Positions 1-64,000 of a DNA stretch of 64,000 bases are shown piece by piece. A model generated the notes under the pieces. The model worked only from the letters and a program-made list of their open reading frames with translations. It did no database searches and had not been told where the DNA came from. Both the position numbers and the translations under genes were made by a program. Location of the stretch: positions 1,619 through 65,618 of the IMG/VR virus record IMGVR_UViG_3300048670_001253, one strand, 5' to 3'. Each line of letters opens with the position of its first letter. Positions within the stretch are counted from its first letter, which is position 1. Origin of the DNA: a virus. Lineage: Duplodnaviria > Caudoviricetes.

Positions 1-5
1 CAAAA

Positions 6-1340
6 ATGTTCATGTTGAATGACTCGACTATTTACAATCCTTTTAACTCTGAGTATTTCTTTTGGATAGATGGTGGATTAACAAATACTGTTCATGAGGG
101 AACTTTCACACATGATAAAGTTCTTGATAATCTTGATAATTATTGCAAGGTTCAAAAGAAGTTTGTTCACATAACATACCCATATACAGCCAACGATGAA
201 ATACATGGTTTTGAAAGAGTTGGCATGGCAAAGCACTGTGGAGTTGATTATGTTGATTATGTTGCAAGAGGAGGATTTTTTGGTGGCAAAAAGGAAATAA
301 TATCACAGCTCAATAATCTTTATTACGGTGTTATGGAATCTACCCTCAATCAAGGATATATGGGAGCAGATGAATGTCTATTCACAATACTTTGCCATAA
401 ACATCCAAATTTAATTCATAGATACGAAATACCTGGTAATGGTTTGGTCTATCCTTTCTTTGAACATCTTAAAGAATTTACAAATGAAAAAGTAAAAGAA
501 AACAAACTGATCACTCAATCAGACACAGACAATACTGCTCTTTATGTCATAACTTTTAATAGTCCTAATCAATTTAGAACACTATTAAAAAGTATGAAAG
601 AATATGATTCTGATTTTCTAACCAAACCTAAGAAAAGGTTTCTACTTAATAACTCTACTGATTTATCAAAAAATGATGAGTATATTAAATTGTGTGAAGA
701 ATATAATTTCGAACATATTAAAAAGGACAATTTAGGAATCTGTGGCGGCAGACAATTCATAGCAGAACATGCCGAAGAGAACGAATTTGATTTTCATTGG
801 TTTTTTGAAGATGACATGTTCTTCTATTTAAATAAAAATGAACCTTTGTGTAAAAATGGATTCAACAGAATAACCGATAGTCTTTATTCAAAGTCAATGG
901 AAATAATTGGTAAGGAATTTTTTGATTTTTTAAAGTTGAATTATACTGAGTTCTTTGGAGACAATGGAACACAATGGAGTTGGTATAATGTCTCACAAGA
1001 TGTCAGAGAAAAATATTGGCCCAATAATAAAAAATTACCTCAACTTGGAACTGATCCTAATGCCCCTAAAACTATTTATAAGCACGTAAGAAGTCATCGG
1101 GGTGTTCCATATATTGATGGTGAAATTTATTATTGTAATTGGCCGCAGGTTGTTTCAAGAGAAGGAAACAAAAAAATGTTTCTTGAAACAACATGGAAAT
1201 ATATGTATGAACAAACTTGGATGAGCCATATTTACCAAGAAACTAAAAAGGGAAATATTCAAGGCGGTCTTTTGCTTATAACCCCAACCGAACACAATAG
1301 ATTCGACCATTACTCAGCAGATTTAAGAAAAGAATCTTGA
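6..1340 (+). CDS. HtrL/YibB-like plus glycosyltransferase-like protein (probably 5'-truncated by the window edge)
   Basis: FWIDGG and GGFFGG motifs in the N-terminal half; GT-A-like FFEDD motif in the C-terminal half; 444-aa ORF starting at the window edge. Confidence 0.55.
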   Translation: MFMLNDSTIYNPFNSEYFFWIDGGLTNTVHEGTFTHDKVLDNLDNYCKVQKKFVHITYPYTANDEIHGFERVGMAKHCGVDYVDYVARGGFFGGKKEIISQLNNLYYGVMESTLNQGYMGADECLFTILCHKHPNLIHRYEIPGNGLVYPFFEHLKEFTNEKVKENKLITQSDTDNTALYVITFNSPNQFRTLLKSMKEYDSDFLTKPKKRFLLNNSTDLSKNDEYIKLCEEYNFEHIKKDNLGICGGRQFIAEHAEENEFDFHWFFEDDMFFYLNKNEPLCKNGFNRITDSLYSKSMEIIGKEFFDFLKLNYTEFFGDNGTQWSWYNVSQDVREKYWPNNKKLPQLGTDPNAPKTIYKHVRSHRGVPYIDGEIYYCNWPQVVSREGNKKMFLETTWKYMYEQTWMSHIYQETKKGNIQGGLLLITPTEHNRFDHYSADLRKES

Positions 1341-1381
1341 TTGAAATAGATTAACTGATATAATAAAAAAAAGGAAAAACA

Positions 1382-2245
1382 ATGAGCGAAAAATTATTGA
1401 CTATTGGTATGGCCACTTATGATGATTATGACGGAGTGTATTTCTCTTTGCAATCACTTCGAATGTATCATGAGATATGCGCCACCGATCAGGTTGAATT
1501 CTTGGTAATAGATAATAACCCCAAAGGCAAACACGCAGAAACTGTCAAGTCTTTTGTAAACGGTTGGGCCAGAGGAAGATATATTCCTTACGAGGAGAAG
1601 AAAAGCACTGCTGTAAGGAATGAAATATTCAAACAGGCCCAAGGCAAGTATACCATATCAATGGACTGCCATGTCTTGTTTCAAAAGGGCGCAATAGAAA
1701 GTCTCCTCAAATACTACGAACAAAATCCTGATTGTAAGAATATAGTTCAGGGGCCTCTTCTTTATGATGATCTTAGAAATGAATCAACAAGTTTTTCTCC
1801 AGTTTGGAATCATTCCATGTATGGAACTTGGCATACAGATCATGAAAATTTGAAGAAAGGCGAGCCTTTTGAGATCCTAATGCATGGCTTAGGTGTTTTC
1901 TCTTGCGAAACCAAAAATTGGGTTGGATTCAACCAGCACTTCAAAGGATTCGGTGGTGAAGAAGGTTACATACATGAGAAATTCAGAAGAAATGGAGGCA
2001 AAGCAATTTGCATTCCTCAATTAAAATGGGTTCACCGTTTTGGCCGACCCGAAGGTGTCAAGTATCCATTAGTTTTAGAGGATAGAGTTTGGAATTATTT
2101 TGTAGGTTGGCTTGAACTAACATGCAACCCAGATCATGAAATGATTAAGGGAGCATATGATCATTTCAAAGACAAGATACCCGCAGGAAGTATAGATAAA
2201 ATTCTTGAAAATGCCAAGAAAACAGTCTTAGAATCACCAGGCTGA
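1382..2245 (+). CDS. GT2-family glycosyltransferase
   Basis: N-terminal LTIGMATYDD, VIDNN, SMDCH (DxH variant of DxD), GFGGEE acceptor motif. Confidence 0.8.
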   Translation: MSEKLLTIGMATYDDYDGVYFSLQSLRMYHEICATDQVEFLVIDNNPKGKHAETVKSFVNGWARGRYIPYEEKKSTAVRNEIFKQAQGKYTISMDCHVLFQKGAIESLLKYYEQNPDCKNIVQGPLLYDDLRNESTSFSPVWNHSMYGTWHTDHENLKKGEPFEILMHGLGVFSCETKNWVGFNQHFKGFGGEEGYIHEKFRRNGGKAICIPQLKWVHRFGRPEGVKYPLVLEDRVWNYFVGWLELTCNPDHEMIKGAYDHFKDKIPAGSIDKILENAKKTVLESPG

Positions 2246-3421
2246 TGTTGAATACATCTTTCTCCACCTGTTGACTTTATTATCAGAAAGTCCGCAAGGT
2301 GAAGAAACTGCTGGATAATTATTTCTCTCGGCCTGATACATTCCAACTAGATGGGCGATGTCATCAACTTCTCTGGGCTCCCAGCCAGCAGATAGCAGAG
2401 CAAATTTTACCTTTTCCATGGGATTATCTTTTACAACCCAAGCAGAGGTAAGAAATCTGTCGTTGTATGCTTTTTCTGGCACATCTAACGATAAATTATC
2501 CATTGGATAAATTGTATTTATTAGTCCTGTGCTGTTATACATATCTAAATACTTTTTATCATTCACTTCTGGGTTTTCAAGACCAAGAATATATTCTCTT
2601 TTATAATTCTTGTTTACATCGTTTATCTTGGATAAAGATTCAATATGGTCCTCGGGTAATTCTCCATTTCCATATCGAGCTTGCATTCTTAAGTATCTGT
2701 GTGCTGTTACTGGATCTTCATCTACTCTTTTTGAGAACTTTCCAATAGAAACTATTTGTCCGTTCTTTAAATGATGGGCTCCACCGTACACGTCAAGCAA
2801 CTCTGTATTTTCACCTTCACTATTTTTCAAGGGGATGTACATTGCATTTATTGTAAAGTCTCTAGAGGCTGCGTCGTCTTCCAAACTTGATGTTGCAGAG
2901 AAACCATCGACATTTAGATTTCTGTTTTTTATTGATTTTGATAATGGGGATAGTTCATAGCCTTCTCCGTTGACAACAACTGTGAATTCAATTGGTTTAT
3001 TTTTACTGTCTCGTCTGCTTGGAAAAAAACTTTTATTTCCTTTAGGGTTTTGACTTTCTTCAAACCCATTTCCCTTTAATATTAATTTAATTTCACTCGA
3101 TGTTGCATCTGTAACGAGGTCGTAATTTCTTGGAGTCTTTCCTTTCAAGTGATCACGAACAGCTCCGCCAGTCAGGTAGAGAAGCTTCTTCTTGAGCTTT
3201 GGTTCAACTTCTCCATTTGTTTTATCCATTGTTGTATAGCCGACACCTACCTGAGGACTATTTTCAAATGCCTTGACAAGTATTCTTAAATTGGAATGGC
3301 TATCTTTATCGATTACAAATGGTTGAAAATCTTCCGCTCCTTGAGCTTTGGTTAGTTTGACTTTTGAAACTACCGGAATGTTATTCTCTTTGTATAATAT
3401 GTAATCTTGAAATTTTCCCAT
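2234..3421 (-). CDS. CCA-adding/poly(A) polymerase family nucleotidyltransferase with degenerate motifs
   Basis: GGAVRD..L...PRNYDL (NxD instead of DxD), SRDFTINAM, EDPVT (instead of EDxxR). Confidence 0.8.
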   Translation of the reverse strand: MGKFQDYILYKENNIPVVSKVKLTKAQGAEDFQPFVIDKDSHSNLRILVKAFENSPQVGVGYTTMDKTNGEVEPKLKKKLLYLTGGAVRDHLKGKTPRNYDLVTDATSSEIKLILKGNGFEESQNPKGNKSFFPSRRDSKNKPIEFTVVVNGEGYELSPLSKSIKNRNLNVDGFSATSSLEDDAASRDFTINAMYIPLKNSEGENTELLDVYGGAHHLKNGQIVSIGKFSKRVDEDPVTAHRYLRMQARYGNGELPEDHIESLSKINDVNKNYKREYILGLENPEVNDKKYLDMYNSTGLINTIYPMDNLSLDVPEKAYNDRFLTSAWVVKDNPMEKVKFALLSAGWEPREVDDIAHLVGMYQAERNNYPAVSSPCGLSDNKVNRWRKMYSTSAW

Positions 3422-3468
3422 TTTTTACCTTTTGTTGATATTGTTATATATTGTTTAATCTCATTTTT

Positions 3469-3744
3469 TCACACTGAAGGACTTTGTATTCCCAATTTAT
3501 ATAATAAGTAGGAAGCAACAACTACCCAAAATATTTTAACTACAAAGTCAATTAGTTGATCCCAATTCTGTTGCGATCTTGATGTTCTTAGATTTATTCC
3601 TTCCATCTTGATTTCAAATTCTTGAATTTTTTTTGATAAAGAATCAATATCAGACGACATTTCTTTAATTTTATCTTCAAGATGCTCGATTTTATGTTCG
3701 GCCTTCCCTAGATTTCCAGATTGATTTCTTCTTTTTTCTACCAT
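3469..3744 (-). CDS. small coiled-coil protein with C-terminal TM helix (holin/XhlA-like topology)
   Basis: heptad-rich N-terminus, hydrophobic FVVKIFWVVVASYLLY. Confidence 0.45.
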   Translation of the reverse strand: MVEKRRNQSGNLGKAEHKIEHLEDKIKEMSSDIDSLSKKIQEFEIKMEGINLRTSRSQQNWDQLIDFVVKIFWVVVASYLLYKLGIQSPSV

Positions 3745-3793
3745 TTTTTGTTATATGTGTAAACTTTATAGACTTTCACTAATATATATAGTT

Positions 3794-4267
3794 ATGGAAA
3801 ATCAAGATAAAATCATAATAAGCGAAATAGATGACGCCAAAGAGCTAATTCCACAGATGAATGTGGACCTACCATCTATTCAGGGTCAAAATGATCTTTC
3901 TCATATAGTTTCTGATGAAGAACTATCTAGTGTTTATAGTGAAATACTGGACAATATTAGAGAAGATAGAAAACAAATAGACGAATTTATAGGAAATTTT
4001 GCAGATCTGGTAATAAATGAGGGAGACAGCACCAGCGCCAGCAAAGAAGCTCTTGTGAGCCTGGTCAAGATAAAAAGCGATGTAGCGGATAAAATGGCAA
4101 AAATGGCCGATTTGATGACAAGAATAAAATTAAAAGATAAAGACACCTTCCCTAAATACTTAGCAGCAAATCAAAACAATACAATCAATATAAATTCCGG
4201 AAACAATAAGAGACAATTATTAGAAGCAATAAACAAAGCAAAGAAAGAAGCAAAAGATGAAAATTAA
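3794..4267 (+). CDS. hypothetical helical protein
   Basis: ORF track 3755-4267; start moved to ATG 3794, just after TATATATAGTT. Confidence 0.7.
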   Translation: MENQDKIIISEIDDAKELIPQMNVDLPSIQGQNDLSHIVSDEELSSVYSEILDNIREDRKQIDEFIGNFADLVINEGDSTSASKEALVSLVKIKSDVADKMAKMADLMTRIKLKDKDTFPKYLAANQNNTININSGNNKRQLLEAINKAKKEAKDEN

Positions 4268-5564
4268 TACCTTGAATTGGTTTAACGAAGAGCTTGGTAA
4301 TCCCGGTGAGGTAGCCGGTGGTCAACCTCCTGCAGACGCCACTGGCGGTAATCAGGTTGTTATGCAAAACAACAACCCAGAAGTACAACCCGAACAAGCT
4401 CCTGATGAAGCCCAAGAAACAGAGACGGAGCTACCCAAACAAGATTCGCAACAAGATATAGCACAACAGGAACCGCAATCACCCGATGTCCCAGAAGAGC
4501 AAAACGAGACAGAAGATTTTGAAACATGGAAGATGAGCTATTTTAAAGATCTGGTGAAGGGCGATACTAGTCTTTTGTTAAACAATATTCACAAGATAAG
4601 AGATTTTGATCTGGATGTTTATCCAAGAAAGTTCGTCGAAGATAATCTACAGATTCTTTTCTTAAGACAAAATTCAAATATAGAAAAGGTAGGCAAAGAG
4701 GTAAGAAAATCTATAAGACAAGAATTGGATAATAATAACCCATCTGTGTCTTTAGTAAACCATATGTTTACTTCACTTCAAAGTTCTCCTGATTTAACTA
4801 ATGTGTTCATTAAGTTGAAAGGTACTCTTGGAATGAAGAGCGACCTCCACAGAAAATATTTGGCCTCATTATTGGGAGCTGCTCAGGTTGGGAGTGGAGG
4901 CAACTCAGAAGATATTATATACAACGAAAGAACCTACTCTATTAAGGTATCGACAAGATTTAATGAAAAATGGGGAATGATAGATTTAGGAAAATGGTCC
5001 TTAAGAGAAGACGATCCAGAAAGGTTCTTGGAAGATCCTGAATTAAAAAGACTCGAAGAAGGTAGCCCAGAAGAAAGAGATGTTCTTAGAAGAAGAGTTA
5101 TAATGGAAGCTATTGCCGATAACTTTAAACAAAGATCTTTTGTTGTAAATGTTGTTGGAACAGATGGAACTGTTTACTTTTTAGGTTTGGACCTTGGAAG
5201 CTGTCTGAGCACAGCTTATGCAGATGGAAAGCTATCCGTGAGAACCATTCAATCTGAAAATAGCGAAGCCATGATAGGTGACGATGGAAGTGTAGTTCCA
5301 TACGTAGACTTAAAAGTCAAGTATTTATATGATACCGGAGAAGTAGATGAGAATGGATTTCCGAAAAAAGGTGAATCTGATTTCATGGAGAGAATAGATG
5401 GTGTTTTATTTGTAACTGCTCAACTAGATACACTTAAGCAGGCTGCTTCAAGTTTTCCTGGTGTTATTATTAAGGAGCTTCCTTTTAATGGCAACCCCTC
5501 AGACTTGAAAGTAATACAAAGATGTGTGCCTAGCGCTGCTGAAATAATTTTAAGAAACTGTTAA
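4257..5564 (+). CDS. hypothetical protein with acidic/Gln-rich N-terminal linker
   Basis: 435-aa ORF overlapping the upstream stop; N-terminus MKINTLNWFNEE. Confidence 0.75.
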   Translation: MKINTLNWFNEELGNPGEVAGGQPPADATGGNQVVMQNNNPEVQPEQAPDEAQETETELPKQDSQQDIAQQEPQSPDVPEEQNETEDFETWKMSYFKDLVKGDTSLLLNNIHKIRDFDLDVYPRKFVEDNLQILFLRQNSNIEKVGKEVRKSIRQELDNNNPSVSLVNHMFTSLQSSPDLTNVFIKLKGTLGMKSDLHRKYLASLLGAAQVGSGGNSEDIIYNERTYSIKVSTRFNEKWGMIDLGKWSLREDDPERFLEDPELKRLEEGSPEERDVLRRRVIMEAIADNFKQRSFVVNVVGTDGTVYFLGLDLGSCLSTAYADGKLSVRTIQSENSEAMIGDDGSVVPYVDLKVKYLYDTGEVDENGFPKKGESDFMERIDGVLFVTAQLDTLKQAASSFPGVIIKELPFNGNPSDLKVIQRCVPSAAEIILRNC

Positions 5565-5573
5565 GGATTACAA

Positions 5574-6080
5574 ATGTATAAATTTTTTGATTATATTAAC
5601 CAATCGGAAATGCAGGCTCATAGAAAACTTAAGATAATAAGTGATCTATTAAAAAGTCAACAAATAAAAAATAAACTATTTAACTCTGATCAAGAGCCAC
5701 ATATTTTTGTTTTTTCGACTAATCCTGACACTTATTTCCAAGGAGTCAGGGTATATCCAATTGCTAATTCTGTGGCATTTAAGGTTCAAAATAAAATAAA
5801 TACTCATCCTTATGGAAAACCATATTTATTAGACTTTGAAAAAATGTATAATAATCTCATGGGTCAAAAAGACGCATCAGAAGAAGATTGTGCTAAAAGC
5901 ATAATCGACTACATATGCACAGAACTTAAAAAGTTCTTTACAATGAGCGCTAAATATCAATATGAAAAAAATCCTGAGAATATCAAACTGATGGTCAGAT
6001 CTCAAGGAACAGACTACTCGACTAAGTTGTTTGGTGGTGCTTCTGGTGACTATTCTTCTAAAGTTTACAACGGGTATTAA
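5574..6080 (+). CDS. hypothetical protein
   Basis: 168-aa ORF in operon-like spacing; N-terminus MYKFFDYINQSE. Confidence 0.7.
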   Translation: MYKFFDYINQSEMQAHRKLKIISDLLKSQQIKNKLFNSDQEPHIFVFSTNPDTYFQGVRVYPIANSVAFKVQNKINTHPYGKPYLLDFEKMYNNLMGQKDASEEDCAKSIIDYICTELKKFFTMSAKYQYEKNPENIKLMVRSQGTDYSTKLFGGASGDYSSKVYNGY

Positions 6081-6083
6081 AAA

Positions 6084-6473
6084 ATGATAAGTCTAAACGA
6101 TTATAAAAATTCTAAAAGTGTTAAGAGTCTAGTACAGAAAATGTTTGAAGCACGCCAAGTTGCTCACGTAATTCACCTTCAAACAAAAAGCTATAGTCAG
6201 CATAAGGCTTTAAATGGTTTTTATGATGGTATTTTAGACCTAGCCGATACTTTTGTTGAAACCTATCAAGGACAATATGGAATACTGAGTGGCTACGGAG
6301 ACGTTAGTATTTCTTCTGATGTTGATATTGAGGAATATCTTCAAGACTGCGCAAAGATATTTGCACTTGGAAGAGATAGTATGAATGATAAAGATACTCA
6401 TCTTAAAAACATTATGGATGAAGTTGTAGCACTAACATACCAGACAATATACAAGATAAAGTATCTAAAATAG
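6084..6473 (+). CDS. ferritin-like four-helix protein (DUF5856-like, common in large myophages)
   Basis: AHVIHLQTKSYSQHKALNGFYDGILDLADTFVETYQGQYG motif. Confidence 0.65.
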   Translation: MISLNDYKNSKSVKSLVQKMFEARQVAHVIHLQTKSYSQHKALNGFYDGILDLADTFVETYQGQYGILSGYGDVSISSDVDIEEYLQDCAKIFALGRDSMNDKDTHLKNIMDEVVALTYQTIYKIKYLK

Positions 6474-6495
6474 TTCCTCCAATTAAAGGAGAAAA

Positions 6496-6945
6496 ATGGA
6501 CCTTATACAGGATGTTAAAAAAGGTAGTCTAATTTCTTTTAGTTACATGTTCCATAAAGCGGGACATGATGCAAATCCAAATGTAATGGTAACTAATGTG
6601 GATTCTTTTTATGTTTGGGGTGTTAATGTTCATTATTTAACATTTCCCTACATAAGAAATCTTTTACAAAAAAATTGTAATAATATTATGTTTGGCTATC
6701 CCAGTATAAAAAGTGATAAGTTTGTAACTTCAGCCTTTAGACAATACAAGAAAAACGGAATAAGATCTTTAAAGAAACTTGATTGTGATTTTGTTCTTAA
6801 TCTACTGGGATCTAGCAGAGCACTAACGCCAGCGGAAGTGGAGGCTATAAGAAATACTGTCAACAACCAAATATCACAAGCTATTAATCAAGTGTCTGCG
6901 TTGAATCCTAATGTTAATTCTAATGTTGAAAGCCCCCAGATTTGA
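6496..6945 (+). CDS. possible T4 gp2-like DNA end-protector homologue
   Basis: G.L..F.Y, D..P, WGVNVHYL, FRQY pattern recalls gp2-like proteins; not searched. Confidence 0.4.
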   Translation: MDLIQDVKKGSLISFSYMFHKAGHDANPNVMVTNVDSFYVWGVNVHYLTFPYIRNLLQKNCNNIMFGYPSIKSDKFVTSAFRQYKKNGIRSLKKLDCDFVLNLLGSSRALTPAEVEAIRNTVNNQISQAINQVSALNPNVNSNVESPQI

Positions 6946-7648
6946 GTTTTGGTCTCAAAACTTTTCTCTTAACATTTTTGAATTTTAATAATTTTTCCCA
7001 ATTGTGTGTGTATGTGTGGAATATTATTGGATCAATATATTCAAAATCATTAGCAATCTCCGGTATTTTCACATGTTCTCTTTTAAAATAATTTTTACTT
7101 ATTTCTTTGTTATCAATTGCTATCTGACTCATTAGAAATTCTTCCCTTACCCACATATTATATTTATCCAACCATCTCCATAGAGCTGGATAAACTTCTT
7201 CTATGTTTTCAAGTTTTTTATTAAAATCTTTATAAATCTTTTTATTTGACCCATTTCTGAATAAAAGAACACCTGAATTTATAGGTCTAAACAACTTAAA
7301 TTCTGCGCTGTAGGACCATCTATTCTCGCATCCTACAATATCTTCTGGGTATTTATTTATTATTTTATCTATATCATCAAATATGAAAGTGTCACTATCT
7401 AAATAAAAAATATTATCGAATTCTAAGTCACTTAAGTGTTGTTTATTTGCCGGAAAGTATTCTGGGTCTATATTTTTTACGTATCTAGTTTCAACCATAA
7501 ATTCTTCTGGGAAGATGGTTTCATTGTGTGTACAAAAACATAAAATTCTTATGCTCTTATTATATTTCCTGAGCATCTTGATGCTATTAAGAGCCATTCT
7601 ATAATAATTTAGATTACCGTTTATTATATAAACCACAACAGAAGTCAT
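6920..7648 (-). CDS. GT-A (GT8-like) nucleotide-diphospho-sugar transferase
   Basis: FYLDSDT (DxD), INSGV, IIFH motifs. Confidence 0.75.
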   Translation of the reverse strand: MTSVVVYIINGNLNYYRMALNSIKMLRKYNKSIRILCFCTHNETIFPEEFMVETRYVKNIDPEYFPANKQHLSDLEFDNIFYLDSDTFIFDDIDKIINKYPEDIVGCENRWSYSAEFKLFRPINSGVLLFRNGSNKKIYKDFNKKLENIEEVYPALWRWLDKYNMWVREEFLMSQIAIDNKEISKNYFKREHVKIPEIANDFEYIDPIIFHTYTHNWEKLLKFKNVKRKVLRPKLKSGGFQH

Positions 7649-7669
7649 GAACTAATTATAGTTCAAATT

Positions 7670-8974
7670 TCAAGGACTTCCACCATCAATTATTTCCCAG
7701 GAAGGAGCAGATCCAATGAACGCCAGAACCGTACCCGGCTCACCTAGTCCTGCATTTGATAGTTGTGCTAGACTTAATGAGTATGGCGTTGCATCTGTTA
7801 TGCCATAGCCTGCTAGAGTCGATGGATTAGACCCTGCTGTGACTCTTCCATAATAGTCCACGGTAACTTTAGAATAAGTACCAGAAATTAATCCACTTAT
7901 TAGAGCCAAATCTATTCCATAAGAAGCAACTACTATTCTGCCTGAAGTTCCTCTGGCTGAAAAAGTGTTGTCGGTTCTAATTAAACCATTTCCTGCTGTC
8001 AATTGACTAGCACTGCTGAACAAGCTAAAGGATAGATCAGTCACTCCCAGAGAGACAGTATCATTGGTTGTCAACAGCCACCCAGTATCTAAATTAACGG
8101 TTCCCTCTGATACAAAGACAAAAAGTCCAGTTGTCACACTATCGTTTGAATTAGCATCAGACGATCTCGACCAAGCAGTTGTTTTTACATCATATATACC
8201 ATTCTCGTAAGCTAGTATTTGATTTTTTACAAGGATTCTATTTCCTGTGACCAACGATACTCCATCTATCGTTTGGAGTCCTGTTAAATTTATATCAGCA
8301 ATTGTCGCAACTCGGACAGATTGCTTTATATCAAAACCTTTTCTTTGATTGTCAACATATTCTTCTGTTGCTATTTTTTTATTATTAGAATAAAAACTCC
8401 CCGATGATCTTATGTCTCCTACCGAAGTTAATGACCCAATCAGAGATAGATTTCGCACACCAGATAAGTTAAAATTATTATCAACAAATAAAGGTTTGTT
8501 TATTGTTGCAGTTCCTGGTGTCACATTATTAAGATAATTTAATTCCGTTGCAGTGGTATTTACAGTTATTGATCCAATTCTAAAAGTGCCAGTTATATCC
8601 AGAACCCCAGCAAATGTGTTGCTATATGAGGAGGGAAATATATTGTTTTGATCTTTTCTTGCGTATCTAGAGAGAAAAATTGTTGATAAATTTGTTAAAA
8701 TTTCTTCATTATTTATGTAAACTTTACCTGCACCATTGGGTTTTAAAAATATGTCACCGTTTGTGTTTTCTGAGCTTATCGTATTGCCATTTATATAAAT
8801 ATTATCAAATTGTTTAGAGGAATAAGGCAGACTGTTCCATCGAGATATTCCATTCCCTATTTTCATACGGCTAGTATCTAATTCTAATCCCTGCTCCCCT
8901 TCTAGAAGTATTGGGTCATCAATGGTCCAATTGGAAGAAAGTGCCCTTTTTAGCTGAATTAATGTATCGCTCAT
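7670..8974 (-). CDS. tail fibre/virion structural protein with Mtd-like N-terminal domain
   Basis: IQLKRA...P.L.EGE.GLELDT..MKIGNG...WNSLPY; KQSVRVAT...IDGV.L..G.RILVKNQ...ENGIY phage fibre block. Confidence 0.75.
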   Translation of the reverse strand: MSDTLIQLKRALSSNWTIDDPILLEGEQGLELDTSRMKIGNGISRWNSLPYSSKQFDNIYINGNTISSENTNGDIFLKPNGAGKVYINNEEILTNLSTIFLSRYARKDQNNIFPSSYSNTFAGVLDITGTFRIGSITVNTTATELNYLNNVTPGTATINKPLFVDNNFNLSGVRNLSLIGSLTSVGDIRSSGSFYSNNKKIATEEYVDNQRKGFDIKQSVRVATIADINLTGLQTIDGVSLVTGNRILVKNQILAYENGIYDVKTTAWSRSSDANSNDSVTTGLFVFVSEGTVNLDTGWLLTTNDTVSLGVTDLSFSLFSSASQLTAGNGLIRTDNTFSARGTSGRIVVASYGIDLALISGLISGTYSKVTVDYYGRVTAGSNPSTLAGYGITDATPYSLSLAQLSNAGLGEPGTVLAFIGSAPSWEIIDGGSP

Positions 8975-9038
8975 TGTTTCCCTTCAGATTTTAAAATATA
9001 TAGTTTTATTTTCGTCTAAAATAAACTATATTTAAGTT

Positions 9039-11882
9039 ATGAAAAAAATAGCAGTTTCTCAATTTTATACAAAAAACCTTTCGTATGGGAAGTTTTCAGA
9101 AGAAATAAATAAAAAATATTGTGAAGAAAAGGGTTATATTTATCATGTTGAAAAAGATGATGAAAAAATAAAAGACTATATAGAAGATAGGGCTCATACT
9201 TGGGCCAAACCTAGACTAATACTAGATGTGATGGAGAAGTATGATTGCGATTATGTTTTATTCTTGGATATGGATGCAATTATCTCAGATCCATCAATAA
9301 GAATAGAAGAATTTATAGATGATAATTTTGACCTAATCGCAACAGAAGATTATAGCTCCCATAGTAAAATGAATGCAGGAGTTCTATTATTTAAAAATTC
9401 CGACTGGTCTAAAAATTTTATCAATGATTGGTGGGAAGCAGGCAATTACCTGAGAGGCCCGGACTGCCCAGCCTTGTCAGTAAATAGTGATCAAGAAGGT
9501 TATTTTAAGAACGGGCTTTGGCACGATCAAACATGTTTGACTGTTCTGTATGATAGAAGTTCCGTTGTTAGAAATAAAATTAAAATAATAACCAATAGAA
9601 GTTTAAACTGGCGTGAGTACAATGAAGGTAATTTTATTTTTCACGCTTTTGGTTACGGACACATTAGGTTTAGGAAAATAGATAAAATCTATTATGATCT
9701 TTTCAATATAAAGATAGATTCAAATAACAAGAGTTTGGTTGAAATATCCGAATTCTATGATACTGATAAGGAAGCGCACCATAAGTATGTTTCTAATTAT
9801 TACGAAGACTTGTTTACTCCCATAAAAGAAGATGTTAAGAGATTTTGTGAAATAGGAATAGCCGATGGTGGTTCTCTTAAGATGTGGAGAGATTTTTTTA
9901 AGAACGCTGAAATTATTGGATGTGATATAAATCTAATAGATATGAATAATCAAGAAAGGATAAGCTTAGTTAAGCTAGATCAAAGCAACGAAGAAGCTCT
10001 TGATAAGTTTGCTTCAACACAAGATTATTTTGATATTATTTTAGATGATGCGTCCCATAGGATGAAAGATCAACAGATAACTTTTGCAAAACTTTTTAAG
10101 AAATTAAGGCCGGGTGGATTGTTTATTATAGAAGACCTCCATACTAGCACTGAGGCAAAAATGCCTGAAAAGCAAGTGTTTAATTGGGGAGATCCCAACA
10201 ACACCACACTAGATATGCTCCGGAATTTAATATCGAATAAAAAAATAAAGTCGGATTATATTTCTGATTCTGATAAAGAATATCTTGAAAATAATATTGA
10301 ATATTGCAAGGTGTTGGTAGAACCAGGAAAAGAGGCAACCAGCGTTACATCTGTTATTAAGAAAAAAGTTAATTGTGAAATTGAGCACCAAGAAGTTAAT
10401 AGTCTAAAAATAAATTCTCTAAAGAAGGCTATGTATGGTGACAAAGACGTAACAGAGATAATTAACAAAAAATTTATTGATGGAGACTCATCATTAATTG
10501 TTAGTAAGAATCTTTTTGATAAGACGTTCTTAGAAATTACATATTCTGACGGTGAGACTGTGACCTACCCAGAAGGTAAAAAATTAGTGTTTGAAAAAAC
10601 TGCACAAGGTGTAATACAGAATAAACAGGATTCTGTGAAATTAATGTTGGATTTTGATAAAATAGAAAATGTAGAAAAAGCAATATATGGCGGCAAAGAT
10701 GTGACTGATATAATAAATGAAAGAATAAAAAGAGGAGACTTTTTCTTAAGAGTGCACAATGACACCTTCGGTGATCCAGATCCAGGAGTTTTTAAACATC
10801 TAGACATAACATGCAACGGTCAAACTTCAACAATACCTGAAAATGAAATGTTGATTTTCAACAAGGACATGACAGAAGATGATAACGAAAAAGAAAAAAC
10901 TATAGTTGCTGTCATATTTTGCTATGCCATAAATGATTGGAAAGAACGTCTGGAAGGCAGGATTAACAGAATGATTAAATCCGGCCTCTATGAGGAATCT
11001 AATGAAATTTATCTTGTAATTGTAGACACAAATAATCAAGAAAATGACATTAATGAATTAATGTCATTTTATAAGAAAATTATTGTTGAAAGGCATACCG
11101 ACAATCAGCCTGAATGCAAAGGTATGCAAAAAATTGATCAAATAGGTAAAACAAGAAAAAATGTAAATCTTTTCTATTGTCATATAAAAGGAGTGTTCAA
11201 TAATTTCAAAAACTTTAATACTAAGGAAATCTCTGACCGAAAAGTTAAAAGTGTTAAAGATTGGATAGAATCTCTTGATTATTTTACCATCGACAAGTGG
11301 AGAGAATGTGTTCTTAAACTAAATGAGGGCTACGACACAGTGGGCGTTACCAATAACGGAGGATGGTGGTGGGGGAATTTTTGGTGGTCCAAATCATCAC
11401 ACATTAAAAAGAATGTCGAATATGTCTGTCGTGATAGGTGGTATGCGGAGGCCTGGCTTCACGATGGCAATATAAATCCAAGTGGAATTAAAAAATATGA
11501 AATGTTTCATTATGAATTAGACCCTCAAGGTTCTGATTTTCCAAAATTTCTATATGATGGATCTTACTCATTTGATGGCAAAAAAATAGAGATTGTTTCT
11601 GCTTTTTTTGGACATGATGGTGTTCAAAGAGATGAAGCTCAACACTGCGGTCCCGAGAATCTGATAGATGTGACAGATAAAATAAAAACCATGATAGAGA
11701 ATCATGGAGAAATAAATTTTATCGCAGATGATCAAAATCTTTCAGTTTCCGATCCTTCAATAACATCTTTGGGAACTACCAATAAATGTTTAATACTAAA
11801 CTATAAATTATCCGATATGCCAGATAAAATCTTTAGATTGAAAACTTTTTCTGGTTGGCGTACTAGGCTACCTTTAACATGA
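9039..11882 (+). CDS. multidomain glycan-modifying protein: GT34 (GMA12/MNN10)-like + class I SAM methyltransferase + repeated lectin-like domains
   Basis: LFLDMDA, MNAGVLL, WHDQ (GT34-like); EIGIADGGSL, IILDDASH, GGLFIIED (methyltransferase); repeated A.YG..DVT.II units. Confidence 0.75.
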   Translation: MKKIAVSQFYTKNLSYGKFSEEINKKYCEEKGYIYHVEKDDEKIKDYIEDRAHTWAKPRLILDVMEKYDCDYVLFLDMDAIISDPSIRIEEFIDDNFDLIATEDYSSHSKMNAGVLLFKNSDWSKNFINDWWEAGNYLRGPDCPALSVNSDQEGYFKNGLWHDQTCLTVLYDRSSVVRNKIKIITNRSLNWREYNEGNFIFHAFGYGHIRFRKIDKIYYDLFNIKIDSNNKSLVEISEFYDTDKEAHHKYVSNYYEDLFTPIKEDVKRFCEIGIADGGSLKMWRDFFKNAEIIGCDINLIDMNNQERISLVKLDQSNEEALDKFASTQDYFDIILDDASHRMKDQQITFAKLFKKLRPGGLFIIEDLHTSTEAKMPEKQVFNWGDPNNTTLDMLRNLISNKKIKSDYISDSDKEYLENNIEYCKVLVEPGKEATSVTSVIKKKVNCEIEHQEVNSLKINSLKKAMYGDKDVTEIINKKFIDGDSSLIVSKNLFDKTFLEITYSDGETVTYPEGKKLVFEKTAQGVIQNKQDSVKLMLDFDKIENVEKAIYGGKDVTDIINERIKRGDFFLRVHNDTFGDPDPGVFKHLDITCNGQTSTIPENEMLIFNKDMTEDDNEKEKTIVAVIFCYAINDWKERLEGRINRMIKSGLYEESNEIYLVIVDTNNQENDINELMSFYKKIIVERHTDNQPECKGMQKIDQIGKTRKNVNLFYCHIKGVFNNFKNFNTKEISDRKVKSVKDWIESLDYFTIDKWRECVLKLNEGYDTVGVTNNGGWWWGNFWWSKSSHIKKNVEYVCRDRWYAEAWLHDGNINPSGIKKYEMFHYELDPQGSDFPKFLYDGSYSFDGKKIEIVSAFFGHDGVQRDEAQHCGPENLIDVTDKIKTMIENHGEINFIADDQNLSVSDPSITSLGTTNKCLILNYKLSDMPDKIFRLKTFSGWRTRLPLT

Positions 11883-11896
11883 AATAAGGACAAACA

Positions 11897-12538
11897 ATGT
11901 ATTTAAAAACACCGTATAAAATATTTTACGATATTGAAAAATTCCCTTTTAGAGAAATTATTAAAAATATTTTTTCTGTTGATGTCTTAGAAAAATTACA
12001 TACTATAAAAAACTATGATCTTTTGGAAAGAGAAAAAGATCAATCTACAATTTGGCACAAAAAATATTATGAAAGTTTTGAAAATGAGTTCAAAACTAAT
12101 TATTTAAGCCTTATTGAGTATATCAAGAAGTGTTTTGGTTACGACGAGTTAGTATACCAGAAAATCCCAACATTTAGAGTTCAGCTAGGAAATGGAAATG
12201 TTGCCGTAGGAGAATGGCATAAAGATAAGTCTTACAATCACGGAACTGAGGAAGTTAATTTTTGGATGCCGTTTACGAACACCAATAAACATAATTCCAT
12301 TTGGATAGAAAGCGAAGAAGATAAAGGAGACTATCGACCATATGAAGTTAAATATGGAGAAATACTAGTCTTTAATGGAGCTAACCTCAAGCATGGTAAC
12401 CAAAAGAATCAAAGTGATGATACGAGAGTTTCGGTAGACTTCAGACTAGTTGATCCGAAAAAATTTGTACCCAATTCCGCTGGTTCGATAAACATGGACA
12501 CCAAATTTGATATCGGTGGTTATTTCGAAAAAACATAA
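11897..12538 (+). CDS. 2OG-Fe(II) oxygenase-fold protein (StrG-like)
   Basis: WHKD, NFWMP, LKHGN, TRVSVDFR (HxD...H...R pattern). Confidence 0.7.
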   Translation: MYLKTPYKIFYDIEKFPFREIIKNIFSVDVLEKLHTIKNYDLLEREKDQSTIWHKKYYESFENEFKTNYLSLIEYIKKCFGYDELVYQKIPTFRVQLGNGNVAVGEWHKDKSYNHGTEEVNFWMPFTNTNKHNSIWIESEEDKGDYRPYEVKYGEILVFNGANLKHGNQKNQSDDTRVSVDFRLVDPKKFVPNSAGSINMDTKFDIGGYFEKT

Positions 12539-12543
12539 TTAAC

Positions 12544-13485
12544 ATGAAATTAAAAATTTATAACGTACATTCCAAAAAGACAATAGGATACAGATATTAC
12601 TCCTTGTTTTGGGAGAGCTTCATAGAAGAGCTAAGCAAAAAATATGAGGTGGAAAGAGTAGGGTTTGAAGTTAGCGAACCATACAAATTCAACATTAAGA
12701 CCTCTGTTCAAGATGAACCAATGTATCTTTACGAGAGCGATTGTCTAGTTGAAAACTTGGAAACAGATGAATTTCACATCATGTCTGTAAATGATATATT
12801 GCATCATAATTTATTAATGGAGAAGTCTAATCCCAAACTAAAATCAGTTTTCTTTTCACAATTCATCAGAAAACATTTTATATCAAATGTTGGCCAAGAG
12901 TTTATGTATAAATATCATCCTTGGATATACTTTCCTTTTAACACAACTAATCTAGAACAATTTTATTACAAGAGAAAAACGTGTAAAAATTCCTTAAAAA
13001 ATAAAATGTTTTTCAAAGGAATTACCGAGGATAGACCTATCATATATTTTTTTAACAAACAATTACTTGAGTTTGAGAAAAATTTATGCTCCTCAGAAAA
13101 TTATTTTGAGAATTTAATAGAACATAAAATTGCTCTTTCAATAGGAGGAAGAGGAGAGAAGTGTTACCGTGACATAGAGTGTATGGCTATTGGTGTACCA
13201 ATTTTACGATTCGAATACCAGAGCGAGTTTAATCCAGAACTAATTCCAAACTATCACTATATCTCTGTTCCTTTGCCAAAAAACTATCCAAAAAATTCCA
13301 TGAATATCGAATGCGATAGGTTGGGTTATAAAGAGCACGCAGAGATACTTGAAAAAAGATTTTTAGAAGTTGTTGACGACGTAGAATTTTTAGAATTTAT
13401 AGCAAGTAACGCAAGAGATTATTACAACAATTATTTGTCTCATGGAAATAACGTTAAATATGCAATTAAATTATTAGGGCTTTAA
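12544..13485 (+). CDS. putative GT-B-fold glycosyltransferase
   Basis: FFKG, LSIGGRGEKCYRDIECMAIGVPIL nucleotide-sugar-binding-like C-terminal region; lies in the glyco cluster. Confidence 0.55.
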   Translation: MKLKIYNVHSKKTIGYRYYSLFWESFIEELSKKYEVERVGFEVSEPYKFNIKTSVQDEPMYLYESDCLVENLETDEFHIMSVNDILHHNLLMEKSNPKLKSVFFSQFIRKHFISNVGQEFMYKYHPWIYFPFNTTNLEQFYYKRKTCKNSLKNKMFFKGITEDRPIIYFFNKQLLEFEKNLCSSENYFENLIEHKIALSIGGRGEKCYRDIECMAIGVPILRFEYQSEFNPELIPNYHYISVPLPKNYPKNSMNIECDRLGYKEHAEILEKRFLEVVDDVEFLEFIASNARDYYNNYLSHGNNVKYAIKLLGL

Positions 13486-13504
13486 AAACACTGAAGGGTT
13501 TAAC

Positions 13505-14314
13505 TTGAAAATTTTATTTACAACAGTTTGTGTCAAAAACATACCAGAAGATCAACTAAATTTACTTATAGATTCTGCCAAGAAACATTTTTTGAAAGAA
13601 CATCAGGTAGATTTTGTTGTTTTCACAGACCTAGATAAACATCCTAATATCCAAGATGTCAATTTTGTTAAAATAGATAATTCTCAATCTGAATCATTGA
13701 ACTACTATCAGTTTCAAAAAGCACTAAGTCTAAATTATTGCAACCTAGATAATTATGACTATATCTTCGTTAATGACTCAGATCAAATGTACATAAACCC
13801 AGTAATAGATGATGACTTGATTTCAAACCAATTAGTTATATTAAACCACTTTCACCCTGGTTGTAAAACAAAAAACAATCTCGATCATCATTGGTCTAAT
13901 GTTATTAAGATAGAAGATCCTGAAATTGAACATACAATGGGTAATTTTTTTGGTGGACCAAGAGAAATTATTAAAGATTTTTTAAACTTTTGTAATGAGA
14001 TTTGGAAAAATCATAAAAATGATATTTTTCCACCTGCTAACTTTTTTTCAATGTACCCAGAAGAATGTTTACTAATAAAGTTTATTTCTGACAATAACAT
14101 GAAAGAAAAAAGAATGAAATCCAAGGAGTGTTTTGAGAAATCATTTTTAACAAATGTTAACGCTTGTATTCAAAATATACTTGAAATAGAAGAAAAAGAC
14201 TTTGATAAAGTTTTAAGCGAGGCGGCTCCAAAGTTCAAAGAAAACTTTAAATTGGTTCATAATACAAAATGCGCTATGAAACTGTGCAGAAAATTATTTG
14301 AAATTACACAATAA
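13505..14314 (+). CDS. GT6-like glycosyltransferase
   Basis: FVVFTD, YIFVNDSD, GNFFGG, EE..L motifs; TTG start. Confidence 0.6.
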   Translation: MKILFTTVCVKNIPEDQLNLLIDSAKKHFLKEHQVDFVVFTDLDKHPNIQDVNFVKIDNSQSESLNYYQFQKALSLNYCNLDNYDYIFVNDSDQMYINPVIDDDLISNQLVILNHFHPGCKTKNNLDHHWSNVIKIEDPEIEHTMGNFFGGPREIIKDFLNFCNEIWKNHKNDIFPPANFFSMYPEECLLIKFISDNNMKEKRMKSKECFEKSFLTNVNACIQNILEIEEKDFDKVLSEAAPKFKENFKLVHNTKCAMKLCRKLFEITQ

Positions 14315-14347
14315 TTTTTTATTCAAATTCTGCATATATAAGTTATT

Positions 14348-14668
14348 ATGAACTTCTATAAACTAAACAAACTGATGAATGAAATGGCACCTCCCGCTGT
14401 GGGCCTACAGCAGCCAATGACAGCCAATGCAGCCAATGACGTAGCTCCTGGTCAAAACACACAACAGCAGCAACCTGATGCAAACCTGAAGCAGGACATG
14501 AAGAAAAATCTTGCCAAGATCTCCACCAGTCTTGGCGAAAAGGGTAACAAGTACCAAAAGCTGATTCAGTTTGTGGGAAGAAATCCTGAGATGCTCACTC
14601 TTCTTGATGAGTTATTGGGAGATGTTGGCGATATGAGAGGCACGACCTTTCAAGCCAAATACAACTAA
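14348..14668 (+). CDS. hypothetical protein
   Basis: ATG follows CATATATAAGTTATT. Confidence 0.65.
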   Translation: MNFYKLNKLMNEMAPPAVGLQQPMTANAANDVAPGQNTQQQQPDANLKQDMKKNLAKISTSLGEKGNKYQKLIQFVGRNPEMLTLLDELLGDVGDMRGTTFQAKYN

Positions 14669-15114
14669 TCCCCGAATACAGCGCACCAATAGATATTTCC
14701 TTCTATTGAAAAATATCCAAATCCCACGTGTTTATAATCTGATGAAAGAATGTTGGATCTATGTCCATATGATTTCATCCAAGATTTAACCACCTCTTCT
14801 GGTGTCTTTTGGCCGTAGGCGATATTTTCAGCACAGGCTCCATAATCTTTTAATAAAACTGATATGTTAGAATGTCTTAAGGAATTATTATTTGCCATAT
14901 ACTCAGCATGATTTTGAGCATACTTATTCAAATCTCTATCTAGCTCCAGTGATTGTATGCTTCGACTGTTTCTTTCGAAATTATGCAGCTTAAGCAACAT
15001 AATATTCACAGAAGCCTTCTGAGACTTTTGTTGCACTTCCGGTCTCTTTTCCGGTAAGTTTATTTGTCTATAACATCCTGTTAATAGACAAAGAAATAAT
15101 AGCATTTTCTTCAT
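14665..15114 (-). CDS. CAP/SCP-domain lipoprotein
   Basis: lipobox LLTGC; AQNHAEYM, AENIAYG, WMKSYGHRSNIL, VGFG, YWCAVF. Confidence 0.9.
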   Translation of the reverse strand: MKKMLLFLCLLTGCYRQINLPEKRPEVQQKSQKASVNIMLLKLHNFERNSRSIQSLELDRDLNKYAQNHAEYMANNNSLRHSNISVLLKDYGACAENIAYGQKTPEEVVKSWMKSYGHRSNILSSDYKHVGFGYFSIEGNIYWCAVFGD

Positions 15115-15173
15115 TTTTGCCTCCTTGCAAGCATGAAATCGATCTATAGTTATCTATGCAACAAAGAGTTGCT

Positions 15174-15617
15174 TTATTTTTTTATGTGCTGTATACTCCA
15201 GATACCACCTTCACCTGAATCTGGGACAAAATCTTTATTTTTTGTATAAGAAGGTTTGCCTGGTATGTTTTTAATACTCCAGGGTTCACCTTCCCCATAC
15301 TTTGCAGAAAATCCATCTTTATTGCTTTTTGGTGGGCTAGATTCGCCTTTTATTTTCTTTATATCCCACAAACCAGACTCGCCAGCATTTAATTTTGTAT
15401 TTGATTTGCCTGGAATGTGTGTTATATCAAAAGACGTTTTATCTGTTGAGTTATAGATTCTATCGTCAACAGATAGGTAGAATATAGAATCAGCACTTCT
15501 CGTTAGATACCACTGAGGGGGATACAATCCTATACCACCGTATCCCAATGGGTATAATCCCGTTTTACTACCGGGATTTGAGCCTTCTTCGATGAGCCAG
15601 TCTTTAAAATTTAGCAT
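15174..15617 (-). CDS. hypothetical protein with four internal repeats
   Basis: repeats FDITHIPGK / WDIKKIKGE / WSIKNIPGK / WSIQHIKK; N-terminus MLNFKDWLIEE. Confidence 0.7.
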   Translation of the reverse strand: MLNFKDWLIEEGSNPGSKTGLYPLGYGGIGLYPPQWYLTRSADSIFYLSVDDRIYNSTDKTSFDITHIPGKSNTKLNAGESGLWDIKKIKGESSPPKSNKDGFSAKYGEGEPWSIKNIPGKPSYTKNKDFVPDSGEGGIWSIQHIKK

Positions 15618-15621
15618 ATAG

Positions 15622-15972
15622 TTATCTATAAATCTTGTTTAGTTTTTCCCGCCAGTTTTTAGCATCTTCTAATACATTTGGATTGAATCTAACCCAGTTT
15701 TTAAGATGCCCAAAAAATAGGTGACAATTGAATGATGGAGTTTCGCACAAAACTACAAAATTATCTTTCTCCAGCTCTTTTGTCGGATCTACATGAACCG
15801 GGACTATATGATGTACAACTAGGTTCTTCTTGGACCCACAAACAGCACATTCGCTATTAGATCCTAGGTAATTTTTTCTTACTGTTCTCCATCTTCCTGA
15901 TCTTGGTATAGATAAAGCTTGGATCTCTTCTTTTGATAATTTGAAAAATATACTTTTGATAAAGTTAAACAT
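15622..15972 (-). CDS. HNH endonuclease
   Basis: CAVCG...VHHIVP...N...LCE....NCH. Confidence 0.85.
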   Translation of the reverse strand: MFNFIKSIFFKLSKEEIQALSIPRSGRWRTVRKNYLGSNSECAVCGSKKNLVVHHIVPVHVDPTKELEKDNFVVLCETPSFNCHLFFGHLKNWVRFNPNVLEDAKNWREKLNKIYR

Positions 15973-15992
15973 CTACTAATATATAGTATATT
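15973..15992. promoter_or_regulatory. TATATA-box putative late promoter shared by divergent genes (representative of a class)
   Basis: CTAATATATAG lies between back-to-back ATGs (15972 -, 15993 +); similar TATATA/TAAATA boxes lie just upstream of ATGs at 3794, 14348, 19027, 38720, 47505 and 55294; analogous to the T4 late TATAAATA box. Confidence 0.55.
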
Positions 15993-16805
15993 ATGAGTTT
16001 TAAACTTTGGCTTATCGAATCTAGTCTCAGGGACTTACTAAAAGATGTTCCTCAAAATCCTGATCACCACGCTGAGGGCGATGTTTTTAAACATACCAAG
16101 ATGGTTAGAAACTCACTCGATATAGCAAAAAGATTGCTTAAAAAAGAGCAAGGAATGTTTCCTTTTTCAAAAATAAACTTTGATCTATCTGATAGAGAAG
16201 AAAAAATACTCAAAATATCTGCTTGGCTTCATGATATAGGAAAGGCAAGCGCTACAACCGTTGACGGCGTGCACTGGAAGGATGCCCTCAGCCATTCGGG
16301 TAAGATATCAGCTCATCAACACGATCAACCACACCATTATGAGCCAATGATAGATAAACTTGGCTCAATGTGGGGCACTATAATCTCGGCGCTAACCCCA
16401 GATGAAATACAAGATATATATTTTTGTATTGATTATCATATGAGTCTTAGTAATGGATCTTTTTCCAAGAAAGTATCTTCTATTATTTTTGATCAAGATG
16501 GAAATTATAAGAATGAAAGAAAGATCAAGCTTCTTCTTTATATTATAACAATGGATTGGGCCGGTAGAATATCAGGAAACAAAGGTGGAGAAAATGGCGC
16601 CCTTGATGCAATCCAAGGATTTAAAAATTCAGCACATAAATTATTAGAAAAAAATAAAGCTATCGACAGCAGAAAAAAGGTTTCTATAGATGATCCAAAA
16701 GAATTTATTTTATCTTTAAAAGGTCGTCCAATAGAAATTATTAAAAAGGCTTTTCAGAACAAATTTAACAGAGAAATCTCAGAAGAAGAGATTTCTTCTA
16801 TTTGA
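15993..16805 (+). CDS. stand-alone HD-domain phosphohydrolase of the type fused to multifunctional CCA enzymes
   Basis: PQNPDHHAEGDVFKHT, AWLHDIGK, YHM, MDWAGR. Confidence 0.85.
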   Translation: MSFKLWLIESSLRDLLKDVPQNPDHHAEGDVFKHTKMVRNSLDIAKRLLKKEQGMFPFSKINFDLSDREEKILKISAWLHDIGKASATTVDGVHWKDALSHSGKISAHQHDQPHHYEPMIDKLGSMWGTIISALTPDEIQDIYFCIDYHMSLSNGSFSKKVSSIIFDQDGNYKNERKIKLLLYIITMDWAGRISGNKGGENGALDAIQGFKNSAHKLLEKNKAIDSRKKVSIDDPKEFILSLKGRPIEIIKKAFQNKFNREISEEEISSI

Positions 16806-16838
16806 TTTTTGATTTTTTTTGTAATATAATGATCTATT

Positions 16839-17270
16839 ATGTTACAAGAAATTAAATACTCTTGGCAGGACTTTGACTCAGACATGAGGATATTGTCCGG
16901 TAAGGTTTCCGAATCTGGTAAAATTCCTGATTTTATAATTGGAATCAAAAGAGGAGGATTATTGCCTTCTGTTAAATTCAGTCATATACTCTCTGTTCCT
17001 TTAAGAGTTGCGACAATTTACAAAGATAATATAAACATAGAATTAGAGGATGTATCTAAATCTTCTAACATTCTTTTAGTTGATGAAATTTGCGATAGTG
17101 GCGACACCCTTCAAAAAATGAGGTCGTATCTACTACACGAAGGTTTTGCAAATATACGATCGGCATGTTTGTATTATAATATAAGACAATCTTTCTTAGT
17201 GGATTATAGTGCCAGAAAAATAGATCGAGAGAAAGAGAATGGATGGATAGTTTTCCCTTGGGAAAACTAA
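16839..17270 (+). CDS. type I phosphoribosyltransferase (Gpt/Hpt-like)
   Basis: IGIKRGGL, LLVDEICDSGDTL PRPP-binding loop, WIVFPWE C-terminus. Confidence 0.9.
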   Translation: MLQEIKYSWQDFDSDMRILSGKVSESGKIPDFIIGIKRGGLLPSVKFSHILSVPLRVATIYKDNINIELEDVSKSSNILLVDEICDSGDTLQKMRSYLLHEGFANIRSACLYYNIRQSFLVDYSARKIDREKENGWIVFPWEN

Positions 17271-17282
17271 CCCACAAGTTTC

Positions 17283-17296
17283 TTTCTGGTACGGTT
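17283..17296 (+). promoter_or_regulatory. isolated copy of the early promoter motif
   Basis: TTTCTGGTACGGTT, matching the 48-62 kb consensus. Confidence 0.6.
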
Positions 17297-17365
17297 GAAA
17301 GTAGGACCTTTGTCGTGTAGCATTGTCTACCAAGGCCAAAATACTTTCATCCCGGATCCAATATC

Positions 17366-17905
17366 ATGAACAGTCTCGAATCATTTGACTTCGATATCAG
17401 TGATTATAAGGTTAAGAATAATTCACCTGAGCCCAAGAAAAACAAAAGAAAATGTTATCCATTGTATAAAAACTACAGCAATGGAAGTGAAAAATATTAC
17501 AAGAGAATAGTGGATGAAGATCCGGTGTGGGATGGAACGAGAATCCTCTTCATCAGCGATGTTGGCTCTTATCTTTCGGGCATAATCAAACACCCTTTGT
17601 TGAAAAAATTTCAAAAGATAGATTGCACGATTTTAGAGTGTAAAAATAAGTATAAGCTTCGGGAAGACTTTCTCAAATTTGAGCCCGATATTGTGGTGGC
17701 AGTCGGAAAGTCTGCACCTCTTGCTCTTAAAATCAATGACAACATGCCTGTTGTATTGGTGGATCCTGAAGATTTCTTTGTTGGAGAAGAACGCAAAGCA
17801 ATCATACTGAATTCCAAAAGAGATATATATGATCAATTAAGAGATATTATTAGTTTTGTTGAAACTGATGTATCTCCGGACAAATATCCTCTTTATGCTT
17901 TCTAA
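17366..17905 (+). CDS. hypothetical protein
   Basis: 179-aa ORF downstream of the motif copy. Confidence 0.6.
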   Translation: MNSLESFDFDISDYKVKNNSPEPKKNKRKCYPLYKNYSNGSEKYYKRIVDEDPVWDGTRILFISDVGSYLSGIIKHPLLKKFQKIDCTILECKNKYKLREDFLKFEPDIVVAVGKSAPLALKINDNMPVVLVDPEDFFVGEERKAIILNSKRDIYDQLRDIISFVETDVSPDKYPLYAF

Positions 17906-18983
17906 TTAAGATCCATTTATTTCTATTAGTTTCTATTAGCTCTATATTCTCTTTGATGTTTTCTGCAATCTCAGAGTATGGAAAGATATCAAATATATCT
18001 TTCCTATAAGAATCAGAGTCGGGTATATAGGCAACCCCATTTTCTTTTAAGCAATTTATATGTTCTATAAAGATCTCCTTTTCAGTTGGATTCGTTAGAT
18101 TATATTCAAAACGATAGAACATAAGCCTAAATAATGACTCTTTTCCAAATGCACAGTGCTGCCTATAGTGATAAAGGGATCTCGACGGTCCCATGTAATA
18201 CTCCCAGTTATAAATATCTTTATCAAAAGAATACCAATATGGTGTTCCTTTCCCGTTCTCCCACCACCAAGATCTAACAGAAGATGTTTTATTATAATCA
18301 GCAGGGCTGTCGATTACAATTTTTCTGTCAATTGGGTTCCCTCCATAATAATAATCAAGTATGTTATCTACAAAATATTGTCTTTTGCCATTTGTATAAT
18401 GAATTGAAAATATTTTCTCTCCTGGAACATATTGAATTGATAGTGAATTTGTAACTTTTGTTCTAAATCTGGATAAAAAGGTAAAAAGAGCTCGGTCCTC
18501 TAGGGTCAAATTAGCAGAATTTTCAAAATTGATGAGTTCTTCGCACACTTTTTTCGACATAAGCACACCGCCACCACCCCCAAATCCTCTTAACGCATCA
18601 TATCCATTAATTTCTTTCATTAAATCTTCTAATACATAGTGGTTTAAATAAGATCCATCATCTGTCCTGAATACATAGTCAAATTCTTCGTTACTTAGCG
18701 CCCATCTGACGGCCTCCTTTAATCTCTCTATCATGAAAGATTTAAAGCCTGTGTTTGGGTAGTCGTAAGATTCATTTGATAATAAATGTAAAATCTTATT
18801 ATCATCGTCATAAGACAATTCTTTGTTGCTTCCATCAAAGAATATCACTTTGTGTCCCAAAGACTCTATTTTAGGCACCCAGGTCTCCATACAAGACATT
18901 TTTCTTGTCAAAGCGGGATTTTCTATTTTGATTCCGCTACTGTCGTAATATTTGCTTGTATAGGCTAAAAAAAGTATTTTCAT
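17850..18983 (-). CDS. GT31/galactosyltransferase-like glycosyltransferase
   Basis: TW.P, FDYVFRTDDGSY, GGGGVLMS, ED motifs. Confidence 0.7.
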   Translation of the reverse strand: MKILFLAYTSKYYDSSGIKIENPALTRKMSCMETWVPKIESLGHKVIFFDGSNKELSYDDDNKILHLLSNESYDYPNTGFKSFMIERLKEAVRWALSNEEFDYVFRTDDGSYLNHYVLEDLMKEINGYDALRGFGGGGGVLMSKKVCEELINFENSANLTLEDRALFTFLSRFRTKVTNSLSIQYVPGEKIFSIHYTNGKRQYFVDNILDYYYGGNPIDRKIVIDSPADYNKTSSVRSWWWENGKGTPYWYSFDKDIYNWEYYMGPSRSLYHYRQHCAFGKESLFRLMFYRFEYNLTNPTEKEIFIEHINCLKENGVAYIPDSDSYRKDIFDIFPYSEIAENIKENIELIETNRNKWILIRKHKEDICPEIHQFQQN

Positions 18984-19026
18984 CTAATAACATAGTAATT
19001 TTAGACGAAAACAATATATATCCTTA

Positions 19027-21207
19027 ATGACTGACACATTAAGAACAAGAACAGATATATTATCTTTATTTTACAATAATTCTTCCGGCGACATATCCGC
19101 ACAGGATATGAGAGATTTTGTAACCAGTGTATTTTTATCTACGGATAATCAACTGGTTATAGGGTCATTGAACACAAGTGATCTGGGCGCCGACCAGAAT
19201 GGGATCAAGGTCAATGCGGCCACTCCCAAGACAATATTATTTGATTATACAAACCATTCCTGGACAAGTAGCGAGAGTTTTAATCTAGGTCTTTATAAAT
19301 CTTATAAAATCGATGGAGATCTAGTTTTAGATCAATACTCTTTGGGCGATACCGTAAGTTTCTCCAGACTTACACATGTTGGAACCATTCTTTCTGGAAC
19401 CTGGCAAGGGACTCCTATCAATGTTTCTTGGGGTGGCACCGGTAGATCTTTACTAAACCCTGGAAGTTTTTTGATCGGGAATGGCACAGATCCCGTAAGT
19501 GTAACAGATGATGTTGTTTGGGACAAAACAGAAAGATCTCTTACTGTTAAGGGTTATGTTTCAATAGAAAATAATAGCGATCCTTATTCCAAGAATCAAA
19601 ATTCAATAATTTTAGAAAAAAAGAATAATGATTCAAAAAGTATAGTTTATTCAGGGTCGGTAACAACAACAGACAATAGCGAAAAAACTTTTTTTGAATT
19701 TAATATACCTGATAATTTATTTGTAAGGTTCAAGATTTCGTGCAATGGAGTTAATTTTGATAGAAATTCTATGGTATCATCTTCTATAGAAGTCACTTAT
19801 AAAAAATCGAGAAACCCAGAAGCTCCATTAAACCCAACCCAATACATATATCTAGTTGGCGAAGAAAATAAATCATTAAACACAGACAACGATGATTGGG
19901 ATGTTAATTTTAGAATAGAAGACGGTAAAATTAGGTTAAAAGTTTTGGGAGAAAATATTAATTGGGTGGCCGAAGCCGAGACTTGGTTGATGTATATTCC
20001 CTTGGTCACCGCAACTACAACAACCACTACTACATTGAATCCCAGTGCTACAACCACTACTACAACCACTACCACTACCACAACAACCACCACAACAACC
20101 ACCACAACAACCACCACAACAACCACCACAACAACCACCACAGTAGATCCTGGTCTTACAACCACCACAGAAGAACCAACGACAACAACCACATTAGATC
20201 CTGGTCTTGCAACAACCACCACAGAAGAACCAACAACCACCACAGAAGAACCAACAACCACCACAGAAGAACCAACAACCACCACAGAAGAACCAACAAC
20301 CACCACAGAAGAACCAACAACCACCACAGAAGAACCAACAACCACTACTACCACCACTACCACCACCACCGAAGAGCCAACAGTATTTAATGTCATCAAT
20401 AGCGGTAGCGGTTCTTATGAAATTAATGAAATCAACAATCCAACCCTAAATCTCACAAGAGGTATGACGTATACGTTTAATATTAACGCAATCAATCATC
20501 CTTTCTGGATTAAGACATCTCGTACTACAGGACAAGACGATGCTTATAACACAGGAGTCACAAATAACGGTACCGAGAATGGTGTATTAATCTTCACTGT
20601 TCCAGCTGATGAAGAACTGAGTACTCTTTACTATAATTGTGAAATTCATTCTAGTATGGCTGGTGTGATAAATATTATTGATGCAACCACTACCACAACC
20701 ACCACTACAACCACTACCACAACCTTAGAACCAACCACTACCACAACCTTAGAACCAACCACTACAACAACCTTAGAACCAACCACTACAACAACCTTAG
20801 AACCAACCACTACAACAACAACTACATTAGATCCTGGTGCAACAACTACAACTACAACAACTACATTAGATCCTGGTGCAACAACTACAACTACAACAAC
20901 CACAACAACGGTTTTTCTTGATACTTCTATAACAACTGTTTTGGGGGACAATGAGGACAACCCCGATGTTTACTTCGCACAATACACAGGAATAACTGTT
21001 TCGACGGCGCAGGAAGTTGGAGAATCCATATTTTCATTCAATTCATTGAGCAATGTTGGAGTATCATATAGCATGAACATCTATGTGGGAGTAAGCTTAG
21101 TGGCCACCATAACCTTCTCCCCCAACCACCTATCTCTTCCGTTCAGATTCACAAACTCTGGGTCCACTTATTCTGGATCTTTCACAAATGGAACTGTAAA
21201 TTTTTAG
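19027..21207 (+). CDS. virion structural/fibre protein with poly-Thr and TTTEEP repeats and a cupredoxin-like domain
   Basis: phage-type N-terminus (GDISAQDMRDFV); NPTLNLTRGMTYTF...HPFWI...LYYNCEIHSSM. Confidence 0.7.
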   Translation: MTDTLRTRTDILSLFYNNSSGDISAQDMRDFVTSVFLSTDNQLVIGSLNTSDLGADQNGIKVNAATPKTILFDYTNHSWTSSESFNLGLYKSYKIDGDLVLDQYSLGDTVSFSRLTHVGTILSGTWQGTPINVSWGGTGRSLLNPGSFLIGNGTDPVSVTDDVVWDKTERSLTVKGYVSIENNSDPYSKNQNSIILEKKNNDSKSIVYSGSVTTTDNSEKTFFEFNIPDNLFVRFKISCNGVNFDRNSMVSSSIEVTYKKSRNPEAPLNPTQYIYLVGEENKSLNTDNDDWDVNFRIEDGKIRLKVLGENINWVAEAETWLMYIPLVTATTTTTTTLNPSATTTTTTTTTTTTTTTTTTTTTTTTTTTTTTTVDPGLTTTTEEPTTTTTLDPGLATTTTEEPTTTTEEPTTTTEEPTTTTEEPTTTTEEPTTTTEEPTTTTTTTTTTTEEPTVFNVINSGSGSYEINEINNPTLNLTRGMTYTFNINAINHPFWIKTSRTTGQDDAYNTGVTNNGTENGVLIFTVPADEELSTLYYNCEIHSSMAGVINIIDATTTTTTTTTTTTTLEPTTTTTLEPTTTTTLEPTTTTTLEPTTTTTTTLDPGATTTTTTTTLDPGATTTTTTTTTTVFLDTSITTVLGDNEDNPDVYFAQYTGITVSTAQEVGESIFSFNSLSNVGVSYSMNIYVGVSLVATITFSPNHLSLPFRFTNSGSTYSGSFTNGTVNF
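20020..20370 (+). repeat. coding tandem repeats (12-nt ACCACAACAACC and 18-nt ACCACAGAAGAACCAACA units)
   Basis: directly visible; encode Thr runs and TTEEPT. Confidence 0.95.
20685..20910 (+). repeat. coding tandem repeats encoding TTTTTLEP / TTTTTTLDPGA
   Basis: directly visible. Confidence 0.9.
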
Positions 21208-21232
21208 TTATCCTTCTTGAATTGGGAATAAT

Positions 21233-24200
21233 ATGATAATTAAAAAAATAAATCAAATAATAAGCTTAAGAGAAGATTATACTCTATCTGACTTGCCTCA
21301 GATTATCAAAGATAAGATTCAAATAATATATGGCGAATCTGCAAGTGGTGATATTCTTTTATCTTGGACCCCAATCGGGATACCAGGATTTGACAAGATA
21401 AAAGCAGATAGATCATATATTATAAGGAATCTTCCAGATAATTTTGCCGATTATAGCCTTCCTATTAATGCAAATTCACCTAATCAAGATAATGCTGTAA
21501 ATAAAGTTATTCAATTTTTTACCTATAAAGCTGAATCTAATTTTAATTTGTCAAATTTATCTCCAAGTATTAAAAATAAAATTTCAATAATTTATTCCGA
21601 ATCATTTAGTGGAGATAATTTAGTCACATGGACCACCACAGGACTACCAGGGTTCACACAATTTGTTTGCGGAAAAACTTATCTTATAACTAGTGTTGAA
21701 GATAGTTTTTCGCCCTATGATTTGGGGGCTCCAACTCCACAAGTCTCTTACCCGGTATCAGCATACTTTACCGGCGGTTATTTTAGATTAAAAAATCTGG
21801 GCACAAACGATGTAACAGAAAATTTGTCAGTATTTTATGATCGTGGTTTGAATATTGGTGACTATGACCTAATTCAGGTTATTGCATCAGGTAGCTCGTT
21901 TGATTTTAATTATGTTAATAGTATTAATTTAGCTAAGCAATATTACACAGGGTATACAGACATTGATTATGCCTCGTTGGAGTTAGTTCTTATTGATTCA
22001 AATAACAAAGTTGTAGGATGGGCCACAACTAGTACCGACATCACAGAAGAGCCGACCCATGGACTCTCAGGATCCTCTTTAAATATAAGGCTTTTTGATT
22101 TCCCAGAAATAATTGTTAAGGAAAATTGGAATCTTGGAACATTAGTGAATGGGACTGGTAGATCGGCCAATTTTTTTAATAATATTTCTCCTTATAAGTT
22201 ACTATTTCCGCCAATCACTCCTACTCCCACTCCCACAACAACTCCCACCTTAACTCCTACTCCCACAACTACTCCCACAACTACTCCCACTTTAACTCAA
22301 ACACTTACTCCCACCATAACTAGCACCAAAACCCCAACTTCAACAAACACTAGTACACCAACATCGACTCCAACTCTAACACCAACATTAACTAACACCT
22401 TAACATTAACCAATACCCAAACACTAACACGGACTCAAACTCCCACAAACACAAATACTCCCACAACCACCAATACGTCCACACCTACACAGACTCAAAC
22501 TCTTACAAGCACAAATACTCCCACAACTACCAATACATCTACACCCACACCCACACCCACTCTTACCTCAACACCAACAGCTACACCAACAGCTACACCA
22601 ACATCAACTCCTACTCTAACTAATACTCTAACTTTAACTCAAACTCAAACTCAAACTTTAACCAATACACTAACTTTAACTAATACACGAACACCAACCC
22701 AGACTCAAACTCTTACAAGCACAAATACTCCTACAACTACTAATACATCTACGCCTACATCTACGCCTACTATTACTCCAACACTAACGGCCACTCCAAC
22801 ACTAACTAAGACATCAACGCCAACCAACACCCAAACTCCTACCCAACCTCCTTGCGTAGGCTTAATTGTAAATGGAGATTTTAGTTTACCCTCCTCTCTG
22901 AGTGGCCAGTGTTTGGGAGGTATTGGATATGATAATAGACAACAGTATGTGGCGGCACCTCCTTGGTATTTGCATCCCAACGGCCAGATGTATTCTTTTT
23001 ATTATTGCAATAATTCATTATTAAATAATAGATTTGTTGGCTTGGGGCCTACTGCAAATAATGCTTATTTATCACAAACAATATCAACAGTAGCCGGCGT
23101 TACATATGTTTGCTCTTTTGATATGGGTTGCCAACCTGGTTATGATTATTTAAACTTGGTCAAGAGATACTTAGAAGTGTTAGTAGCATCTGTGGCTAGC
23201 TCGGGGGTTGTCTCAAAGAACACCTTTAATATAAGCAATGTAGTAACAGGTAATAGTTATGAAAGCCTGGGATGGGCGACTAAGTCATTTGAGTTTACTG
23301 CTACTTCTTCTTCAACAATAATAGTGTTTAGGACTCCCAACAATTCATTAACTGCTTTGCCAGCTGGGGGGCAAGGAGCAGAACAGTGTGCGGCCACAGT
23401 GGACAATATAGAGGTTTCGTGTGCAATTGTACCAACTAATACACCAACAATAACACCAACTTTAACCAATACACCAACACTAACTAATACATTAACTTTA
23501 ACTAATACACAAACTACCACGCCGACTAATACACTCACATTAACCAATACATCAACTTTAACCAATACCCCCACCTTATCAAATACTCCAACATTAACTA
23601 AAACTCAAACTCCAACATTAACTAATACTATAACTTTAACTAATACTATAACTTTAACTAATACCCCCACCTCATCAAATACTCCAACATTAACTAAAAC
23701 TCAAACTCCAACATTAACTAATACACTAACTTTAACCAATACTCCTACCTTATCAAACACCCCCACCTTATCAAATACTCCTACATCAACTAATACCCCT
23801 ACACTAACTAACACTGTAACGTTAACTAATACAAAAACTCCTACTTTAACACCAACATTAACCAATACGCCCACATCAACTAATACTCCCACACTAACAA
23901 GCACACAGACACTAACAAGCACTCCAACTTTAACTGGGACCCAAACATTAACACCTACAATTACACTAACCAATACAAATACTCAAACACCAATAAAAAC
24001 TCAGACTCCAACATTAACTTCAACTCCTACATTAACTAATACACCAACTTTTACCAATACTCCAACATCTACCAATACACAAACTTTAACTCATACTCCT
24101 ACTTTAACAAATACTGCGACTTTGGTGTTGACCCAAACCGCTACCCCAACAGGAACCCCTACATTAACTCCAACTCTTACACCAACCCGAACCAGTACTC

Positions 24201-24784
24201 CCACTTTAACAAAAACTCCCACACAGACCAATACTCAAACCTCAACGAAAACATTAACTCCAACACTAACAGCAACATCTACTAATACGCCCACAGCTAG
24301 TCCAACACTAACACCTACATTAACAGCCACACTAACTCCCACGCTAACTGCCACTCCCACTAAGACGCTAACAGCTACGCCCACTAATACACCAACAGCT
24401 AGCCCAACGCTAACACGCACTCTAACAGCCACGCTAACTCCCACACTAACTGCCACTCCCACTAAGACACCAACAGCTAGCCCAACACTAACGCCTACAC
24501 TAACATCAACACCAACAGCTAGCCCAACACTAACACCTACATTGACAGCCACACAAACACCCACACTGACGTCTACTCCTACCAAGACATCAACATCAAC
24601 ACCTACCAAGACACAAACAGTAACGCCTACTAAGACACTAACAGCTACTCTAACACCCACCCCAACAGCTACACCAATATTGAGAAACTATAACAGATCA
24701 ACTAATAGGAATGTAAATTATGTAAACTGGGGGTTACTAAGAGGTGTAATTCCATCTAACGTTAATAATTGGGGATCGCCATGA
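21233..24784 (+). CDS. very large Thr-Pro-rich (mucin-like) protein with an internal carbohydrate-binding-like (DUF642/CBM-like) domain
   Basis: long TPTxT/TNTPT/TLT repeats flank LIVNGDFS...[14 protein letters not shown]...[16 protein letters not shown]...DNIEV. Confidence 0.75.
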
Positions 24785-27700
24785 AAAACACAAGAACAAA
24801 AACAAGATATATCGATAGAATTTTATCCAAACTACACAGAAAAGATTCTGGGTCCATCCCTGTAAATCTTAAGGAATTTACAATAATATTAAAGAACAAA
24901 GAAGATAAACCAAGTTTTATCAAAGATATGGATGAACCTCAGTCAACATCCTTTTTAATCAGCACCATTCCAAATAGATCCTGCAAGCCTCTAGATTTAA
25001 CAGATAACGACAGAAGAGTTTTAACATATCATCTCAACGATGAAGAAGCCGAGCTCATTAAAAGAGATCCAAGAGTGGAGGTTGTTGAAAAATATATCGA
25101 AAAAACAATAAAACCGTTTGGGTTTAAAGATGGAACAATATTGATAAAACCGGTTGATTGTTTAGATGATAAAAATATAGATGCCCAAAATAATCAAATT
25201 AGTATTCAATCATATGATGAATATAGATCAATAATCGGCCTGCCAGATGGCTCTGATGTTGATGTTGTTATAGTAGATGGTTTTATGAGTCCGAATAATC
25301 CCGAACTTGCTAATAATCGGGATGGTACTGGGGGAACCAGAGTAAACCAAATAAATTGGTTTCAAGCTATAAACTACAATAATCCAAATTATCCATCATA
25401 TCCATATTTAACTGGTATAGACGAAAACAATGATCATGGATCCCATGTTTCTGGAACTGTTGCTGGAAATACTCAAGGTTGGGCTAAAAAAGCAAATATA
25501 CACAACATATATCCGTATGCTTCATATATGCCTAGCGGAAATAAAGATTTATTTTTATATGCTATTAAAATTTGGCATGAAAATAAGGGTGTAAATACTT
25601 TGTATGGAAATAAAAATCCCACAATAATAAATTGTAGTTGGGGGTCCACTTACGATGCGGGGGCCGACACCAGAGATGTTTTATCAATCAACTATAGAGG
25701 ATCCACAATAAACCCCTCCAGAAATTATTCTGGGGCAAAGTTAACTGCTGTTTTAAATACTGCTCGTCGGATTAAGCAAATAAATGTTATGAATCAAGGT
25801 GTCAATTATACTAATGAACCGGATATATCATTTTATGGAGGTGGACAAGAAACTGCAACTGCCGTATTAGCAAATGGTTCCATTAAAAAAATAATTATAA
25901 CAGATGGTGGATCAAATTATGATTATAATAATCCCCCAACAGTAACTTTTAGCGCTCCTCCCGCAGGTGGAGTAAGGGCGACAGGAGTAATTAAATCCAC
26001 AAAATATCGTAATTTTTCAGAAACTGGCCCCCTGATTTACATTGATGCTATTACTAATATTGGCGGTGATTCTGGTACTGGAGGAATTTATTTTATCGAA
26101 TTAACAGAAGCCGGATCCGGCTACGCTAGTCCCCCAACAGTTACTTTTTCGAGTCCCGGTGCTGGTGGAAGGGTGGCTCAGGCACATGTTGAAATAGGTT
26201 CTAATTTTATAAAGAAAATAAACTTAACAAATGGTGGAACAGGAAACAGCAACGACGAATTCATTCCTTATATTATTTTGAGTGGTGGAAATCCTTCACA
26301 ATCTGCCTTTACAACAATATCATCAATTGACTATCAAGGAGCGAGTAATTATACAAATGATGTGGGAGCCATACTGAATGGAGTCTATATGGTATATGAA
26401 TCTGTGGAGCAAGAATCTTTTGGCTCTCCTGTTTCAATCACCCTAGAAGGCGGCAACTACGCATCAGCACCAATAGTTTCTTTTTTTAAAGGTAATTTTT
26501 GGGAGGAAGATGGCACCATTACTGGAAATAAACCCGAAGCAAGAGCGGTAATGGGAACTGGGGTCAATGCGGGTAAAATAATGTCAATAAATATCCTTAA
26601 CCCAGGAAATGGATATACATCTGCCCCAAAAGTGGTAGTAACAAATGGTGGAGGATTCACTTTAAGCGAACTAAAGTCTTACGGATTAGTAGCTTTTCCA
26701 GATTTGACGGCAGAGTTTTCCGGCAGGCATTTAATAGTAGGAATACCCGCTAGGACCTCATTTGTTGATGCAGATGTGCAGGATTTAATAGCTTCAGGCG
26801 TTGTTGTTGTGGCTTCTGCTGGAAATGATTTTTATGGCATAGATATTCCATCTGGGCAAGATTATAATAATACTATTACAATGTTATACCCAGCTTTTAT
26901 TAGAGCAGAACCATCAATAATCATGGCCAATGAAGGCATTGCGACCCTGCCCTACAGAAGAGGTTCTTCCCCCGGAGCTTGCCCAGGGGTTATATGTGTG
27001 GGAGCTACTGAGGCGTCTTCAACTGAGTACAAAACAGATTTCAGCAACACAGGGCCAAGGGTAGACGTATATGCTCCTGGGGAGCATATACAATCAGTAA
27101 TTTACAATAGTGGCTCACCAGATAGTATACCAGACCCCAGAAACAGCGATTTTTGTTTAGAGAAATATTCTGGAACGAGCATGTCAAGTCCTCAAGTCTG
27201 TGGAATGATTGCCTGTTATGCTCAAAATAATAGAAACATAAACCAAGCTAGCGCTGCTGCTTTTATTTCAGATAATGCCAGGCCGGCAGTTCAAGAAGGA
27301 ACGGATTATAGATCTTTACAAGGCGGGACAAACAAATATGCTTATTTTCCATTACTTGCCACTCCCACTCCTACTCTAACGCCCACGCCAACCCCGACAA
27401 TAACAAAAACACCTACTCCAACTTTAACCAATACACCCACAAAAACCAATACTCTGACTTTGACCGTTACTCCTACATTGACCAACACCAATACCCTAAC
27501 ACAAAAACCAGTAACTACTCAAACTCTACAAATAACTCAAACAAATACTCTAACTTTAACAAATACAAAGACACCAACTTTAACGCCAACAAATACTCCC
27601 ACACCAACAAATACTCAAACATTAACTAATACCCCAACAAAAACCAATACACCAACACTAACAAATACTCAAACATTAACTAATACTCCAGCACCAACTA

Positions 27701-28062
27701 ATACTCAAACATTAACCAATACCCCAACACCAACTAAGACGCCAGCATTTACACCAACCAACACTGCGACTAGGACGCCTAATATTATTTTCACAGATCC
27801 CTTTAATTTAAGATTGAGATATGGAGCTCCTAATTCTCTTATTTGGAATCAAAGAAACTTAGATCGTATTGTAGCTGTTGAAGCTGCGAGAAATTATAAG
27901 GTAAAATCTTGGTCACAGGTCGCCCCAGGAACACAAAATAGATCTAACTATGCAAGCTGCGGGGACAATAACCACTGTTATTGGAATGGAACCGGCTGGG
28001 TTGTGACCGGTGCGTGTTCTGGCAATTGGATAGGAAGTATGACTTTAACTAAAATTATCTAA
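24769..28062 (+). CDS. S8 (subtilisin-like) serine protease with inserted Gly-rich beta repeats and a Thr-Pro-rich tail
   Basis: catalytic motifs [36 protein letters not shown]. Confidence 0.9.
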
Positions 28063-28690
28063 AAAAAGCAACAATTGAACATCGAGTATTTGATCCAGCG
28101 TCATCATCTACTCTGTTTATTTGATGCCAAACTCCGCCTCTGGTGGCTACTATTCTATTTGGCTTTGGCTGAACATAATATCCACAAGCTACATAGTTCA
28201 TTATTCTGTCTGTCCACCATGTCTCCAAGGGCCCTCCAACATTTTCTTTTTTATATTCAACACTCGGAGTTTCCGCCATCATTAGTTCCCCGCCCCAACC
28301 AGCTCCCCAATGTGGATGAACATAAAATATAACCGCAGCTGTGTATCCTGGGTCATTATGCCAGTTTATTTTTGTTCCTCTTCCGTAGATATAAGCTCTT
28401 AAAAAAACTTCTTTCCACTCCCCGAAAATTTCTGGATGGGTGTTATTAATCACGTTTATTTTTTCATAAATTTTATCTAGGGGATTATTAAAAGGATAGT
28501 TCTTTGCATTATATTCTTTACTGCCCATCGGATTACCATCTGTTAACTTCCATACTTTCATGAAACCAGTCGAGTTTATGGAAGTGTATTCTAGGTTTTG
28601 AAACCATTCCCATGTACTTTTGAATTCCTCTTGAGATAGAACATTATCATAGACTACGAACTTATCTTCATTTTGTAGTATTTTATCCAT
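28055..28690 (-). CDS. 2OG-Fe(II) oxygenase (prolyl-hydroxylase-like)
   Basis: WHND, FYVH..W...WGGEL, PKPNR, WHQI, RCSI. Confidence 0.85.
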
Positions 28691-28746
28691 TTATTTATTA
28701 TAGATTATTTTTGTTTGAAATCAATATATATTAAAAAGGAAAAAAA

Positions 28747-29097
28747 ATGAACGACATATTAAAATTAGCTGGTTTGACTGAACAAGTTGAAAAATTCAAC
28801 CACTTCGCAGAAAAAAGATTTGAAGGAGCAAAAAAAATATCTGATGCGGCTGAAGATAAAGGCGGCCCAGCTCTTCTTACACATTATCACTTTGCTGTTA
28901 AATTACCTTATTATAAAAAAGCAGCAGAAGGAAAAATGGATTTTGAAAAAAGCAAGAAAGAATACAAAGAGCTTTGTAAAAAACTTCATTCAATGATGGA
29001 CAAAATAGAAGATGTAAACCAAAAAACTTTTCAAGAACTACTCGGTAAAATGGAAGTTATAGGTGAACTATTAATCTACGAAAATAATAAAAAATGA
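28747..29097 (+). CDS. hypothetical protein
   Basis: AAAAGGA RBS, upstream TATATA. Confidence 0.7.
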   Translation: MNDILKLAGLTEQVEKFNHFAEKRFEGAKKISDAAEDKGGPALLTHYHFAVKLPYYKKAAEGKMDFEKSKKEYKELCKKLHSMMDKIEDVNQKTFQELLGKMEVIGELLIYENNKK

Positions 29098-29915
29098 ATT
29101 TTAGAGATTTTATAAACGAGTCGCCTGTAACTAACTTTGAACTAATGGGTCAATGGGGACCTGAAGCAAAAAGAAAATACGGATACAACAAACAAGACAC
29201 AGGAATCTTGGAAAATCCAAAAGCTGTGGAAAAAATTCACAGACATTGGAGCAACAGTAAGAGTAATTTTGAATTCTATTTTTTAAGAAGCTACAAAGCA
29301 AGCAAGCACGTTGAAGTTGGACAGGTAGCCCCCGAATGGGTCAAAGAAAATTTAGAAGTTGATATAAAGCCAAAAGAAGATGCCATAACTGTTATATTTA
29401 CAAATAATACAGGCGCAGAGAAAATAGCTATGACAGCTTGGACTTTGGCCCACAGGTTAGGTCACGCAATTAGACGAGACAAAACTTTCGAAAAATATTT
29501 CAATGACGAAATAATAAGAGACTTTGATGAAATATTACAAAATGTATATGGAATAGAAACCAATAAATATAACAAAAACTATTCTGATTATGAGAAACAA
29601 AGAAAAGCAATTTTCTTAGCTGTTGGCACAATGAAAAGTGCAAGAGATAATATTCTTAGAAACAGCAATGAGTTCATGTATGAGTTATTGGCCCAATATA
29701 TCATATCTGGTAAAATAAAATTTAACAGCCTACCTAGAAGTCTTGTGATAGATAGAAAGATGGCTTGGGGCAGACCAAACTATAGAATGAAGAATACGGT
29801 AGATGAAATAGCATATAGAGAATATAATGAAATGCTACAAAGCAATGCTGTTAAGTATGAATATAATCTAGACACTATTTTCAATGGTCTTGAGGGATTG
29901 ATGTTTGTGATGTAA
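29094..29915 (+). CDS. hypothetical protein (HxxGH motif)
   Basis: N-terminus MNFRDFINES; LAHRLGHA. Confidence 0.7.
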   Translation: MNFRDFINESPVTNFELMGQWGPEAKRKYGYNKQDTGILENPKAVEKIHRHWSNSKSNFEFYFLRSYKASKHVEVGQVAPEWVKENLEVDIKPKEDAITVIFTNNTGAEKIAMTAWTLAHRLGHAIRRDKTFEKYFNDEIIRDFDEILQNVYGIETNKYNKNYSDYEKQRKAIFLAVGTMKSARDNILRNSNEFMYELLAQYIISGKIKFNSLPRSLVIDRKMAWGRPNYRMKNTVDEIAYREYNEMLQSNAVKYEYNLDTIFNGLEGLMFVM

Positions 29916-30333
29916 TATTAGAAGTGCAGTAAGGACATTTAATCGCTAGTAAATCTATATCTTTGCAACAATATTCACATTTCTTGATTTTTATAGCATC
30001 TTCTTTTACTTTTAATCTACCCAATCCCTTTTGACAAATTAAATATAAAATAAAAGAAATTAAAAGAAAGTCTACAAGCACGCCTATCATTCTTCCCACT
30101 TCAAACTCGAGTCCATTAAATGGAATAAATTCCCAATTTCTCCATCCATTTCCTGTTTTTAAAATTAAGAACTTAAAAATAGGCATTAGTAGGTAGTCAG
30201 ATATTCCATTTATAACTTTATTAAAAGAATTTCCAAGTATAACCCCTACAGCAAACTTCATCATATCTTCACGAAATGCGAAATCTTTATATTCTTTTAT
30301 ATTTTTGCTGTTGAGGAAATCTTTTTCTTCCAT
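29881..30333 (-). CDS. mscL: large-conductance mechanosensitive channel with C-terminal zinc ribbon
   Basis: EYKDFAFREDMMKFAVGVILGNSFNKVIN...LMP, G..IG.LVDFLLISFILY; CEYC...KCPYCTS; start moved to 30333. Confidence 0.85.
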   Translation of the reverse strand: MEEKDFLNSKNIKEYKDFAFREDMMKFAVGVILGNSFNKVINGISDYLLMPIFKFLILKTGNGWRNWEFIPFNGLEFEVGRMIGVLVDFLLISFILYLICQKGLGRLKVKEDAIKIKKCEYCCKDIDLLAIKCPYCTSNITSQTSIPQDH

Positions 30334-30464
30334 ACTATTATATATTAACCGTACAACATTGTTTGATGTTCCATGGGATGGGAACAAAGGTGTTAGCCTT
30401 GGCAGGAAAGCAGAAATGCTTTCCTGTTTTTTTTACTATCCTGTTTTTTTTACTATACTATTGT

Positions 30465-31406
30465 ATGAAAACATTAATTTATTCTTTAGCAACACTTTTA
30501 TTAATATCTCCCAATTTATCTGCCGAGGTGCGGGAAACTGGACTATCTTTTGATCACAACGAAGTTAATCTAGCTGGGTTATTTACAATGACCAATGAAA
30601 ATGGCAGATTAAGAAATCTAGAGTTGATGGACGGAGTTTTCTCTGATGGCAAACTTGGATTCAAAGCCGAGAAATACCACAATGTCGGCTCAGCAGAAAT
30701 ATATAAAAGAATATCAGAACTCACTGGTAAATTGAGTGAAAATGGAACTCTTTTATTGTATTTAAATAGTCACGGAGGAGGTAGTAATCAAAATTTTGCA
30801 ATGACTGCTGCTGGAGGTAGTTTCAAATTTAGTAAGGCTTTAAAGGCCATAGCATCTGTTAAGAAGGTCAAGAGGTTAATAGTGCTAATTGATACGTGTC
30901 ACGCCGCAGGGGGCATACAAGAAGGATTTGACGTTAATGGAGAGCTATTAAGGAATCTCCAGAACGCTAAACCTACGGCATTTTTACCCGAGCTTCCAAG
31001 CCAATACAAAAGTAATACTAGACCATTTATTGGAATATTTGATATTCTAAGAAATAATGATGTTGACTATGGCGAAGATAGTGGCGCATATGAAGAAGCC
31101 CTTATCATAAGCTCGTCTAGTGTGGAAGATTTGTCCACAAGAGGAGTCTTTGCGAGTAGACTAAAAACTACTTTCGATAAAGTAAAGAATAATAGAGATA
31201 TAACAGTGGCCCAGTTTTTAAAAATGTTCGCAGACAGCCATTCCCAATCAGGACAGCAACCTTATTATAAGGTGGTGCCTGATAAGAATATGTTGAATGA
31301 ATTCCTGTTCAGAAATTATCCGGCAGAAGATATACAAATATATGATTATAGAACAAGAGAAAAAATCCCAGGAAAAGGTAATATACTAGTACCTAGCCAG
31401 GAATAA
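30465..31406 (+). CDS. secreted clan CD (caspase/legumain-like) cysteine peptidase
   Basis: signal peptide MKTLIYSLATLLLISPNLSA; LYLNSHGG and LIDTCHAAG His-Cys dyad. Confidence 0.75.
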   Translation: MKTLIYSLATLLLISPNLSAEVRETGLSFDHNEVNLAGLFTMTNENGRLRNLELMDGVFSDGKLGFKAEKYHNVGSAEIYKRISELTGKLSENGTLLLYLNSHGGGSNQNFAMTAAGGSFKFSKALKAIASVKKVKRLIVLIDTCHAAGGIQEGFDVNGELLRNLQNAKPTAFLPELPSQYKSNTRPFIGIFDILRNNDVDYGEDSGAYEEALIISSSSVEDLSTRGVFASRLKTTFDKVKNNRDITVAQFLKMFADSHSQSGQQPYYKVVPDKNMLNEFLFRNYPAEDIQIYDYRTREKIPGKGNILVPSQE

Positions 31407-32036
31407 TTTGAAAACTTTTTTATATTTATTGTGAAGTTCTTTTTTTGTTCTAACACTCTTGCATAATTCAGCGTCCATCTCTGTCGCCATATATGCTTGA
31501 ATTTCATCTTTAATGACTTTTGGATTGTAACCCAAGTCAGTTAAACATTTCTTCATTTTAAGGAAGTCTTTTTTACTTATCGTATTGGTTATGTCATCCA
31601 TCTGATTCTTGTAAACCTCATCAGAATGATAAAATGCATGGCAGAGTTCATGTCTAAATGTAACGCTATCAAGAGATCTTACCCCTATAATATATCCTGC
31701 TTCTTTTTTGTTTATACTTAATACCTTTTCTAATATTTTATTCATGATCAAATCATATGGAGTCTCGACAATGCTTTTTCTATGACAGTCCAGGGCCATC
31801 TTTAAAGGTAAATTAAAACCAGACCAGTCGGAAGCGTAGGTAAAACTATCTCCATGTTTTTTGCTATACCATCTATAATAATCAAATATTGAAAATGCCT
31901 TGCCATTAAACTTTTTGTTTTTTGATTCGTAGTATTCCTGAACCCGGCAGAACAAATTCGCTCTATCGTAATTATCTTTTATAATTACTGCAAAAATTCT
32001 TGGATATATTTGCTTTAAACTATATTCAATTTTCAT
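31386..32036 (-). CDS. hypothetical protein with HExxH zinc-metallopeptidase motif
   Basis: FRHELCHA, downstream DEIQAY. Confidence 0.6.
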   Translation of the reverse strand: MKIEYSLKQIYPRIFAVIIKDNYDRANLFCRVQEYYESKNKKFNGKAFSIFDYYRWYSKKHGDSFTYASDWSGFNLPLKMALDCHRKSIVETPYDLIMNKILEKVLSINKKEAGYIIGVRSLDSVTFRHELCHAFYHSDEVYKNQMDDITNTISKKDFLKMKKCLTDLGYNPKVIKDEIQAYMATEMDAELCKSVRTKKELHNKYKKVFKLFLARY

Positions 32037-32044
32037 TAGTGAAT

Positions 32045-32719
32045 TTATCCGTAAGATTTACTTCTAACTATTGGCGTTTTGCTGTTGGAGTCTATCCCGT
32101 GAACAAAAAATACCTGAGTCAAACGAAATTGATTTTTATCATAATAGCTATTAACTCCATGGTAGCTGGTTGCGTCAAAGCCAATTATTCTATTATATAT
32201 GTTATTGAATCTCACTGTTTCTGTGTATGATGAATTATGTCTATTGATGGCGGCTTCGTACTCTTCAAATTCGCCACCAGTGTAGAACTTTTTTTTCTCG
32301 TCTCCAACGTTTACTGTGTCTTGATTATCTAATCTAAAAACGGAAGTCCCGCTGTTTATATTTATATCGGGCGTGAGATATACCACTCCCGCACAGACCA
32401 CATGCCCGTCTAGATGAACCCATCCCCTATTTATTGGGGAATTCTCATCTTTGCTAAATGGCTCTACTAATTGAAAAGTTGTGTCCATTAACCACCGGAC
32501 ACGAGAAAAATTCATATCATAAAAAATAGAAAAAAATTTATGACAAAATTTGTCAAATAATCCAGAATTTATATCTCTTAATTGTCTTGTTCTTTTACCT
32601 GGATATACGCCTTTTACATCTATTGGATTTTCGTTTATTTCTTTAAGTGCAAGTTCACGTACATAATCTGGATCTTCGTAGAAACCATCCACACAGAAAC
32701 TTGGAAAGTTGTTCATCAA
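32045..32719 (-). CDS. 2OG-Fe(II) oxygenase (DUF6445-like)
   Basis: VDGFYEDPD.VR, YPGKRT, GWVHLD, AGVVYL, YNR, YHG, RLTQVFF. Confidence 0.8.
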   Translation of the reverse strand: MMNNFPSFCVDGFYEDPDYVRELALKEINENPIDVKGVYPGKRTRQLRDINSGLFDKFCHKFFSIFYDMNFSRVRWLMDTTFQLVEPFSKDENSPINRGWVHLDGHVVCAGVVYLTPDININSGTSVFRLDNQDTVNVGDEKKKFYTGGEFEEYEAAINRHNSSYTETVRFNNIYNRIIGFDATSYHGVNSYYDKNQFRLTQVFFVHGIDSNSKTPIVRSKSYG

Positions 32720-32754
32720 AATAGTATAAACATAAAACTTAAGTTGTCAACCAA

Positions 32755-32958
32755 TTAATAAAATATATTTCGGTAAACAAAACAAAAGAATTGCAATATA
32801 GAACATATTGCGGATATTACCATGATCGTGGTAATCACTCCTATTGTGCATCCTCCTGCTATTACAAATGATTTTTTCTTCTGCTGGTTTAAATATAGAT
32901 AAGAAAAAAAACAAGAAAAGAAAACTATTGTGGGCAGGATGTAGATTAAATTATTCAT
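32755..32958 (-). CDS. small membrane protein
   Basis: two hydrophobic stretches. Confidence 0.45.
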   Translation of the reverse strand: MNNLIYILPTIVFFSCFFSYLYLNQQKKKSFVIAGGCTIGVITTIMVISAICSILQFFCFVYRNIFY

Positions 32959-32963
32959 ATAGA

Positions 32964-34199
32964 TTATATACTGTTTTTGATATAATTATTATACTCATCA
33001 TCATTCATTCTATCACTTATTTCTTTGCCTTTTAGGTGCATGTAATCTTCTGATTTTGTGACCTGTTGGTAGTTTAAGAAATATTTTATTTCATCATCTA
33101 ATCCGCTTATCTTGCCAAACTCCACAAAAGATTCTCTGAGTTTATCGCTTAGATTATCTCTCATTCTAATCATTCTTATTATATTAGATTTGTTTAAGTT
33201 ATAGGCAACTCTAAGAATAAAAGCAACTGTATCGGATATTTCATTGGAATACTTTAGTTCATTTAATTTTGATCTTAATTTATTTGGATCATTATTTCTG
33301 AAAATAAAACTCATCGTTGCGATTGGATCACGAGAATTTATCTCGGAACTTAAATCAATCCCCAGCCCAGGGAAAATTGTTGATAATAAACCCAGAGCTT
33401 TATAATTCATCATGTAGGTTCTAACATTTTTACACTTACTCAAACCCGATAAAAATTCATTTGCAATTCTTTCTCCGCTTACTCCATTTAAATCTTTAAA
33501 TTTCCCCACAGCACTTATTGTTTTTTGATCTAAATGATTTGTAATAATATCATCATTGAATCTTGAGAAGAATCTAACAAGTCTTAATACTCTAAGTTTA
33601 TCTTCTCTGAACCTTTCCATAGGATCCCCGACACTTCGGACAGAAAGATTCCTTATATCCTTGAAACCCTCTCCTTCTCCCTTGTCATCTAAATTATAAT
33701 CACGGATTTGCTTGTCATCTAAATCGTAAAAGAGTGCATTTATGTTAAGATCTCTGCGTTTTGCATCCAAACTTGGCGTGCTGTAAGAAACGCTATCTGG
33801 TCTTCTTCCATCTCCTTTTTCTGGATCGTAGAATTCAGTTCTAAATGTTGCTATCTCAAATTCTTTTCCATTTATAATTGCACTTATTACACCAAAACTC
33901 TCTCCTTTTGGAAAAACTTTTATTCCATTATCAATAGCTTCTTTGGAACTTAGTATTTTGATCACCTGATCGGGTGCTTGGTCAGTTGCAAGATCAACAT
34001 CCTTTGGATTATATGGAATATGTTTCTGATGGAATATATGATATAGATAATCTCTTATTGCGCCACCAACTGCGTACAATTTTGCCCCAAATTTCTTGAA
34101 TAGTTGACTTAAAATATCAACTTCCGAGGGCATTGGGATTGATGCACTCATTGCATGATACTGTTCTTCCTCTTTTAGTAGCCAATTTTTGAATTTCAT
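32964..34199 (-). CDS. cca: tRNA nucleotidyltransferase (class II CCA-adding enzyme family), catalytically intact
   Basis: VGGAIRD, PKDVDLAT (DxD), EIATFRTE...GRRP loop, RRDLNINAL, EDKLRVLR; start moved to MKFKNWLLKEE (alternative 34217). Confidence 0.85.
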   Translation of the reverse strand: MKFKNWLLKEEEQYHAMSASIPMPSEVDILSQLFKKFGAKLYAVGGAIRDYLYHIFHQKHIPYNPKDVDLATDQAPDQVIKILSSKEAIDNGIKVFPKGESFGVISAIINGKEFEIATFRTEFYDPEKGDGRRPDSVSYSTPSLDAKRRDLNINALFYDLDDKQIRDYNLDDKGEGEGFKDIRNLSVRSVGDPMERFREDKLRVLRLVRFFSRFNDDIITNHLDQKTISAVGKFKDLNGVSGERIANEFLSGLSKCKNVRTYMMNYKALGLLSTIFPGLGIDLSSEINSRDPIATMSFIFRNNDPNKLRSKLNELKYSNEISDTVAFILRVAYNLNKSNIIRMIRMRDNLSDKLRESFVEFGKISGLDDEIKYFLNYQQVTKSEDYMHLKGKEISDRMNDDEYNNYIKNSI

Positions 34200-34297
34200 G
34201 TTATTTTTGCTCAACATTTTGTAGTTTTCAATATATACTATGTAAATAGCAATAAAATTGATTAAAATCACTAGCCATAAAGTAAAAAGGACAAAAA

Positions 34298-34924
34298 ATG
34301 AAAATTTTCAAGAGCTTGGTCTTAATTTTGTTGATTTCTTGTGCAATTTTGTGTTTTTTAAATGAAAATCACACTAAACGGAGCAATATTAAGCAATCTT
34401 TTGAGGTAAACAAGCCTTATCTTAACATTTTAAAAGATTTTTCAACAAAAAACTCACTAGAAAAGATAGTTGAGCAAAATAATGCTGTGCTTTTGGACAA
34501 AAAATGGGAGTATTTGAACCTTGAAGTGATAAGAATACGCAAACCAAGACAATGGAACGTCGATGGAAGACTAATTTTTACTATTGAGATCAATAATAGT
34601 GATCTAGGTAAACAGAAATTAGAGTTTTATCAAGACATCGACCTAAAAAACAACGTCATGATCATAAAAAATGGTCTAGTTTCTCCTGGTAAGAGCATAA
34701 TTTTGTGTGAGAAGACCATAAAGTTCTTTGAAAAGGACAAAGACAAAACTCTAGTTGAAATTGAGAGCAAACTAGAAGTCAAGAAGCTAATCCCAAAGTT
34801 TTTCATTGAAACAATGGACAAAAAAGTTGATGAAAACAACTTAAAAGAAGTTGAAAACTTAAAAAACAATATTCTCGAAGCAACTAAAGGCGAAAATGCC
34901 ATAATTAGCATTCTGCTCAATTGA
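34298..34924 (+). CDS. hypothetical exported protein
   Basis: N-terminal signal/TM segment; AAAAGGA RBS. Confidence 0.65.
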   Translation: MKIFKSLVLILLISCAILCFLNENHTKRSNIKQSFEVNKPYLNILKDFSTKNSLEKIVEQNNAVLLDKKWEYLNLEVIRIRKPRQWNVDGRLIFTIEINNSDLGKQKLEFYQDIDLKNNVMIIKNGLVSPGKSIILCEKTIKFFEKDKDKTLVEIESKLEVKKLIPKFFIETMDKKVDENNLKEVENLKNNILEATKGENAIISILLN

Positions 34925-34990
34925 ATATTCACCAAAATTACTATATAAGATTAAGCATCTCATACAACCACAGCAAAATAGAGGATAAAA

Positions 34991-35800
34991 ATGTCTTTTT
35001 TTCAAAATTTATTTAATTCGGAGTTCAGGGGAAATTGGGCCTTAGATGATAAGAAGTATTCACTAACATTTATATGTCCCGCAAACCAAAATAGTTCTAA
35101 TTTTCAATCAACCTATAATGTCGGACCATGGGATTTAAACGGAAAAGAAAATTTGACATTAAATTATGCCTACGACCCTGAATTTAAAAATTATACCGCA
35201 CTAAATGTCGATGTATCAGGAGAAAATTCATCCTCCACAACAGTAAATGAAGTTTGCGATGCATTAAACTCAGACGAAACATTTGCCAGTATGTTTCGTG
35301 CCAACTTAAATGGATCCGCTGTAGTAATTACCGCCAATCCGACCAGAAAAAAAGAAATAAAATTGTGGATAAGTAATTCTGGTGCTGAACAATCTTTGCG
35401 CTTTAATAAAAAAGCCGGTGTATCTGAATTACCATCTTATTTTGCAAGACATACGATTGAAAACAGATTCAATTTTCCTGATTCAACTGGACAGCTTATT
35501 CTTCTTGATGAAAATGACTCAGCAGATCAAGACATCATAGAGAGTGCTGGGTTCTCACCTTCCGATATGAAGCAAGACTGGGAATTGATATCAGGCAGAG
35601 CCTCTGGACTTTTCACTTGCCAAAAATTAACCGTTGATGGCAGCGATAGAATAACACAAATAATAGAGTATCCCACTGGTGCTGTTGCTGGCGCATTCGC
35701 CAGAAAGATAAACTACACATATTCTGGCGGTAATATAAATCCAGACACTGTTACAGAGATTCCATATGTGTTGGCTGCCGGTGATTTGATTACTCCATAA
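34991..35800 (+). CDS. hypothetical (probably structural) protein
   Basis: GAGGA RBS; 269-aa ORF. Confidence 0.7.
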   Translation: MSFFQNLFNSEFRGNWALDDKKYSLTFICPANQNSSNFQSTYNVGPWDLNGKENLTLNYAYDPEFKNYTALNVDVSGENSSSTTVNEVCDALNSDETFASMFRANLNGSAVVITANPTRKKEIKLWISNSGAEQSLRFNKKAGVSELPSYFARHTIENRFNFPDSTGQLILLDENDSADQDIIESAGFSPSDMKQDWELISGRASGLFTCQKLTVDGSDRITQIIEYPTGAVAGAFARKINYTYSGGNINPDTVTEIPYVLAAGDLITP

Positions 35801-35836
35801 TGTTCCTCCAAAATCTTTTTTATGGACGTTTAAAAT

Positions 35837-37084
35837 ATGTCAAAACAATTAAGACCTCATGGTCATAATAAATTAACAAAAAATATCAATCATAGATTTT
35901 GGAAAAGACCTCTGTATAGACTTCCAAAACAAATATTAAATTTAAGGAATGCTAACAACACAGAAGGATCAACAACAACGCCACCGGGCTTCGGCACTTC
36001 AGGTTTTCAATGGATGACAATTAATTCTGTTACCTCAAGCACGGCAACTGGAATTGGTCAAAATAATATTACAATATCGATTGTCCAAAGTGGTGGGGGT
36101 ATGGGCGAACATCCTGGTATGTATTCTCCGGCATCCTTTCCCGCAGAGTATGGTGTTCCATTCTATGGCACTCAAATAATGAATACACAATCCGGAACGT
36201 TTACTGCGACTTTCAGCAGCCCTGTTACGGATGCTTTGGTTGCATTCGCTAGTGTCGGAAACCCCAGTCTTTATGTCCCCGTTGAAGTATCAGCCCCCTT
36301 TACTCCAATTTGGAATATTGATACAAGCTTTGAGGACCCAGTAATTGGTACCCAACAATATAGTAAATTTACTGGAAACGAGGGATTTAATATTATTAGA
36401 ATAGACGGAACAGTAAGTAGTGTAACTTTTAACTATACTGTTGATGAGGTTTATTGCACAGTTTGTTTTGGGTTTGTTGATCAAAATACAACAACCACGT
36501 TACCTCCAACTCCAACACTTACTAATACTCCAACACTTACAAAAACTCCAACGCTTACTAATACTCCAACGCTTACTAATACTCCAACGCTTACTAATAC
36601 TCCAACGCTTACTAATACTCCAACGCTTACTAATACTCCAACACTTACTAATACTCCAACAAGCAGTCAAGCACAAGCCGCCTCTTTACTAACTATATCA
36701 CGAAACAACGGATCGGGAATCACGTCCTCGTTCTCTGGCAGCGGTACGACAGCCAGCCCGTTTCTGCGTGCTGCGGGCATTTTCCTCGACGACGATAACG
36801 GACTGTCGCACTATACGTGGACGGTTGGCGGGCCATGCACCGTGTCAGTCAGGTGGGATTATAACGACGATGACGACAACGGATACGGTTCGTCGATACT
36901 AAAAAATAATGTGCGTCAGGTGATTGGAACAAACTCAAATCAAAGCACCGTCACGCCCGGCTTGTATCGGTCGCAAACCAACATCACCGGAACATTCTCC
37001 GCAACAACCGGCGACGTTCTGCGGTTCACAGCCGAGATTTCGTACTCGCAATATTTTGCAAACGTTAGTATTTCGGCAGCATGA
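35837..37084 (+). CDS. putative structural protein with TPTLTN repeat linker
   Basis: 415-aa ORF; 18-nt tandem ACTAATACTCCAACGCTT units. Confidence 0.7.
   Translation: MSKQLRPHGHNKLTKNINHRFWKRPLYRLPKQILNLRNANNTEGSTTTPPGFGTSGFQWMTINSVTSSTATGIGQNNITISIVQSGGGMGEHPGMYSPASFPAEYGVPFYGTQIMNTQSGTFTATFSSPVTDALVAFASVGNPSLYVPVEVSAPFTPIWNIDTSFEDPVIGTQQYSKFTGNEGFNIIRIDGTVSSVTFNYTVDEVYCTVCFGFVDQNTTTTLPPTPTLTNTPTLTKTPTLTNTPTLTNTPTLTNTPTLTNTPTLTNTPTLTNTPTSSQAQAASLLTISRNNGSGITSSFSGSGTTASPFLRAAGIFLDDDNGLSHYTWTVGGPCTVSVRWDYNDDDDNGYGSSILKNNVRQVIGTNSNQSTVTPGLYRSQTNITGTFSATTGDVLRFTAEISYSQYFANVSISAA
36505..36660 (+). repeat. 18-nt coding tandem repeat (TNTPTL)
   Basis: about 8 near-identical units visible. Confidence 0.95.
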
Positions 37085-37219
37085 GTAGTAAGATAACACA
37101 AACCAGCCCCTAAAGAGACTCGTTTATCCGCAATAACAACTCTTTTGTTTGCATTGTTGTTAATCAAATTACGATAACTATTTATTTTAATTTTGTATTA
37201 TTATCTACTCAATTAGTCA

Positions 37220-37687
37220 ATGGACAGTTCCGAGAAAATAAATAAAAATTATTGGTCTTCTATTCTGCCGCATCCGTTATCACCCTCAGATGAGGATACA
37301 GAGATATATAAAAATCATTTAATCCAGGGAGATACAATGCTTCTTGGCTGTACTCATAAACTCATTAAGCTTAGTGATTTTCAAATGGATATTGATCCTT
37401 GGTATGATTCATCGACTGTGATAGTCGGGGATTGGGTCAACAATAACAAGAAATACAATAACATTATTGGAGATGGTGTTTTAAATTTTACAAAAGAACT
37501 CTGCGATAATGTTTTAAAGATGTGTAGCAAATACTCTGATACACTTATAGTCAGAAGTTTTAATTATAAATTAGAACCAATGAAAATAGCCGATCATTTT
37601 CCAAATGAAAATGATTTTATTATTAAACCCAACAAATCCATCAAATTCAAAGAATACTCTTTTTATATTTGGAAATTCCATGAATGA
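37220..37687 (+). CDS. minimal SAM-dependent methyltransferase-like protein
   Basis: MLLGCT, DIDP, GDW, IIGDGVLNF. Confidence 0.55.
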   Translation: MDSSEKINKNYWSSILPHPLSPSDEDTEIYKNHLIQGDTMLLGCTHKLIKLSDFQMDIDPWYDSSTVIVGDWVNNNKKYNNIIGDGVLNFTKELCDNVLKMCSKYSDTLIVRSFNYKLEPMKIADHFPNENDFIIKPNKSIKFKEYSFYIWKFHE

Positions 37688-38711
37688 AGTAATTTATGAT
37701 AATGTAAAAAAACTACTTAATATTTTCGAAGAATCTCAATGGAGCCACAAGGTTAATTACGACTATTTAAAAAACTTTAAAGTCATGACCAGAGAAGATC
37801 TAAGAAAAGTAAGAATGAGAAAAGACTTATCTCGAACAAGAACGTCTGGTTCAACTGGCGAGCCCGTTACTGTTGCAAAAACTTCATTGGATTTTATTTG
37901 GTACTTAGCGACCAATATAAGAGAAATCAAATGGAGAAAATGGGATGTGTCAAAGAATATAGCCATAATCAGACCAGGCTCTAAAACGCTTGATATGAAT
38001 TCCTGGGGCATACCGAGGAACATAGAAAAGACCCAAGGCAAGACTTTTAAAATAGGTTATTCATCCGTATCTAGTCTTCAGAAATGGTTAGAAGAAAAGA
38101 ATCCCCACTACCTGCATTGCGCTCCATCTATTATCGAACAGTTAGACTTATCAAAAATCTCAAATTTAATTGATTATAAAGGAACAAGTGAAATGGGAGG
38201 CTCCATGTACTCCAGCGAGGAGTGTGGAACAATAAGTATTCAATGCCCAGATAATCCATCTGTTCAACATGTGATGGAGAATCAAATCGTAGAAGTTGAT
38301 GAAGATGGCGGAATAATAATTACAACTACTACTAATCCTTATATAAAAAGATATAAACATGGTGATCACATAGAGCTTGGAGAATGCGCATGTGGTAGAA
38401 AACTGCAGACAATTAAAAAGATACATGGTAGAGTAAGGAATATGTTTGTTTTTCCAAATGGAGATAAAAAATGGCCCCTAATAGGCAGCAGAGACTACTA
38501 TGAAAAATTCGGAATTAAAAGATTTAAGATAATACAAACCACACTAGAAGACCTTGAAATACAAATAATCTCAGAAAAACTCGGAAATAAAGAAAATGAA
38601 CTCAAAGATTTTGTGAAAAGTTGTATAGAATCCCCAATAAATGTCCATATTAAGTATGTTGATGAATTTCCAAACTATAAATTCGAAGAATTTGTGTCGT
38701 TGGTAACATAA
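37680..38711 (+). CDS. ANL adenylate-forming enzyme (phenylacetate-CoA ligase/CapK-like)
   Basis: TSGSTGEP, YSSEECG, RYKHGD, GRVRN; start at an ATGA overlap. Confidence 0.8.
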   Translation: MNEVIYDNVKKLLNIFEESQWSHKVNYDYLKNFKVMTREDLRKVRMRKDLSRTRTSGSTGEPVTVAKTSLDFIWYLATNIREIKWRKWDVSKNIAIIRPGSKTLDMNSWGIPRNIEKTQGKTFKIGYSSVSSLQKWLEEKNPHYLHCAPSIIEQLDLSKISNLIDYKGTSEMGGSMYSSEECGTISIQCPDNPSVQHVMENQIVEVDEDGGIIITTTTNPYIKRYKHGDHIELGECACGRKLQTIKKIHGRVRNMFVFPNGDKKWPLIGSRDYYEKFGIKRFKIIQTTLEDLEIQIISEKLGNKENELKDFVKSCIESPINVHIKYVDEFPNYKFEEFVSLVT

Positions 38712-38719
38712 ATAGTATT

Positions 38720-40012
38720 ATGAGTTTTAAAGTTTGGCTTGAAAGAAGCGAAGTATCTTCACCAGCGTTATTTGAAAAAGTTAAACAGCTAAAAGGTCTG
38801 TACTCTGGTGTTCATTTTTCAAAAACAGACTTCTTAAGTTTAAATCCAAGTCCAAGCCATTTTGATCCAATAGGGGTTTATGTTTTTCCAAAAGACTATG
38901 TTTTGGGGAATGGACTGTTTCGAAACAATATGTTTGCAAGCTATCCATATGTATTCCTAATCGAACCCTCAGAGAGCGCCAGAGTTTTAAATCTCGATAT
39001 GGATAAAAACACTGCTGGTAAACTTTTAAGTGATATGGGAATAGATAAAAGTCTTTTAGATAGCGATGAAGTTTATCATAATTCAGGCAGTAATTCTCCT
39101 GGTCATCTTTTCTGGGGAGTTTTAGAGAAGATAAGAAATGAAAAAAGATTACCCAGAAACTCTTCTTGGAACAGCTTCTTTAAAAAGACTGGTTATAATG
39201 TTTTATATGATCCTGGACTGGGTATAATTCATAGTAACGAACCTAATCAAGTTGTTTATTTGGATCCTAAGTCATATAGAGTTGTAGATTTAATAACCAA
39301 TGATAGTGGCTATAAAATACTATATTCTATAGCTAAAAACTTCCCTGAATACCAACTATTTAAGAAAAAATCAAGAGGATGGTACGGAGAAGGCAAAACA
39401 GAGATAACACTTAAAGATAAAGATAAATATTCAACAATAGAATTATCCAACTCCAAAGAATATCCAAACACCGTGTGGTGTGTGGTGTATGGGTATACAA
39501 ATGAATTCAAAAAAGAGTTTTCAATAAAGAGTAATGACGACTTGGCAAAAGCAATTCAAGAAATTAAAGATTTTCTTAAAACAGAAAAAAAGGAAAGAAG
39601 TCTTTCGTTATCAAGCGACTATAGTAAAATGGAAAATATAGCCAATACATATGTCCTTAAATATGATAAAGAATATCCAGCAATAATAGAAAAGAACTAT
39701 AAAAATAATACAAAGTTTATTATTAATTATATGCCGAGTAAAAAAGAAATAGCAATGCGAGTTAAAAAAGGATATTCACCCGGTTCATATTATAATTTCT
39801 CTTACCACGTAGACTTAATATCTTCAGAGTCCACCAGTCCAGAAGAAGATGTGAAATCTCTAATCGAGAAGATTAAAAATAAAATAAAAGATGATATAAA
39901 AGTTTTTAGATTATCTTCAAATCCTAGTGCGCAATACCAAGCAGAGGATGCTTTAAAGTTTGTTGAATTTCTTGAGAATAGAGTCTTTATTAAAAGAAAA
40001 CAATCAATATGA
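38720..40012 (+). CDS. hypothetical protein, possible ADP-ribosyltransferase-like N-terminal fold
   Basis: N-terminus MSFKVWLERSE; GVHFS, GVYVFP, NEPNQVVYL pattern; not searched. Confidence 0.5.
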   Translation: MSFKVWLERSEVSSPALFEKVKQLKGLYSGVHFSKTDFLSLNPSPSHFDPIGVYVFPKDYVLGNGLFRNNMFASYPYVFLIEPSESARVLNLDMDKNTAGKLLSDMGIDKSLLDSDEVYHNSGSNSPGHLFWGVLEKIRNEKRLPRNSSWNSFFKKTGYNVLYDPGLGIIHSNEPNQVVYLDPKSYRVVDLITNDSGYKILYSIAKNFPEYQLFKKKSRGWYGEGKTEITLKDKDKYSTIELSNSKEYPNTVWCVVYGYTNEFKKEFSIKSNDDLAKAIQEIKDFLKTEKKERSLSLSSDYSKMENIANTYVLKYDKEYPAIIEKNYKNNTKFIINYMPSKKEIAMRVKKGYSPGSYYNFSYHVDLISSESTSPEEDVKSLIEKIKNKIKDDIKVFRLSSNPSAQYQAEDALKFVEFLENRVFIKRKQSI

Positions 40013-40338
40013 AAGAAAAATATATTATAAACGAGTTTGATGAGTTTGCAAAAGAGATAAGAGAGATAGTCGCACGCAATTTAGGTGCAGATGACATGGA
40101 GGATATAAATAGTTATATAACCGTTAATCAGGTTAAAGGATTAATAATAGAGCACGCCACCAGTATGAAAAATGATAAACCTATACTTGATGAGAAAGGT
40201 TTATTCGATGCATGTGAAGAAATACAGTCGATGATAATGGATGCTGGACTGTCTAAACTAGCAGCCAAAGGACTAATAGAGTGCAGCTGGAGTGATGAGG
40301 ATGAAGATTTTATCTTTTGGTTACCGGATAAAAAATGA
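40009..40338 (+). CDS. hypothetical protein
   Basis: ATGA overlap with the upstream gene. Confidence 0.65.
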   Translation: MKEKYIINEFDEFAKEIREIVARNLGADDMEDINSYITVNQVKGLIIEHATSMKNDKPILDEKGLFDACEEIQSMIMDAGLSKLAAKGLIECSWSDEDEDFIFWLPDKK

Positions 40339-40922
40339 TTATTTCCCTTTTATTTTTAGCTCCATTTTTAATATACGTTCCACTCTGTTTACTCTCTATA
40401 TTGTTGCGATATCCATTCTTTTTAGAGAAGCAAACAGGAAGAATAAACTTATTTATAATTAAAGACAATATTCACTCTGACTTAGTTTTTGAATCCAAGT
40501 ATTGGAAAGGTTTATTTAACACTAATAAAAAGTATGTGATTATTGGATGGGGTGATCGTAAAATATTTTTAGAAACAAGTTCCTGGGGCAAGTTGAAATT
40601 AATAAACGTTATTAAAGCATTTTTTGGATTAAATTCTAGTATCGTTAGAGTTGAATATGTTAACGAATTGCCAAAAAATAAAAAGATTAATAAATACAAA
40701 ATAAATAAGAATCAATTATCTGTATTAAAAGATCATGTTTTAGATTCACTCAAGAATCTTAAAAAGATTAAAAAACTCAAAACATATTATCAAAAAGGAG
40801 ATTTTTACTCTTCTGATTTAAGATATAGTTGCATCTATACATGCAACAATTGGGTGAATATTGCACTAAGAAAAATAGGAATGAGCAATAAAATTTGGTG
40901 TCCAATTAGTTTTTGGTTATAA
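40335..40922 (+). CDS. DUF2459-like protein
   Basis: IHSDLVF, GWGDRKIFL, FY.S..RYS.I.TCNNW. Confidence 0.75.
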   Translation: MIISLLFLAPFLIYVPLCLLSILLRYPFFLEKQTGRINLFIIKDNIHSDLVFESKYWKGLFNTNKKYVIIGWGDRKIFLETSSWGKLKLINVIKAFFGLNSSIVRVEYVNELPKNKKINKYKINKNQLSVLKDHVLDSLKNLKKIKKLKTYYQKGDFYSSDLRYSCIYTCNNWVNIALRKIGMSNKIWCPISFWL

Positions 40923-40926
40923 AGAA

Positions 40927-41364
40927 ATGGGAATAATTATGCCCTGGTATATTCCAGCAATACTTACCGCTTTTTGTTGGGCACTATCTTATAGTTGCGC
41001 CGAAGTTGCACTTAAAAGTGTAGACCGAAAAATGTATTTAGCATTAAGCGGAACAACCAATTGTATTTTTTGGATGATTTGGCTTTTAGCCAGTAAAGCT
41101 AAAATACAATGTGACTTTAATCCAAATTCAATCTTTTGGATGACATTAGCATTTTCTGCATCTATAGCAGGAAACTATCTTTGCATAAACGCAATACAAA
41201 GTAAAAGCGCAACCCACGCAAGCATAATCGAAACTTCTTATCCTTTATTTTGTATTTTATTTGCATTCTTAGCGACAGGACAGTTCCAATTGTCTCTAAT
41301 CTCTAGTCTTGGAGCAATAATAGTCGTGATTGGTATGGTAGTTTTTATACTAGGCTCAAACTGA
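40927..41364 (+). CDS. EamA/DMT-family small transporter
   Basis: several TM helices; ASIIETSYPLF...FA. Confidence 0.75.
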   Translation: MGIIMPWYIPAILTAFCWALSYSCAEVALKSVDRKMYLALSGTTNCIFWMIWLLASKAKIQCDFNPNSIFWMTLAFSASIAGNYLCINAIQSKSATHASIIETSYPLFCILFAFLATGQFQLSLISSLGAIIVVIGMVVFILGSN

Positions 41365-41833
41365 AAGGCTAATTATGAAAAAAGTTAAATCATATCCTTT
41401 GACAAATGGACCCAGAATTAAAGAACCAGAGAAGAGAAAATTGTAATGATTATTTTAGTTATAATTTTATCATTGTTTATTTTAGGAGTTCTATCAATAA
41501 TTCTAGATCATTTTTTCACACCAGAAGAGATAGAAATCAGGAGAGAAGTTCCAAAAAATAATTATTACAACGAATACGCAGAAGTTATCTTTAATGATGA
41601 TGATCTTGATTTTTAGTAATAGTCTTTATCATCCTTTTCCTCCAATTGCCTCAACTTGACTAGAATAACCTCTAGTTTCTTACAGATATCATCTAGTTTC
41701 TTTCCTATTAAATTGACTTCACTTTTTTCACTAATCTCTTGATTACTCTTCTGAATCTCTTTGATGATATTATTAATATCTCTGGACATGTGTTCCTTTC
41801 TCCGCCAGGACTATATTATATATTAGTAAAAAA

Positions 41834-42214
41834 TTATTTATAACGGCGCACTTCTAATCCCGCAGATTCTAGGAGAGATTTACTGAATATATCTTTTTGT
41901 AAATTAAAACCAACTTCGCCCATTAAAGAAGGATCATAATGCATTTCATACTTATGTTTTCCAACTGAAAGTATGTCACCAGGATTAATTGAATCCTCTT
42001 CTATTTGTTCATTATTGATTTTAGTTCCATTGCTACTATTGAGATCTTTTACCATCCATTTTCCATCAACTATAGATAGCTTGCAATGCACCCCAGAAAC
42101 ATTCGGGAATTGCAACACTATATCAGAACTTTCTCTTCTGCCAATAATGAGATTGGACCTCAGCAGAGGAATTGTATCACCGCCTCCAATTGGCCTAAGT
42201 TCACCATACTTCAT
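41834..42214 (-). CDS. FHA-domain protein
   Basis: IIGRRESSDIVL....VSGVHC, DLNSSNGTKIN. Confidence 0.9.
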   Translation of the reverse strand: MKYGELRPIGGGDTIPLLRSNLIIGRRESSDIVLQFPNVSGVHCKLSIVDGKWMVKDLNSSNGTKINNEQIEEDSINPGDILSVGKHKYEMHYDPSLMGEVGFNLQKDIFSKSLLESAGLEVRRYK

Positions 42215-42605
42215 TTTTAATATTTCCTATTGTTATATGATAGCAATTTCTTTTTAATCCGCCAAAGAAAGTGTCATCACGATATTCGTCTAAACCTAGT
42301 TCTTTTCTTATTTCGCCTATTTCATTACAAATTGAATTTAACCAAAAATAAATATCATCATTTTGAATAATTGGACTATAATCAAAAGTGAGAATTCTTC
42401 CCGAGTGTTTTCCCCAAGATTCATAAGATTCTACTTTTTCTTTTCCTTTTCTCACTATTGTTATATGCGACTTCTTCTTTTGAGGCTTGACGTAAAAACT
42501 TTTAGGAATCATGCTTCTATAATAGTTGCTAATACTTTGATCTATGTTTAGTACGCAATAATCCTCAAAGTACTCTACAATACCTGTGGAGGAGAAAGGA
42601 TACAT
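42201..42605 (-). CDS. 2H phosphoesterase
   Basis: two HxT motifs: SHITIV and YHITIG. Confidence 0.75.
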   Translation of the reverse strand: MYPFSSTGIVEYFEDYCVLNIDQSISNYYRSMIPKSFYVKPQKKKSHITIVRKGKEKVESYESWGKHSGRILTFDYSPIIQNDDIYFWLNSICNEIGEIRKELGLDEYRDDTFFGGLKRNCYHITIGNIKNEVW

Positions 42606-42816
42606 GGCTCAGAGATTAGTTATTTTTGTCTTTTCCAAACAACACCATCATCATACCACAAGTGAGGCAAAAGCAACCCACGCTGAAGACTGTTGTGAAA
42701 GAAACTATTAGAACTGTTGTGCAAACTTGTATTATATCCATGAGAAATCTCCTTTTCTATAGTTATTATTTTATATTTAAAATATTCCTATACAAAGAAG
42801 AATATATAATAGCGAT

Positions 42817-43026
42817 ATGAGCAAATCAAGTGTGATATATAGGTTCTTTCTTGTGTTGGCAAGAACAATAGATCATAGAGTTGGAAAAACAGATTCTGAC
42901 ACACCAGATATTCCCATACTCACAATGCAAGAGGCACTAATTAGCTTCTTTATTAAATTCTTTATAGTTCTTGTGAATTTTATAACTTGTGCTTTTGTTA
43001 TAGCTAATATAATTCATCGTTGGTAG
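42817..43026 (+). CDS. small membrane protein
   Basis: C-terminal TM segment. Confidence 0.55.
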   Translation: MSKSSVIYRFFLVLARTIDHRVGKTDSDTPDIPILTMQEALISFFIKFFIVLVNFITCAFVIANIIHRW

Positions 43027-43083
43027 AAAAAAATAACTATTTTATTATATATAAAGTAAAACCAACCAACACTCAGAGGAAAT

Positions 43084-45363
43084 ATGAAACTAGAATTTAA
43101 AGATTATCTAAAAGAAATGGCAATAGCCCAGTTCGGAAGAGTTAAGGGAAAACATATCAACGATATCGATATAGGCTATGCAGGCTGGATGTTAAATAAT
43201 ATCAAAGATGGCGCAAGTAATTTTAGTTTTCTAGCAGATGATGGTTCAGGAAAACTCTCAAAGAAACAAATAGAAGATGGTATCAATATAATATTGTCTG
43301 GTAAAAAAGTAGCACCAACTAGTGTTGGGAAACCAGTTACCGCTCTGGGGGCTGCGACGACCACACCAGAACCACCAAAATCATTAGAACCCCAAAAACA
43401 AGCAAAAGATCCCAGTGAGTACATGATCCCTGAAGATAAGATCAGTGAGTATCAAAAATCTATTGAAGAAACTTTTTCCAAGACTAATCAACATTTAGCA
43501 ATAAATGCATTGGCAGGCACAGGTAAAACCACAATACTAAAACACTTGGCTGCTAAGTTTTCAGGTGGTAAAAAATGGCTTTATCTTGTATTTAATAAAA
43601 AGAATGCACAAGAAGCAACTTCCGGGGATAAAGCATTTCCTCCTAATGTTGAAACAATGACAAGTCATAAATTTTTAGCAAGAGTTCTGAATGCCACGAG
43701 AAGAGACCGTCCTGAGGTTCTTCCAAAAAGTGGAGTTGGCGGCCAAGCTAGTAGTGATGAAGGTCAAGATTTTGGAAACAAAATTACAAAGATACTTGAT
43801 CATCATTGGTTCTTTAATTTGGCCAACGGTATGCAAAAATCACCAAGCTTCCCAGGAAGAGGATTGGGATATAACTATCAATTTATTCGCTTTAATAAAA
43901 AGAAGAATGTTGAAGAAGTAGCCTTTGTGGTTAAATCAAAGATTAATAGATTAGTAGGACTTGCAAAGAATTTTGCCATCAATCCATCTGATCCAAGCGC
44001 TGAACAAAAAATAGAAGAGATAATGAGAAAGTATGATATAGATGGAACTTTATCATTAAAAAATAAAGGAGATGATGACGAACCAATGGTCGGAGAACCA
44101 AATTTTACTAAACAATTTGTTCTTCTTTCATTGGAAATATTAAAAGCAACTGCTCCTCATGGCACTGTTGGCGATTCAAATTTAGACACTGCACAAGATT
44201 TCGATGATATTATTTGGTGGCCCACACTTCACCCAGATAAGATGGTTTGGCCGAATAAAAGTAATTTTGAAGTCGCTCTAGTCGATGAAGTGCAAGACTT
44301 TAACGAAGCTCAAAAAGTAATGTTAGAGAACTTAGCCAAGAATGGAATAAGAATAATAATAGTAGGAGATCCTCGTCAAGCAATCTATAGATTCAGGGGA
44401 GCAGATGCTAAAGGCTTCTCTAATATTGAAGCTCTTTTAGGATCTTCTTCAAGAGGAGTTTCATCCCATGAACTTCCCGTTAATTATAGAAGTGGCAAAA
44501 AAATAATAGATTTTGTAAATCAAAAAACACATGTAAAAAACCTGAAGTCAGGAAGAGATCACGAAGGAGAAGTAAATCCAGATGCTACCTACGAAGGAGT
44601 TATGTCGGATATAGACAATGAATGGAAAAAAGGTAGCTTAGAACAAGAGACTGCTTTTATTGCAAGAAATAATGCTCCTTTACTTAAGGCTGCTTTGCAT
44701 TTGTTAAAGAATCATATTCCTTTTACTATTGTTGGTAAAGACTTTTCAACTGAGGTCTTAAACTTTATCTATAGAATTGTCGGAAATGATAAAATAGCAA
44801 TAGGAAAATTCAATGTTGGTAAATTTCCAGTAGAGGATTTTGATCAAACAATGAGAAGTTACGTTATTGCAAAAGAAGATAAGTATGAAAACAAGAAGGA
44901 TAAAGAAAAATATCTTGATGAATTAAATCAACTTTACTCATCGATATCTAGTCTTTTAGAATATGTCAGACAAAATGGTTACAAGAATCCTTTAACTAAA
45001 TCTGATATTCATACCGTGGGTGATTTATGCTCATACATCGCCCAAATATTTAAAGGATTAGACCCAGACGCAAGTGACAAAGACGCTTCTGCTTATGATC
45101 GTATTGATAAGAAGAAAAATGTTATTCTAACAACGGCTCATAAATCAAAGGGATTAGAGTTCGAAAGAGTTAACATACTTGACGATGAACAATTCCCAGC
45201 GGGTGACTCCTATGATCCTGATGATGAAGAAGAGGAGCAAGAGCATAATGCAAAGTATGTCGCTTATACTAGGGCCACACATGCACTAAATATAACTAGT
45301 GGTGAGGAAGACAAAGGAAAGAAAAAAGGTGGCAGGAAAAGATTAAGCCATCCTGATGGTTGA
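43084..45363 (+). CDS. UvrD/Rep-like SF1 helicase with N-terminal DUF3820-like domain
   Basis: ALAGTGKTT, VDEVQD, VGDPRQAIYRFRGA, TAHKSKGLEF, YVAYTRA; N-terminal FGRVKGKHINDIDIGY..WML. Confidence 0.92.
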   Translation: MKLEFKDYLKEMAIAQFGRVKGKHINDIDIGYAGWMLNNIKDGASNFSFLADDGSGKLSKKQIEDGINIILSGKKVAPTSVGKPVTALGAATTTPEPPKSLEPQKQAKDPSEYMIPEDKISEYQKSIEETFSKTNQHLAINALAGTGKTTILKHLAAKFSGGKKWLYLVFNKKNAQEATSGDKAFPPNVETMTSHKFLARVLNATRRDRPEVLPKSGVGGQASSDEGQDFGNKITKILDHHWFFNLANGMQKSPSFPGRGLGYNYQFIRFNKKKNVEEVAFVVKSKINRLVGLAKNFAINPSDPSAEQKIEEIMRKYDIDGTLSLKNKGDDDEPMVGEPNFTKQFVLLSLEILKATAPHGTVGDSNLDTAQDFDDIIWWPTLHPDKMVWPNKSNFEVALVDEVQDFNEAQKVMLENLAKNGIRIIIVGDPRQAIYRFRGADAKGFSNIEALLGSSSRGVSSHELPVNYRSGKKIIDFVNQKTHVKNLKSGRDHEGEVNPDATYEGVMSDIDNEWKKGSLEQETAFIARNNAPLLKAALHLLKNHIPFTIVGKDFSTEVLNFIYRIVGNDKIAIGKFNVGKFPVEDFDQTMRSYVIAKEDKYENKKDKEKYLDELNQLYSSISSLLEYVRQNGYKNPLTKSDIHTVGDLCSYIAQIFKGLDPDASDKDASAYDRIDKKKNVILTTAHKSKGLEFERVNILDDEQFPAGDSYDPDDEEEEQEHNAKYVAYTRATHALNITSGEEDKGKKKGGRKRLSHPDG

Positions 45364-45462
45364 GATATTTTATGAAAGAACATCTCTTTGACTACCGATT
45401 GCTTTTACTACGATGTCAAAACCCCGGCCGAAAAGGTTTTTCTTTCGACGGGAAATAAAAAC

Positions 45463-45699
45463 TTAACTAGTTGGCAAGTCCTCCAAAACTTCTATTATTT
45501 CTATTAATTGATTCTTGCTATATTCTTTTTCAAATGGAATAAAAGACCAAGAACCATCTTTGAATACAAAGTATCCATAATAGCTCTTATAATGAAAATC
45601 ACTAATCTTTTCTAGGTTGAGCATAAAACTATTTAGTTCCGAAGCATGGGTACGATCCATGAATAATTGGACCAAAGCCAATTGTGATACCAATTTCAC
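45463..45699 (-). CDS. hypothetical protein
   Basis: 78-aa ORF downstream of tRNA-Thr. Confidence 0.45.
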   Translation of the reverse strand: MKLVSQLALVQLFMDRTHASELNSFMLNLEKISDFHYKSYYGYFVFKDGSWSFIPFEKEYSKNQLIEIIEVLEDLPTS

Positions 45700-45720
45700 T
45701 ACTTCGGACCGTTCAATCTA

Positions 45721-45792
45721 AGCCCACAAAAGGAATTGAACCTTTATTTGATGATTACAAATCAACTGTAATAGCCTTTATACTATGCGGGC
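45721..45792 (-). tRNA. tRNA-Thr(UGU), CCA not encoded
   Basis: manual fold: GCCCGCA/TGTGGGC acceptor, loop TT-TGT-AA, T-arm AAAGG-TTCAATT-CCTTT, discriminator T followed by TAG. Confidence 0.88.
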
Positions 45793-45908
45793 CCACCATT
45801 CAAAAAAACGAAAAGGTGTTTCTATCGAATGGAAATTAAAAATGAAGGTTTTAGATTAGATCCAAAAACCAACGTCAGCCTCCGAAAACATATTATAGCA
45901 AACATTAA

Positions 45909-46130
45909 TTATTTCTCAATCTCTTTTTTACAAGGACAATCAACATGATGCATAAAATGTTCACCAAAAACTAAAAACCAATGACCATCATGTTGAACAG
46001 TGGTCATTCTTGTGCTTTTTCTTGGACTATCCATTGGAACCCCTTCAACCGTTACAGTCTTTGGAACCGTATTTGGTTTACTACAGGAAACAGAGAGTAA
46101 GCAAACTATTAAAAAAATGATTTTTTTCAT
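45909..46130 (-). CDS. small lipoprotein
   Basis: lipobox LLSVSC; GGAGG RBS. Confidence 0.65.
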   Translation of the reverse strand: MKKIIFLIVCLLSVSCSKPNTVPKTVTVEGVPMDSPRKSTRMTTVQHDGHWFLVFGEHFMHHVDCPCKKEIEK

Positions 46131-46194
46131 AAATCCTCCACGCCTTCCTTGGCGAAAATGTTATTCTATCGAACAGAAATTAAAGATGAAGATT

Positions 46195-47472
46195 TTAGGT
46201 CAAATTCTTCATTAGCCCAATTACTTTGTCAAAAGCCGCTACATTATTTTTTCGAAGAGCTACAAGTTGTTCCATCAAGCCGAAAACAACATTCTCAGAA
46301 AGATGACTTGAGGTCTTTGGCTCATTACTCAAATTTTTAGCAATCGAATTCTGAATACTGGTATGGACTACTACAGATTCTTTCATAACGGGCAGCTCAA
46401 GCTGACGATCGATGATCACTTCATCTTTGACTGCTTTGACTGTTAGGTTATCTCTTTGACTAATCTCCTTAATGTGTTGCTTTATCTTCTCTTTGATGTA
46501 TTGTATTGGGTCTTCTGACACAATAGAATTTTTCCACCAGCATTTAACGTCAACTGATTGAAGACCGATAGAAACAAAAGTGTTATTATTTTTTGTGTTC
46601 TTTGTATATTCTTTTGCAACAATTCCATTTTTTTCCCTACCGGCTAGGAATTCATCACCGCCTTCTAGTGTTCTAACTATCTCATTGGCAATATGACCCG
46701 CACCATGACTCCAGTTATTAATAATAATATTTTCCACATTGTGATTACTGTTCTTGTAGACCGCACTAATATCTCTTAGTAGGGCTGTTGTAGGGGCTTC
46801 GATCTTAGGTTTCTTCAAAACTTTAAGTGAATAGATCTGGCGATAGTAGTACAGGTAATGAGCAGTTAGGGATAAATTCTCACTGATCCATCCCAGTGCA
46901 TCAGTCATTGTATTTTTTATATTAACTTTCTTATTTGACATCGTCATTCCTTTATTGTTTAAATTTAAATTGTTTAAGTTGCCGTTGATCGCATTATAAA
47001 TAATGTCTTTAATCTTGTCAACATCTTTCAATAAAGAAAACTCTTTAGAATGTTCGGTACTTATCTGGCGTGCATAATACGGCTTCCCGACGCCATATAT
47101 TTTTTCAATTTTATAATTTTCAATTACATCATGCGAATATATCAAAGATCTGACACATGGGGCGTTTAATACAACTTCTAAACAATTCTTTCTTACGACT
47201 CTTCTTCCGTAAAAATCAACAGTATTATACGGGAATTTATTCACCCACTTCGGAGTTTTTCTTCTTTCAACTTCTATGAGTAAATTCTTCTCAGATCCTG
47301 GATCGCTTATAATGAAATCTACTCTTTCTACCCCATGTGGATGCCTCACAACATTGAGATTCATTTCCTTGCATATTCGTTTCAAGAATTCATGGAATCT
47401 CTTTTCCCCCACATTCCCATATGCTAATCTTTTTTTGTTTATTTTCTCTCTATAATATTTTTTATTTCTCAT
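46195..47472 (-). CDS. protein with N-terminal PD-(D/E)xK nuclease-like domain
   Basis: GE..F, VDFII, LLIEVERR. Confidence 0.55.
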   Translation of the reverse strand: MRNKKYYREKINKKRLAYGNVGEKRFHEFLKRICKEMNLNVVRHPHGVERVDFIISDPGSEKNLLIEVERRKTPKWVNKFPYNTVDFYGRRVVRKNCLEVVLNAPCVRSLIYSHDVIENYKIEKIYGVGKPYYARQISTEHSKEFSLLKDVDKIKDIIYNAINGNLNNLNLNNKGMTMSNKKVNIKNTMTDALGWISENLSLTAHYLYYYRQIYSLKVLKKPKIEAPTTALLRDISAVYKNSNHNVENIIINNWSHGAGHIANEIVRTLEGGDEFLAGREKNGIVAKEYTKNTKNNNTFVSIGLQSVDVKCWWKNSIVSEDPIQYIKEKIKQHIKEISQRDNLTVKAVKDEVIIDRQLELPVMKESVVVHTSIQNSIAKNLSNEPKTSSHLSENVVFGLMEQLVALRKNNVAAFDKVIGLMKNLT

Positions 47473-47504
47473 GACATATGAGAGTAATTGTCATATATAA
47501 AAAT

Positions 47505-47945
47505 ATGAAAAACTTCAAACACTGGCTAGAAAACAATCAAATAGTATTATCTGGCTGGTTATCCCCCAGTGGAAGATTCTATGAATGCAAAAGAAGTATC
47601 TTTGATCATTTGGGCGTAATAGAAAATACACCCGAAATAAGAAACTCCTTGCCAGATTGGTTTGAAAAGAAAATAAAACAACTAAATCAGTCAAAAGAAA
47701 CTAGCCAGGAACTGATGAGAAATGGCGAACATCCTGAATGGCACTCTTATGATATGCTCCACGATAGTATTGAGGAAGCTGTTTATGATGAAATGTATAA
47801 AAAAGGATACCTAAGAGTAGCACAAAATCAAGATGTTGTTTATTTTGAAGGAAGTTCAAATGGAATTAAAAACTTATACCAAAAAGCCAAAGATCTAGCT
47901 GAATCACATGGTAAAACAGCAAATTTCCAGAAAATAAATGTTTAA
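47505..47945 (+). CDS. hypothetical protein
   Basis: MKNFKHWLENN after CATATATAAAAAT; GWLSPSGRFY, H motif. Confidence 0.7.
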   Translation: MKNFKHWLENNQIVLSGWLSPSGRFYECKRSIFDHLGVIENTPEIRNSLPDWFEKKIKQLNQSKETSQELMRNGEHPEWHSYDMLHDSIEEAVYDEMYKKGYLRVAQNQDVVYFEGSSNGIKNLYQKAKDLAESHGKTANFQKINV

Positions 47946-48354
47946 TATGCTATACATTAAAACAAAACTAAAAGAAAGTAGTATACACGGAATAGGATGC
48001 TTTGCTGATGAAGATATAAGCAGAGGAACTTTAATCTGGAAGTTCACCAAAGGATATGATCAAGAGTTTCCAACTGACTACCCAGAAAAATTATATGCTA
48101 CTAGCAGAGAGCAGTTTCTTAAATACGCTTATGTTAGCAGAAACTCTGGAGAGTATATCTTATGCACAGATGATGCCAGATTCTTTAATCACTCTGAAGA
48201 TAATAACGTAATTAATATACGTAGCATCTCCTGGCCTTGGAGTAATGAAGCTGAACAAGAAGGAATAGACATAGCTTTGAGAGATATTAAAGCTGGGGAA
48301 GAGTTAACATACGACTATAATGTATTTGCGCCTTCTCCTGATGGAGAATTGTAA
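47938..48354 (+). CDS. SET-domain lysine methyltransferase
   Basis: SSIHGIGCFA, ARFFNHS, ALRDIKAGEELTYDY. Confidence 0.92.
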   Translation: MFNMLYIKTKLKESSIHGIGCFADEDISRGTLIWKFTKGYDQEFPTDYPEKLYATSREQFLKYAYVSRNSGEYILCTDDARFFNHSEDNNVINIRSISWPWSNEAEQEGIDIALRDIKAGEELTYDYNVFAPSPDGEL

Positions 48355-48699
48355 AAAACCCTATTAAACTTTCAAAAATTATACCCGCCGGATTTTTTTG
48401 AAAACCGTTTTTGAAAAGTTATAGGTTTATAGGGGTAGGTTTAAAGTTAATTAAGTATAACTTTGAAAAAAAATAGAAAGCCCACTAGAAGTTCGTTAAA
48501 AAGTTCATGGGCTTGGAAAAAAGAAATAAAAAGGAAAAGAAAAAGGGCGTAGTGGCGCTAAACCGGTACCCGTACCAGAGACCATACCCAGGTTTTTTCG
48601 GTTTTAGTTTTTCCGTTTTTAACTTTGTAAAAGTATACCGTACCTGAAACCATTTTGGTTTCTGAAAGTTAACCGTACTAGAAATGATCCACAAAACTA

Positions 48700-48880
48700 A
48701 ACGGGGGGAGTGTCAGTGGGGGGATATAAGAATCCCCGTGACCATTGGAGCCCCACCACTCAGGCCAGCCCCAGTCGGCGGGGTGCGAGCGGTCGCCTTG
48801 CGGCCCCACCGACACCTCCGGGTCACTACCCAGCATGGCATGATCGTCCCGGACTCGCAGCGCCCGGTTATAGGGATGTA
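48700..48880 (-). ncRNA. candidate GC-rich structured RNA
   Basis: 10-bp GTCGGTGGGG/CCCCGCCGAC stem (U-G wobble on the minus strand), GCAA tetraloop, GTGACC/GGTCAC stem; downstream of motif 48943; no convincing ORF. Confidence 0.45.
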
Positions 48881-49054
48881 AGGAACGATCAACCCTTGGG
48901 GACACGACGATGAGCAACTACTATCAGTCAGTGGATTCCTTAACCGTACCAGAGAACATAATGCGATGTTTATAATGGACTAATTATAATCTCTAGTACG
49001 GTTGGTGGAATTAAAACCGAAACCCTCCCCCGTAGGGGAGGGCCGGTCGATCAT

Positions 49055-49291
49055 TCACAGATGGTTAGCGTACTTGTAGTCAGTTCCATCTTTCGATACA
49101 ACGGCAAGACAATCGGTTGGAAAGTTCACAACAACTGGGATGCCGAAAATCTTGATAACAACCGGAGCAGTTCCGGGAATATTCTGGGCAGACGATCTGC
49201 CATTCGGGGCGACGTAGTCCATTCCCACAACAACGCCGGTAAAACCCTCAAACGTGCCTTCGACGATGCTAACAACGGTGCCGATGATCAT
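49055..49291 (-). CDS. stand-alone NusG/RfaH C-terminal KOW-like protein
   Basis: GTVVSIVEGTFEGFTGVV...VVIKIFG.P..V; GGAG RBS 8 nt upstream of ATG 49291. Confidence 0.7.
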   Translation of the reverse strand: MIIGTVVSIVEGTFEGFTGVVVGMDYVAPNGRSSAQNIPGTAPVVIKIFGIPVVVNFPTDCLAVVSKDGTDYKYANHL

Positions 49292-49398
49292 GGTATTCAC
49301 TCCGCAAGTGGTGGTTGGTGTTACATCCCTAAACCGTACTAGAGACGATAATAATCAACCCATTAGGGGGGAGAGTTTTACCCCTCCCCCCTTTCGGG

Positions 49399-49872
49399 CT
49401 AGACGATCTGCCATTCGCACGCCACCTTGCTTGCCCCCTTGCAAGCCTGCTTGGGAAGTTGCTTCACAAGCTCCCGCTTCACGCTCTCGACGCCCTGCTT
49501 GACCTCTGTGACACGATCAGCCACAGACCCTACCGCAGACTCCCCGGTGACCAGAGCCGTTCTAATGCAGTCTACGAGCACCCCAGTGGCAAGGGGGCCA
49601 GTCGAACGCATAGCGACCAGATCGGCACGGGTGATTGTCTCTCCCCGATCCATCCGGGCGATCAGACTATCGAACGCAGCCGATGCCGTTTCCTGCCACA
49701 GAGCCACCGACTCCAACCACGGGATTGACGTTGTGGCATCCCGCTCGTAATCGTCGCCCACCTTCACGGTGCCGACGCAGCGAACCGTGAAATCGACCGT
49801 ATGATCCCCGGCCGGGATCGAATCCCGATCAAACTTGACCTTGCTCAGAGCCAGCATTTGAATGTCGTTCAT
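49399..49872 (-). CDS. hypothetical early protein
   Basis: own motif (49914), GGAG RBS, GC-rich codons. Confidence 0.75.
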   Translation of the reverse strand: MNDIQMLALSKVKFDRDSIPAGDHTVDFTVRCVGTVKVGDDYERDATTSIPWLESVALWQETASAAFDSLIARMDRGETITRADLVAMRSTGPLATGVLVDCIRTALVTGESAVGSVADRVTEVKQGVESVKRELVKQLPKQACKGASKVACEWQIV

Positions 49873-49932
49873 GGTTTCCATCTCCAAGGGTTTATCGTTC
49901 CTTACAAACCAAAACCGTACTAGAGGCTATTC

Positions 49933-50049
49933 TTACTGGTCGAGCCAGCTATGAATTGCGTTTCCGATTTCATAGGTTGTATAGCTAATAAACCCGCAGA
50001 AACTTAGCAGCCCGGCAAGTACGATCCAATCGTTGAGGGTGAGAAGCAT
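49933..50049 (-). CDS. 38-aa single-TM early peptide (not in ORF track)
   Basis: MLLTLNDWIVLAGLLSFCGFISY...; own motif (50090), AAGG RBS. Confidence 0.55.
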   Translation of the reverse strand: MLLTLNDWIVLAGLLSFCGFISYTTYEIGNAIHSWLDQ

Positions 50050-50105
50050 AGTAATAGTACCTTGTGGGGTGTTAGGTTCACAACTTTCAACCGTACCAGA
50101 ATCAA

Positions 50106-50270
50106 TCAATCGTAGTAATAATCGTTTACTACCCTGTCAACAAACTTGAATGTCTGGCAGAATAGGAACCAACTAACCGCCGATACCACTGTCACAAATC
50201 CAAAAACTACCATTAGGTGGGCGAAAATGTTGAACACAAAGCTAAAATCAGAATTGTACCAAGGCATCAT
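50106..50270 (-). CDS. 54-aa membrane early peptide (not in ORF track)
   Basis: MMPWYNSDFSFVFNIFAHLMVVFGFVTVV...; own motif (50301), GGAG RBS. Confidence 0.55.
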   Translation of the reverse strand: MMPWYNSDFSFVFNIFAHLMVVFGFVTVVSAVSWFLFCQTFKFVDRVVNDYYYD

Positions 50271-50349
50271 AAGGCTCCAAGGTTAGGTTTACAGTTCACA
50301 ACCGTACCAGAAAGTAAGGGGGGAGTTTGTTGTCCTCCCCCCTTACTGT

Positions 50350-50595
50350 TTACTTCCACCGCTTCATTTCTTTGTTAGCAGCGGCGACGATTGCTGCCTT
50401 TTTCCGGCGACCCTTCAGCTCTGCTTTCGTCTTGGGAATGTTGCTGCCGTTCTGCCGGAGGTATTTCAACCGGAGGCAAACCGCTGCCGGAGTTACCCCC
50501 AACTCCCGTGCTACGCTGGTCTGATTGCCACCATTGCTGAGATTCCGCATCACAACATTGACGAACGTTTCAACACTGACAGTCTGCCGTTTCAT
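50350..50595 (-). CDS. small HTH protein, divergent paralog
   Basis: GGNQTSVARELGVTPAAVCLRLKYLRQNG; AAAGGA RBS; motif 50636 lies inside the longer ORF-track call. Confidence 0.8.
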   Translation of the reverse strand: MKRQTVSVETFVNVVMRNLSNGGNQTSVARELGVTPAAVCLRLKYLRQNGSNIPKTKAELKGRRKKAAIVAAANKEMKRWK

Positions 50596-50661
50596 GGTTT
50601 TTCCTTTATTGTTATTATTCGGGCCACAGTTTACTACCGTACTAAAATCAACCGTCACTTA

Positions 50662-50865
50662 TCACCACTCATTCTTCGATGGTAACCCGTATGCTTCCGG
50701 GTCAAGTTTGGGGCCAAGCCCATAAGTATCAATTACGGGGATACCGGCCGCTCGTCGTTGATAGACATTGACAGCGGCGCCGACCAAATCAACCGCTTCA
50801 CTCTCGCTGATCAGCCCCTTTGCGTAACTCTTGATCGCCAGTTCGATTTCAGTAATGATGCTCAT
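50662..50865 (-). CDS. hypothetical early protein
   Basis: motif 50911, AAGGA RBS. Confidence 0.65.
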   Translation of the reverse strand: MSIITEIELAIKSYAKGLISESEAVDLVGAAVNVYQRRAAGIPVIDTYGLGPKLDPEAYGLPSKNEW

Positions 50866-50938
50866 TTTCTTGTTCCTTACTGGTTTACCGGGTCGTTCCT
50901 ACAACTCTAAACCGTACTAAAGACTATCCATACTTGGG

Positions 50939-51151
50939 TCACACGACCCCCGCCAAGTATGTTTCATACTGAGCAAGCAAATCAATCTTTTTAGCCTTAG
51001 GCTTGATTCCGGCCTCTGCAAGGATGCCCTTCACAATCTTTGCGACGTTTACTTTACTGTGCTTCAGCCCCTTAGTTTCGAGCTTAAGAGCACTCTTAAG
51101 AGCAAGCAGACGATACTTCAGAACATTTTCGCCGGTGATAACGGTGCACAT
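50939..51151 (-). CDS. hypothetical basic early protein
   Basis: motif 51188, AAGGA RBS. Confidence 0.7.
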   Translation of the reverse strand: MCTVITGENVLKYRLLALKSALKLETKGLKHSKVNVAKIVKGILAEAGIKPKAKKIDLLAQYETYLAGVV

Positions 51152-51254
51152 TTTTTTGTTCCTTAGTGGTTGGTTCTACGGTTCATTACCGTACCAGAGA
51201 CTAAGATTATTATTATAATCTCTGGTACGGTTTATTGCAGTTTGGAAAAGAGAC

Positions 51255-51461
51255 CTAGCCACTTGGGCCTAGGTCATAGTAACAGGGGGATTGATTTTCC
51301 AGCCGCTCCTCCTCCTCAAAGTTTGCTAGGTCGCAATAGCGAGTTGCGTCCGCTACCTTTTCAAACTTGAGACCCGTGTGCAACAGGCCGTGATTGGTAG
51401 AGTAGATATTCCAAAACCCATTCTCGTCACGCAGGGTGTAGTATTCGTTTTTCGGCATCAT
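51255..51461 (-). CDS. hypothetical early protein
   Basis: motif 51495. Confidence 0.6.
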   Translation of the reverse strand: MMPKNEYYTLRDENGFWNIYSTNHGLLHTGLKFEKVADATRYCDLANFEEEERLENQSPCYYDLGPSG

Positions 51462-51516
51462 TCAGTCCCAGAGGTGTTGGTGTTACAACTCTAAACCGTA
51501 CTAAAGACTATCCCGT

Positions 51517-51551
51517 GAACACCCCCGCCTGTTAGTTTGGCGGGGGTGTTC
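51517..51551 (-). terminator. GC-rich hairpin between cassettes
   Basis: GAACACCCCCGCC / GGCGGGGGTGTTC 13-bp stem right after the stop of 51564-51968. Confidence 0.65.
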
Positions 51552-51563
51552 ATTCCGGGGGGT

Positions 51564-51968
51564 TTATTCAGAAGCTAATGCCATTTTAACGGCATTTACC
51601 ATCTGCCCATACAAACTACCGGCAAAGTTACCACCACACATTTCTGCCAATTCCCGCTGGAAAGCGTGAGGGGTCATTGATCCCTTGCGATTACCCTGCC
51701 GGAATACTTCCGCCTTTGCCTTTACCTTTACAAAATCTAGACGGTGGTTCTGACGCTCTACGGTGCGATCTGGGGCCGTTATGCTAAACGTGCCATTGCC
51801 CGCCCGGTTAGTATAAACCACCCGCCAAATCTGATCCTGCGAAGCCAGAGAGTGTCGGATGGTTCCCTTGACCATCAGACCGCCAACCCTACGGAAAGTT
51901 GTCCCTTCCTCCGTCTCGACCGGATAGAACTTGACGGGGGCGGGAGCATCAACGATTTGCCACGGCAT
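51564..51968 (-). CDS. hypothetical early protein
   Basis: motif 52005, AAGGA RBS. Confidence 0.7.
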   Translation of the reverse strand: MPWQIVDAPAPVKFYPVETEEGTTFRRVGGLMVKGTIRHSLASQDQIWRVVYTNRAGNGTFSITAPDRTVERQNHRLDFVKVKAKAEVFRQGNRKGSMTPHAFQRELAEMCGGNFAGSLYGQMVNAVKMALASE

Positions 51969-52032
51969 TGTAAGATTCCTTAGTGGTGTTGGTTACAACT
52001 CAAAACCGTACTAGAGACTATCCTTAGAAGAG

Positions 52033-52058
52033 AGCCCCTCCGTTTTACGGGAGGGGCT
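52033..52058 (-). terminator. hairpin nearly identical to the one at 56871
   Basis: AGCCCCTCCGTTTTACGGGAGGGGCT; GTAA (GNRA) loop on the minus strand. Confidence 0.65.
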
Positions 52059-52063
52059 AAGGA

Positions 52064-52264
52064 TCAACCCGTGATAATCCGCAGAACTTCAGCGTTGAGC
52101 GGATCACGGACAGGGTCGAATTCGACCGGAACTTCGACTTCCCGCTGATTGTGGATAATGTCCACAATCGCATCGACCAGAACCCGCTCACTCACCGTGA
52201 AATGGCCCCGGGCGTGAATCTCTGCGTCCCGCTTCATTTCACGCTCAATCTTTGCCTTGTTCAT
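52064..52264 (-). CDS. hypothetical early protein
   Basis: motif 52306, AAGGA RBS. Confidence 0.7.
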   Translation of the reverse strand: MNKAKIEREMKRDAEIHARGHFTVSERVLVDAIVDIIHNQREVEVPVEFDPVRDPLNAEVLRIITG

Positions 52265-52321
52265 CGTTCGTTCCTTAGAGAAGGGAGTTGAACCACTGAG
52301 ACAAAACCGTACTAGAGAAGA

Positions 52322-52388
52322 TCGACCGCTAGGGTTGAACCTAGTTAGCTAGGATTGAACCTAGTTGAATCCCCATCGGGACGGTCGA
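52322..52388 (-). ncRNA. cloverleaf-like four-way-junction element
   Basis: 7-bp TCGACCG/CGGTCGA closing stem plus three hairpins, two being CTAGG-TTCAAY-CCTAG. Confidence 0.5.
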
Positions 52389-52554
52389 AAGATTGTTTAG
52401 CGTCCAGTGTTATTATCAATAATAATAGTAAGAATTCCGCTGCACAATCCAAGGAAGCACATCATGTTGAATACTCAAGTAAAGGAAAGTTAGTAACAAG
52501 CTCCCGGCTTCGACCGGTAGCCTTGAACCGTACCCACGGGAAACCCCGTAGGGC

Positions 52555-52588
52555 TCACCCCCCGGCCTTGTTGTTGGCCGGGGGGTGA
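52555..52588 (-). terminator. GC-rich hairpin after HTH paralog 1
   Basis: TCACCCCCCGGCC / GGCCGGGGGGTGA. Confidence 0.65.
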
Positions 52589-52600
52589 ATCTTCCTTACT

Positions 52601-52855
52601 TCACTCAACACCCAGGCTGGCGAGAATCGCAGCCGCCCGCTCTGCCGTGTTGCTCGTCCGACCGCCGCCTGCGAACCGGGGAATGTCAATCCCGTGCTTC
52701 TTGCGAAGCTGGCTCAGACGCACACTCACCGAACCCGGAACGATACCCAACTCAGTCGCAACATCATCGACACTACCACCGGCCCGCTGCGTCTTGATAA
52801 CGCAGGTCAGGAACGTCTCAAGATCAACACCCTTTTGTCCAACTTGGCGACCCAT
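52601..52855 (-). CDS. 84-aa HTH protein, paralog 1
   Basis: GGSVDDVATELGIVPGSVSVRLSQLRKKHG; GGAG RBS; motif 52934. Confidence 0.85.
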   Translation of the reverse strand: MGRQVGQKGVDLETFLTCVIKTQRAGGSVDDVATELGIVPGSVSVRLSQLRKKHGIDIPRFAGGGRTSNTAERAAAILASLGVE

Positions 52856-52946
52856 AGTAATCATCTCCTGCTTATAGTAACTCAACCCTAGGTTCCCGCT
52901 TGCCGCATCGGCTTGCTGTCGGAACAAACCCAAACCGTACCAAACT

Positions 52947-53147
52947 CTATCCCTTATTATGACACCGGATACAATCCCTGCGGATCATATTTGATTTAAT
53001 ATCGGTGAAAAAACTTTCAATATCGAGGAAGTTCTTATAGGAACTATCTTCAGCGAACTTCTTCACAGCCTCGATTAGCTTATCGGTCGGCTTCACAGTC
53101 TCAGCAGTGTAATAACCTTCCAGAACGTCCATATACTCTTTATCCAT
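52947..53147 (-). CDS. hypothetical early protein
   Basis: motif 53183, AAGGA RBS. Confidence 0.65.
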   Translation of the reverse strand: MDKEYMDVLEGYYTAETVKPTDKLIEAVKKFAEDSSYKNFLDIESFFTDIKSNMIRRDCIRCHNKG

Positions 53148-53195
53148 CGCTGGTTCCTTTGGTGTTACTTGAACAGTTCACTACCGTACTAGAGA

Positions 53196-53504
53196 CTAAA
53201 TCAGGTTCCGGCCTTTCAACCATTCGTATACAGTACCAGCAGCATTGTTGATCTTGATACCATCAAGAAAACAATCATTGATAATACTGATCACAACCAC
53301 TCTATTTTGATTTATATCAGCGATACTATTGCTAGTTGGTTCTTCCCACCAGCTTCCAAGTTCACAGAATTCCAGTTGTAGATATTCCAGCACCTTTTCA
53401 CGATACTGGTTTCGATTCTCAACAAGATTCTTTTTATTCTTTACTTTACGATTCTTGTTTTCAAAGAAATCGCTATAAAATCCATCGTAGAAGTTATTGT
53501 TCAT
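53196..53504 (-). CDS. hypothetical early protein
   Basis: motif 53527, GGAG RBS. Confidence 0.7.
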   Translation of the reverse strand: MNNNFYDGFYSDFFENKNRKVKNKKNLVENRNQYREKVLEYLQLEFCELGSWWEEPTSNSIADINQNRVVVISIINDCFLDGIKINNAAGTVYEWLKGRNLI

Positions 53505-53543
53505 CGTGTTCTCCCTTTGATGTTCAACCGTACTAGAACTGAT

Positions 53544-53744
53544 TTACTTTTTACTACTGGGGAAGTCGAAGTATCCCACAAGCCATTCTTTTCCTTCATC
53601 ATCAATCATGATTCTAGGACGATCCCTATAGGCGTTATATAGGTTGATCAGCCTGTCAACCATCCAGCATCCACTAAGAATCAAGAGATACACACTAGCA
53701 ATTGTGCTAAGATACATTGCGACGATGAAAATCGTAGTAGTCAT
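53544..53744 (-). CDS. small membrane early protein
   Basis: motif 53781; N-terminal TM segment. Confidence 0.65.
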   Translation of the reverse strand: MTTTIFIVAMYLSTIASVYLLILSGCWMVDRLINLYNAYRDRPRIMIDDEGKEWLVGYFDFPSSKK

Positions 53745-53793
53745 TTCTGTTTCCTGTTTTGGTGAATCTCACAACCCTTTACCGTACCAAAGA

Positions 53794-53976
53794 CTACATA
53801 TTGATCATCTGCCGGAGTTCATTATCAATGCTATGATTCTTTTCCATAGTTTCGATAATACTATTCAGTGTTTCACTAATAGTATTAAGGATCATATCGC
53901 CGTCGCCTTCCACATTACTATTGTCCACAAAATTCTGGAGCATCTTCAGGTTTTCAATTGTGTCCATTCTTTTCAT
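53794..53976 (-). CDS. hypothetical coiled-coil protein
   Basis: GAGG RBS; downstream of motif 54101. Confidence 0.55.
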   Translation of the reverse strand: MKRMDTIENLKMLQNFVDNSNVEGDGDMILNTISETLNSIIETMEKNHSIDNELRQMINM

Positions 53977-54294
53977 CCTCTTTGTTTTTTACAGGGAAAA
54001 CTAAATCACAAACAAACCAAGCACAGGCCATACCAACAGCCATGCCAATTAGAAAACTATTCCAATCCATATAAAGATCGAGCATCCTTGCCCCTTTCAT
54101 ACCGTACTAGAATTTATCAAAAGCGTCCCAGAATCCAACTTTATTGCCGTTAGAATCTCTAAGATTACCATCATCCCCAGGTTTAATATCAACTGGGATT
54201 TGATTTAGAACAACACGCAGTTCATTAGGGTTATCCTTGAAACTTGCGTTATCCATGTTTACTTCAACAACGATTTTCATAATTTGTTCCCGTA

Positions 54295-54519
54295 CTAGAA
54301 GGGATAATCCTCCGGCTGTTCCTGACTCTTGCTGTAATCTTCCTGCTGGTCGATATAGTTGTTTAGTTCCTGATCCTCGACCAATTCAACATATCGACTA
54401 CGTTCACAAACGATATTACGCTTCTTGAGAATCTTATAGATGATTCTTTCGGCGTTTGTAAGGTCAGCGATGCTGATACCGATGATAGCCCGTGCGATTT
54501 GTTCCAGTTCGGTGTTCAT
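54295..54519 (-). CDS. hypothetical early protein
   Basis: motif 54555, GGAG RBS. Confidence 0.65.
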   Translation of the reverse strand: MNTELEQIARAIIGISIADLTNAERIIYKILKKRNIVCERSRYVELVEDQELNNYIDQQEDYSKSQEQPEDYPF

Positions 54520-54567
54520 CGTTTTGCTCCGTGGTGTTGATCCTACAACTCAAAACCGTACCTGAGT

Positions 54568-54909
54568 CTATCGCACCATTACCGGCGCTTGGCAGATATG
54601 GATATTTGGGGGAATTGGTTGATCGGGGATATTTGGGTTCTTGCTATATTCAACAATCCCCTGCCGATCCATCCTACACCAATATGTTCCAGACGGATCA
54701 CTCCAATACTGGTAACTATTATCAAATCCCCTATACACGATATATTGCGGATCATTTTGATGCTTTCTTGCTTCCACAATATTGTGAACAACTGGGGCGG
54801 CTTCCTTACCGCACTGCAAACAAGCAACAATCAATCCGACAACTAAACTGGCAATTTGAAGATACAACATTTTTCCAATCCTTTGAATAATGTTTCGGGC
54901 TACAGGCAT
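54568..54909 (-). CDS. hypothetical exported protein (start probably downstream of 54909)
   Basis: hydrophobic segment IASLVVGLIVAC; motif 54912. Confidence 0.55.
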   Translation of the reverse strand: MPVARNIIQRIGKMLYLQIASLVVGLIVACLQCGKEAAPVVHNIVEARKHQNDPQYIVYRGFDNSYQYWSDPSGTYWCRMDRQGIVEYSKNPNIPDQPIPPNIHICQAPVMVR

Positions 54910-54917
54910 CTACCGTA

Positions 54918-55187
54918 CTAGACTTCATCCTCATCATCCCGGTCGCCAAGTTCACCATCATCATCCCAATCATCCTCTTCTTCCTCATCATCGTCATAAT
55001 CAGCATCATCATAATACTCGCCATCCTCATCACTATTCAGGCAAGCATCGCAGATGCTATACCGATTGGTGACGGGAAGGCGCTTGCCACAGGTGCAAAC
55101 CATATCCAACTGGTTTCCACTCTCATCGAACCGGGGGCAGCAACCCGGTTCATGGCCGCAACACGGGAAATCTTGGCAGTAAACCAT
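54918..55187 (-). CDS. Cys-rich (Zn-binding) protein with highly acidic tail
   Basis: CQDFPCCGHEPGCC, CTCG, CDAC, then an Asp/Glu run; GAGGAG RBS; motif 55228. Confidence 0.75.
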   Translation of the reverse strand: MVYCQDFPCCGHEPGCCPRFDESGNQLDMVCTCGKRLPVTNRYSICDACLNSDEDGEYYDDADYDDDEEEEDDWDDDGELGDRDDEDEV

Positions 55188-55293
55188 GACTGTTCTCCTC
55201 TTGAGTATTGGATCGGAACAACTCACTACCGTACCTGAGACAATCTTGTGGAAAATTATGTGAAGATTTACCCGGACTATACTATATAAGAGT

Positions 55294-55740
55294 ATGGATA
55301 AATTTCAAATAGGTTATTTGGCTGGAATAATAGATGGTGAAGGTTGTGTATATGTAAACAAAAGGAAACCTCACGGAAGAAGAAAAACTTTTGGATATGG
55401 TGTGAAAGTAGTTGTATCAATAACATCCTATAGTCTCGTGGAATGGTTTGTTACTAATGCAAGACTCACATCTATTCATCACAGATTACCAGAAGGTAAT
55501 CGTAAACCTCAATGGATGTGCACTTGGAATAATTCAAATGCAGAATGGATTTTAAATACTGTTCTTCCTCACTTGGTAATAAAAAAAGAGCAAGCAAAGA
55601 TAGGTTTAGAATTACTCGTTCATATGAGAACAACGCCTGTAGTAAGAGGGCAGTGTATATCCCCTGAAATTATCTCTTATAGAGATTCCATGAAAGATAA
55701 GATATCTTTACTAAATCGTCGTGGTAAACAAACTGACTAG
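55294..55740 (+). CDS. LAGLIDADG homing endonuclease (single motif, free-standing)
   Basis: YLAGIIDGEGCV, VLPHLVIKKEQA. Confidence 0.92.
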   Translation: MDKFQIGYLAGIIDGEGCVYVNKRKPHGRRKTFGYGVKVVVSITSYSLVEWFVTNARLTSIHHRLPEGNRKPQWMCTWNNSNAEWILNTVLPHLVIKKEQAKIGLELLVHMRTTPVVRGQCISPEIISYRDSMKDKISLLNRRGKQTD

Positions 55741-55940
55741 AAATCATCCCCACCGAAATAACCGTAATCTTCATCCAAACCAAATCCACAACTACGAAAC
55801 GTATCTGCGTCTGCTTCAACGTCAGTCATATTTTCCTCAAAATCATCCTCATCCTTATCACACTGAGAATCTATCTCGTGTTCTGCATCGGGATGATATG
55901 AGCAAGAATCTTCATCGGGAAAAACATCGTCTGGGTTCAT
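55737..55940 (-). CDS. very acidic small protein
   Basis: Asp/Glu-rich; AAGGA RBS; motif 55965. Confidence 0.7.
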   Translation of the reverse strand: MNPDDVFPDEDSCSYHPDAEHEIDSQCDKDEDDFEENMTDVEADADTFRSCGFGLDEDYGYFGGDDF

Positions 55941-56011
55941 GGTGTTTCCTTTGGTTAATTCACAACCGTACCAGAAAGAATATTGTATACCGGTTGTAAA
56001 TGGATCGACTT

Positions 56012-56068
56012 ATGATGATATGGGAATCGCACCCATACGTCGCTAGGACGTGCTTGTTTTTATCACCA
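56012..56068 (-). ncRNA. D-arm-less tRNA-like element
   Basis: TGGTGAT/ATCATCA 7-bp stem, ACGTC-CTAGC-GACGT hairpin, ATGGG-TGCGATT-CCCAT T-like arm. Confidence 0.4.
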
Positions 56069-56158
56069 CGATAGTTTTACGATAAGTGTCCGGTATTACG
56101 CACATTACCAACCACAAGTTACCCTGTGGCATCTATCCGACCCCTGACGCATTTATAT

Positions 56159-56294
56159 TGGCCCCGTGCTGGGAATCCAACCCAGAAGGAGAGCAGCATA
56201 AGCCTTCCCATAGCCAGGGTTGGCAACCTCGTACACCCATTAGATGCTGCGGCTGTTTGCTGGGCTATCTCTCCTTTGTCGGCAGACACACAGG
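56159..56294 (-). ncRNA. atypical tRNA-like RNA ending G-CCA with an enlarged anticodon arm
   Basis: CCTGTG/CACGGG acceptor-like stem, CTGGG-TTGGATT-CCCAG T-arm, ATAGC/GCTAT stem enclosing about 49 nt; motif 56313 just upstream. Confidence 0.45.
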
Positions 56295-56324
56295 ATGTTT
56301 CGTTGAATCCACACCGTACCAGAG

Positions 56325-56603
56325 TCAATCGTTTTCGTATATCCCTTTAGTATATTCTTTTGGAATTATTGGACACCAGCCTTTAGCCTTTTCAGCATCA
56401 TATGGTATCCAGAATGGAGCATCACAAGCATCTACTACTCCAAACTTATTATTCACAAAGATATGAGGACATAGTTTAGTCCCATTTACTTCACGTTCTT
56501 CGTAATGGTATTTACCAATACCTATTCCGATGTTATGTCCAAAGTAATAAACTTCCTGATCCTTTTCTGGAGGGAAGTTATGACTGCTTTTCCAAATGTT
56601 CAT
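56325..56603 (-). CDS. hypothetical (DUF551-like) leaderless early protein
   Basis: ATG 8 nt after TACGGT; W.....PPE N-terminus. Confidence 0.7.
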   Translation of the reverse strand: MNIWKSSHNFPPEKDQEVYYFGHNIGIGIGKYHYEEREVNGTKLCPHIFVNNKFGVVDACDAPFWIPYDAEKAKGWCPIIPKEYTKGIYEND

Positions 56604-56609
56604 ATTGTT

Positions 56610-56822
56610 TTACCGTACTGAATACAAAAAGCCGATTGTTTCTCTGTCCCAGCTTTTTCCTTTTAATTCTCTGATGTAATCTTCTGCCGCTTCTTTATTC
56701 GTATATTTAATTACGAATGGCTGTTTATAAACATCGCCTTTATTCGTCAATGGTTTACGATCCCTATAGATCACAAAATAACCATCCTCTTCTTTCACAG
56801 AATAGTCGCAGGTTCGTTTCAT
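56610..56822 (-). CDS. hypothetical leaderless early protein
   Basis: ATG 7 nt after TACGGT, no RBS. Confidence 0.7.
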   Translation of the reverse strand: MKRTCDYSVKEEDGYFVIYRDRKPLTNKGDVYKQPFVIKYTNKEAAEDYIRELKGKSWDRETIGFLYSVR

Positions 56823-56859
56823 AGTATTTACCGTACTAGATACTATACCACATTACAAA

Positions 56860-56896
56860 TAAAAAATAAACCCCCTCCGTTTTACGGGAGGGGGTT
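56860..56896 (-). terminator. intrinsic terminator after HTH paralog 2
   Basis: CCCCCTCCCGTAAAACGGAGGGGG followed by TTTATTTTTT on the minus strand. Confidence 0.85.
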
Positions 56897-56927
56897 CGTA
56901 TGGCCGATTATTTAATCAGCCTTAACT

Positions 56928-57182
56928 TCACTCAACACCCAGGCTGGCGAGGATAGCCGCCGCCCGCTCTGCGGTGTTGCTGGTGCGGCCCGACCCCTCG
57001 AAGCGGGGGACGTTCGCACCATGCTTCTTGCGAAGCTGCGAGAGACGCACCGACACGCTGCCCGCCGTGATGCCCAGAGCATCGGCCACATCCTGCACCG
57101 ACCCACCAGCCCGCTGCGTCTCAACGACACAGGTAAGGAAACGCTCCAAATCGACACCCTTCTGTCCAACTGCACGACCCAT
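56928..57182 (-). CDS. 84-aa HTH protein, paralog 2
   Basis: 14 aa differences from paralog 1; AGGAG RBS; motif 57256. Confidence 0.85.
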   Translation of the reverse strand: MGRAVGQKGVDLERFLTCVVETQRAGGSVQDVADALGITAGSVSVRLSQLRKKHGANVPRFEGSGRTSNTAERAAAILASLGVE

Positions 57183-57306
57183 AATAATTAAACTCCTACT
57201 TTATACAACCCTTGTTGCCGTTTGCCGCACTGGCTCACCGTCGCAACATCCATCAACCGTACCAAAGAGCAAGTTACTCTGTTTTATTCCCTTTAGTTTC
57301 GAATAT

Positions 57307-57687
57307 TCATGGTTTATCGTCTCTAGTAAATGTATCCAACATTATATTCCTTAGCTCATTTGAAACTTCTTTAAGTTCCCTTTGTATTTCCTTCTTCCTT
57401 CTTGAAAGTTTTTCAACCTTCTCAGCTTTCAACTTCTTCACATTATTATCATACTTACTAATACACTTTTCCACAAGAATTAGCATACTTGGGCCTGTAT
57501 CAGAGCAGACTTCACCATATTCAAAATCTTTAAGTGTTACCCTATAACCACTCACATGATTAGTGATAACTACCTGTCTTGATAAACCTTCATTTAAAAA
57601 GGCTTTCATATTATTCGTATACTCGGTCAACGCACCAGTCTTTCCCGATCCCGAAAATGCCTTTATGAAAGTCTTTGTATTATTCAT
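57307..57687 (-). CDS. hypothetical protein
   Basis: 126-aa ORF, ATGA-coupled to the upstream ORF. Confidence 0.65.
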   Translation of the reverse strand: MNNTKTFIKAFSGSGKTGALTEYTNNMKAFLNEGLSRQVVITNHVSGYRVTLKDFEYGEVCSDTGPSMLILVEKCISKYDNNVKKLKAEKVEKLSRRKKEIQRELKEVSNELRNIMLDTFTRDDKP

Positions 57688-57860
57688 AGATTATCCAAAA
57701 GTTCTTCAAACTCATCTGGATCGCAATCAAATGAGTTATGGGTGTTTCGCTGGATTTCAATCTGTCGCACAATCCAGTCGATTTGATGGCGATCAATACT
57801 GTCGAAATAACCCCGATCCTGAATTTCCTTATTCTTTTCCATCTGCTTCTTGACGCTCAT
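57684..57860 (-). CDS. 58-aa hypothetical protein (not in ORF track)
   Basis: MSVKKQMEKNKEIQDRGYFD...; GGAG RBS; motif 57897. Confidence 0.55.
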   Translation of the reverse strand: MSVKKQMEKNKEIQDRGYFDSIDRHQIDWIVRQIEIQRNTHNSFDCDPDEFEELLDNL

Positions 57861-57913
57861 TATAAGCTCCCCGGAGGTTAGTTGCTTCTGTGCAAAACCG
57901 TACTAGAGAAGAA

Positions 57914-57994
57914 GTAAGGTGCTTCCCATTTTGACAACCAATCACTTTGATTGGTGGAGCTTTGGTATGGCCCACTTGCTGGGAAGCACCTTAC
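57914..57994 (-). ncRNA. candidate small RNA with its own promoter
   Basis: perfect 15-bp GTAAGGTGCTTCCCA/TGGGAAGCACCTTAC stem, internal ACCAATCA/TGATTGGT hairpin; begins 8 nt after motif 58003. Confidence 0.65.
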
Positions 57995-58173
57995 AACTAT
58001 CAACCGTACCAGAGACGATCAGGATTAAACTTCTTCCTTAACTGTTTCCATAACAATTAATTCTTCACTATAAGGAAGATTATCCAGAAAGTTATGTAAT
58101 GTTTCTGGAGTGTTATATGGGCCGTATTTAATTTGCCCTTGTTCATAATAAATGTGAACGTAAAACATTACTA

Positions 58174-58374
58174 TTATTTAGCACTTCTGTATTCAACTTG
58201 AATAGTAGAATTTCTACTAGCCATCTTCACAAAATTTGAAACACTATCCCAATCTGGACTAGAGTCGATATACAACTCTTTATTATCGTTTAACAAATAT
58301 ATTTCAAAACCACCTGATGGATACTCACCATCAACAAATGGTTTCTTTGTATTCACTACAACGTATTGTTTCAA
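58174..58374 (-). CDS. hypothetical protein
   Basis: overlaps the upstream stop (GTGA). Confidence 0.55.
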   Translation of the reverse strand: MKQYVVVNTKKPFVDGEYPSGGFEIYLLNDNKELYIDSSPDWDSVSNFVKMASRNSTIQVEYRSAK

Positions 58375-58610
58375 CGGTATGAATCCACAGGGTTATGGTG
58401 AATATAGAATGCACGGTGCCTAATATAAGATTCTGAGGCGTGTCTTAAAGTAGTTTCCGCCCGGAGCTGATTAGCATAGGAAGGATCGCTAGTATACTTA
58501 TCGGCCGCTTCCTTAAATTCACTCACATTTTCAAGATAGGTTTGATAATACATCTCGCTAAGACGCTCAAGAGTCTCAATATCCAGTCCGCTCGCAGTTG
58601 TGTCGCTCAT
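58371..58610 (-). CDS. hypothetical early protein
   Basis: motif 58646. Confidence 0.65.
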   Translation of the reverse strand: MSDTTASGLDIETLERLSEMYYQTYLENVSEFKEAADKYTSDPSYANQLRAETTLRHASESYIRHRAFYIHHNPVDSYR

Positions 58611-58669
58611 CTTTTTACCCTTTGGTGTTGGTGTTACGAAACGAAACCGTACCAGAGACTATCCCGATT

Positions 58670-59023
58670 CTATTCGAAACTCTTCAATAGGACTACGTTT
58701 GGAAGACTATTCCAAATATTGCTGGGGTATTCGCAACTATTGTTTAATATGGGTTCACCACTAATATACCAGACGAAATCTTTCTGGTATAGAATTCGTG
58801 CTTCACAAAATTTACGAAGGATACTATTCAATCTGCTCTTAGTGGTGCTTGTGGAGTATCCCTGATTATTGATCCTTACAGTCTGATCAGTAATCTCAGC
58901 AATATGGTGACCGAATAAAAATACATCAATCACATCCCCATTTACTTCAACCTTAGTATTGCTGCAAGAATAATTCTTTTTATTCAAGATTGCATGGATC
59001 ATACCTTGTTCAATCTTACGCAT
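58670..59023 (-). CDS. conserved phage early hypothetical protein
   Basis: MRKIEQ.M..AI, TSTTKSRLNSIL, YQKDFVWY; GGAG RBS; motif 59058. Confidence 0.75.
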   Translation of the reverse strand: MRKIEQGMIHAILNKKNYSCSNTKVEVNGDVIDVFLFGHHIAEITDQTVRINNQGYSTSTTKSRLNSILRKFCEARILYQKDFVWYISGEPILNNSCEYPSNIWNSLPNVVLLKSFE

Positions 59024-59170
59024 CTTTTTCTCCAAGAGAAGGTCGGGACAAACCACAACCGTACCAGAGACTAAATCATTTCTCTCTCAAAAATATTTTC
59101 CCAGTTTATAATAGTATATACCTATAGATTAACAATGACGTTAATCATGTTTTTTTAAAAGGAGTTTATT

Positions 59171-59623
59171 ATGAGTGCAACAACAACAGAAGGCACAGGT
59201 TTAGGAATGGCCCCTAACCAAGTATCTTTAACAGTAGCTGGCCCACATATCGTAGCCGCCGGAACAGTTAGAACGGGACAGCCAGGAGCAGACGGACAAT
59301 CTAATGACTGGTGGATTACAGTCGATCTAGATCAAGTATTACCTTTAAGCCCAAGTAATTATGCCGTAATGATTACACAAAGTGACGAATCAGGTCATTT
59401 AGGTGGCCCAGATGGTCAGAGATCAAACAACCCACCACATATCGAGAAATTCGTTAAGGTTAACGGGGATCGTTATAACTACTGGGGTATTGATGATGAG
59501 TTCGAAAGCTATGCTAATTGGAACAACAATGGTTTAGCTGGTTTCGTTGTCCACTGCGGACACCCTGACCCAAAGACTATTGATTATGTTGTCGTAAGAA
59601 CCGGTTTTTTAAGAACTAACTGA
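59171..59623 (+). CDS. hypothetical protein, late-type transcription unit embedded in the early array
   Basis: AAGGAG RBS, upstream TATAAT/TATATA, own terminator. Confidence 0.8.
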   Translation: MSATTTEGTGLGMAPNQVSLTVAGPHIVAAGTVRTGQPGADGQSNDWWITVDLDQVLPLSPSNYAVMITQSDESGHLGGPDGQRSNNPPHIEKFVKVNGDRYNYWGIDDEFESYANWNNNGLAGFVVHCGHPDPKTIDYVVVRTGFLRTN

Positions 59624-59649
59624 ATTTAACTAAAAACACTTTTGGTGTT

Positions 59650-59681
59650 AACCCCAAGACTAACCCTCTTGGGGTTTTTTA
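59650..59681 (+). terminator. intrinsic terminator
   Basis: AACCCCAAGA/TCTTGGGGTT stem plus T-tract. Confidence 0.85.
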
Positions 59682-59821
59682 TTATACCTTCCTGATTATC
59701 CTATCGTATTCTTCTATCAACTCCAAAGCAGAGATATTATATTCTTCTGCGTAGTCCCTTGCTTTATCCTTGTTTGGACTCAGCATACTCATTGGAGAAT
59801 TTAAAGTTTTAAGAATAAACC

Positions 59822-60052
59822 TTATACTTTGTTCTTTTGAGAGATCTGCCAATTTTTATGCTCCACAACTACGTCAATGTTATTACGAAGAAGATTATCA
59901 GGCGCAGTATCACAATACAAACTAATCATCTCAAGAATATCATCAAGACTATTCCTAAGAAGATTATCATTGGTTAAACTCTTTGAATAAGAAAGTTTAG
60001 CAGCAATCTTACAAAAGAGTAGTGCATCTTCCTTGTCCATAGAGCCTACCAT
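59822..60052 (-). CDS. hypothetical protein
   Basis: downstream of the HTH gene in the same unit. Confidence 0.55.
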   Translation of the reverse strand: MVGSMDKEDALLFCKIAAKLSYSKSLTNDNLLRNSLDDILEMISLYCDTAPDNLLRNNIDVVVEHKNWQISQKNKV

Positions 60053-60267
60053 TGTGGCACCTTTGCTCCCTTAGCACGAAGTTTATGGCACCGCTGCCTT
60101 ACTGCTTGAGGACTAATCCCCAATTCATTTGCAACGCTAATACTGTTTCCACCGTTCTTAACGGCTTCCACAATAGCTTTAAGAAAAACATCAAGACTGA
60201 TTCTTTTGTTCTTCTTAGGAAGATCGTCGTTATCGTCGTCATCAAAACTGAGTTCAATATCAAACAT
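60046..60267 (-). CDS. small HTH protein, divergent paralog with acidic N-terminus
   Basis: ISLDVFLKAIV...GGNSISVANELGISPQAVRQRCHKLRAKG; GGAG RBS; motif 60297. Confidence 0.75.
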   Translation of the reverse strand: MFDIELSFDDDDNDDLPKKNKRISLDVFLKAIVEAVKNGGNSISVANELGISPQAVRQRCHKLRAKGAKVPQW

Positions 60268-60313
60268 CTATTCTTTCTCCGTGGTGACAACCCAACACCG
60301 TACCAGAGACGAT

Positions 60314-60514
60314 TCAAAGACTGGAAGTTTCCTCGTCCCTTTGCTCTACCGGACTTTGCCACTCATCTTTTAACTGCCCATAGTATAACTTTTCAATCCA
60401 TACTTCTGGGCCATGTTTATTTCTGGCAAATTTAACAGCATCCCATTCACTATATGCTGATACATAGTCAGCTATACGATTATTCTTCCAAACCCGCCAA
60501 GTATGTTTTTCCAT
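60314..60514 (-). CDS. hypothetical protein
   Basis: TATAAT just upstream. Confidence 0.55.
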   Translation of the reverse strand: MEKHTWRVWKNNRIADYVSAYSEWDAVKFARNKHGPEVWIEKLYYGQLKDEWQSPVEQRDEETSSL

Positions 60515-60553
60515 TCCCCTATTATAATTTAATCTGGGGTTATTGTCAAGGAT

Positions 60554-60748
60554 TTAATGTCCACTAACAATATCTTTTATAGCGGCGCTACACTCTTGAA
60601 TGTTAAATCCATTATCCCATGCTTCGAATACTGTACTCTCAATAACTTCGTTATCCCAATATATTTCGTATTCATAATATTCAAGATCATAATACTCTTT
60701 TACTCGAGCATAATAATCAGTGAATTCTTTTTTACTTCGCATCGTCAT
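60554..60748 (-). CDS. hypothetical protein
   Basis: coupled ORF. Confidence 0.5.
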   Translation of the reverse strand: MTMRSKKEFTDYYARVKEYYDLEYYEYEIYWDNEVIESTVFEAWDNGFNIQECSAAIKDIVSGH

Positions 60749-60945
60749 ATGCGTTTTCGTGTGTAGAAAGCGTGCTCTTTGGCTGAGTCCCTACGTTCTA
60801 GCATACTATCTGCCATAGAGTAAGCAATCACACTAATCTCATCAATCTCAAAGGCTTGAGATTGTGCAGTCATAATAGCCTGCATGGCTAGTCCGGCAAA
60901 ATAATCTCTGAGACTAATGTGACTATTATCTTTATCTTGTAACAT
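60745..60945 (-). CDS. conserved phage hypothetical protein (LRDYFA motif)
   Basis: ISLRDYFAGLAMQA...AYSMADSML. Confidence 0.75.
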   Translation of the reverse strand: MLQDKDNSHISLRDYFAGLAMQAIMTAQSQAFEIDEISVIAYSMADSMLERRDSAKEHAFYTRKRI

Positions 60946-61320
60946 TTAGACTCCACTCTTAAGAGCCCGATTAGTAGCAATCTTCACACCAAGTTTACGA
61001 TTAAACATTCCACCACTAGGAACATTAAACTTACCCCTCAGATCACGACCATCAGGAGTAGTAATCTCCACAAGTGTAAAGCCACCTTTGCAACTAAGTT
61101 CCCAAATTCCCAGGCGAACATTATTGTATTGTTCATATTCACGCTTGCTCATGATCTCATGAACAATCTCTGGGAAGTTAAGAGTGTTATTATAAACCCG
61201 TCCGTGATAAACACGAACCTTATAACCAGTCTTACGAAGAACTTCTACGTTTGGCATTTCAATTTTATTCATAGTGGTCATTGGTGTGTTCCTATATTTA
61301 CCAAGGGCGGGCTGGATCAC
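60946..61320 (-). CDS. hypothetical protein (start probably about 61280)
   Basis: GYKVRVYH, KGGFT.VEI, FNRKLGVKIA. Confidence 0.65.
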   Translation of the reverse strand: MIQPALGKYRNTPMTTMNKIEMPNVEVLRKTGYKVRVYHGRVYNNTLNFPEIVHEIMSKREYEQYNNVRLGIWELSCKGGFTLVEITTPDGRDLRGKFNVPSGGMFNRKLGVKIATNRALKSGV

Positions 61321-61483
61321 GACGATGTTTCTTTTTCTTATTCATCACAGAGTTTACAATATTGGTTTTAACCTTATTGAACTCTTTGATTGCTTCTGGA
61401 AGTTTCTCTTCAAACTTTGAAATCACAAAGTCTTTTTTATTATTAAGCCAACTCTTATTAAACCAGTCAGGCAACGGATTCAT
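61298..61483 (-). CDS. hypothetical protein
   Basis: TAATG coupling to the upstream ORF. Confidence 0.5.
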   Translation of the reverse strand: MNPLPDWFNKSWLNNKKDFVISKFEEKLPEAIKEFNKVKTNIVNSVMNKKKKHRRDPARPW

Positions 61484-61806
61484 TATAGATCCCTCTTTCT
61501 ATTTACATCAGTAACAGTGTGATTATACTCTATTCCAGATTCTCTGCAATAACGGCTGACATAATAATAACTGGTCAAACGATCAAGAAAACCATTATCA
61601 ACAAGCCACTTACTGGCATTGTATTCCCATTGATCCCCATACCCATAAGTAAAAGGAATCTTATGAACCATACGGTCGTTCACCCAGATTTCACAAGTAT
61701 GGTAGGTATTACCATAGCTACGTTGAAACCAGCGACGAGCAAGAAGATAGATCGTCTTAACTTCAACAAAACTGGTCAGGAGTTTTTCTTTTGTGATTGT
61801 TTCCAT
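61483..61806 (-). CDS. hypothetical leaderless early protein
   Basis: ATG 8 nt after TACGGT (61815); RWFQRSYGNTYH, YGYGDQW. Confidence 0.75.
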   Translation of the reverse strand: METITKEKLLTSFVEVKTIYLLARRWFQRSYGNTYHTCEIWVNDRMVHKIPFTYGYGDQWEYNASKWLVDNGFLDRLTSYYYVSRYCRESGIEYNHTVTDVNRKRDL

Positions 61807-61830
61807 GACTGTTCACCGTACCAAAGGGAA

Positions 61831-62115
61831 TGCGGCCTCCGGGAATCGAACCCGGAACCTAGAGGTTAACGTACTACTTCAGTTTTCACTGCCCTTGCGG
61901 TTTGTAGTCTGGACTTTACCTTCACCATTGTTTTTCAACTTTAGGTGCTGCCCGTCAAGTCTCTACACCTTCCTAAAATTAAAAAATAATCTTAGGCTTG
62001 GCTCGGTATTAGCAGTTAAGCCTTCACCGAATTTGAGCAGTTCTACTCCAAAAGTTTCCTTTTAGGCACTCTTAATTTCAAAAGCCCCTTGCTCTACCAA
62101 TTGAGCTAAAGCCGC
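61831..62115 (-). tRNA. tRNA-Lys(UUU) split by a group I intron (exon 1 62115-62082, exon 2 61869-61831); CCA not encoded
   Basis: spliced 73-nt cloverleaf GCGGCTT...AGGGG-CT-TTT-AA-CCTCT...CCGGG-TTCGATT-CCCGG-AGGCCGC-A. Confidence 0.92.
61870..62081 (-). ncRNA. ORF-less group I self-splicing intron, 212 nt, between anticodon positions 34 and 35
   Basis: P1 with U34-G wobble (CTT|TT pairs with AAGAG); core elements AAATTCGGTGAA, GCTAATACCGAG, GTAGAGACTTGACG, AAGGTAAAGTCC; terminal omega-G at 61870. Confidence 0.9.
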
Positions 62116-62203
62116 AACTAAAACACAACCGTACCAAAAACAAAACAACCCGTCAACCCCCTCCCCTCCCCACATTAAAGGGGAGGGGAGAAGATTAAAC
62201 AGA

Positions 62204-62458
62204 TCACTCAACCCCAAGAGAGGCGAGGATAGCAGCGGCCCGCTCCGCAGTATTACTAACCCGGCCCGAACCCTCAAAGCGAGGGATATTCAGACCATGC
62301 TTCTTGCGAAGCTGTGAGAGACGAACCGACACCGAACCGGGAACAATTCCCAGAGCATCGGCAACATCCTGCACACTACCACCAGCCCGCTGCGTCTCAA
62401 TGACACAGGTGAGAAACTTCTCAAGAGAAACACCGGCCTGTCCAACTGCACGACCCAT
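62204..62458 (-). CDS. 84-aa HTH protein, paralog 3
   Basis: 9 aa differences from paralog 2; AGGAG RBS; motif 62526. Confidence 0.85.
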   Translation of the reverse strand: MGRAVGQAGVSLEKFLTCVIETQRAGGSVQDVADALGIVPGSVSVRLSQLRKKHGLNIPRFEGSGRVSNTAERAAAILASLGVE

Positions 62459-62626
62459 AATAATTAAACTCCTGCTTTAAACAACCCTGACTTCCCGACT
62501 CACGTTGAATCGGGCTTAACCCTAAACCGTACCAGAGAGAAACATCAACCTGCGAAACTCTGATTAACTACTTTGAACTTCCTTTTTTAACTTCGTCCGA
62601 AGTTACATGAATTAAACCAACTTTGG

Positions 62627-62881
62627 TCAGGAATTATTGGAGAGTTCACATTCAAGTCTTGAAATCTTATCCTGAAGTTTTAGAAACTGATTGTAAAGTT
62701 TTTTATCGACAAAACACAAGTCTTCATCTTCACCATCATACTCTAATGAAATATCAATGCTGTTAACAATTCTAAGAGCTAGTTTTGCTAGTTTTTTATT
62801 TGACGTTTCAATTTGAGTCTTTATTTTATTTTTCTTATAATCAGGCTCAAACGAAGAAAGCATCTCATTTTTATTCTTCAT
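62627..62881 (-). CDS. hypothetical protein
   Basis: ATGA coupling. Confidence 0.55.
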   Translation of the reverse strand: MKNKNEMLSSFEPDYKKNKIKTQIETSNKKLAKLALRIVNSIDISLEYDGEDEDLCFVDKKLYNQFLKLQDKISRLECELSNNS

Positions 62882-63366
62882 ATCTTCGCCAAACTACCTA
62901 GAAACAATTCTTTTTCACTATAGAGAAGATTTTGGTATTCATTAGCAAAAACAGGGAGTTTCCCTTCATCGTTAATAACATCCATACTCACATAATCACT
63001 TCCCTGCATACCCTGTTCGCTATAACCAACTTTACTTAGTGCTTTTCCACTAAAACCAAGTTCAATCAAACTCTTTCTGAATGTAGCGAACCAGAGCTTA
63101 TCGGTATAGATCAATCCATTCTTATTAACATTCCAAGTTCTTTTATCCCAATAGGCTCTTAATTCAAAACTACCCTGGCTATAGTAATAGAAAAAATTGC
63201 TTGGCTGGGCTACAACTAAATCTAACTTAACAATACGAACATCTTTATCAACCCGATTCCAGAAGCCTTCACCATCAGTAGTGGTAATAAAGTCTACAGG
63301 TCGTTCATAGTGATACAAGTTCGTGTAAGGTTGAGATTCAATTCGGGGAATTGGCTTTAGTTTCAT
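62878..63366 (-). CDS. conserved large-phage hypothetical protein
   Basis: TDGEGFW, GLIYTDK.W, YSEQGMQG.DYVSMDV. Confidence 0.75.
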   Translation of the reverse strand: MKLKPIPRIESQPYTNLYHYERPVDFITTTDGEGFWNRVDKDVRIVKLDLVVAQPSNFFYYYSQGSFELRAYWDKRTWNVNKNGLIYTDKLWFATFRKSLIELGFSGKALSKVGYSEQGMQGSDYVSMDVINDEGKLPVFANEYQNLLYSEKELFLGSLAKI

Positions 63367-63604
63367 TTTTAAAAATTTAGTTTTTACACACTATATTATA
63401 GTGTGTTCTTTCTACCGTAAGATACTTGGTTCAAGATTAACTATTTTGGTTGAACATTACACAAAAAATGAATCCCAAATTCAAGACACTTGACTAGTCA
63501 AGAAAACAGTTATCATAATTTGGTTAATAACAATACAAACAAGGGCTTCTATCAACAAGCCTATTGTGGATAACCGCAAGGTTAAATCACAAGCCCAAAG
63601 CCCT

Positions 63605-63865
63605 TTAGGGATTGGGTAGTTGATTTAAATAACCGTTTAGGTATTCGATTAAAGTTTTTAAAGTAGACGTAGAAGCACTGAACCCAACACTAGTATCCTT
63701 CACATCATTGTAAATTACCACAAAGTGCTTATCTGGACTAATATAGGGAGGCTCATTATTTGAATACATCTCAACACTGAGCTTATTCACACTATCAAAA
63801 ACAAAGGTTTCAGATCTACTCATCTGACTGCTCCGTAGGAAACATAAGATCAAAACAAACCCCAC
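63605..63865 (-). CDS. hypothetical protein (start uncertain)
   Basis: 86-aa ORF. Confidence 0.45.
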   Translation of the reverse strand: MGFVLILCFLRSSQMSRSETFVFDSVNKLSVEMYSNNEPPYISPDKHFVVIYNDVKDTSVGFSASTSTLKTLIEYLNGYLNQLPNP

Positions 63866-64000
63866 AAGTATGACTAATCAATAATTCCCTAGAATCTTCA
63901 CTCAATTCAGGAAACAAATCCTGAATGAATCCCTTGCCACTTTTCCAAGCAACATACTTCTTGGGATTAACGGTGACACTGTGTGAACTTCCACAGAGTC

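Follow-up and report, generated by a model that had tools for sequence, protein, structure and literature searches.

In bacteriophage T4, the internal proteins IPI, IPII, and IPIII carry a capsid-targeting sequence (CTS) that, like the propeptide of Alt, is removed by the prohead protease gp21 (Mullaney & Black 1996; PMC9026906, PMC3012670, PMC5694885). Mutagenesis of the T4 CTS has assigned targeting to residues 4 and 7 and processing to residues 8 and 10 (PMC9026906). The polymorphic internal-protein loci of the T-even phages place CTS-like starts on variable basic proteins (PMC9026906, PMC3012670), and in phiKZ, 201phi2-1, and SPN3US, head and ejection proteins are processed from propeptides (PMC5694885, PMC7411985).

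The window analyzed here, a stretch of 64,000 nucleotides, is a fragment of an uncultured T4-like phage with a genome of roughly half a megabase. A tag of about 10 residues is common to the N termini of dozens of unrelated proteins; about 7% of genes are tagged, and the three closest contigs (G000 to G002) together have about 35 to 40 tagged cargo families. Based on the sequence evidence outlined below, we posit that this tag is probably the lineage's version of the T4 CTS, such that the cargo would be docked, cleaved, packaged, and ejected with the DNA.

As in T4, a peptide of about 10 residues heads otherwise unrelated proteins, with aromatics at positions 4 and 7, Ile or Leu at 8, and Glu near 10 (compare T4 IPI, MKTFKEF, with MKTFNEFIEQ in the relative G001), and gp21-, gp22-, and gp23-type head genes are found in the lineage. 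However, T4 tags about three to five small basic proteins plus Alt, whereas the 35 to 40 families here include enzymes of 400 to 970 aa. Here, too, Trp is favored as the second aromatic, Glu often directly follows Leu (W-L-E), an individual box lies 4 to 7 nt before the ATG of most tagged genes, and the lineage is known from sequence alone. The T-even loci likewise combine a conserved leader with interchangeable cargo, and this arrangement has been interpreted as an arms-race toolkit that enters with the DNA. They are compact, with small anti-restriction proteins as cargo, whereas the tagged genes here lie dispersed across hundreds of kilobases and code for, among others, RNA-repair enzymes and helicases. 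The phiKZ, 201phi2-1, and SPN3US phages are also huge, with many proteins, including enzymes, in the head and a gp21-related protease that cuts after Glu, but their propeptides are long (often >100 residues) and share no common short tag, and the phages themselves have another head lineage and a virion RNA polymerase. Encapsulin cargo-loading peptides are short and send unrelated enzymes into an HK97-fold shell, as the tag would do here; they are, however, C-terminal rather than N-terminal, uncleaved, and used without DNA co-packaging or delivery to another cell.

The tag and its carriers

The sequence-only reading of the window had proposed 11 N termini that share such a peptide. All 11 are present, nine fit a strict motif, M-x(1-4)-F-x-x-[W/Y/F]-[L/I/V] followed by Glu, and two (4257 and 14348) are weak.

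2234..3421, minus strand: CCA/poly(A)-polymerase-family nucleotidyltransferase paralogue, 395 aa; tag MGKFQDYILYKE (codons 3386-3421), fits the motif; ATATATA box at 3445-3451, 23 nt upstream
4257..5564, plus strand: acidic protein of 435 aa (pI 4.6), no family assigned; weak, doubtful tag MKINTLNWFNEE, then a low-complexity acidic stretch
5574..6080, plus strand: 168-aa protein, no family assigned; tag MYKFFDYINQSE, fits the motif
14348..14668, plus strand: basic 106-aa protein; weak tag MNFYKLNKLMNE, then a Pro/Gln/Ala-rich linker; ATATATA box at 14334-14340, 7 nt ahead of the ATG
15174..15617, minus strand: 147-aa protein of the GLYP motif family; strict tag MLNFKDWLIEE, then a Gly/Pro-rich stretch; TATAGATA box at 15623-15630, 5 nt upstream
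15993..16805, plus strand: probable HD-superfamily phosphohydrolase, 270 aa; tag MSFKLWLIES; box at 15979-15985, 7 nt upstream
29094..29915, plus strand: 273-aa protein, no family assigned; strict tag MNFRDFINES; no box, translationally coupled to the preceding ORF
32964..34199, minus strand: CCA-adding tRNA nucleotidyltransferase, 411 aa from the Met at 34199; tag MKFKNWLLKEE
38720..40012, plus strand: 430-aa viral protein; tag MSFKVWLERSE; ATAAATA box at 38708-38714, 5 nt upstream
43084..45363, plus strand: UvrD/PcrA-type SF1 helicase, 759 aa; N-terminal extension of about 120 aa that opens with tag MKLEFKDYLKE; box at 43047-43053, 30 nt upstream, then an SD-like AGAGGA
47505..47945, plus strand: 146-aa protein, no family assigned; strict tag MKNFKHWLENN; ATATATA box at 47493-47499, 5 nt before the ATG

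Neither MKINTLNWFNEE nor MNFYKLNKLMNE matches the strict expression; the former has no box upstream, and its protein matches nothing in Pfam, PHROG, or NCBIfam. Two of the 11 ORFs require an internal Met as the start: that at 34199 (minus strand) is backed by homologues that start with the tag, and the true start of the last gene is probably 47505, not 47478. A further tagged gene, absent from the earlier list, lies just upstream of the window at contig positions 607-1098 (MKTFLNWLEA).

The 2234..3421 product matches Pfam PolyA_pol (E=4e-19), in a domain that begins only at residue 81; the CCA enzyme matches PolyA_pol (E=3e-22) and phrog_2244 (E=3e-36); and the helicase has a UvrD-helicase domain from residue 128. 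The probable HD hydrolase has HH.EGD..H.T and LHDIGK motifs, but its profile match is subthreshold (HDIG, E=0.0085). This protein also matches phrog_6931 (1.7e-7), and the same combination of tag and HD N terminus heads CCA-containing ORFs in other phages (L080, L087). For the N-terminal domain of the 38720..40012 product, fold searches give weak leads to an ART fold (Atlas, ART-PolyVal at 0.85, TM 0.63 by row; VIA, Z 7.4 to the cyanophage A4 pre-ejectosome and 5.2 to MbcT); a Pfam scan of 40 homologues found no match. Only a lead, too, is the placement of the 29094..29915 product in a putative metalloprotease cluster (Atlas, 0.91). The putative cargo encoded in the window is a CCA-adding enzyme with its divergent paralogue, the probable HD phosphohydrolase, the UvrD-type helicase, and five to seven proteins without an assigned family; in relatives the set also includes a PNK-like kinase and an SNF2 helicase. 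Large helicases might be expected to work in replication rather than at entry, and their presence among the tagged proteins counts against delivery, as does a tagged share of genes well above that of T4.

The tag is nonrandom and specific to the N terminus. Its consensus is M-K-[T/N/S/K]-F-K-[E/D]-W-L-E-x-N-E, with a core made up of an aromatic at residue 3 or 4 and another three positions further on, followed by L/I/V and, within one to four residues, by Glu. When spaced residue triplets were scanned without bias in a ~34%-GC relative, F..WL ranked top (14 observed, 0.23 expected, p=9e-21), and at the N termini of a 55%-GC relative it was again the most overrepresented pattern (10 seen against 0.15 expected). 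A looser expression plus Glu matches 23/477 first Mets in G001 but only 3/1600 internal Mets, an enrichment of about 25-fold. Across all six frames of the 65.6-kb contig, F[KR].[WFY][LI] occurs 25 times, and eight of these occurrences sit two to four residues past the initiating Met of a genuine ORF. With the tag removed, blastp at 1e-3 finds similarity only among cross-contig orthologues, between the two CCA paralogues, and within the small GLYP-motif family, of which G001 has small tagged members related to the 15174..15617 product.

The TATATA-type boxes that had been noted before several tagged genes are associated with such genes overall: a box precedes 18/30 tagged genes and 34/447 others (p=8e-12), and in most tagged genes it ends 4 to 7 nt before the ATG. 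Boxes also stand upstream of baseplate, tail, and RCC1-repeat genes; many genes close to a box are untagged, and some tagged genes have ordinary SD leaders (43084; in G001, 284295, 286997, and 294104). Among the 44 ORFs of the early array, none is genuinely tagged (the one match to the expression is a false positive), as against 9/54 matches elsewhere. The box is promoter-like and may be a late promoter.

Likeness to the T4 peptide and head genes

The tag is an add-on, dispensable for the cargo fold. The sequence-only reading had named, as a finding that would speak against it, the occurrence of the peptide in cellular homologues; solved cellular CCA enzymes lack it and align only from residue 26 to 30 of the 32964..34199 product. 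F[KR]x[FW][LF]E is retained in most of 120 viral CCA homologues (45 to 100% identity), and in about 10 the protein begins immediately after the tag. The tag is kept in nearly all of 48 homologues of the 38720..40012 product, down to 31% identity, and G001/G002 orthologues of the 2234..3421 product retain its tag, while those of the 5574..6080 product have an identical MYKFFDYINQSE. AlphaFold renders the tag as a loose N-terminal helix: in the AF2 model of the CCA enzyme, residues 1 to 10 have a pLDDT of 58 versus at least 83 in blocks 2 to 12, and in that of the 38720..40012 product (pLDDT 87), residues 1 to 8 fall under 50.

The proposed resemblance to the T4 CTS is upheld at the residues that matter for targeting (4 and 7) and for cutting (8 and 10). 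The T4 starts, read from NC_000866, are MKTYQEFIAE for IPII/III and MKTFKEF for IPI. In 51 tags, Phe is at residue 4 in 33 and at residue 3 in 15; W/Y/F follows three residues past the first aromatic in 51/51, which is so by construction, although F..WL was also recovered de novo; L/I/V is at position 8 in 48/51; and Glu is mostly at residue 8 to 12. A hydrophobic-x-Glu site lies within 10 residues in 78 to 91% of tagged proteins in G000 to G002 and in 57% in G004, versus 17 to 20% of untagged N termini (in G001, 25/32 versus 86/445, p=1e-11). The position of Glu is variable, and W-L-E is more frequent than L-x-E, so the protease would need to accept an aromatic at P3. In T4 itself, 5/271 ORFs match the Glu-containing expression, three of them CTS-like (IPII, IPIII, and gp61.1). 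The last is an early-region ORF with a CTS-like N terminus, which is not known to be packaged; CTS resemblance alone is therefore no proof.

Does the lineage have the machinery to use such a signal? The contig that contains the window is estimated by CheckV at about 14% of the genome and has no head genes, so the protease is inferred from relatives. G001 and G002 (82 to 90% amino acid identity to the window's contig), together with the more distant G004, encode Peptidase_S77 (E~1e-28), Gp23 (E~1e-88 to 1e-90), and a gp22-like scaffold. The S77 protease of G001/G002 has conserved GELDHP and SSRG blocks that can be aligned with T4 gp21, their scaffold has 16 [LIV]xE sites, and their gp23 capsid protein has L-I-N-E near the LTE65 cut site of T4. 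The head module of the close relatives has small tagged ORFs beside it, and one diverges from and adjoins the putative portal gene in both G001 and G004.

Other ways to read the tag

Could the tag dock its proteins onto some other common partner, such as a phage chaperone, a replication/repair hub, or a membrane-associated assembly site? We consider this unlikely. Short amphipathic two-aromatic helices are easy to evolve, so the CTS likeness could be convergent; the nucleic-acid enzymes among the cargo (UvrD, SNF2, two CCA enzymes, HD, and the PNK-like kinase) could cooperate, and T4 gp61.1 provides a CTS-like start on a protein that we do not know to be packaged. Docking to such a partner nevertheless leaves unexplained the Glu after a hydrophobic pair in 78 to 91% of tagged proteins, the small tagged ORFs inside the head module of two distant lineages, and the promoter-like box in common with structural genes, and no candidate partner was found. 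Alternatively, because the box ends so close to the ATG in most tagged genes, codons 2 to 9 would be the first transcribed bases, and the conserved start might be an RNA element or a set of favored first codons of near-leaderless late mRNAs rather than a protein signal. This is highly improbable: synonymous codons within the motif track genome-wide usage (F, K, and E codons as elsewhere, Leu by five codons), which places selection at the level of the peptide; moreover, a peptide of identical type occurs in the 55%-GC genome, some tagged genes have SD leaders, and many box-proximal genes are untagged.

We attach equally little weight to the tag as a leader for a modifying or degrading enzyme, whether a RiPP-like maturase or a host or phage protease that would read it as a timed N-degron. 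PF04055 (Radical_SAM) and PF13186 (SPASM) were found in none of five records (G000, G001, G002, G004, and G005, four of them incomplete), in which controls matched; the tag is without the Cys, Ser, or Thr pattern typical of maturase substrates; and nothing supports the degron version. That the tag is a chance product of an AT-rich genome with proteins rich in F, K, N, I, L, and E is a reading we reject as having next to no probability. The coding part of the window is 32 to 35% GC, a composition at which genomes often show MK- starts, but the observed and expected counts and the comparison with internal Mets given above argue otherwise, as do the few matches in T4 and the presence of the tag at 55% GC. 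AT-richness is, furthermore, no explanation given G005, a complete 353-kb, 32%-GC phage with a T4-type head, which shows no tag enrichment; the tag is absent from its CCA and UvrD homologues, and the N-terminal extension from the latter as well. Hydrophobic matches to the expression were set aside as a separate class, and a Sec or lipoprotein signal peptide was rejected: the tag is amphipathic and acidic (F-K-E-W-L-E-x-N-E), not a hydrophobic h-region of at least 7 residues after a basic n-region.

A proposed packaging route and its implications

The T4-type reading, in which the tag is a capsid-targeting peptide, is supported in that it survived every in silico test able to refute it. In the mechanism we propose from these sequences, tagged genes would be transcribed late from the TATATA-type box, and the amphipathic tag helix would dock each protein onto the scaffolding core during prohead assembly. 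A gp21-type prohead protease would then cut past the Glu that follows a hydrophobic residue, freeing the mature protein inside the head, and the cargo would exit with the DNA at the next infection.

If so, phages of about 0.5 Mb with T4-like heads may carry an "injectome" of 35 to 40 proteins that can be read from sequence. We hold this broader picture only tentatively. It would include a tRNA-repair kit (the CCA-adding enzyme, the HD phosphohydrolase, and the PNK-like kinase), two helicases, and an ART-fold effector, recruited via a portable cassette of box, ATG, and tag, and it might be delivered before any phage gene is expressed, in order to neutralize tRNA-cleaving and other immediate host defenses.

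The contig and its relatives

The best-supported reading of the sequence is that a peptide of about 10 residues, found at the N termini of unrelated proteins, would serve as a T4-type capsid-targeting tag in an uncultured T4-like phage lineage with a genome of ~0.5 Mb. The window is 64 kb out of a 65.6-kb viral contig (G000) that is ~14% complete (CheckV). Two IMG/VR contigs, G001 (323 kb, 64% complete) and G002 (251 kb, 50% complete), are closely related to it, at 82-90% amino-acid identity in the proteins compared; given these sizes and completeness values, the full genome of the lineage should be ~0.5 Mb. G004 (262 kb, 55% GC) is a more distant relative, with a CCA enzyme 46% identical, and G005 is a complete phage (353 kb, 32% GC) with a T4-type head. 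A megablast of 9 kb against the phage collection found no near relative and no cultured relative, and tblastn with the CCA enzyme returned only 31-34% matches there, in three uncultured phages of 595-642 kb; these matches lack the tag, since they align from residue 23 or 41 onward. Among the papers searched, none describes this tag, nor tRNA enzymes carrying a capsid-targeting sequence (CTS) in huge phages.

Positions 1-48,000 hold long genes at 32-39% GC, encoding glycosyltransferases, tail-fibre and baseplate-like proteins, a subtilase-bearing 1093-aa protein, two CCA-family nucleotidyltransferases, and a UvrD helicase. From ~48000 to 64000, GC rises from ~34% to 39-48% over an array of closely packed small ORFs on the minus strand, which have AAGGAAC-type ribosome sites and a recurrent upstream GTACGGT. 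No genuinely tagged gene lies in this second part: the regular expression for the tag matches 1 of the 44 ORFs beyond 48.4 kb (a false positive) versus 9 of the 54 before it.

A shared N-terminal peptide

All eleven N termini listed by the sequence-only reading are present in the window. Its claim that they share one motif stands for nine, which match M-x(1-4)-[F/Y]-x-x-[F/W/Y]-[L/I/V/M/F] with a Glu after it; those of the 4257 and 14348 proteins depart from this motif and are counted as weak.

Tagged proteins in the window ("no family": nothing in Pfam, PHROGs, or NCBIfam)
CCA-adding enzyme
Divergent CCA paralogue
15993: probable HD phosphohydrolase
43084: UvrD-type helicase
5574: no family
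15174-15617, minus strand: no family
29094: no family
38720: no family
47505: no family
4257: weakly tagged, no family
14348: weakly tagged, no family (sub-threshold Rad23 match only)

Across the six reading frames of the contig, the stricter pattern F[KR].[WFY][LI] is found 25 times, and 8 of these occurrences lie 2-4 residues past the initiating Met of a real gene. In G001 the looser motif with its following Glu is found at 23 of 477 first Mets versus only 3 of 1600 internal Mets. In a scan over all spaced three-residue patterns, for which the motif was not used as input, F..WL was the top N-terminal enrichment in G001 (14 seen versus 0.23 expected, p=9e-21), and chance is excluded as the source of the tag. 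Once their first 15 residues are trimmed, the tagged proteins show no mutual similarity except among contig orthologues, the two CCA paralogues, and a small GLYP-motif family; ~40 tagged families are left after removal of hydrophobic false positives. Among 51 non-redundant tags, the first aromatic is at residue 4 in 33 and at residue 3 in 15, the position three residues further is W (29), Y (14), or F (8), L/I/V comes next in 48, and Glu peaks one, two, or four residues beyond that. A hydrophobic-x-Glu site within 10 residues is present in 25 of 32 tagged G001 proteins versus 86 of 445 untagged N termini (p=1e-11), with its Glu mostly at residue 8-12 in the tagged proteins.

The window's contig carries a further tagged gene at 607-1098 (163 aa, MKTFLNWLEA...), ~0.5-1 kb upstream of the window start; its homologues in G001 and G002 are tagged too. 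Translation of two tagged genes probably begins at the internal Met that carries the tag (47505 rather than 47478, and 34199 rather than 34271 or 34217); the longest-ORF starts are probably wrong because box position (described below) and homologue N termini favour the internal Met. Several small tagged proteins have in common a Gly/Tyr/Pro-rich G-L/I-Y-P motif just past the tag and may together form one family of abundant internal proteins.

Small tagged proteins with the G-L/I-Y-P motif
Window 15174-15617, minus strand
G001:56441-56632
G001:161389-161604
G004:88471-88716

The tag is an add-on to its cargo proteins. The sequence-only reading implied a peptide lying outside the cellular fold, and this is borne out: solved CCA enzymes align from residue 26-30 of the window CCA enzyme, beyond the tag, and when poly(A) polymerases are considered as well, alignments start only from residue 14-30. 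Of 120 metagenomic CCA homologues (45-100% identity), many from contigs of 200-600 kb, most retain F[KR]x[FW][LF]E, and ~10 begin directly past it. In the family of the 38720 protein (430 aa) the tag is kept down to 31% identity. AlphaFold models of the CCA enzyme and the 38720 protein have overall pLDDT of 91 and 87, and low confidence is confined to the first 8-10 residues, modelled as a short helix. In the UvrD helicase the tag opens an extension of ~120 aa that is missing from the G005 homologue. A distant phage CCA clade (35-37% identity; loci L084-L131, among them L086, G005:152431-153585) has another conserved N-terminal peptide, of the MK-x-x-I-K-Q-I-L-R-E-G-L type, and at least two unrelated G005 ORFs (183438-183701 and 189861-190445) start MK[AT]LIKKLL[KR]EGL; this peptide may act as an alternative tag, specific to its lineage, on the same cargo.

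Does the signal act on the protein or on the nucleic acid that encodes it? Synonymous codons at motif positions track genome-wide usage (TTT/TTC 35:11 versus 71:29% in the genome; GAA/GAG 13:5 versus 75:25%), and Leu is written with five different codons. F..WL is again the leading N-terminal pattern in the 55%-GC G004 (10 seen, 0.15 expected, p=1e-15), and the 32%-GC G005 has tag counts at background only, with CCA and UvrD homologues that lack the tag. Based on these observations, the signal acts on the protein, is lineage-specific, and is not a by-product of AT-richness; a nucleotide-level explanation is rejected, and the freedom of the synonymous sites and the tag in a 55%-GC genome contradict a signal at the RNA or translational level. 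Homologous protein pairs between G004 and G001 number only 31, a sample too small for statistics on tag retention, and the CCA enzyme is the one clear tagged cargo that they share.

Expression context was also considered. In G001, 18 of 30 tagged genes versus 34 of 447 others (p=8e-12) have a box, (C/T)ATATATA(A/T) or ATAAATA, in the 40 nt upstream. It usually ends 4-7 nt before the ATG.

Boxes in the window
14334-14340
15623-15630, minus strand
15979-15985
38708-38714
47493-47499
Before untagged genes, for example 19027 and 29881-30333 (minus strand)

In many genes, tagged and structural, the box ends 4-8 nt before the ATG, which implies near-leaderless mRNAs from a putative late-type promoter; by analogy with T4's TATAAATA, we infer that the box may be a late promoter. 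Leaderless translation is rejected as an explanation of the tag, because the box stands equally close before untagged baseplate, tail-like, and RCC1-repeat genes, and some tagged genes have ordinary Shine-Dalgarno leaders. Two very large G001 proteins with RCC1-type repeats behind the same box (6455-10915, 1486 aa; 12241-16428, 1395 aa) are probably virion fibre or surface proteins.

Head genes and the likeness to T4

No head genes are present on the window's contig. In both G001 and G002 the head genes include a Peptidase_S77 protease (E~2e-28; phrog_207, E=2e-49) that can be aligned with T4 gp21 over its GELDHP and SSRG blocks, a scaffold-like acidic protein of 298 aa with 16 [LIV]xE sites, and a gp23-type capsid protein (E~1e-90). 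The last has L-I-N-E near the site where T4 gp23 is cut after LTE65; the N-terminal alignment is loose there, and the match is only consistent with a cut site, not proof of one. Small tagged ORFs (MKTFNEFIEQ, MLNFKTFLEN, MKSFQEYLKD, MKSFNEWLNE, MKLFSEWIVD) flank the G001 head module and had no match in family searches; one such ORF adjoins the putative portal divergently, both in G001 and in G004. In T4, portal gene 20 and protease gene 21 are separated by two small genes, the prohead-core genes 67 and 68.

For T4, the pairing of a CTS with gp21 was already established in the 1990s; thus, the novelty here lies in the scale and in a cargo of tRNA-repair enzymes and helicases, not in the principle. 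In contrast to T4, the tag is on about 7% of genes, with enzymes among the cargo, and the injected set would hold such enzymes in place of small anti-restriction proteins. T4 IPII and IPIII start MKTYQEFIAE and IPI starts MKTFKEFTST... (NC_000866), and the hydrophobic-x-Glu after the tag is the cutting rule of gp21. The principle is documented (PMC9026906, PMC3012670): of IPIII, only residues 1-10 are reported to be needed for packaging, residues 4 and 7 acting mainly in targeting and 8 and 10 in processing (PMC9026906). Applied to the 271 ORFs of T4, the expression with Glu returns IPII, IPIII, early-region ORF gp61.1, and two chance-like matches. The gp61.1 product (18966-19130) is a 54-aa hypothetical protein adjoining the primase gene; its N terminus, MKTFKEFIKED, is a near-perfect CTS, and the record carries no virion-protein annotation for it.

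Could the tag instead dock its proteins onto some other partner? We consider this unlikely; it accounts neither for the Glu rule nor for the ORFs at the head module. The reading as a leader for a radical-SAM maturase is rejected, since no such enzyme was found in five records, four of them incomplete. The T4-type capsid-targeting tag proposed by the sequence-only reading is best supported, and it predicts packaging, cleavage, and injection of the tagged proteins.

Cargo and its meaning

The sequence-only reading had called the 15993 protein an HD hydrolase. It has the motifs HH.EGD...H.T and LHDIGK, profile matches are weak, and a PDB sequence search gave no match; an HD phosphohydrolase is probable. 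In two IMG/VR contigs (loci L080 and L087), ORFs with a CCA-enzyme match begin with a tag and HD N terminus, MK[ST]FQ[QR]WIIESSLR...HHPEG, that closely resembles this stand-alone protein. As read from these ORFs, tagged HD-CCA fusions exist in other phages, which links the HD protein with the repair of tRNA 3' ends. Further tagged cargo in the relatives includes an SNF2 helicase and an AAA_33 kinase (AAA_33 being the kinase fold of polynucleotide kinases) with its P-loop domain directly after the tag.

For the N-domain (~17-195) of the 38720-40012 protein, an ART fold is a lead only. VIA gives weak fold matches, in the middling-Z range, to cyanophage A4 pre-ejectosome protein (Z 7.4) and MbcT (Z 5.2); Atlas ART-PolyVal clusters are a further weak, concordant lead, and H32, Y54, and E174 are invariant. 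A Pfam scan of 40 homologues was negative and gave no ART support, and Foldseek found nothing below 1e-3. If true, the assignment would parallel T4's packaged ADP-ribosyltransferase Alt.

The tag amounts to a testable rule, aromatics at 4 and 7, L/I at 8, and then Glu, that could serve to predict injected effectors across T4-like phages, and the tags are short natural peptides with which foreign proteins could be loaded into large capsids. Should the tag function as it does in T4, the injected protein set of a huge uncultured phage would be readable from its genome, and counter-defence against tRNA-targeting immunity would start at DNA entry.

Follow-up and report, generated by a model that had tools for sequence, protein, structure and literature searches.

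Scattered genes for tRNA-end enzymes in a megaphage suggest an unbundled pathway of tRNA maturation and repair

The window analysed here, meaning the whole stretch of 64 kb, represents 14% of the genome of a megaphage of ~0.45 Mb with a T4-type head. It carries three tRNA genes together with genes for two class II tRNA nucleotidyltransferase homologues (hereafter NTase1 and NTase2), a stand-alone HD phosphohydrolase and a miniature 2H phosphoesterase, the protein-coding genes being spaced 9-17 kb apart on both strands amid unrelated accessory genes. No kinase or ligase gene was found either in the 64-kb window or in the 65.6-kb record to which it belongs. Every feature named in the preliminary description of this DNA exists, with three points corrected.

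All the tRNA genes lie on the minus strand. tRNA-Thr(UGU) (45721-45792; ARAGORN, and 60.1 bits with Rfam) adjoins tRNA-Gln(UUG) (45637-45708; ARAGORN and Rfam), and tRNA-Lys(UUU) (61831-62115) is detected by ARAGORN solely when an intron is permitted, its exons being located at 62115-62082 and 61869-61831. The 212 nt between them (62081-61870), which interrupt the anticodon after position 34 and before position 35, form a group I intron, which Rfam (RF00028) called at 61894-62091 with 53.4 bits for a gathering score of 50. Once positions 61870-62081 are removed, ARAGORN recovers from the spliced sequence a canonical cloverleaf with the loop CUUUUAA, and the tRNA-Lys gene of the closest relative (G001, locus L123) is intron-less and identical to the predicted splice product. 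A CCA 3' of the discriminator base is encoded in none of the three window tRNAs, nor in any of the 20 tRNAs examined in the relatives G001 and G003. The initial report of CCA-less tRNA-Thr and tRNA-Lys genes is right for both, and is amended by the addition of tRNA-Gln, which it had missed and which brings the count to three, and by the intron-split structure of tRNA-Lys.

NTase1 (32964..34199, minus strand; 411 aa, leader MKFKNWLLKE) displays a PolyA_pol head domain (Pfam, E 3e-22) and matches both the tRNA nucleotidyltransferase family phrog_2244 (E 3e-36, over profile positions 3-374 of 392) and CCA enzymes of the PDB (E 9e-22). The motifs GGAIRD, DVDLAT, RRD and EDKLR are all there, so that none of the catalytic and templating motifs of class II is missing; as judged from these motifs, NTase1 is predicted to be a catalytically complete CCA-type nucleotidyltransferase, in line with the intact enzyme first described at this position. 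NTase2 (2234..3421, minus strand; 395 aa, leader MGKFQDYIL) is still recognised as PolyA_pol (E 4e-19) and has lost four motifs, DxD being replaced by NYD, RRD by SRD and EDxxR by EDPVT, and TFR being gone. Its orthologues (45-83% identity) have the same motifs substituted, with variable residues, and the sister clade is intact. The degeneracy initially noted for this gene thus extends throughout a conserved clade, and NTase2 is predicted to be a conserved, catalytically dead paralogue that probably still binds tRNA.

The HD protein (15993..16805, plus strand; 270 aa, leader MSFKLWLIES) has no match in Pfam at E 0.01. The alignment of its family revealed a set of invariant residues (H25, H26, E28, G29, H34, H80, D81, G83, K84, H110, H149 and D188) with the pattern H...HD...H...H...D, and its AF2 model (pLDDT 91) matches HD enzymes. 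The top structural match, with a Z of 12.8 over 173 residues and the runner-up reaching 8.8, is to the HD portion of 3wfo_A, a class II CCA enzyme from a bacterium. Ranked beside it is 3wfr, which shares its deposition title of "tRNA processing enzyme" and has been named as a class II CCA enzyme (10.1101/2021.08.20.456953). The remoter matches of the HD profile are ordinary bacterial CCA enzymes of NTase-HD composition. The free CCA-type HD domain proposed earlier is therefore borne out by the invariant residues, the fold match and the fusions described below: this protein corresponds to the HD module of CCA-adding/repair enzymes, here encoded on its own. Compared with such enzymes (E. coli Cca, 3wfo/3wfr type, NTase followed by a C-terminal HD), the window has the complete motifs in NTase1 and the closest fold match in the HD protein, but it encodes these modules separately, in genes on opposite strands with 16 kb between them.

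The 2H protein (42201..42605, minus strand; 134 aa) belongs to phrog_12204 and contains two H-x-T motifs. It scores below threshold against the Pfam family 2H-SAK (17.5 bits for a cut-off of 27), and in its family H47 and H123 are invariant, T49 and T125 being retained in at least 90% of the members. The best 21 structural matches of its model (pLDDT 90.5) are all 2H enzymes, with modest Z values of 6.4 to 3.2, and the Trl1 kinase-CPD structure 6u05 is among its weak Foldseek matches. Together with the H-x-T pair, these matches uphold the original assignment as a 2H phosphoesterase.

The functional link among these genes comes from fusions and adjacencies in related phages. Ten representatives of 690-761 aa join the HD module and an NTase1 orthologue in a single polypeptide, as would be expected from the "split NTase + HD" idea of the preliminary description. 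They align to the full length of the HD profile (E 1e-84 to 1e-43) and display PolyA_pol at about residues 325-465; their NTase halves share 35-46% identity with NTase1, except P0082 (28%), and 22-26% with NTase2. The fusion is one open frame in six viral contigs, including G003 (91% complete). In reverse of the order in bacterial CCA enzymes, the HD module precedes the NTase, to which a leader-like linker connects it. Other members of the HD family are fused to a kinase (AAA_33) placed before the HD module (P0076, P0081 and P0094) or after it (P0188), or to a T4 Rnl1-type ligase (P0096), and in phrog_6931 the window HD aligns to profile positions 28-159 and kinases to 179-328. All the fusion partners of this family are RNA-end enzymes. 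An RNA-repair neighbour was found at four of the 46 loci of the 2H family, one being a kinase-Rnl1-2H operon (L062) and the others (L063, L072 and L073) having an NTase1 orthologue that ends at most ~10 nt from the 2H start or overlaps it by one base. In G004 (L117), the kinase gene begins within that of an NTase1 orthologue. Co-occurrence, suggested earlier as a check, was observed for HD, NTase1, 2H and kinase in all four relatives (G001-G004) and for Rnl1 in three of them; the ligase matches T4 Rnl1 (2c5u, E 2e-7) and phrog_562, and the kinases match the polynucleotide kinase family phrog_505.

Given this web of genes in relatives, the scattered genes of the window resemble one pathway for tRNA repair, of a type known from big phages, and we consider it rather probable that they are parts of a single unbundled pathway of tRNA-end maturation and repair. 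NTase1 would give the phage tRNAs their CCA and rebuild trimmed 3' ends. After cleavage of a tRNA by a metal-independent ribonuclease, the 2H protein would open the 2',3'-cyclic phosphate, and the HD protein might likewise open it and/or strip the leftover phosphate. The 5'-OH would then be phosphorylated by a kinase and the break sealed by Rnl1, both presumably encoded beyond this fragment, as in the relatives. The whole scheme would follow the logic of T4 Pnkp and Rnl1, which counter the anticodon nuclease PrrC, with the HAD phosphatase replaced by HD and 2H.

The likeness to the T4 system lies in the Rnl1 homologue and the kinase of the relatives; the differences are the 3' healing module (HD and/or 2H, whereas T4 Pnkp uses a HAD phosphatase), the distribution of kinase, phosphatase, ligase and NTase over separate genes, paired in varying fusions across phages, and the absence of kinase and ligase from the window itself. 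End healing by HD-Pnk, in which an HD 2',3'-phosphoesterase and a 5'-OH polynucleotide kinase are joined and a ligase is adjacent, is a precedent (PMC6097658). P0188 and phrog_6931 share this architecture, but the window HD stands alone and most phage fusions have the kinase first; the likeness to Runella HD-Pnk drawn here is one of architecture. The kinase-Rnl1-2H operon brings together the same three activities as Trl1, the fungal and plant ligase with kinase and 2H cyclic phosphodiesterase, in genes that are, unlike Trl1, small and separate, the 2H protein having merely 134 aa. In chemistry of the Trl1 type a 2'-phosphate remains, for which Tpt1 is needed. RNA repair sets like this one are already published for jumbo phages: the excerpts of Iyer et al. 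2021 (PMC7824862) list tRNAs, RNA ligases, polynucleotide kinases, 2H phosphoesterases, CCA-adding enzymes and "calcineurin-like and HD-like" phosphatases as counter-measures to host RNases, the same enzyme classes as in the window and its relatives. Unlike these, the HD family with its HD-NTase, kinase-HD and HD-Rnl1 fusions, the mini-2H family phrog_12204, the dead NTase2 clade and the shared leader peptide do not appear in those excerpts.

Another explanation would restrict the set to codon supply and routine maturation by NTase1, perhaps with HD, the 2H protein and NTase2 being unrelated and no repair or anti-defence role being involved. In this AT-rich phage AAA represents 73% of Lys codons and CAA 77% of Gln codons, while among Thr codons ACA is the most frequent (42%); the window tRNAs match these commonest codons, so that plain codon supply accounts for them equally well. 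To our knowledge no bacterium lacks a CCA enzyme of its own, and NTase1 may therefore merely boost routine maturation. This explanation also fits with the lack of encoded CCA in all the examined tRNAs of the lineage, the dispersion of the genes amid unrelated ones and, according to the excerpts of PMC7824862, the frequency of CCA enzymes in large phages. However, polynucleotide kinases and Rnl1 play no part in routine CCA addition, yet they are fused to the HD family and found in the relatives, and the kinase-ligase operon includes a 2H gene. We thus regard it as unlikely.

As an addition to the repair pathway, NTase1, NTase2 and HD (and the kinase in relatives) could be packed in the head by means of their leader, undergo trimming by a gp21-type protease and enter the host together with the DNA, repair thus preceding phage gene expression. 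The pattern M-x(0-2)-[FY]-[KQRE]-x-[WFY]-[LIV] is carried by the HD protein and the two NTases, for all three of which a capsid-targeting-like peptide had been described, and by seven plausible window proteins overall, for a chance expectation of ~0.06 roughly estimated from amino-acid frequencies; an eighth match is a 60-aa ORF in a small-ORF region. The kinases of G001, G002 and G004 bear it as well, and the linker that joins HD to NTase in the fusions has it without the Met. Its aromatics three apart, followed by an aliphatic residue and Glu, fit the T4 CTS, where positions 4 and 7 serve targeting and 8 and 10 processing (PMC9026906), and G001, G002 and G003 each encode a member of Peptidase_S77, the family of T4 gp21 (E ~1e-28). 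Conversely, the resemblance is that of a ten-residue motif, the 2H protein and the ligases have no leader, and helix 1 of the HD protein (residues 3-16) is modelled confidently as part of the protein and may be structural. Virion delivery may occur, but we hold it to be doubtful.

Less probable still is that the 2H protein, and possibly HD, degrades immune signalling nucleotides (as Acb1-like anti-CBASS or a 2'-5' oligoadenylate type phosphodiesterase) instead of healing RNA ends, with only NTase1 and the tRNAs belonging together: the small size of the 2H protein, its fold near phage Acb1 (7t27, Z 5.7), MHV ns2 (Z 5.5) and a Burkholderia phage phosphodiesterase (Z 5.2), the 42 of 46 loci without RNA-repair context and the HD and 2H families among the counter-nucleotide enzymes of jumbo phages in the excerpts of PMC7824862 would agree with it, but RNA end-healing enzymes score about level or slightly higher (CNPase Z 6.4, 2'-5' ligase Z 5.8), 2H has no functional neighbours that recur other than NTase1 orthologues, kinase and Rnl1, and HD is fused to RNA-end enzymes exclusively.

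By analogy only, the scattered genes, taken as one repair pathway, are likely to have an anti-defence role. Within the earlier interpretation, the repair of damaged tRNA ends gains from the kinase-HD and HD-Rnl1 fusions and from the proximity of the 2H gene to those for NTase1, kinase and ligase, whereas the link with PARIS is weakened. Cleavage by its effector AriB leaves 3'-OH and 5'-phosphate ends (PMC12409363), which require no healing and thus need neither HD nor 2H, making PARIS a poor fit as the target. The tRNA-Thr of the window retains the AriB site UAAUCA.

The putative tRNA-repair genes scattered through the window represent a real feature. The core inference of the preliminary description, in which a split nucleotidyltransferase (NTase) and HD system matures tRNAs and repairs their ends, is backed by comparative evidence in the form of fusions and adjacencies found in relatives. 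The window spans bases 1619-65618 of an IMG/VR virus record that is 65.6 kb long and 14% complete according to CheckV, which corresponds to a phage genome of about 0.45 Mb, and a megablast search of 50,697 phage records revealed no close relative among deposited phage genomes, the sole match being a 54-nt tRNA stretch. The comparisons rely on four large relatives from IMG/VR: G001 (323 kb; its proteins share 83-90% identity with those of the window), G002 (251 kb), G003 (459 kb, 91% complete) and G004 (381 kb). The HD protein, the intact NTase (NTase1), the 2H protein and a kinase are all encoded in 4/4 of these genomes, a count restricted to relatives.

NTase1 (32964-34199, minus strand), whose ATG start at 34199 agrees with that of its orthologues, contains a PolyA_pol head domain (PF01743, E 3e-22) and was rightly described as an intact class II NTase: motif A is complete (GGAIRD and DVDLAT), and the AKRRDLNINAL and REDKLR segments, carrying RRD and the templating EDxxR (here EDKLR), align with the motifs of human TRNT1 and of the orthologues. 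It is matched by phrog_2244 over nearly its whole length and by solved CCA-adding enzymes of the PDB at E 9e-22. Its best NCBIfam match, PRK13299, falls far below the curated equivalog cut-off (121 bits vs 290), so a CCA-, CC- or A-adding specificity is not readable from the protein, which is, judged from its sequence, a divergent class II member. The second NTase (NTase2, 2234-3421, minus strand) belongs to the same family (PF01743, E 4e-19) and is degenerate, as first proposed, with DxD changed to NYD, RRD to SRD and EDxxR to EDPVT, and TFR lost. The motifs are still substituted in its orthologues (L083-L092, 45-83% identity), with exact residues that vary, whereas all four are intact in a sister clade (L093-L100, 31-37% identity). 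This conservation of the substitutions next to an intact sister clade argues for a conserved pseudo-enzyme instead of a decaying gene, and NTase2 is probably not an active polymerase.

The HD protein (15993-16805, plus strand, 270 aa) has no match in Pfam at E 0.01, the HD model included, and only a weak HDIG match in NCBIfam. Its family comprises 38 metagenomic homologues, and the metal-binding set H34, H80-D81, H110, H149 and D188 is invariant over 21 sequences. Neither the HD and 2H proteins nor their profiles found a useful sequence match in the PDB: one BRCT match was spurious, and matches to Cas3 or HD-GYP proteins did not extend beyond the HDIGK motif. Foldseek matches were weak for both models (E 0.05 or worse), which made VIA-align necessary. 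Structural alignment of the AlphaFold model of the HD protein (pLDDT 91) against 48,161 PDB representatives placed first 3wfo_A, a “tRNA processing enzyme” (Z 12.8, rmsd 3.5 Å, with an alignment of 173 residues over positions 242-448 of the chain), followed by a runner-up at Z 8.8 and a long run of HD enzymes, nearly all of the best 50 matches (Z at least 6.2) being HD-type enzymes. The entry 3wfr, which we take to be the Aquifex CC-adding enzyme, bears the same title and stood next to 3wfo in the Foldseek ranking. A preprint presents 3wfr as a class II CCA-adding enzyme from bacteria and compares its HD domain with that of bacterial GlyRS (10.1101/2021.08.20.456953).

The profile of the HD protein retrieved 1289 relatives from 1.84 billion representatives. 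Ten proteins of the closest group (690-761 aa) are matched over the full HD module, with E values from 1e-84 to 1e-43; their residues 1 to 270-280 form the HD module and the remainder includes a PolyA_pol head domain. This NTase half shares 35-46% identity with NTase1 over nearly its full length in 9/10 of them (28% in the tenth, P0082) and 22-26% with NTase2, and the fusions are uninterrupted frames in six viral contigs, among which the near-complete G003. An AAA_33 P-loop kinase precedes the HD module in P0076, P0081 and P0094 and follows it in P0188, while in P0096 the HD module is followed by a T4 Rnl1-type RNA ligase (RNA_lig_T4_1, E 6e-15; phrog_562, E 6e-35). The window HD protein matches positions 28-159 of the phrog_6931 profile and the kinases positions 179-328, which identifies this family of “unknown function” as an HD-kinase family. 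Farther away, at E about 1e-10, the matches are to ordinary CCA enzymes of the NTase-HD architecture; NTase-HD proteins reached by the profile are P0171, P0175, P0187, P0148, P0160 and P0176. No other window protein is matched by the extra parts of the fusion proteins. In the kinase-HD protein P0094 (894 aa), the C-terminal 450 residues (447-894) lack a match in Pfam, to either NTase or among the window proteins, and may represent an additional repair module that has so far escaped recognition.

The early assignment of a free HD domain of the CCA-enzyme type is upheld by three independent tests, based on fold, profile and gene fusion. By its modelled fold and its linkage to NTases, the HD protein is a module of the CCA-adding/repair type, with a predicted cyclic phosphodiesterase/phosphatase activity. 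The HD domain of E. coli Cca was reportedly found by Yakunin et al. in 2004 to have both 2',3'-cyclic phosphodiesterase and phosphatase activity. HD-Pnk of Runella constitutes a biochemical precedent for end healing by an HD domain (PMC6097658). In the window, an HNH endonuclease gene (15622-15972, minus strand) is separated by 20 nt from the HD start and points away from the HD gene; the adjacency of the HD gene to a phosphoribosyltransferase gene (16839-17270) is common to two nearly identical relatives only and was given no weight.

The 2H protein (42201-42605, minus strand, 134 aa) is below threshold for the Pfam 2H-SAK model (17.5 bits vs a cut-off of 27), has 16 homologues and matches phrog_12204, a family of “unknown function”, at E 1e-17. 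Among 17 sequences, both histidines of its motifs H47-I-T49 and H123-I-T125 are invariant and both threonines nearly so. Its model (pLDDT 90.5) has 2H enzymes at all ranks from 1 to 21 of the fold search, with modest scores (Z 6.4 to 3.2, 93-113 aligned residues), before unrelated folds take over at Z 2.6; the two H-x-T motifs and these 21 matches confirm the 2H phosphoesterase proposed at this locus. The best matches include CNPase (Z 6.4), archaeal 2'-5' ligase (5.8), MHV ns2 (5.5) and Deinococcus CPDase (5.4), and lower ones Usb1, LigT, YjcG, AKAP18 and rotavirus VP3. Phage Acb1 (7t27), at Z 5.7, is tied with RNA-end enzymes; in a less probable reading, the 2H protein, and possibly the HD protein, would degrade immune signalling nucleotides in an Acb1-like manner. 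PDB sequence and profile searches gave no match between Acb1 and the 2H protein. The modelled fold alone cannot tell RNA-end healing from the breakdown of signalling nucleotides, but gene context can. Neighbours are mostly unconserved over 46 viral 2H loci, homing-endonuclease-like genes being the commonest recurrent ones. Recurrent functional neighbours are present on contig L062, where a kinase, an Rnl1 ligase and the 2H gene follow each other on one strand, and on L063, L072 and L073, where an NTase1 orthologue (50%, 45% and 29% identity, respectively) ends no more than about 10 nt before the 2H gene or shares one base with it. In the window, the last 14 nt of the 2H gene are shared with an FHA-domain gene (41834-42214, minus strand, E 2e-17). 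The closest relatives, G001 and G002, lack the FHA gene at this locus and have an EamA gene directly after 2H, which rules out a conserved 2H-FHA pair.

The polynucleotide kinase and the Rnl1 ligase are found neither in the window nor in the 65.6-kb record, which covers 14% of the genome. A stand-alone kinase of about 165 aa matching phrog_505 (polynucleotide kinase) is encoded in each of G001-G004, and an Rnl1 homologue in G001, G003 and G004; a PDB sequence search with the G001 kinase gave no match. In G004 (L117), the gene of the NTase1 orthologue lies in tandem with that of the kinase and overlaps it. The relatives thereby display fusion links of HD with NTase1, kinase and ligase, and adjacency links of NTase1 with kinase, of NTase1 with 2H and of kinase, ligase and 2H together. 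In the tRNA-end maturation and repair pathway suggested by these links, NTase1 would supply CCA and rebuild it, the 2H and/or HD proteins would turn 2',3'-cyclic phosphate ends into 3'-OH, and the kinase and Rnl1 would complete the mending of breaks that metal-independent RNases introduce. Phage T4 repairs tRNA breaks with a kinase, 3' healing and Rnl1 (the Pnkp/Rnl1 scheme); the logic would be the same here but the healing modules differ, HD and 2H replacing the HAD phosphatase.

Both tRNA-Thr(UGU) (45721-45792, minus strand) and tRNA-Lys(UUU) exist, but the adjoining tRNA-Gln(UUG) (45637-45708, minus strand), identified like tRNA-Thr by both ARAGORN and Rfam, had been missed, and a group I intron interrupts tRNA-Lys (Rfam, 61894-62091, 53.4 bits for a gathering score of 50). 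ARAGORN calls tRNA-Lys solely with its intron option on. By the rules for group I introns, which call for a U preceding the 5' splice site and a G ending the intron, the intron sits between tRNA positions 34 and 35, and excising 61870-62081 leaves a canonical 73-nt tRNA with the anticodon loop CUUUUAA. The intron-less tRNA-Lys of G001 (L123, G001:170397-170494) matches the predicted splice product with one exon base different, an independent confirmation of the intron call. The presence of the intron (61870-62081) in the window and its absence from this otherwise near-identical gene points to recent gain or loss and suggests a mobile element. Interrupted tRNA genes may be common in the lineage: in G001, ARAGORN also predicts 51- and 27-nt anticodon-loop insertions in tRNA-Asp-GUC (L127, G001:90867-91031) and tRNA-Gly-UCC (L130, G001:106384-106507), respectively. 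The lack of encoded CCA was correctly recognised and extends to all the tRNAs considered, CCA following the discriminator base in 0/3 window tRNAs and being absent from 20/20 tRNAs taken from G001 and G003. The Thr, Gln and Lys tRNAs read the commonest phage codons for each amino acid, so supply alone accounts for their presence.

Bacteria are now known to use tRNA cleavage commonly as a defence, and the answers known to us from phages consist of spare tRNAs and of the Pnkp/Rnl1 repair pair of T4. The present lineage would do the job of this pair with other parts, shuffled as free genes or pairwise fusions. The link to PARIS made in the preliminary description is weakened: its effector AriB does target tRNA-Lys(UUU) and tRNA-Thr(UGU), but it leaves 3'-OH and 5'-phosphate ends (PMC12409363), which require neither HD nor 2H. 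As a sign of escape from AriB, the cleavage sites say little: the window tRNA-Thr keeps the E. coli AriB site UAAUCA whereas the spliced tRNA-Lys has UAACCU at positions 36-41. Roles in anti-defence and at virion entry are at this stage hypotheses.

Virion entry was originally invoked because of a capsid-targeting-like peptide on both NTases and the HD protein. The pattern is indeed found at the N-terminus of these three, among seven plausible window proteins, an eighth match being a 60-aa ORF in the small-ORF region. It is also present on the kinase of G001, G002 and G004, recurs without its Met in the linker of HD-NTase fusions (e.g. GFKAFLE, GFKCFLE), and is missing from the 2H protein and the ligases. 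In the T4 capsid-targeting peptide of about 10 residues, positions 4 and 7 are involved in targeting and 8 and 10 in processing (PMC9026906). The two aromatics of the leader, three apart, then an aliphatic residue and Glu, fit these positions. A gp21-type prohead protease (Peptidase_S77, E about 1e-28) is encoded in G001, G002 and G003, and packing of the leader-bearing proteins into the virion is plausible from these sequence features. The full proposal, that F-[KR]-x-[WF]-[LM]-E is a tag for prohead packing and gp21-type cleavage, so that CCA enzyme, HD end-healer, kinase and dead NTase are injected as a repair crew, seems improbable to us. It would turn the 700-aa HD-NTase proteins of the relatives into polyproteins cut at an internal leader, and if packaging is directed by the leader, the delivery of repair enzymes along with the DNA would represent a new form of pre-emptive counter-defence. 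The window also encodes a 430-aa protein (38720-40012, plus strand) with the leader MSFKVWLERSE, nearest to ART-PolyVal clusters in the ESM Atlas (score 0.85-0.86), where all searches gave scores below 0.9 and are taken as leads only. ART-PolyVal is the ADP-ribosyltransferase of injected polyvalent proteins and T4 Alt a capsid-packaged ADP-ribosyltransferase; an ART-PolyVal identity would accordingly fit the packaging idea.

The kind of system is already known: passages of Iyer et al. 2021 (PMC7824862) describe jumbo-phage RNA repair sets with tRNAs, ligases of the Rnl1, Rnl2 and RtcB types, polynucleotide kinases, CCA-adding enzymes, 2H phosphoesterases and HAD phosphatases, together with, “in a small number”, calcineurin-like and HD-like phosphatases. 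Relative to those passages, the present HD family and the three partners to which it is fused, with HD-NTase in reversed order, the placement of phrog_12204 in a tRNA repair pathway, the conserved clade of dead NTase2 and the leader common to repair modules appear to be new. These data provide a testable function for two “unknown” families, phrog_6931 and relatives (HD) and phrog_12204 (mini-2H), and the split and fused forms offer a natural series for studying the coupling of CCA rebuilding to end healing.

Over positions 1-48,000, the G+C content is about 33% and open frames cover 94%, with mixed accessory genes for glycosyltransferases, methyltransferases, a subtilase, 2OG-Fe(II) oxygenases, MscL, EamA, SET, CAP and FHA proteins, a UvrD helicase and a phosphoribosyltransferase. 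From 48000 to 64000, the G+C content rises to 0.39-0.48, long ORFs are absent under table 11 and many minus-strand ATG ORFs of 50-130 aa are present; alternative genetic codes (TGA=W, TAG=Q or TAA=Q) each yielded no long frames, and this part is taken to be a block of small genes. A strong strand composition bias (GC skew -0.37 and -0.16, AT skew +0.17) characterises positions 20000-28000, a region with two very long genes, one at 21233-24784 (1183 aa) and the other, which encodes a subtilase domain, at 24769-28062 (1097 aa).

Follow-up and report, generated by a model that had tools for sequence, protein, structure and literature searches.

Several phage promoter classes are read by the host core polymerase, including the T4 late promoters (TATAAATA; gp55/gp33), the T4 middle promoters (MotA box; AsiA), those of SPO1 (gp28 and gp33/34), and those of phages with a phage sigma of the phiEco32/7-11 type. 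Promoters of the single-subunit phage polymerases (T7, T3, SP6) are contiguous stretches of ~20–30 bp reaching the first transcribed bases. The promoter-early stem-loops (PeSLs) of the T4-type phages RB49/phi1, T4/PST, and KVP40/nt-1 combine strong sigma-70-like promoters with a stem-loop (Arbiol et al. 2010, PMC2839356; Comeau et al. 2014, PMC4122927). The stretch of DNA analysed here (the window, 64,000 nt, G000 or G0) represents 14% of an uncultured huge phage and carries an array of small genes headed by a repeated GTACGGT signal. We compared it with the close relatives G001 (G1, 323 kb) and G002 (G2, 251 kb) and with a distant clade member, G003 (G3); the records of the lineage (G000–G002) are 14–64% complete.

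The GTACGGT array

GTACGGT lies on the minus (coding) strand and reads ACCGTAC on the plus strand, where exactly 35 same-strand copies occur within 48637–62532, the same number that the original prediction gave for ~14 kb. The window as a whole contains 41 ACCGTAC (2.1 expected; maximum 7 among 100 shuffles), two of which are inverted copies inside the array (48996 and 51225). A scan of the full window with a 21-nt weight matrix confined the strong minus-strand sites to the array (36 sites of at least 14 bits, every one within it). Two GTACGGG variants occur at 48569 and 54289. As to the few copies previously listed in the preceding 48 kb, those at 7728 and 30348, like another at 2783, are chance 7-mers without the upstream extension, but the one given as 17290 (at 17289) has the full motif, in the opposite orientation to the array, and precedes a plus-strand gene.

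The array consensus in the window phage is gATaGTCTCTrGTACGGT, with T|GTAAC ~8 nt on. All seven core bases carry 1.6–2.6 bits each, and an 11-nt extension upstream is conserved. Information content 18–23 nt upstream of the motif is zero, so there is no conserved -35, as had been proposed. Exact identity between array copies is mostly 16–24 nt, and copies recur about once per 380 nt, mainly in intergenic positions and in the orientation of the next gene; two opposite-strand genes interrupt the array, and a motif copy follows each of them (59058, 55228). The GC content of the array is 41–48%, compared with ~33% across the rest of the window.

Among the 37 sites (Table 1), 26 lead into a Shine-Dalgarno-led ORF and 4 into a leaderless ORF, and 7 are ORF-free. 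The original statement that most copies come with a GC hairpin proved right only in part, since strong hairpins (at or below -20 kcal/mol) stand immediately upstream of 8/36 sites; about a quarter of the units fit the picture of self-contained cassettes with a hairpin. Several copies lie immediately downstream of terminator-type hairpins, and many have no upstream terminator.

Table 1 Motif copies, neighbouring genes, and RNAs in the window (single rows run from the highest to the lowest coordinate, except the isolated copy)
Position	Strand	Feature
48569..62532	-	Whole array: 37 motif copies in one orientation; ~40 small genes, one tRNA, several ORF-free units
62526..62532	-	Motif, 67-nt leader, HTH paralog ORF 62458-62204 (84 aa)
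62128..62134	-	Motif 12 nt ahead of tRNA-Lys(UUU) with group I intron (Rfam match 61894-62091)
61815..61821	-	Motif, 8 nt, leaderless ORF 61806-61483 (107 aa); later ORFs to 60554 without own motif
60521..60549	-	Sigma-70 promoter TTGACA-17-TATAAT (perfect consensus; another promoter class within the array); ATG 6 nt on, ORF 60514-60314 (66 aa)
60297..60303	-	Motif, ORF 60267-60046 (73 aa, HTH), ORF 60052-59822
59058..59064	-	Motif adjoining opposite-strand gene (59171-59623 +); ORF 59023-58670 (117 aa, Kyano_Gp96 family)
58646..58652	-	Motif, ORF 58610-58371 (79 aa), two more small ORFs
58003..58009	-	Motif 8 nt ahead of hairpin RNA without ORF, 57994-57914 (fold z = -6.1)
57897..57903	-	Motif, ORF 57860-57684 (58 aa), ORF 57687-57307 (126 aa)
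57256..57262	-	Motif, 73-nt leader, HTH paralog 57182-56928 (84 aa)
56830..56836	-	Motif downstream of terminator hairpin; 7 nt, leaderless ORF 56822-56610 (70 aa)
56612..56618	-	Motif, 8 nt, leaderless ORF 56603-56325 (92 aa)
56313..56319	-	Motif, ~320 nt without ORF (56306-55985); start of stretch conserved in G1
55965..55971	-	Motif, ORF 55940-55737 (67 aa; not in G1, G2)
55228..55234	-	Motif adjoining opposite-strand gene (55294-55740 +); ORF 55187-54918 (89 aa)
54912..54918	-	Motif, its TAG the stop codon of the preceding gene; ORF ending 54568 (~100 aa)
54555..54561	-	Motif, ORF 54519-54295 (74 aa)
54289..54295	-	Variant GTACGGG, 8 nt, leaderless ORF 54280-54107 (57 aa); G2 ortholog has perfect motif, equal spacing
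54101..54107	-	Motif, small ORF ending 53954
53781..53787	-	Motif, ORF 53744-53544 (66 aa)
53527..53533	-	Motif, ORF 53504-53196 (102 aa)
53183..53189	-	Motif, ORF 53147-52947 (66 aa)
52934..52940	-	Motif, long leader, HTH paralog 52864-52601 (87 aa)
52527..52533	-	Motif downstream of strong hairpin; no ORF of at least 30 aa after it
52306..52312	-	Motif, ORF 52264-52064 (66 aa)
52005..52011	-	Motif downstream of hairpin; ORF 51968-51564 (134 aa; G1, G2 identity 85%)
51495..51501	-	Motif, ORF 51461-51255 (68 aa; not in G1, G2)
51188..51231	-	Motif 51188-51194 and inverted partner 51225-51231 (16-bp hairpin, z = -8.2); ORF 51151-50939 (70 aa)
50911..50917	-	Motif, ORF 50865-50662 (67 aa); 30 nt identical to 51495 copy
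50636..50642	-	Motif, ORF 50595-50350 (81 aa, HTH)
50301..50307	-	Motif downstream of hairpin; ORF 50270-50106 (54 aa)
50090..50096	-	Motif, small ORF ending 49933
49914..49920	-	Motif, ORF 49881-49399 (160 aa; G1, G2 identity 89%)
49333..49339	-	Motif downstream of hairpin; ORF 49291-49055 (78 aa, weak KOW match)
48943..49002	-	Motif 48943-48949 and inverted partner 48996-49002; ~240 nt GC-rich, ORF-poor
48569..48678	-	Array end: three tandem motif copies (48672, 48637, variant 48569) reading into AT-rich stretch without ORF, with terminator-like hairpin; same arrangement at G1 184143-184275
17279..17295	+	Isolated full motif GTTTCTTTCTGGTACGGT, 70 nt ahead of + strand gene 17366-17905; orthologous copy at G1:217095

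Spacing and the predicted transcription start

Across 161 sites, the distance from the motif to the first ORF is bimodal: 16 ORFs start at 7–8 nt, no ORF starts at 9–18 nt, and all others begin at least 19 nt away; all 16 of the close ORFs lack a Shine-Dalgarno sequence. After GGT, 77–89% of sites have a pyrimidine at position 8 and 89–92% have a purine at position 9. The stem of the small RNA begins at the 9th base after GGT and the tRNA 4 nt further on, and the spacings first noted in the window were all recovered (to the ATG, 7 nt at 56822 and 8 nt at 56603 and 61806; to the sRNA stem, 8 nt; to the tRNA-Lys 5' end, 12 nt). From the spacing and the pyrimidine/purine step found there, we infer that transcription starts at the 9th base after GGT.

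Position, orientation, conservation, leaderless spacing, and the pyrimidine/purine start-site signature lend the proposed promoter function good, though indirect, support, and the GTACGGT signal is most likely a promoter of a phage-specific class. Copies of the motif within divergent intergenic regions of G1 (52628, 39023/39074) also count for a promoter, since a new promoter is needed there. So do the copies ahead of tRNA and small-RNA genes, behind terminator-type hairpins, and after the opposite-strand genes. The reading of TACGGT as a -10 box is plausible: it fits TAnnnT, and so does TACCCT of G3, the T, A, and T positions being common to both. It is no more than plausible, because the 11-nt extension is conserved and the predicted start is 9 nt past the last T, whereas three near-consensus sigma-70 promoters in this phage have an ATG 7 nt after TATAAT. 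Other promoter classes are seen beside GTACGGT, namely near-consensus host sigma-70 promoters (12/12 matches included) and an ATATATA type before late genes.

Relatives and cassette turnover

Counts of the signal by strand are 74:2 in G1 and 60:2 in G2, compared with 9–15 per strand for a reversed-pattern control. Copies crowd the matching small-gene array but are sparse ahead of genes for replication and repair. At 13 syntenic G0/G1 sites, the flanks share 42–70% identity, whereas the core is 100% identical. The 18-mer of the G1/G2 form occurs in three records only among 2.9 million viral contigs; copies of that form carry a G at the second base upstream, where TGn has its own. The distant G3 has another spelling (TGTACCCT) in the same layout: tTAGGTCcAGTGTACCCTAGtGGGTGTaAC occurs 60 times on one strand, a pyrimidine stands at +7 in 61/61 sites and a purine at +8 in 59/61, and leaderless ATGs follow at 7 nt. 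The motif heads the DNA ligase and AAA+/RuvB-like ATPase genes of G1 and other replication/repair genes in relatives, so the earlier view of a region serving early host takeover only was too narrow.

With regard to shuffling, cassette order is collinear among G0, G1, and G2, which, by the criterion given with the original prediction, refutes reordering. The gain, loss, and replacement of cassettes with breakpoints at the motif are clear. Between G1 and G2, 15 of the 28 indel edges are no more than 15 nt away from a motif, whereas 3.8 were expected and 5000 permutations gave at most 12. In several indels the shorter allele has one motif copy and the longer allele two flanking copies, and an extra cassette of G1 is flanked by a duplicated hairpin-motif-leader joint. 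PeSL-like turnover with breakpoints at the motif is thus supported, although the motif-adjacent edges may in part stem from selection for intact units or from alignments that stop at a conserved island.

Candidate readers of the signal

In the reading that we consider probable, the motif forms the core of promoters that are specific to the phage and are read by the host core RNA polymerase together with a phage-made specificity factor, with cassette turnover as a side effect. In the window, the motif would drive ~30 small protein genes (four leaderless), several small RNAs, and a tRNA as separate short transcription units, each starting at the 9th base after GGT. Because it would also drive replication and repair genes in relatives, the class would be early/middle. 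Since identical 13–20 nt stand at every gene start, cassettes could be gained, lost, or replaced there as a by-product of that shared sequence. A redirected host core polymerase seems the likeliest reader because no phage RNA polymerase is detectable in the clade and because the core is fixed within the lineage and respelled in the distant one. The factor itself is hypothetical in this lineage, because no sigma-70-family, MotA, or AsiA gene was found in the G000, G001, and G002 fragments (14–64% complete), even though G001 appears to hold the whole early block. More distant relatives encode sigma factors; the clade member G008 (533 kb, rated 100% complete) has two sigma genes and no polymerase match.

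It is rather unlikely that the host holoenzyme alone reads the promoter, either with the primary sigma as an extended -10 type or with a host alternative sigma. TACGGT and the G003 form TACCCT do retain T-12, A-11, and T-7 of the -10 hexamer, the G in G1/G2 copies resembles TGn, the phage uses host sigma-70 promoters elsewhere (12/12 consensus matches included), and its lineage's fragments yielded no phage sigma. However, primary sigma on its own would be expected to use a G/C-rich -10 that lacks a -35 only very weakly, and the conservation covers all seven core bases, including three that primary sigma reads weakly, as well as the 11-nt extension. The spelling also differs among clade members (GGT vs CCT), and the predicted start lies 9 nt past the T, whereas the ATG is 7 nt past the hexamer at the three sigma-70-type promoters. 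An RNA polymerase of the phage's own, whether single-subunit or of a divergent multisubunit type, is an improbable reader; its gene would have to be too divergent to recognise or lie in the unsequenced part of these 14–64% complete records. Such an enzyme would suit the long, contiguous conserved stretch (~-26 to +5, start-site bases T|GTAAC included), which is how T7-type promoters are typically laid out, but no Pfam RNA_pol (T7-like), RNA_pol_Rpb1_2, or DxDGD match was found in any frame of G0, G1, G2, or G3, and no Rpb1-type or T7-type polymerase match in G000–G003 or G008–G010, the complete-rated G008 among them. A weak RNA_pol match in a 4407-aa ORF of G009 was rejected, the ORF being a tape-measure protein.

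Readings in which the motif acts otherwise than as a promoter fit the arrangement of copies less readily. An endoribonuclease that cuts long transcripts 8 nt downstream, leaving leaderless mRNAs and RNA 5' ends, would explain the fixed 8-nt distance to the ATGs and the sRNA stem, and read-through transcripts would contain the motif at the many copies without an upstream terminator. Such processing is nevertheless very unlikely. At copies that follow strong terminators or opposite-strand genes, no sense transcript comes from upstream to be cut; the one copy in reverse orientation points at a gene of its own; the motif does not fold consistently as RNA; and the pyrimidine/purine step is a classic initiation-site signature. 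Least credence of all goes to a site used foremost for recombination (integron attC-like), with cassette capture or shuffling as its role and promoter function secondary or absent. The clustered indel breakpoints, the one-copy and two-copy alleles, and the duplicated joint of G1 count in its favour; against it, no integrase or recombinase domain was found within or adjoining the array, the motif does not form an imperfect palindrome, the three relatives keep one cassette order, conserved replication genes over 120 kb are also headed by the motif, and the strict start-codon spacing would be meaningless.

The signal shares traits with each of the described systems. The T7/T3/SP6-type promoters share its contiguous conservation into the first transcribed bases and its lineage-specific spelling on a shared layout, but no polymerase gene was detected in the clade members examined, including one rated complete. 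Like the promoters of phage sigma factors and appropriators, it has a private consensus without a host-type -35 and would form one temporal class beside host-type promoters, the three classes being host sigma-70-type promoters, GTACGGT, and the ATATATA signal that precedes late genes. It differs from them in having no box at -30, a longer and contiguous conserved stretch that includes the start site, and no sigma, MotA, or AsiA homologue found in the lineage's fragments. PeSLs likewise place a short repeated regulatory element before many small, mainly ORFan genes in a plastic region, with insertions, deletions, and replacements between close relatives ending at the element and a terminator hairpin fused to some copies. 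In contrast to PeSLs, the window element has neither a -35 nor TATAAT, a strong hairpin accompanies only about a quarter of copies, most copies share 16–24 nt exactly, the density is higher (~one copy per 380 nt), and the signal is found ahead of replication genes beyond the array as well. It is, in short, a known style of phage genome organisation on a new signal.

The motif array in the window

The window corresponds to almost the whole of a linear 65.6-kb virus record in IMG/VR, with a completeness rating of 14%. Its products include baseplate, tail-fibre-like and tape-measure-related proteins, a UvrD-type helicase, a CCA enzyme and tRNAs, and we therefore regard it as part of the genome of a huge tailed phage. 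The first 48 kb have a GC content of ~33%, which rises sharply to 41–48% in the array (window 48000–56000); the rise is milder (39–41%) in G001, a 323-kb relative. An origin of the GC-rich cassettes in a GC-rich relative such as G003, a distant member of the clade, was not supported, as the arrays have almost no proteins in common. The array holds ~40 ORFs of 38–162 aa, almost all lacking a Pfam match, and ~10 of them have no counterpart in G001 or in G002, a 251-kb relative. Blastn of the array against isolated phages returned nothing useful, the helicase had only distant matches (23–27% identity), and bacterial genomes gave no lead to the host when searched with the CCA enzyme. The sole hint on phage affinities or host is a 117-aa early protein that matches Kyano_Gp96 (E 1e-28), a Pfam family that takes its name from T4-like cyanophages. 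A gene next to the array end encodes a SET-domain protein (E 7e-14).

The high motif density described in the original prediction was borne out: ACCGTAC occurs 41 times in the window, compared with 2.1 expected and a shuffle maximum of 7, and the count of 35 copies was exact for the + strand between 48637 and 62532. On the minus strand, which carries the small genes, the motif reads GTACGGT. A 21-nt weight matrix located 36 minus-strand sites (≥14 bits), all 36 within the array, and GTACGGG variants add two more. By information content, the array element is gATaGTCTCTrGTACGGT, followed by a weaker TTGTAAC ~8 nt downstream; the position of a −35 hexamer holds zero information, in agreement with the predicted absence of a conserved −35. 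Exact-pattern scans of IMG/VR with the array form gave single chance matches only, and a literature search on the motif returned primer matches only.

At 37 sites, the motif heads an ORF led by a Shine-Dalgarno sequence (26 sites, with leaders mostly of 22–48 nt), a leaderless ORF (4) or no ORF (7). The last group comprises the sites ahead of the tRNA-Lys, of a hairpin RNA and of a 320-nt stretch free of ORFs, the site at 52527 and, at the array end, three tandem copies. With regard to the hairpin attributed to most cassettes, a strong one (≤−20 kcal/mol, within 75 nt upstream) was present at 8/36 sites; a description as "promoter plus hairpin" therefore fits a minority of the units. Hairpins of ≤−12 kcal/mol were found upstream of 31% of sites vs. 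20% of random windows. Where an inverted copy precedes a forward one, the resulting hairpin could terminate transcription, promote it divergently or have a regulatory role; the arrangement also occurs at at least three sites in G003. The tandem copies at the array end point into a conserved, ORF-free, AT-rich stretch of ~300 nt with a terminator-like hairpin, which may encode a small RNA or be a replication origin primed by transcription, of the T7/T4 type.

Features of the window array and of the corresponding loci in the relative G001
Feature	Genome	Position	Strand	Remarks
Perfect TTGACA-17-TATAAT (12/12)	window	60521–60549	−	ATG of a 66-aa ORF (60514–60314) follows after 6 nt
Second perfect TTGACA-17-TATAAT (12/12)	window	inside ORF 46195–47472
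Small HTH paralogs	window	62204–62458, 56928–57182, 52601–52864, 50350–50595, 60046–60267	−
Motif-headed unit without convincing ORF	window	55985–56306	−	T-arm-like segments GGTTGGATTCCCAGC, GGGTGCGATTCCCAT; fold not significant (z = −0.6); no Rfam match
Motif-headed unit without convincing ORF	window	48700–48940	−
Inverted motif copy 20–40 nt upstream of forward copy	window	51188–51231, 48943–49002		long perfect hairpin; hairpin at 51180–51240: 16 bp, z = −8.2
Array end, three tandem motif copies	window	48355–48678	−
Array end, four tandem motif copies	G001	184143–184884
tRNA-Lys(UUU) with group I intron (Rfam 53 bits)	window	61831–62115	−
Intron-less tRNA-Lys ortholog	G001	170407–170480
Homologous intron (Rfam 60 bits)	G001	90567–90760		80% identical over 268 nt; adjoins another tRNA
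tRNA-Ser(ACU), tRNA-Glu cassettes	G001	172326–172414, 174364–174438
Kyano_Gp96 protein	window	58670–59023	−
SET-domain protein	window	47938–48354	+

Relatives, putative start sites and lineage spelling

The two closest relatives, G001 (64% complete) and G002 (50% complete), were found via two early proteins with 85–90% identity. Both carry GTACGGT with a strong strand bias (74 forward and 2 reverse copies in G001, 2 and 60 in G002; 9–15 per strand for a reversed-pattern control). In G001, ~39 copies lie in a 16-kb array that is collinear with the window array, and ~33 further copies are spread across 33–153 kb ahead of + strand genes, with a sharper consensus (aGTTTCCyTCyGGTACGGTtg). An 18-mer of this G001 form retrieved three records only in the whole viral collection. 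The genes headed by the motif in G001 include those for an AAA+/RuvB-like ATPase, a DNA ligase, a GP88-family protein and a HAD phosphatase, and the structural regions are devoid of the motif. The proposal of an early host-takeover region is too narrow, considering that the motif heads the ligase and the ATPase in G001.

The GTACGGT element is most likely a promoter, judging from its placement and from the sequence that follows it. The sites are mostly intergenic and share the orientation of the next gene, and the sole full opposite-strand copy in the window (17279–17295) faces a gene of its own and is kept in G001. After each of the opposite-strand genes 59171–59623 and 55294–55740, the next minus-strand gene carries its own copy; copies are also present in divergent intergenic regions of G001, and terminator-type hairpins directly precede several copies. 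Across 13 syntenic sites of the window and G001, the 7-base core was 100% identical, compared with 42–70% in the flanks.

Distances between motif and first ORF (161 sites, three genomes) fall into two groups, 7–8 nt and ≥19 nt. Sixteen ORFs begin 7–8 nt past GGT with an ATG and no ribosome-binding site, and none begins at 9–18 nt, as leaderless mRNAs beginning at the A of the ATG would give. Past GGT, position 8 is a pyrimidine in 77–89% and position 9 a purine in 89–92% of the sites; a pyrimidine/purine step of this kind usually marks the point of initiation. The small-RNA stem starts at the position 9 base, and the tRNA four bases further.

In IMG/VR, 294 relatives of the baseplate wedge protein were found. 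One of them, G003 (340 kb, GC 48%), has only ~33 proteins in common with G001, and GTACGGT is not enriched in it. Its own signal consists of 60 one-strand copies of tTAGGTCcAGTGTACCCTAGtGGGTGTaAC in a 28-kb array of small genes. The layout is common to both lineages: (T)AGGTC/(A)TAGTC upstream, GTAC, three lineage bases (CCT vs. GGT) and T|GTAAC. In G003, position +7 is a pyrimidine in 61/61 and +8 a purine in 59/61 copies, and leaderless ATGs lie at 7 nt, so that the pattern is shifted by one base. A common layout with a private spelling would be expected of a promoter that co-evolves with a reader encoded by the phage.

Probable promoter classes and candidate readers of the motif

Two other promoter classes accompany the motif. 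Perfect TTGACA-17-TATAAT promoters occur in the window, from which it follows that the host uses sigma-70 promoters of the canonical type; G001 and G002 keep the one at 60549 with 11/12 matches, the ATG being 9 nt away in both orthologs. Sigma-70 matches (≥11/12) in the 25–186 kb block of G001 number 21 forward vs. 4 reverse, and an ATG lies 6 nt past the hexamer at G001 86177, at G001 119172 and, in the window, at G0r 31251. Within the array, sigma-70-like matches are at chance level (36 vs. 34.2 expected). The signal (A)TATATA(T/C), reminiscent of the T4 late promoter TATAAATA, is probably a late promoter class: it stands upstream of 33/144 late genes in G001 vs. 2.5 expected, and in 15/45 upstream regions vs. 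1.6 expected in window 1–48400. It was also seen ahead of the + strand ORFs 59171–59623 and 55294–55740. With the sigma-70-type and ATATATA classes present, GTACGGT is therefore one of at least three classes, the one for early and middle functions.

Our best inference is that the motif is read by the host core polymerase together with a putative phage factor. Direct reading by a host sigma, which we consider decidedly unlikely, could make the element an extended −10 promoter, a type in which TGn lies directly upstream of TAnnnT and transcription starts ~7 nt past the last T of the hexamer. TACGGT does match TAnnnT, and the copies of G001 and G002 read YGG-TACGGT, with A or G there in the window copies. 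G003 reads TG-TACCCT, the spacer base being absent, and the putative start is the 9th nt past the T (8th in G003), compared with an ATG at the 7th nt in three sigma-70-type promoters of this lineage. A sigma-54 reading was rejected by eye: TGGTACG resembles TGGCACG, but the downstream TTGT is 4 nt too far, and many copies have TAG instead of TGG. Reading by a phage polymerase unseen so far is less probable still, indeed very unlikely: Pfam RNA_pol (T7-type), for which the control genomes cannot validate the model, RNA_pol_Rpb1_2 and the DxDGD motif had no match in G000 (the window), G001–G003 and G008–G010, of which G008 is a 533-kb clade member rated complete. A weak RNA_pol match of G009 lies in a 4407-aa ORF that is a tape-measure homologue; neither PDB nor PHROG supported the match.

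As for the phage factor of the preferred reading, sigma-70-family proteins are encoded by the genomes G003, G004 and G008–G010. Sigma70_r2 had no match at E ≤ 1 in the window, G001 and G002 (records 14–64% complete), tblastn with the G003 sigmas and an HMM of G003-type sigmas found nothing in the same three, and an IMG/VR search with a sigma alignment retrieved no contig of the window's lineage; Sigma70_r4 matches in these records were only small HTH proteins. T4 middle promoters require both MotA and AsiA, together with a MotA box at −30. In this lineage MotCF had no match, AsiA gave a single sub-threshold match in G002 (E 0.019, 13 bits) that is not usable, and no bases around −30 are conserved.

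Other candidates for the reader were discarded. The small HTH paralogs, with further G001 members outside the array at 71.4 kb and 146.6 kb and conserved 5′ leaders of ~70 nt in three members of the family, yielded a mediocre model (pLDDT 68) that matches only generic winged-HTH/LysR DNA-binding domains (E 0.05), and the family is absent from G003 despite the common promoter layout. Genes behind near-consensus sigma-70 promoters had no informative Pfam matches, and the first gene of the G001 early block (196 aa) is beta-rich and not sigma-like, with no PDB match. It may be that the GTAC-core signal (contiguous from ~−26 to +5, with its lineage spelling) is read by a kind of specificity factor not yet described; we consider this doubtful. 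A relative that seemingly contains the entire early block has no detectable sigma-70-family, MotA, AsiA or polymerase gene. If true, a huge-phage clade (294 related IMG/VR contigs) would redirect host transcription by a new mechanism, and a reader without an ordinary sigma could reveal a new takeover of the host RNA polymerase.

Cassette exchange and comparison with known systems

The shuffling of cassettes suggested originally was upheld with regard to gain and loss at the motif and not with regard to order: the window array is collinear with G001 and G002, and no reordering was seen. Between G001 and G002, which are 90–97% identical where common, we counted 14 indels or replacements in 17 kb. 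Of their 28 edges, 15 lie ≤15 nt from a motif vs. 3.8 expected (maximum of 12 in 5000 permutations); ten of the 14 events have at least one edge at a motif, five have both, and in several the short allele carries one motif copy and the long allele two. Exact identity between motif copies is mostly 16–24 nt, which is short for homologous exchange, so the mechanism of exchange is one that we infer. The edge pattern could in part also stem from selection that keeps units intact.

The tRNA-Lys locus illustrates these differences. The window has a group I intron there, and G001 has an intron-less ortholog plus one more cassette, with a duplicated hairpin-motif-leader joint on its two sides; in G002, a different tRNA-Lys and an opposite-strand gene take its place. 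A homologous intron elsewhere in G001 suggests that the group I intron may be mobile among phage tRNA genes. The tRNA-Ser(ACU) and tRNA-Glu cassettes of the G001 array are absent from the window, and tRNA genes are therefore among the exchangeable units. An amber-suppressor reading of a G001 tRNA was dropped, as ARAGORN assigns it to tRNA-Ser(ACU).

Nearly all knowledge of huge phages comes from metagenomes, and the timing of their gene expression is essentially unmapped. The signal offers a sequence-level handle on one temporal class, marking ~70 transcription units in a relative, and predicts exact start sites, a set of leaderless mRNAs and co-expressed small genes and RNAs; one short element is also the site where accessory genes come and go.

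Integron arrays combine a site-specific recombinase with imperfect-palindrome attC sites. No recombinase domain was found among the array ORFs and the motif is not palindromic, which sets the array apart from them. Like the T4 late and middle, SPO1 and T7-type signals, the window motif works like a private promoter class, and it fits the defining features of none of these. Among described systems, the PeSL of T4-type phages comes closest: a strong sigma-70-like early promoter (−35 and −10) joined to a terminator stem-loop (PMC2839356, PMC4122927). In a hyperplastic region, PeSLs border small ORFan genes that are not essential, indels and replacements between relatives end at the element, and mini-circles arise from exchange between neighbouring elements (PMC2839356, PMC4122927). 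The window array follows the same logic and shows the same indel behaviour, with small ORFan genes and indels that end at the element. However, its putative promoter differs from the sigma-70-like type of PeSLs, a strong hairpin accompanies a minority of the copies, and core early and middle genes are headed by the signal as well. The PeSL idea is thereby extended to another promoter type and to a different and much larger phage group, and the reader is the part that could prove new.

Follow-up and report, generated by a model that had tools for sequence, protein, structure and literature searches.

A tRNA-Leu(UAA)-type group I intron in the tRNA-Lys(UUU) gene of a huge phage

Group I introns interrupt the anticodon loops of several bacterial tRNAs. 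A survey of bacterial and archaeal assemblies expanded the four classical bacterial classes to 21, according to its main text, which mentions neither Lys nor phages (Williams 2020, bioRxiv 10.1101/2020.01.27.920355). As far as that main text describes them, its introns lie, like the one reported here, at U(-1)/G sites in anticodon loops and were delimited by the same approach, but our case is phage-borne. In a review by Hausner et al. (2014), every phage intron then known sat in a protein gene. Our literature search found no paper on tRNA-Lys group I introns in phages or in Microbacterium, and the huge-phage paper does not mention introns. Cyanobacterial tRNA-Lys(CUU) "group I introns" of 22-49 nt have been described (PMC5733544); we discounted them as precedent, as they are too short for group I.

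Here we analyze a split tRNA-Lys(UUU) gene on an IMG/VR virus contig of 65,618 nt (CheckV completeness estimate 14%), which we estimate to be a piece of a huge phage genome of roughly 0.45-0.5 Mb. Coordinates refer to the window, the whole 64,000-nt stretch of this contig that was analyzed. The closest described systems are the introns of tRNA-Leu(UAA). As in those, the insertion follows U34 of C32-U33-U34, the guide is GAG with a U-G wobble, and the core is compact, ORF-less and about 200 nt long. Unlike those, the host is tRNA-Lys(UUU), the guide carries UUAA, which fits U35 U36, in place of the (A)UU that fits A35 A36 of tRNA-Leu, and the carrier is a huge phage and not a cyanobacterium or plastid. 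The Azoarcus intron differs in its site, since it is inserted after U36 (class Ile2.5Ug) and the window intron after U34. We take the two to resemble each other as small IC3 introns without P5abc, with GAAA loops on P2 and P9 and a bulged base in P7.

Layout and predicted fold of the split gene

The complete gene occupies 61831..62115 on the minus strand, as do all the features of the locus, with G1 at 62115 and A73 at 61831; CCA is not encoded. Exon 1 (34 nt, 62082..62115) provides the acceptor 5' strand, the D arm, the anticodon-stem 5' strand AGGGG, and C32 U33 U34. Exon 2 (39 nt, 61831..61869) provides U35 U36 A37 A38, CCUCU, a variable loop of 5 nt, the T arm, the acceptor 3' strand, and A73. 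The joined exons are recognized by ARAGORN as tRNA-Lys(ttt) with a normal cloverleaf, in which the anticodon loop would read CUUUUAA, of the C-U-U-N-N-A-A form, on a 5-bp stem with one G-U pair. This pair is the G29-U41 wobble that a sequence-only reading of this DNA had described. Between U34 and U35 lies the insert (212 nt, 61870..62081), which Rfam RF00028, covariation, and relatives identify as an ORF-less group I intron of the tRNA-Leu(UAA)/IC3 type. It has no ORF of useful length in its 212 nt, and so no internal endonuclease. Related introns of 660-940 nt occur elsewhere.

The Rfam Intron_gpI model (RF00028) matches 62091..61894 over its full length (model positions 1-253) with 53.4 bits and an E value of 9.5e-11, which is 3.4 bits over the gathering score of 50. 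It is the sole intron match across the 64-kb window, and a search of the whole record gives the same outcome. In its default mode, ARAGORN missed the split gene in the window. In intron mode it proposed a 213-nt intron at 39/40, on a poorer stem of 4 bp, and mislabelled relatives as Tyr(AUA), SeC, and others; its intron-mode sites were replaced by sites assigned by the U(-1)/terminal-G rule together with a 7-nt loop. The bounds of gene and intron given by the sequence-only reading, which had also proposed the Rfam scan, hold to the nucleotide.

We drew a helix model (P1-P9) from the window sequence and counted its pairs on an alignment of 61 distinct relatives. Modelled pairs are paired in 96.0% of cells, a measure inflated by building the model from one alignment row, against 79.1% in shuffles and 27-41% with the partners slid by 1-3 columns; none of 500 shuffles reached the observed value. 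Compensatory changes, with both sides altered, are not inflated in this way and occur in 34 of the 54 pairs.

The internal guide GAG (62069..62071) pairs with C32-U33-U34 in P1, and these three pairs are 99.5% paired in the relatives. U34 (62082) pairs with G (62071) in the splice-site wobble, which is U-G in 58 of the 61. As in other tRNA introns, P1 holds three exon pairs only. The neighboring segment UUAA (62072..62075) is complementary to the start of exon 2, U35 U36 A37 A38, with which it may form P10. P2 is a 7-bp hairpin with a GAAA loop (62048..62065) and shows compensatory changes in all seven pairs; the P3 5' strand (62035..62040, partner 61953-61948) is 100% paired, with such changes in five of six. 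The P4-P5-P6 domain (61968..62031) includes a 10-bp hairpin, P6a, whose counterpart in the closest relative, intron L165, is shorter by 12 nt. P4 is 99.5% paired, P5 and P6 covary, and pairing in P4, P6, and P8 ranges from 91 to 100%. The 5' strand of P7, the guanosine-binding helix, reads GAGACU with a bulged A (61958..61963); it pairs with AGUCC (61915-61911), makes a pseudoknot with P3, and has all five pairs invariant in the 61 relatives. P8 (61923..61947) has an inner GAAA-capped stem and an outer helix that is 99.6% paired, with two covarying pairs. The three-way junction at 61873..61908 comprises P9 (98% paired), P9a, and P9b, the last two with GCAA and GAAA loops, respectively; P9b is 100% paired, with covariation in four of four pairs. 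The omega G at 61870 is the terminal intron base at the 3' splice site, and the aligned G is conserved across the family. The wobble in P1, the core elements, and the omega G named in the sequence-only reading are thus all present. GAAA loops cap L2, L8a, and L9b and the P5abc extension is absent, presumably the IC3 layout. All 46 of the 46 family-invariant positions are kept in the window intron and all modelled helices are intact. On these comparisons, chance resemblance of the fold is ruled out, and the insert is confirmed at the sequence level as a tRNA-Leu(UAA)-type group I intron in a phage tRNA-Lys(UUU) gene.

The intronless allele and the kin introns

Directly 3' of the tRNA-Lys gene is a cassette with a 107-aa ORF that has no Pfam match (61483..61806, minus strand). 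This ORF served as synteny anchor and led to two related contigs, G001 (251 kb, locus L128, 83% amino acid identity) and G002 (323 kb, locus L129, 69%); in both it also lies directly 3' of tRNA-Lys. At the syntenic G002 locus (L129, 2905-2977) the tRNA-Lys(UUU) gene is uninterrupted and identical to the joined window exons at 72 of 73 positions, the single difference being a U/C in the D loop, against 75-78% identity in the flanks. The two loci share the C-rich hairpin upstream, the motif GTACGGT, and the downstream ORF. We placed the junction by exact deletion scanning; MAFFT misplaced the gap in the intron-plus/intron-minus pair. Deleting 212 nt regenerates the G002 allele in three placements only, and one alone has both U(-1) and the terminal G. 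This placement, between CUU and UUAA, corresponds to the ligated junction predicted beforehand, GGGGCTT joined to TTAACCTCT.

The G001 locus has a different tRNA-Lys(UUU) gene, which is intronless. A gene for an HNH endonuclease on the opposite strand (L128, 2341-2952) converges on it and overlaps its 3' end. An exact scan of viral contigs for exon 1 returned nothing but a tRNA-Lys in a tRNA array (L126), which is intronless and unrelated. The window helicase has no match in G001, G002, or a third related contig, G003 (187.6 kb), and therefore we base the kinship of these fragments with the window on synteny of the cassette, the motif in common, and the tRNA sets. In the phage collection, a capsid-like window ORF had no match.

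The nearest intron is in G003 (L165), with 96.5% identity to the window intron over 200 nt and the same guide, UUAA followed by GAG. Its host is a different tRNA-Lys gene, with other flanks and exons that are identical to those of the window at 49 of 72 positions (68%). As the exons differ beyond about 6 nt, there is no long co-conversion tract between the two. The next nearest intron is that of tRNA-Leu(UAA) in G001 (L142; 92.0% identity pairwise, 87.6% in the multiple alignment). Identity is 74.8% over 203 nt for the tRNA-Leu intron of LR756501.

In trees the window intron is nested among Leu introns, in keeping with kinship to the tRNA-Leu(UAA) family. It sits in a class I tRNA with anticodon UUU, not in tRNA-Leu(UAA), so we class it as a Lys-retargeted relative and not as a member of Leu.3Ug. 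In the maximum likelihood (ML) tree, the window and L165 introns are sisters (99/97), and a 90/98 clade consists solely of introns of the window phage, G001-G003, and one other viral contig (L040), with hosts that include Leu, Lys, Gln, Arg, Glu, and a class-I UAA tRNA. Other Lys introns form a viral clade nested in Leu introns (100/99) and a separate bacterial clade (100/99). In 200 bootstrap trees, the Lys introns never come out as monophyletic. An AU test of one clade for five viral Lys introns rejected it (p 0.022), but the rejection is lost without one long-branched row (p 0.13), so independent origins of Lys introns rest on the ML tree above, which has more rows.

Presence of introns is patchy among the four phages, of which the window phage is represented by 65.6 kb of its genome. 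The Lys(UUU) gene carries an intron in the window phage and G003 and none in G001 and G002. Gln(UUG) is intact in the window phage, split in G001 and G003, and not seen in the G002 DNA analyzed. Arg(UCU), not seen in the window phage, is interrupted in G001 and G002, whereas the G003 copy is uninterrupted. The tRNA(CAU) for Met or Ile is split after U36 in G001, G002, and G003, by a separate, long-branched intron at the Azoarcus-type site, and was not seen in the window phage. Leu(UAA) is split in G001 and a class-I-sized tRNA(UAA) is split in G003, each being seen in that phage only.

The guide bases 5' of GAG track anticodon positions 35-36 across the Leu, Lys, Arg, Gln, and Glu introns. Leu introns have UU or UUU (47 of 50 cases) where exon 2 starts with AAAA. 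For an exon 2 start of UUAA, the Lys introns of the window lineage have UUAA and those of other lineages UAG. Arg introns have UAG with CUAA, Gln introns CUG with UGGA, and Glu introns GG with UCAA. This intron-exon covariation argues for selection on these introns to splice. The invaded tRNAs share U34 because C32-U33-U34 pairs with GAG in P1; nucleases are not needed to account for it.

A free-standing gene for a PD-(D/E)XK endonuclease (L307, 1052-1465; PF11645, E 9e-17) lies in G003 with the split tRNA-Lys on one side and the split tRNA(UAA) on the other. Its nearest solved chain, by a weak match (E 0.0026), is 2OST, which we take to be I-Ssp6803I, the homing endonuclease of a tRNA-fMet intron. 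The introns are ORF-less, and the arrangement is reminiscent of the Synechocystis tRNA-fMet intron and of collaborative homing by free-standing endonucleases in that a related endonuclease accompanies split tRNAs. It differs from the former in that the G003 gene is free-standing. The window tRNA-Lys adjoins no endonuclease gene, and PF11645 is absent from the 65-kb fragment of this phage.

An intron more alike than its exons, patchy presence, and repeated colonization of one tRNA species are characteristic of a mobile element. The Lys-adapted intron appears to have moved recently between unrelated tRNA-Lys genes; the comparison fits gain in the window or loss in G002 and does not fix the direction or the donor. 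The intron is best read as a selfish, mobile element, with neutrality assumed.

Occurrence of split tRNA-Lys(UUU) genes

We scanned IMG/VR with an 18-nt core motif and then mapped splice sites. The motif occurs on at least 120 contigs, and among the matches listed most are in tRNA-Leu(UAA), with Lys(UUU), Arg(UCU), Glu(UUC), and Ser(UGA) also present. A pattern scan for the Lys 3' junction found 51 viral contigs and 118 bacterial genome contigs (species-representative genomes). Strict verification (5-bp stem, U33, and ARAGORN on the spliced form) retained 72 split tRNA-Lys(UUU) genes, 23 viral and 49 bacterial. The bacterial genes include 35 from Actinomycetota (10 Microbacterium, 5 Tsukamurella), 6 from Poribacteria, and 4 from Gemmatimonadota. 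The sequence-only reading had named Leu(UAA), fMet, Arg(CCU), and Ile(CAU) as the best-known bacterial hosts, which matches the four classical classes as given in the main text of Williams 2020; its description of Lys(UUU) as an uncommon host does not stand against 72 verified genes. Lys(UUU) is an under-described host, not a rare one. The intron class is known, and the Lys host and phage setting are poorly documented.

Role of the tRNA and alternative readings of the intron

The motif GTACGGT is found 12 nt upstream of tRNA position 1 (62128..62134, minus strand). It is promoter-like and marks early cassettes: the window has 41 copies against 2.1 expected, nearly all on the minus strand at 48.6-62.5 kb, and the motif also precedes the intronless tRNA-Lys in L129. 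A terminator-like G+C-rich hairpin at 62153..62198 (minus strand) closes the upstream cassette and is conserved in L128 and L129. In the AT-rich ORFs at 1-48 kb, AAA is the commonest codon, used 55.6 times per 1000 codons, and accounts for 72% of Lys codons; in the G+C-richer early cassettes its share of Lys codons is 45%. The other tRNAs of the window, Gln(UUG) and Thr(UGU), likewise read A-ending codons. Codon supply is the simplest role for the tRNA-Lys. Because the gene encodes no CCA, a CCA-adding enzyme is needed, and a gene for one is present at 32964-34271 (PF01743 and a PHROG tRNA nucleotidyltransferase match).

The pathway that we propose follows standard group I splicing. The precursor would be transcribed from its own early-cassette promoter. 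The guide GAG would pair with C32-U33-U34 to form P1, placing the U34-G wobble at the splice site, and free guanosine would attack after U34. The guide UUAA would then hold U35 U36 A37 A38 of exon 2 in P10, and entry of the terminal G (61870) into the P7 site would lead to exon ligation. RNase P and the phage CCA-adding enzyme may finish the tRNA, which would decode AAA. The intron clade may have spread among Leu, Gln, Arg, Glu, and Lys tRNA genes by retuning of two to four guide bases, its movement probably aided in trans by free-standing endonucleases beside tRNA genes, or proceeding via reverse splicing. Splicing is predicted here from the sequence, and the mobility route and the neutrality of the intron are our inference.

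As stated in the sequence-only reading, tRNA-Lys(UUU) is a target of anticodon nucleases, and this is proven. In E. coli tRNA-Lys(UUU), AriB of PARIS cleaves U36AAUC/A41 between positions 40 and 41, and phage tRNA-Lys variants rescue infection, with the T5 tRNA-Lys(UUU) escaping AriB through changes at positions 39 and 41 (PMC11464382, PMC12409363). The mature window tRNA would read U36AACC/U41 and by sequence also differs from the AriB site at 39 and 41; unlike the window gene, that of T5 is intronless, and T5 escapes through base substitutions. Because the intronless sister allele has the same 39/41 changes and G29-U41 pair, these are properties of the tRNA and not of the intron. It is possible that the tRNA-Lys itself, apart from the intron, is a nuclease-escape variant.

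The sequence-only reading had gone further and cast the unspliced precursor, which has no anticodon loop, as a reservoir safe from PrrC- or AriB-like nucleases, from which splicing would supply fresh tRNA-Lys. We consider this very unlikely, even though the tRNA belongs to a proven target species, differs from the AriB site, and is encoded in the early region of a phage with its own CCA-adding enzyme. The intron is not consistently tied to the target tRNA: a tRNA identical at 72 of 73 positions does without it at the same locus of a sister phage, G001 also has an intronless tRNA-Lys, and the intron clade also occurs, patchily, in Leu, Gln, Arg, and Glu tRNAs. The preference for U34 is explained by P1 pairing, the spliced tRNA would be exposed like any other, and the features that might hinder cleavage belong to the tRNA. 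The tRNA-Thr(UGU) of the window keeps the susceptible motif U36AAUCA41. We know of no regulated group I splicing of this kind. Protection might instead act on DNA, if free-standing endonucleases encoded beside tRNA genes of co-infecting relatives cut intronless tRNA-Lys alleles in the anticodon region, to which an intron-bearing allele would be immune, and the intron is copied into the cut allele ("collaborative homing"). The PF11645 gene directly between two intron-bearing tRNA genes of G003, its likeness to 2OST, the HNH gene overlapping the intronless tRNA-Lys of G001, and the contrast between 96.5% intron and 68% exon identity would all fit such a scheme. However, neither kind of endonuclease adjoins the window tRNA, PF11645 does not occur in its 65 kb, and exon similarity ends about 6 nt to either side of the intron; we regard the scheme as improbable.

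An intron that no longer splices would make the gene a dead tRNA pseudogene, and an Rfam score barely over the cut-off could be taken as a hint of decay. The intact helices and full set of family-invariant positions speak against decay, as do a GAG guide and 4-bp P10 that fit the Lys exons, exons that stayed at 72/73 identity to the intact allele while the flanks fell to 75-78%, and the retention of a 96.5%-identical intron in another phage. This makes a pseudogene most unlikely. It is next to impossible that assembly created the split gene as a chimera or that the resemblance arose by chance: the record is a metagenomic contig, but the exon-intron-exon layout recurs on independent contigs (the 23 viral and 49 bacterial cases for Lys alone), the intronless allele lacks exactly these 212 nt, and the Rfam E value is 9.5e-11. 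We thus favor, as a likely joint reading, a functional huge-phage tRNA-Lys(UUU) gene carrying a mobile ORF-less group I intron that is best read as selfish. A broader proposal joins retargeting through two to four P10 guide bases, in-trans transfer by PD-(D/E)XK or HNH endonucleases, and protection of tRNA genes during co-infection; taken together, these are tentative and rather doubtful.

The locus reveals no new mechanism of defence or counter-defence. What it adds is an intron-plus/intron-minus allele pair, a retuned guide, and evidence of recent horizontal movement. Huge phages carry group I introns in at least six tRNA species. Standard tRNA finders overlook such split genes, so the tRNA inventories of phages, now read as anti-defence repertoires, are undercounted. 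If the retargeting reading is true, the window, its intronless sister at 72/73 identity, and the 96.5% copy would capture such an event almost in the act, with GAG, which reads C32-U33-U34, kept while the host changes from Leu to Lys, Gln, Arg, or Glu. The locus is a clean natural experiment, in which the mobility and target change of ORF-less group I introns are directly testable.

A probable early-gene region, and ribozyme matches on other contigs

The heptamer GTACGGT is present in 41 copies in the window, against 2.1 expected. Most of them (34 of 41) are on the minus strand within the last 14 kb (48637-62532), where G+C content is 37-48% compared with ~33% elsewhere. The signal is common to the window phage and two related viral contigs, G001 and G002, and the minus-strand region at 48637-62532 looks like an array of early-gene cassettes with its own promoter-like signal. 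Two ORFs with a PolyA_pol head domain (PF01743) are also encoded on the minus strand (2234-3421 and 32964-34271); the fragment therefore has two genes of the CCA-adding/nucleotidyltransferase type.

Distant homologues of the window ORF at 61483-61806 (minus strand, 107 aa) were found on four viral contigs with type II hammerhead ribozyme matches directly downstream of them (L131 3293-3360, L132 3296-3363, L133 976-1043, and L136 3266-3332). All four score well above the gathering score (37 bits), at 54-59 bits.

Anticodon loops and intron sites in other tRNAs

The phage tRNA-Thr(UGU), at 45720-45793, contains the stretch U36-A-A-U-C-A41, which is identical to the recognition and cleavage motif of AriB, the PARIS anticodon nuclease; its anticodon stem has one mismatch. 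In E. coli, both tRNA-Lys and tRNA-Thr are described as carrying this motif. The adjoining tRNA-Gln(UUG) (45636-45708) is without an intron; the corresponding tRNA-Gln beside tRNA-Thr is split by an intron after U34 in G001 (L137) and in a third related contig, G003 (L308). In a separate viral lineage (L057, L066, L074, and L075), tRNA-Arg(UCU) carries its intron after U33 rather than U34, and the guide GGG of these introns pairs with C-C-U. In G002 (L129 4824-4912), ARAGORN also calls a tRNA-Ser whose anticodon, ACU, is unusual and has A34; this may be a mis-call.

A UAA-anticodon tRNA that combines a Leu-type intron with a short (class I) variable loop occurs in at least 16 viral contigs (L015, L026, L037, L054, L059, L081, L092, L094, L095, L100, L107, L116, L117, L120, L121, and L125), as well as in G003 (L307 1477-1750). 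A long variable arm is the norm for tRNA-Leu in bacteria, and these short-loop tRNAs may or may not be tRNA-Leu.

Endonuclease genes and long introns

In two related phages, endonuclease genes adjoin tRNA genes. G001 has an HNH endonuclease ORF of 203 amino acids, which ends in an HTH at its C terminus (L128 2341-2952, minus strand; PF13391, E 1.2e-9); the ORF is inserted between tRNA-Lys(UUU) and the conserved downstream ORF, and it is convergent with the tRNA gene, which is intronless and whose 3′ end it overlaps. G003 has a free-standing PD-(D/E)XK endonuclease gene (L307 1052-1465; PF11645, E 9e-17) with intron-split tRNA genes on either side. A candidate tmRNA was called by ARAGORN on the same G003 locus (L307 1796-2157).

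Some split tRNA-Lys(UUU) genes contain introns of 660-940 nt (L149, L173, L182, L186, L216, and L281), a length that leaves room enough for an endonuclease ORF.
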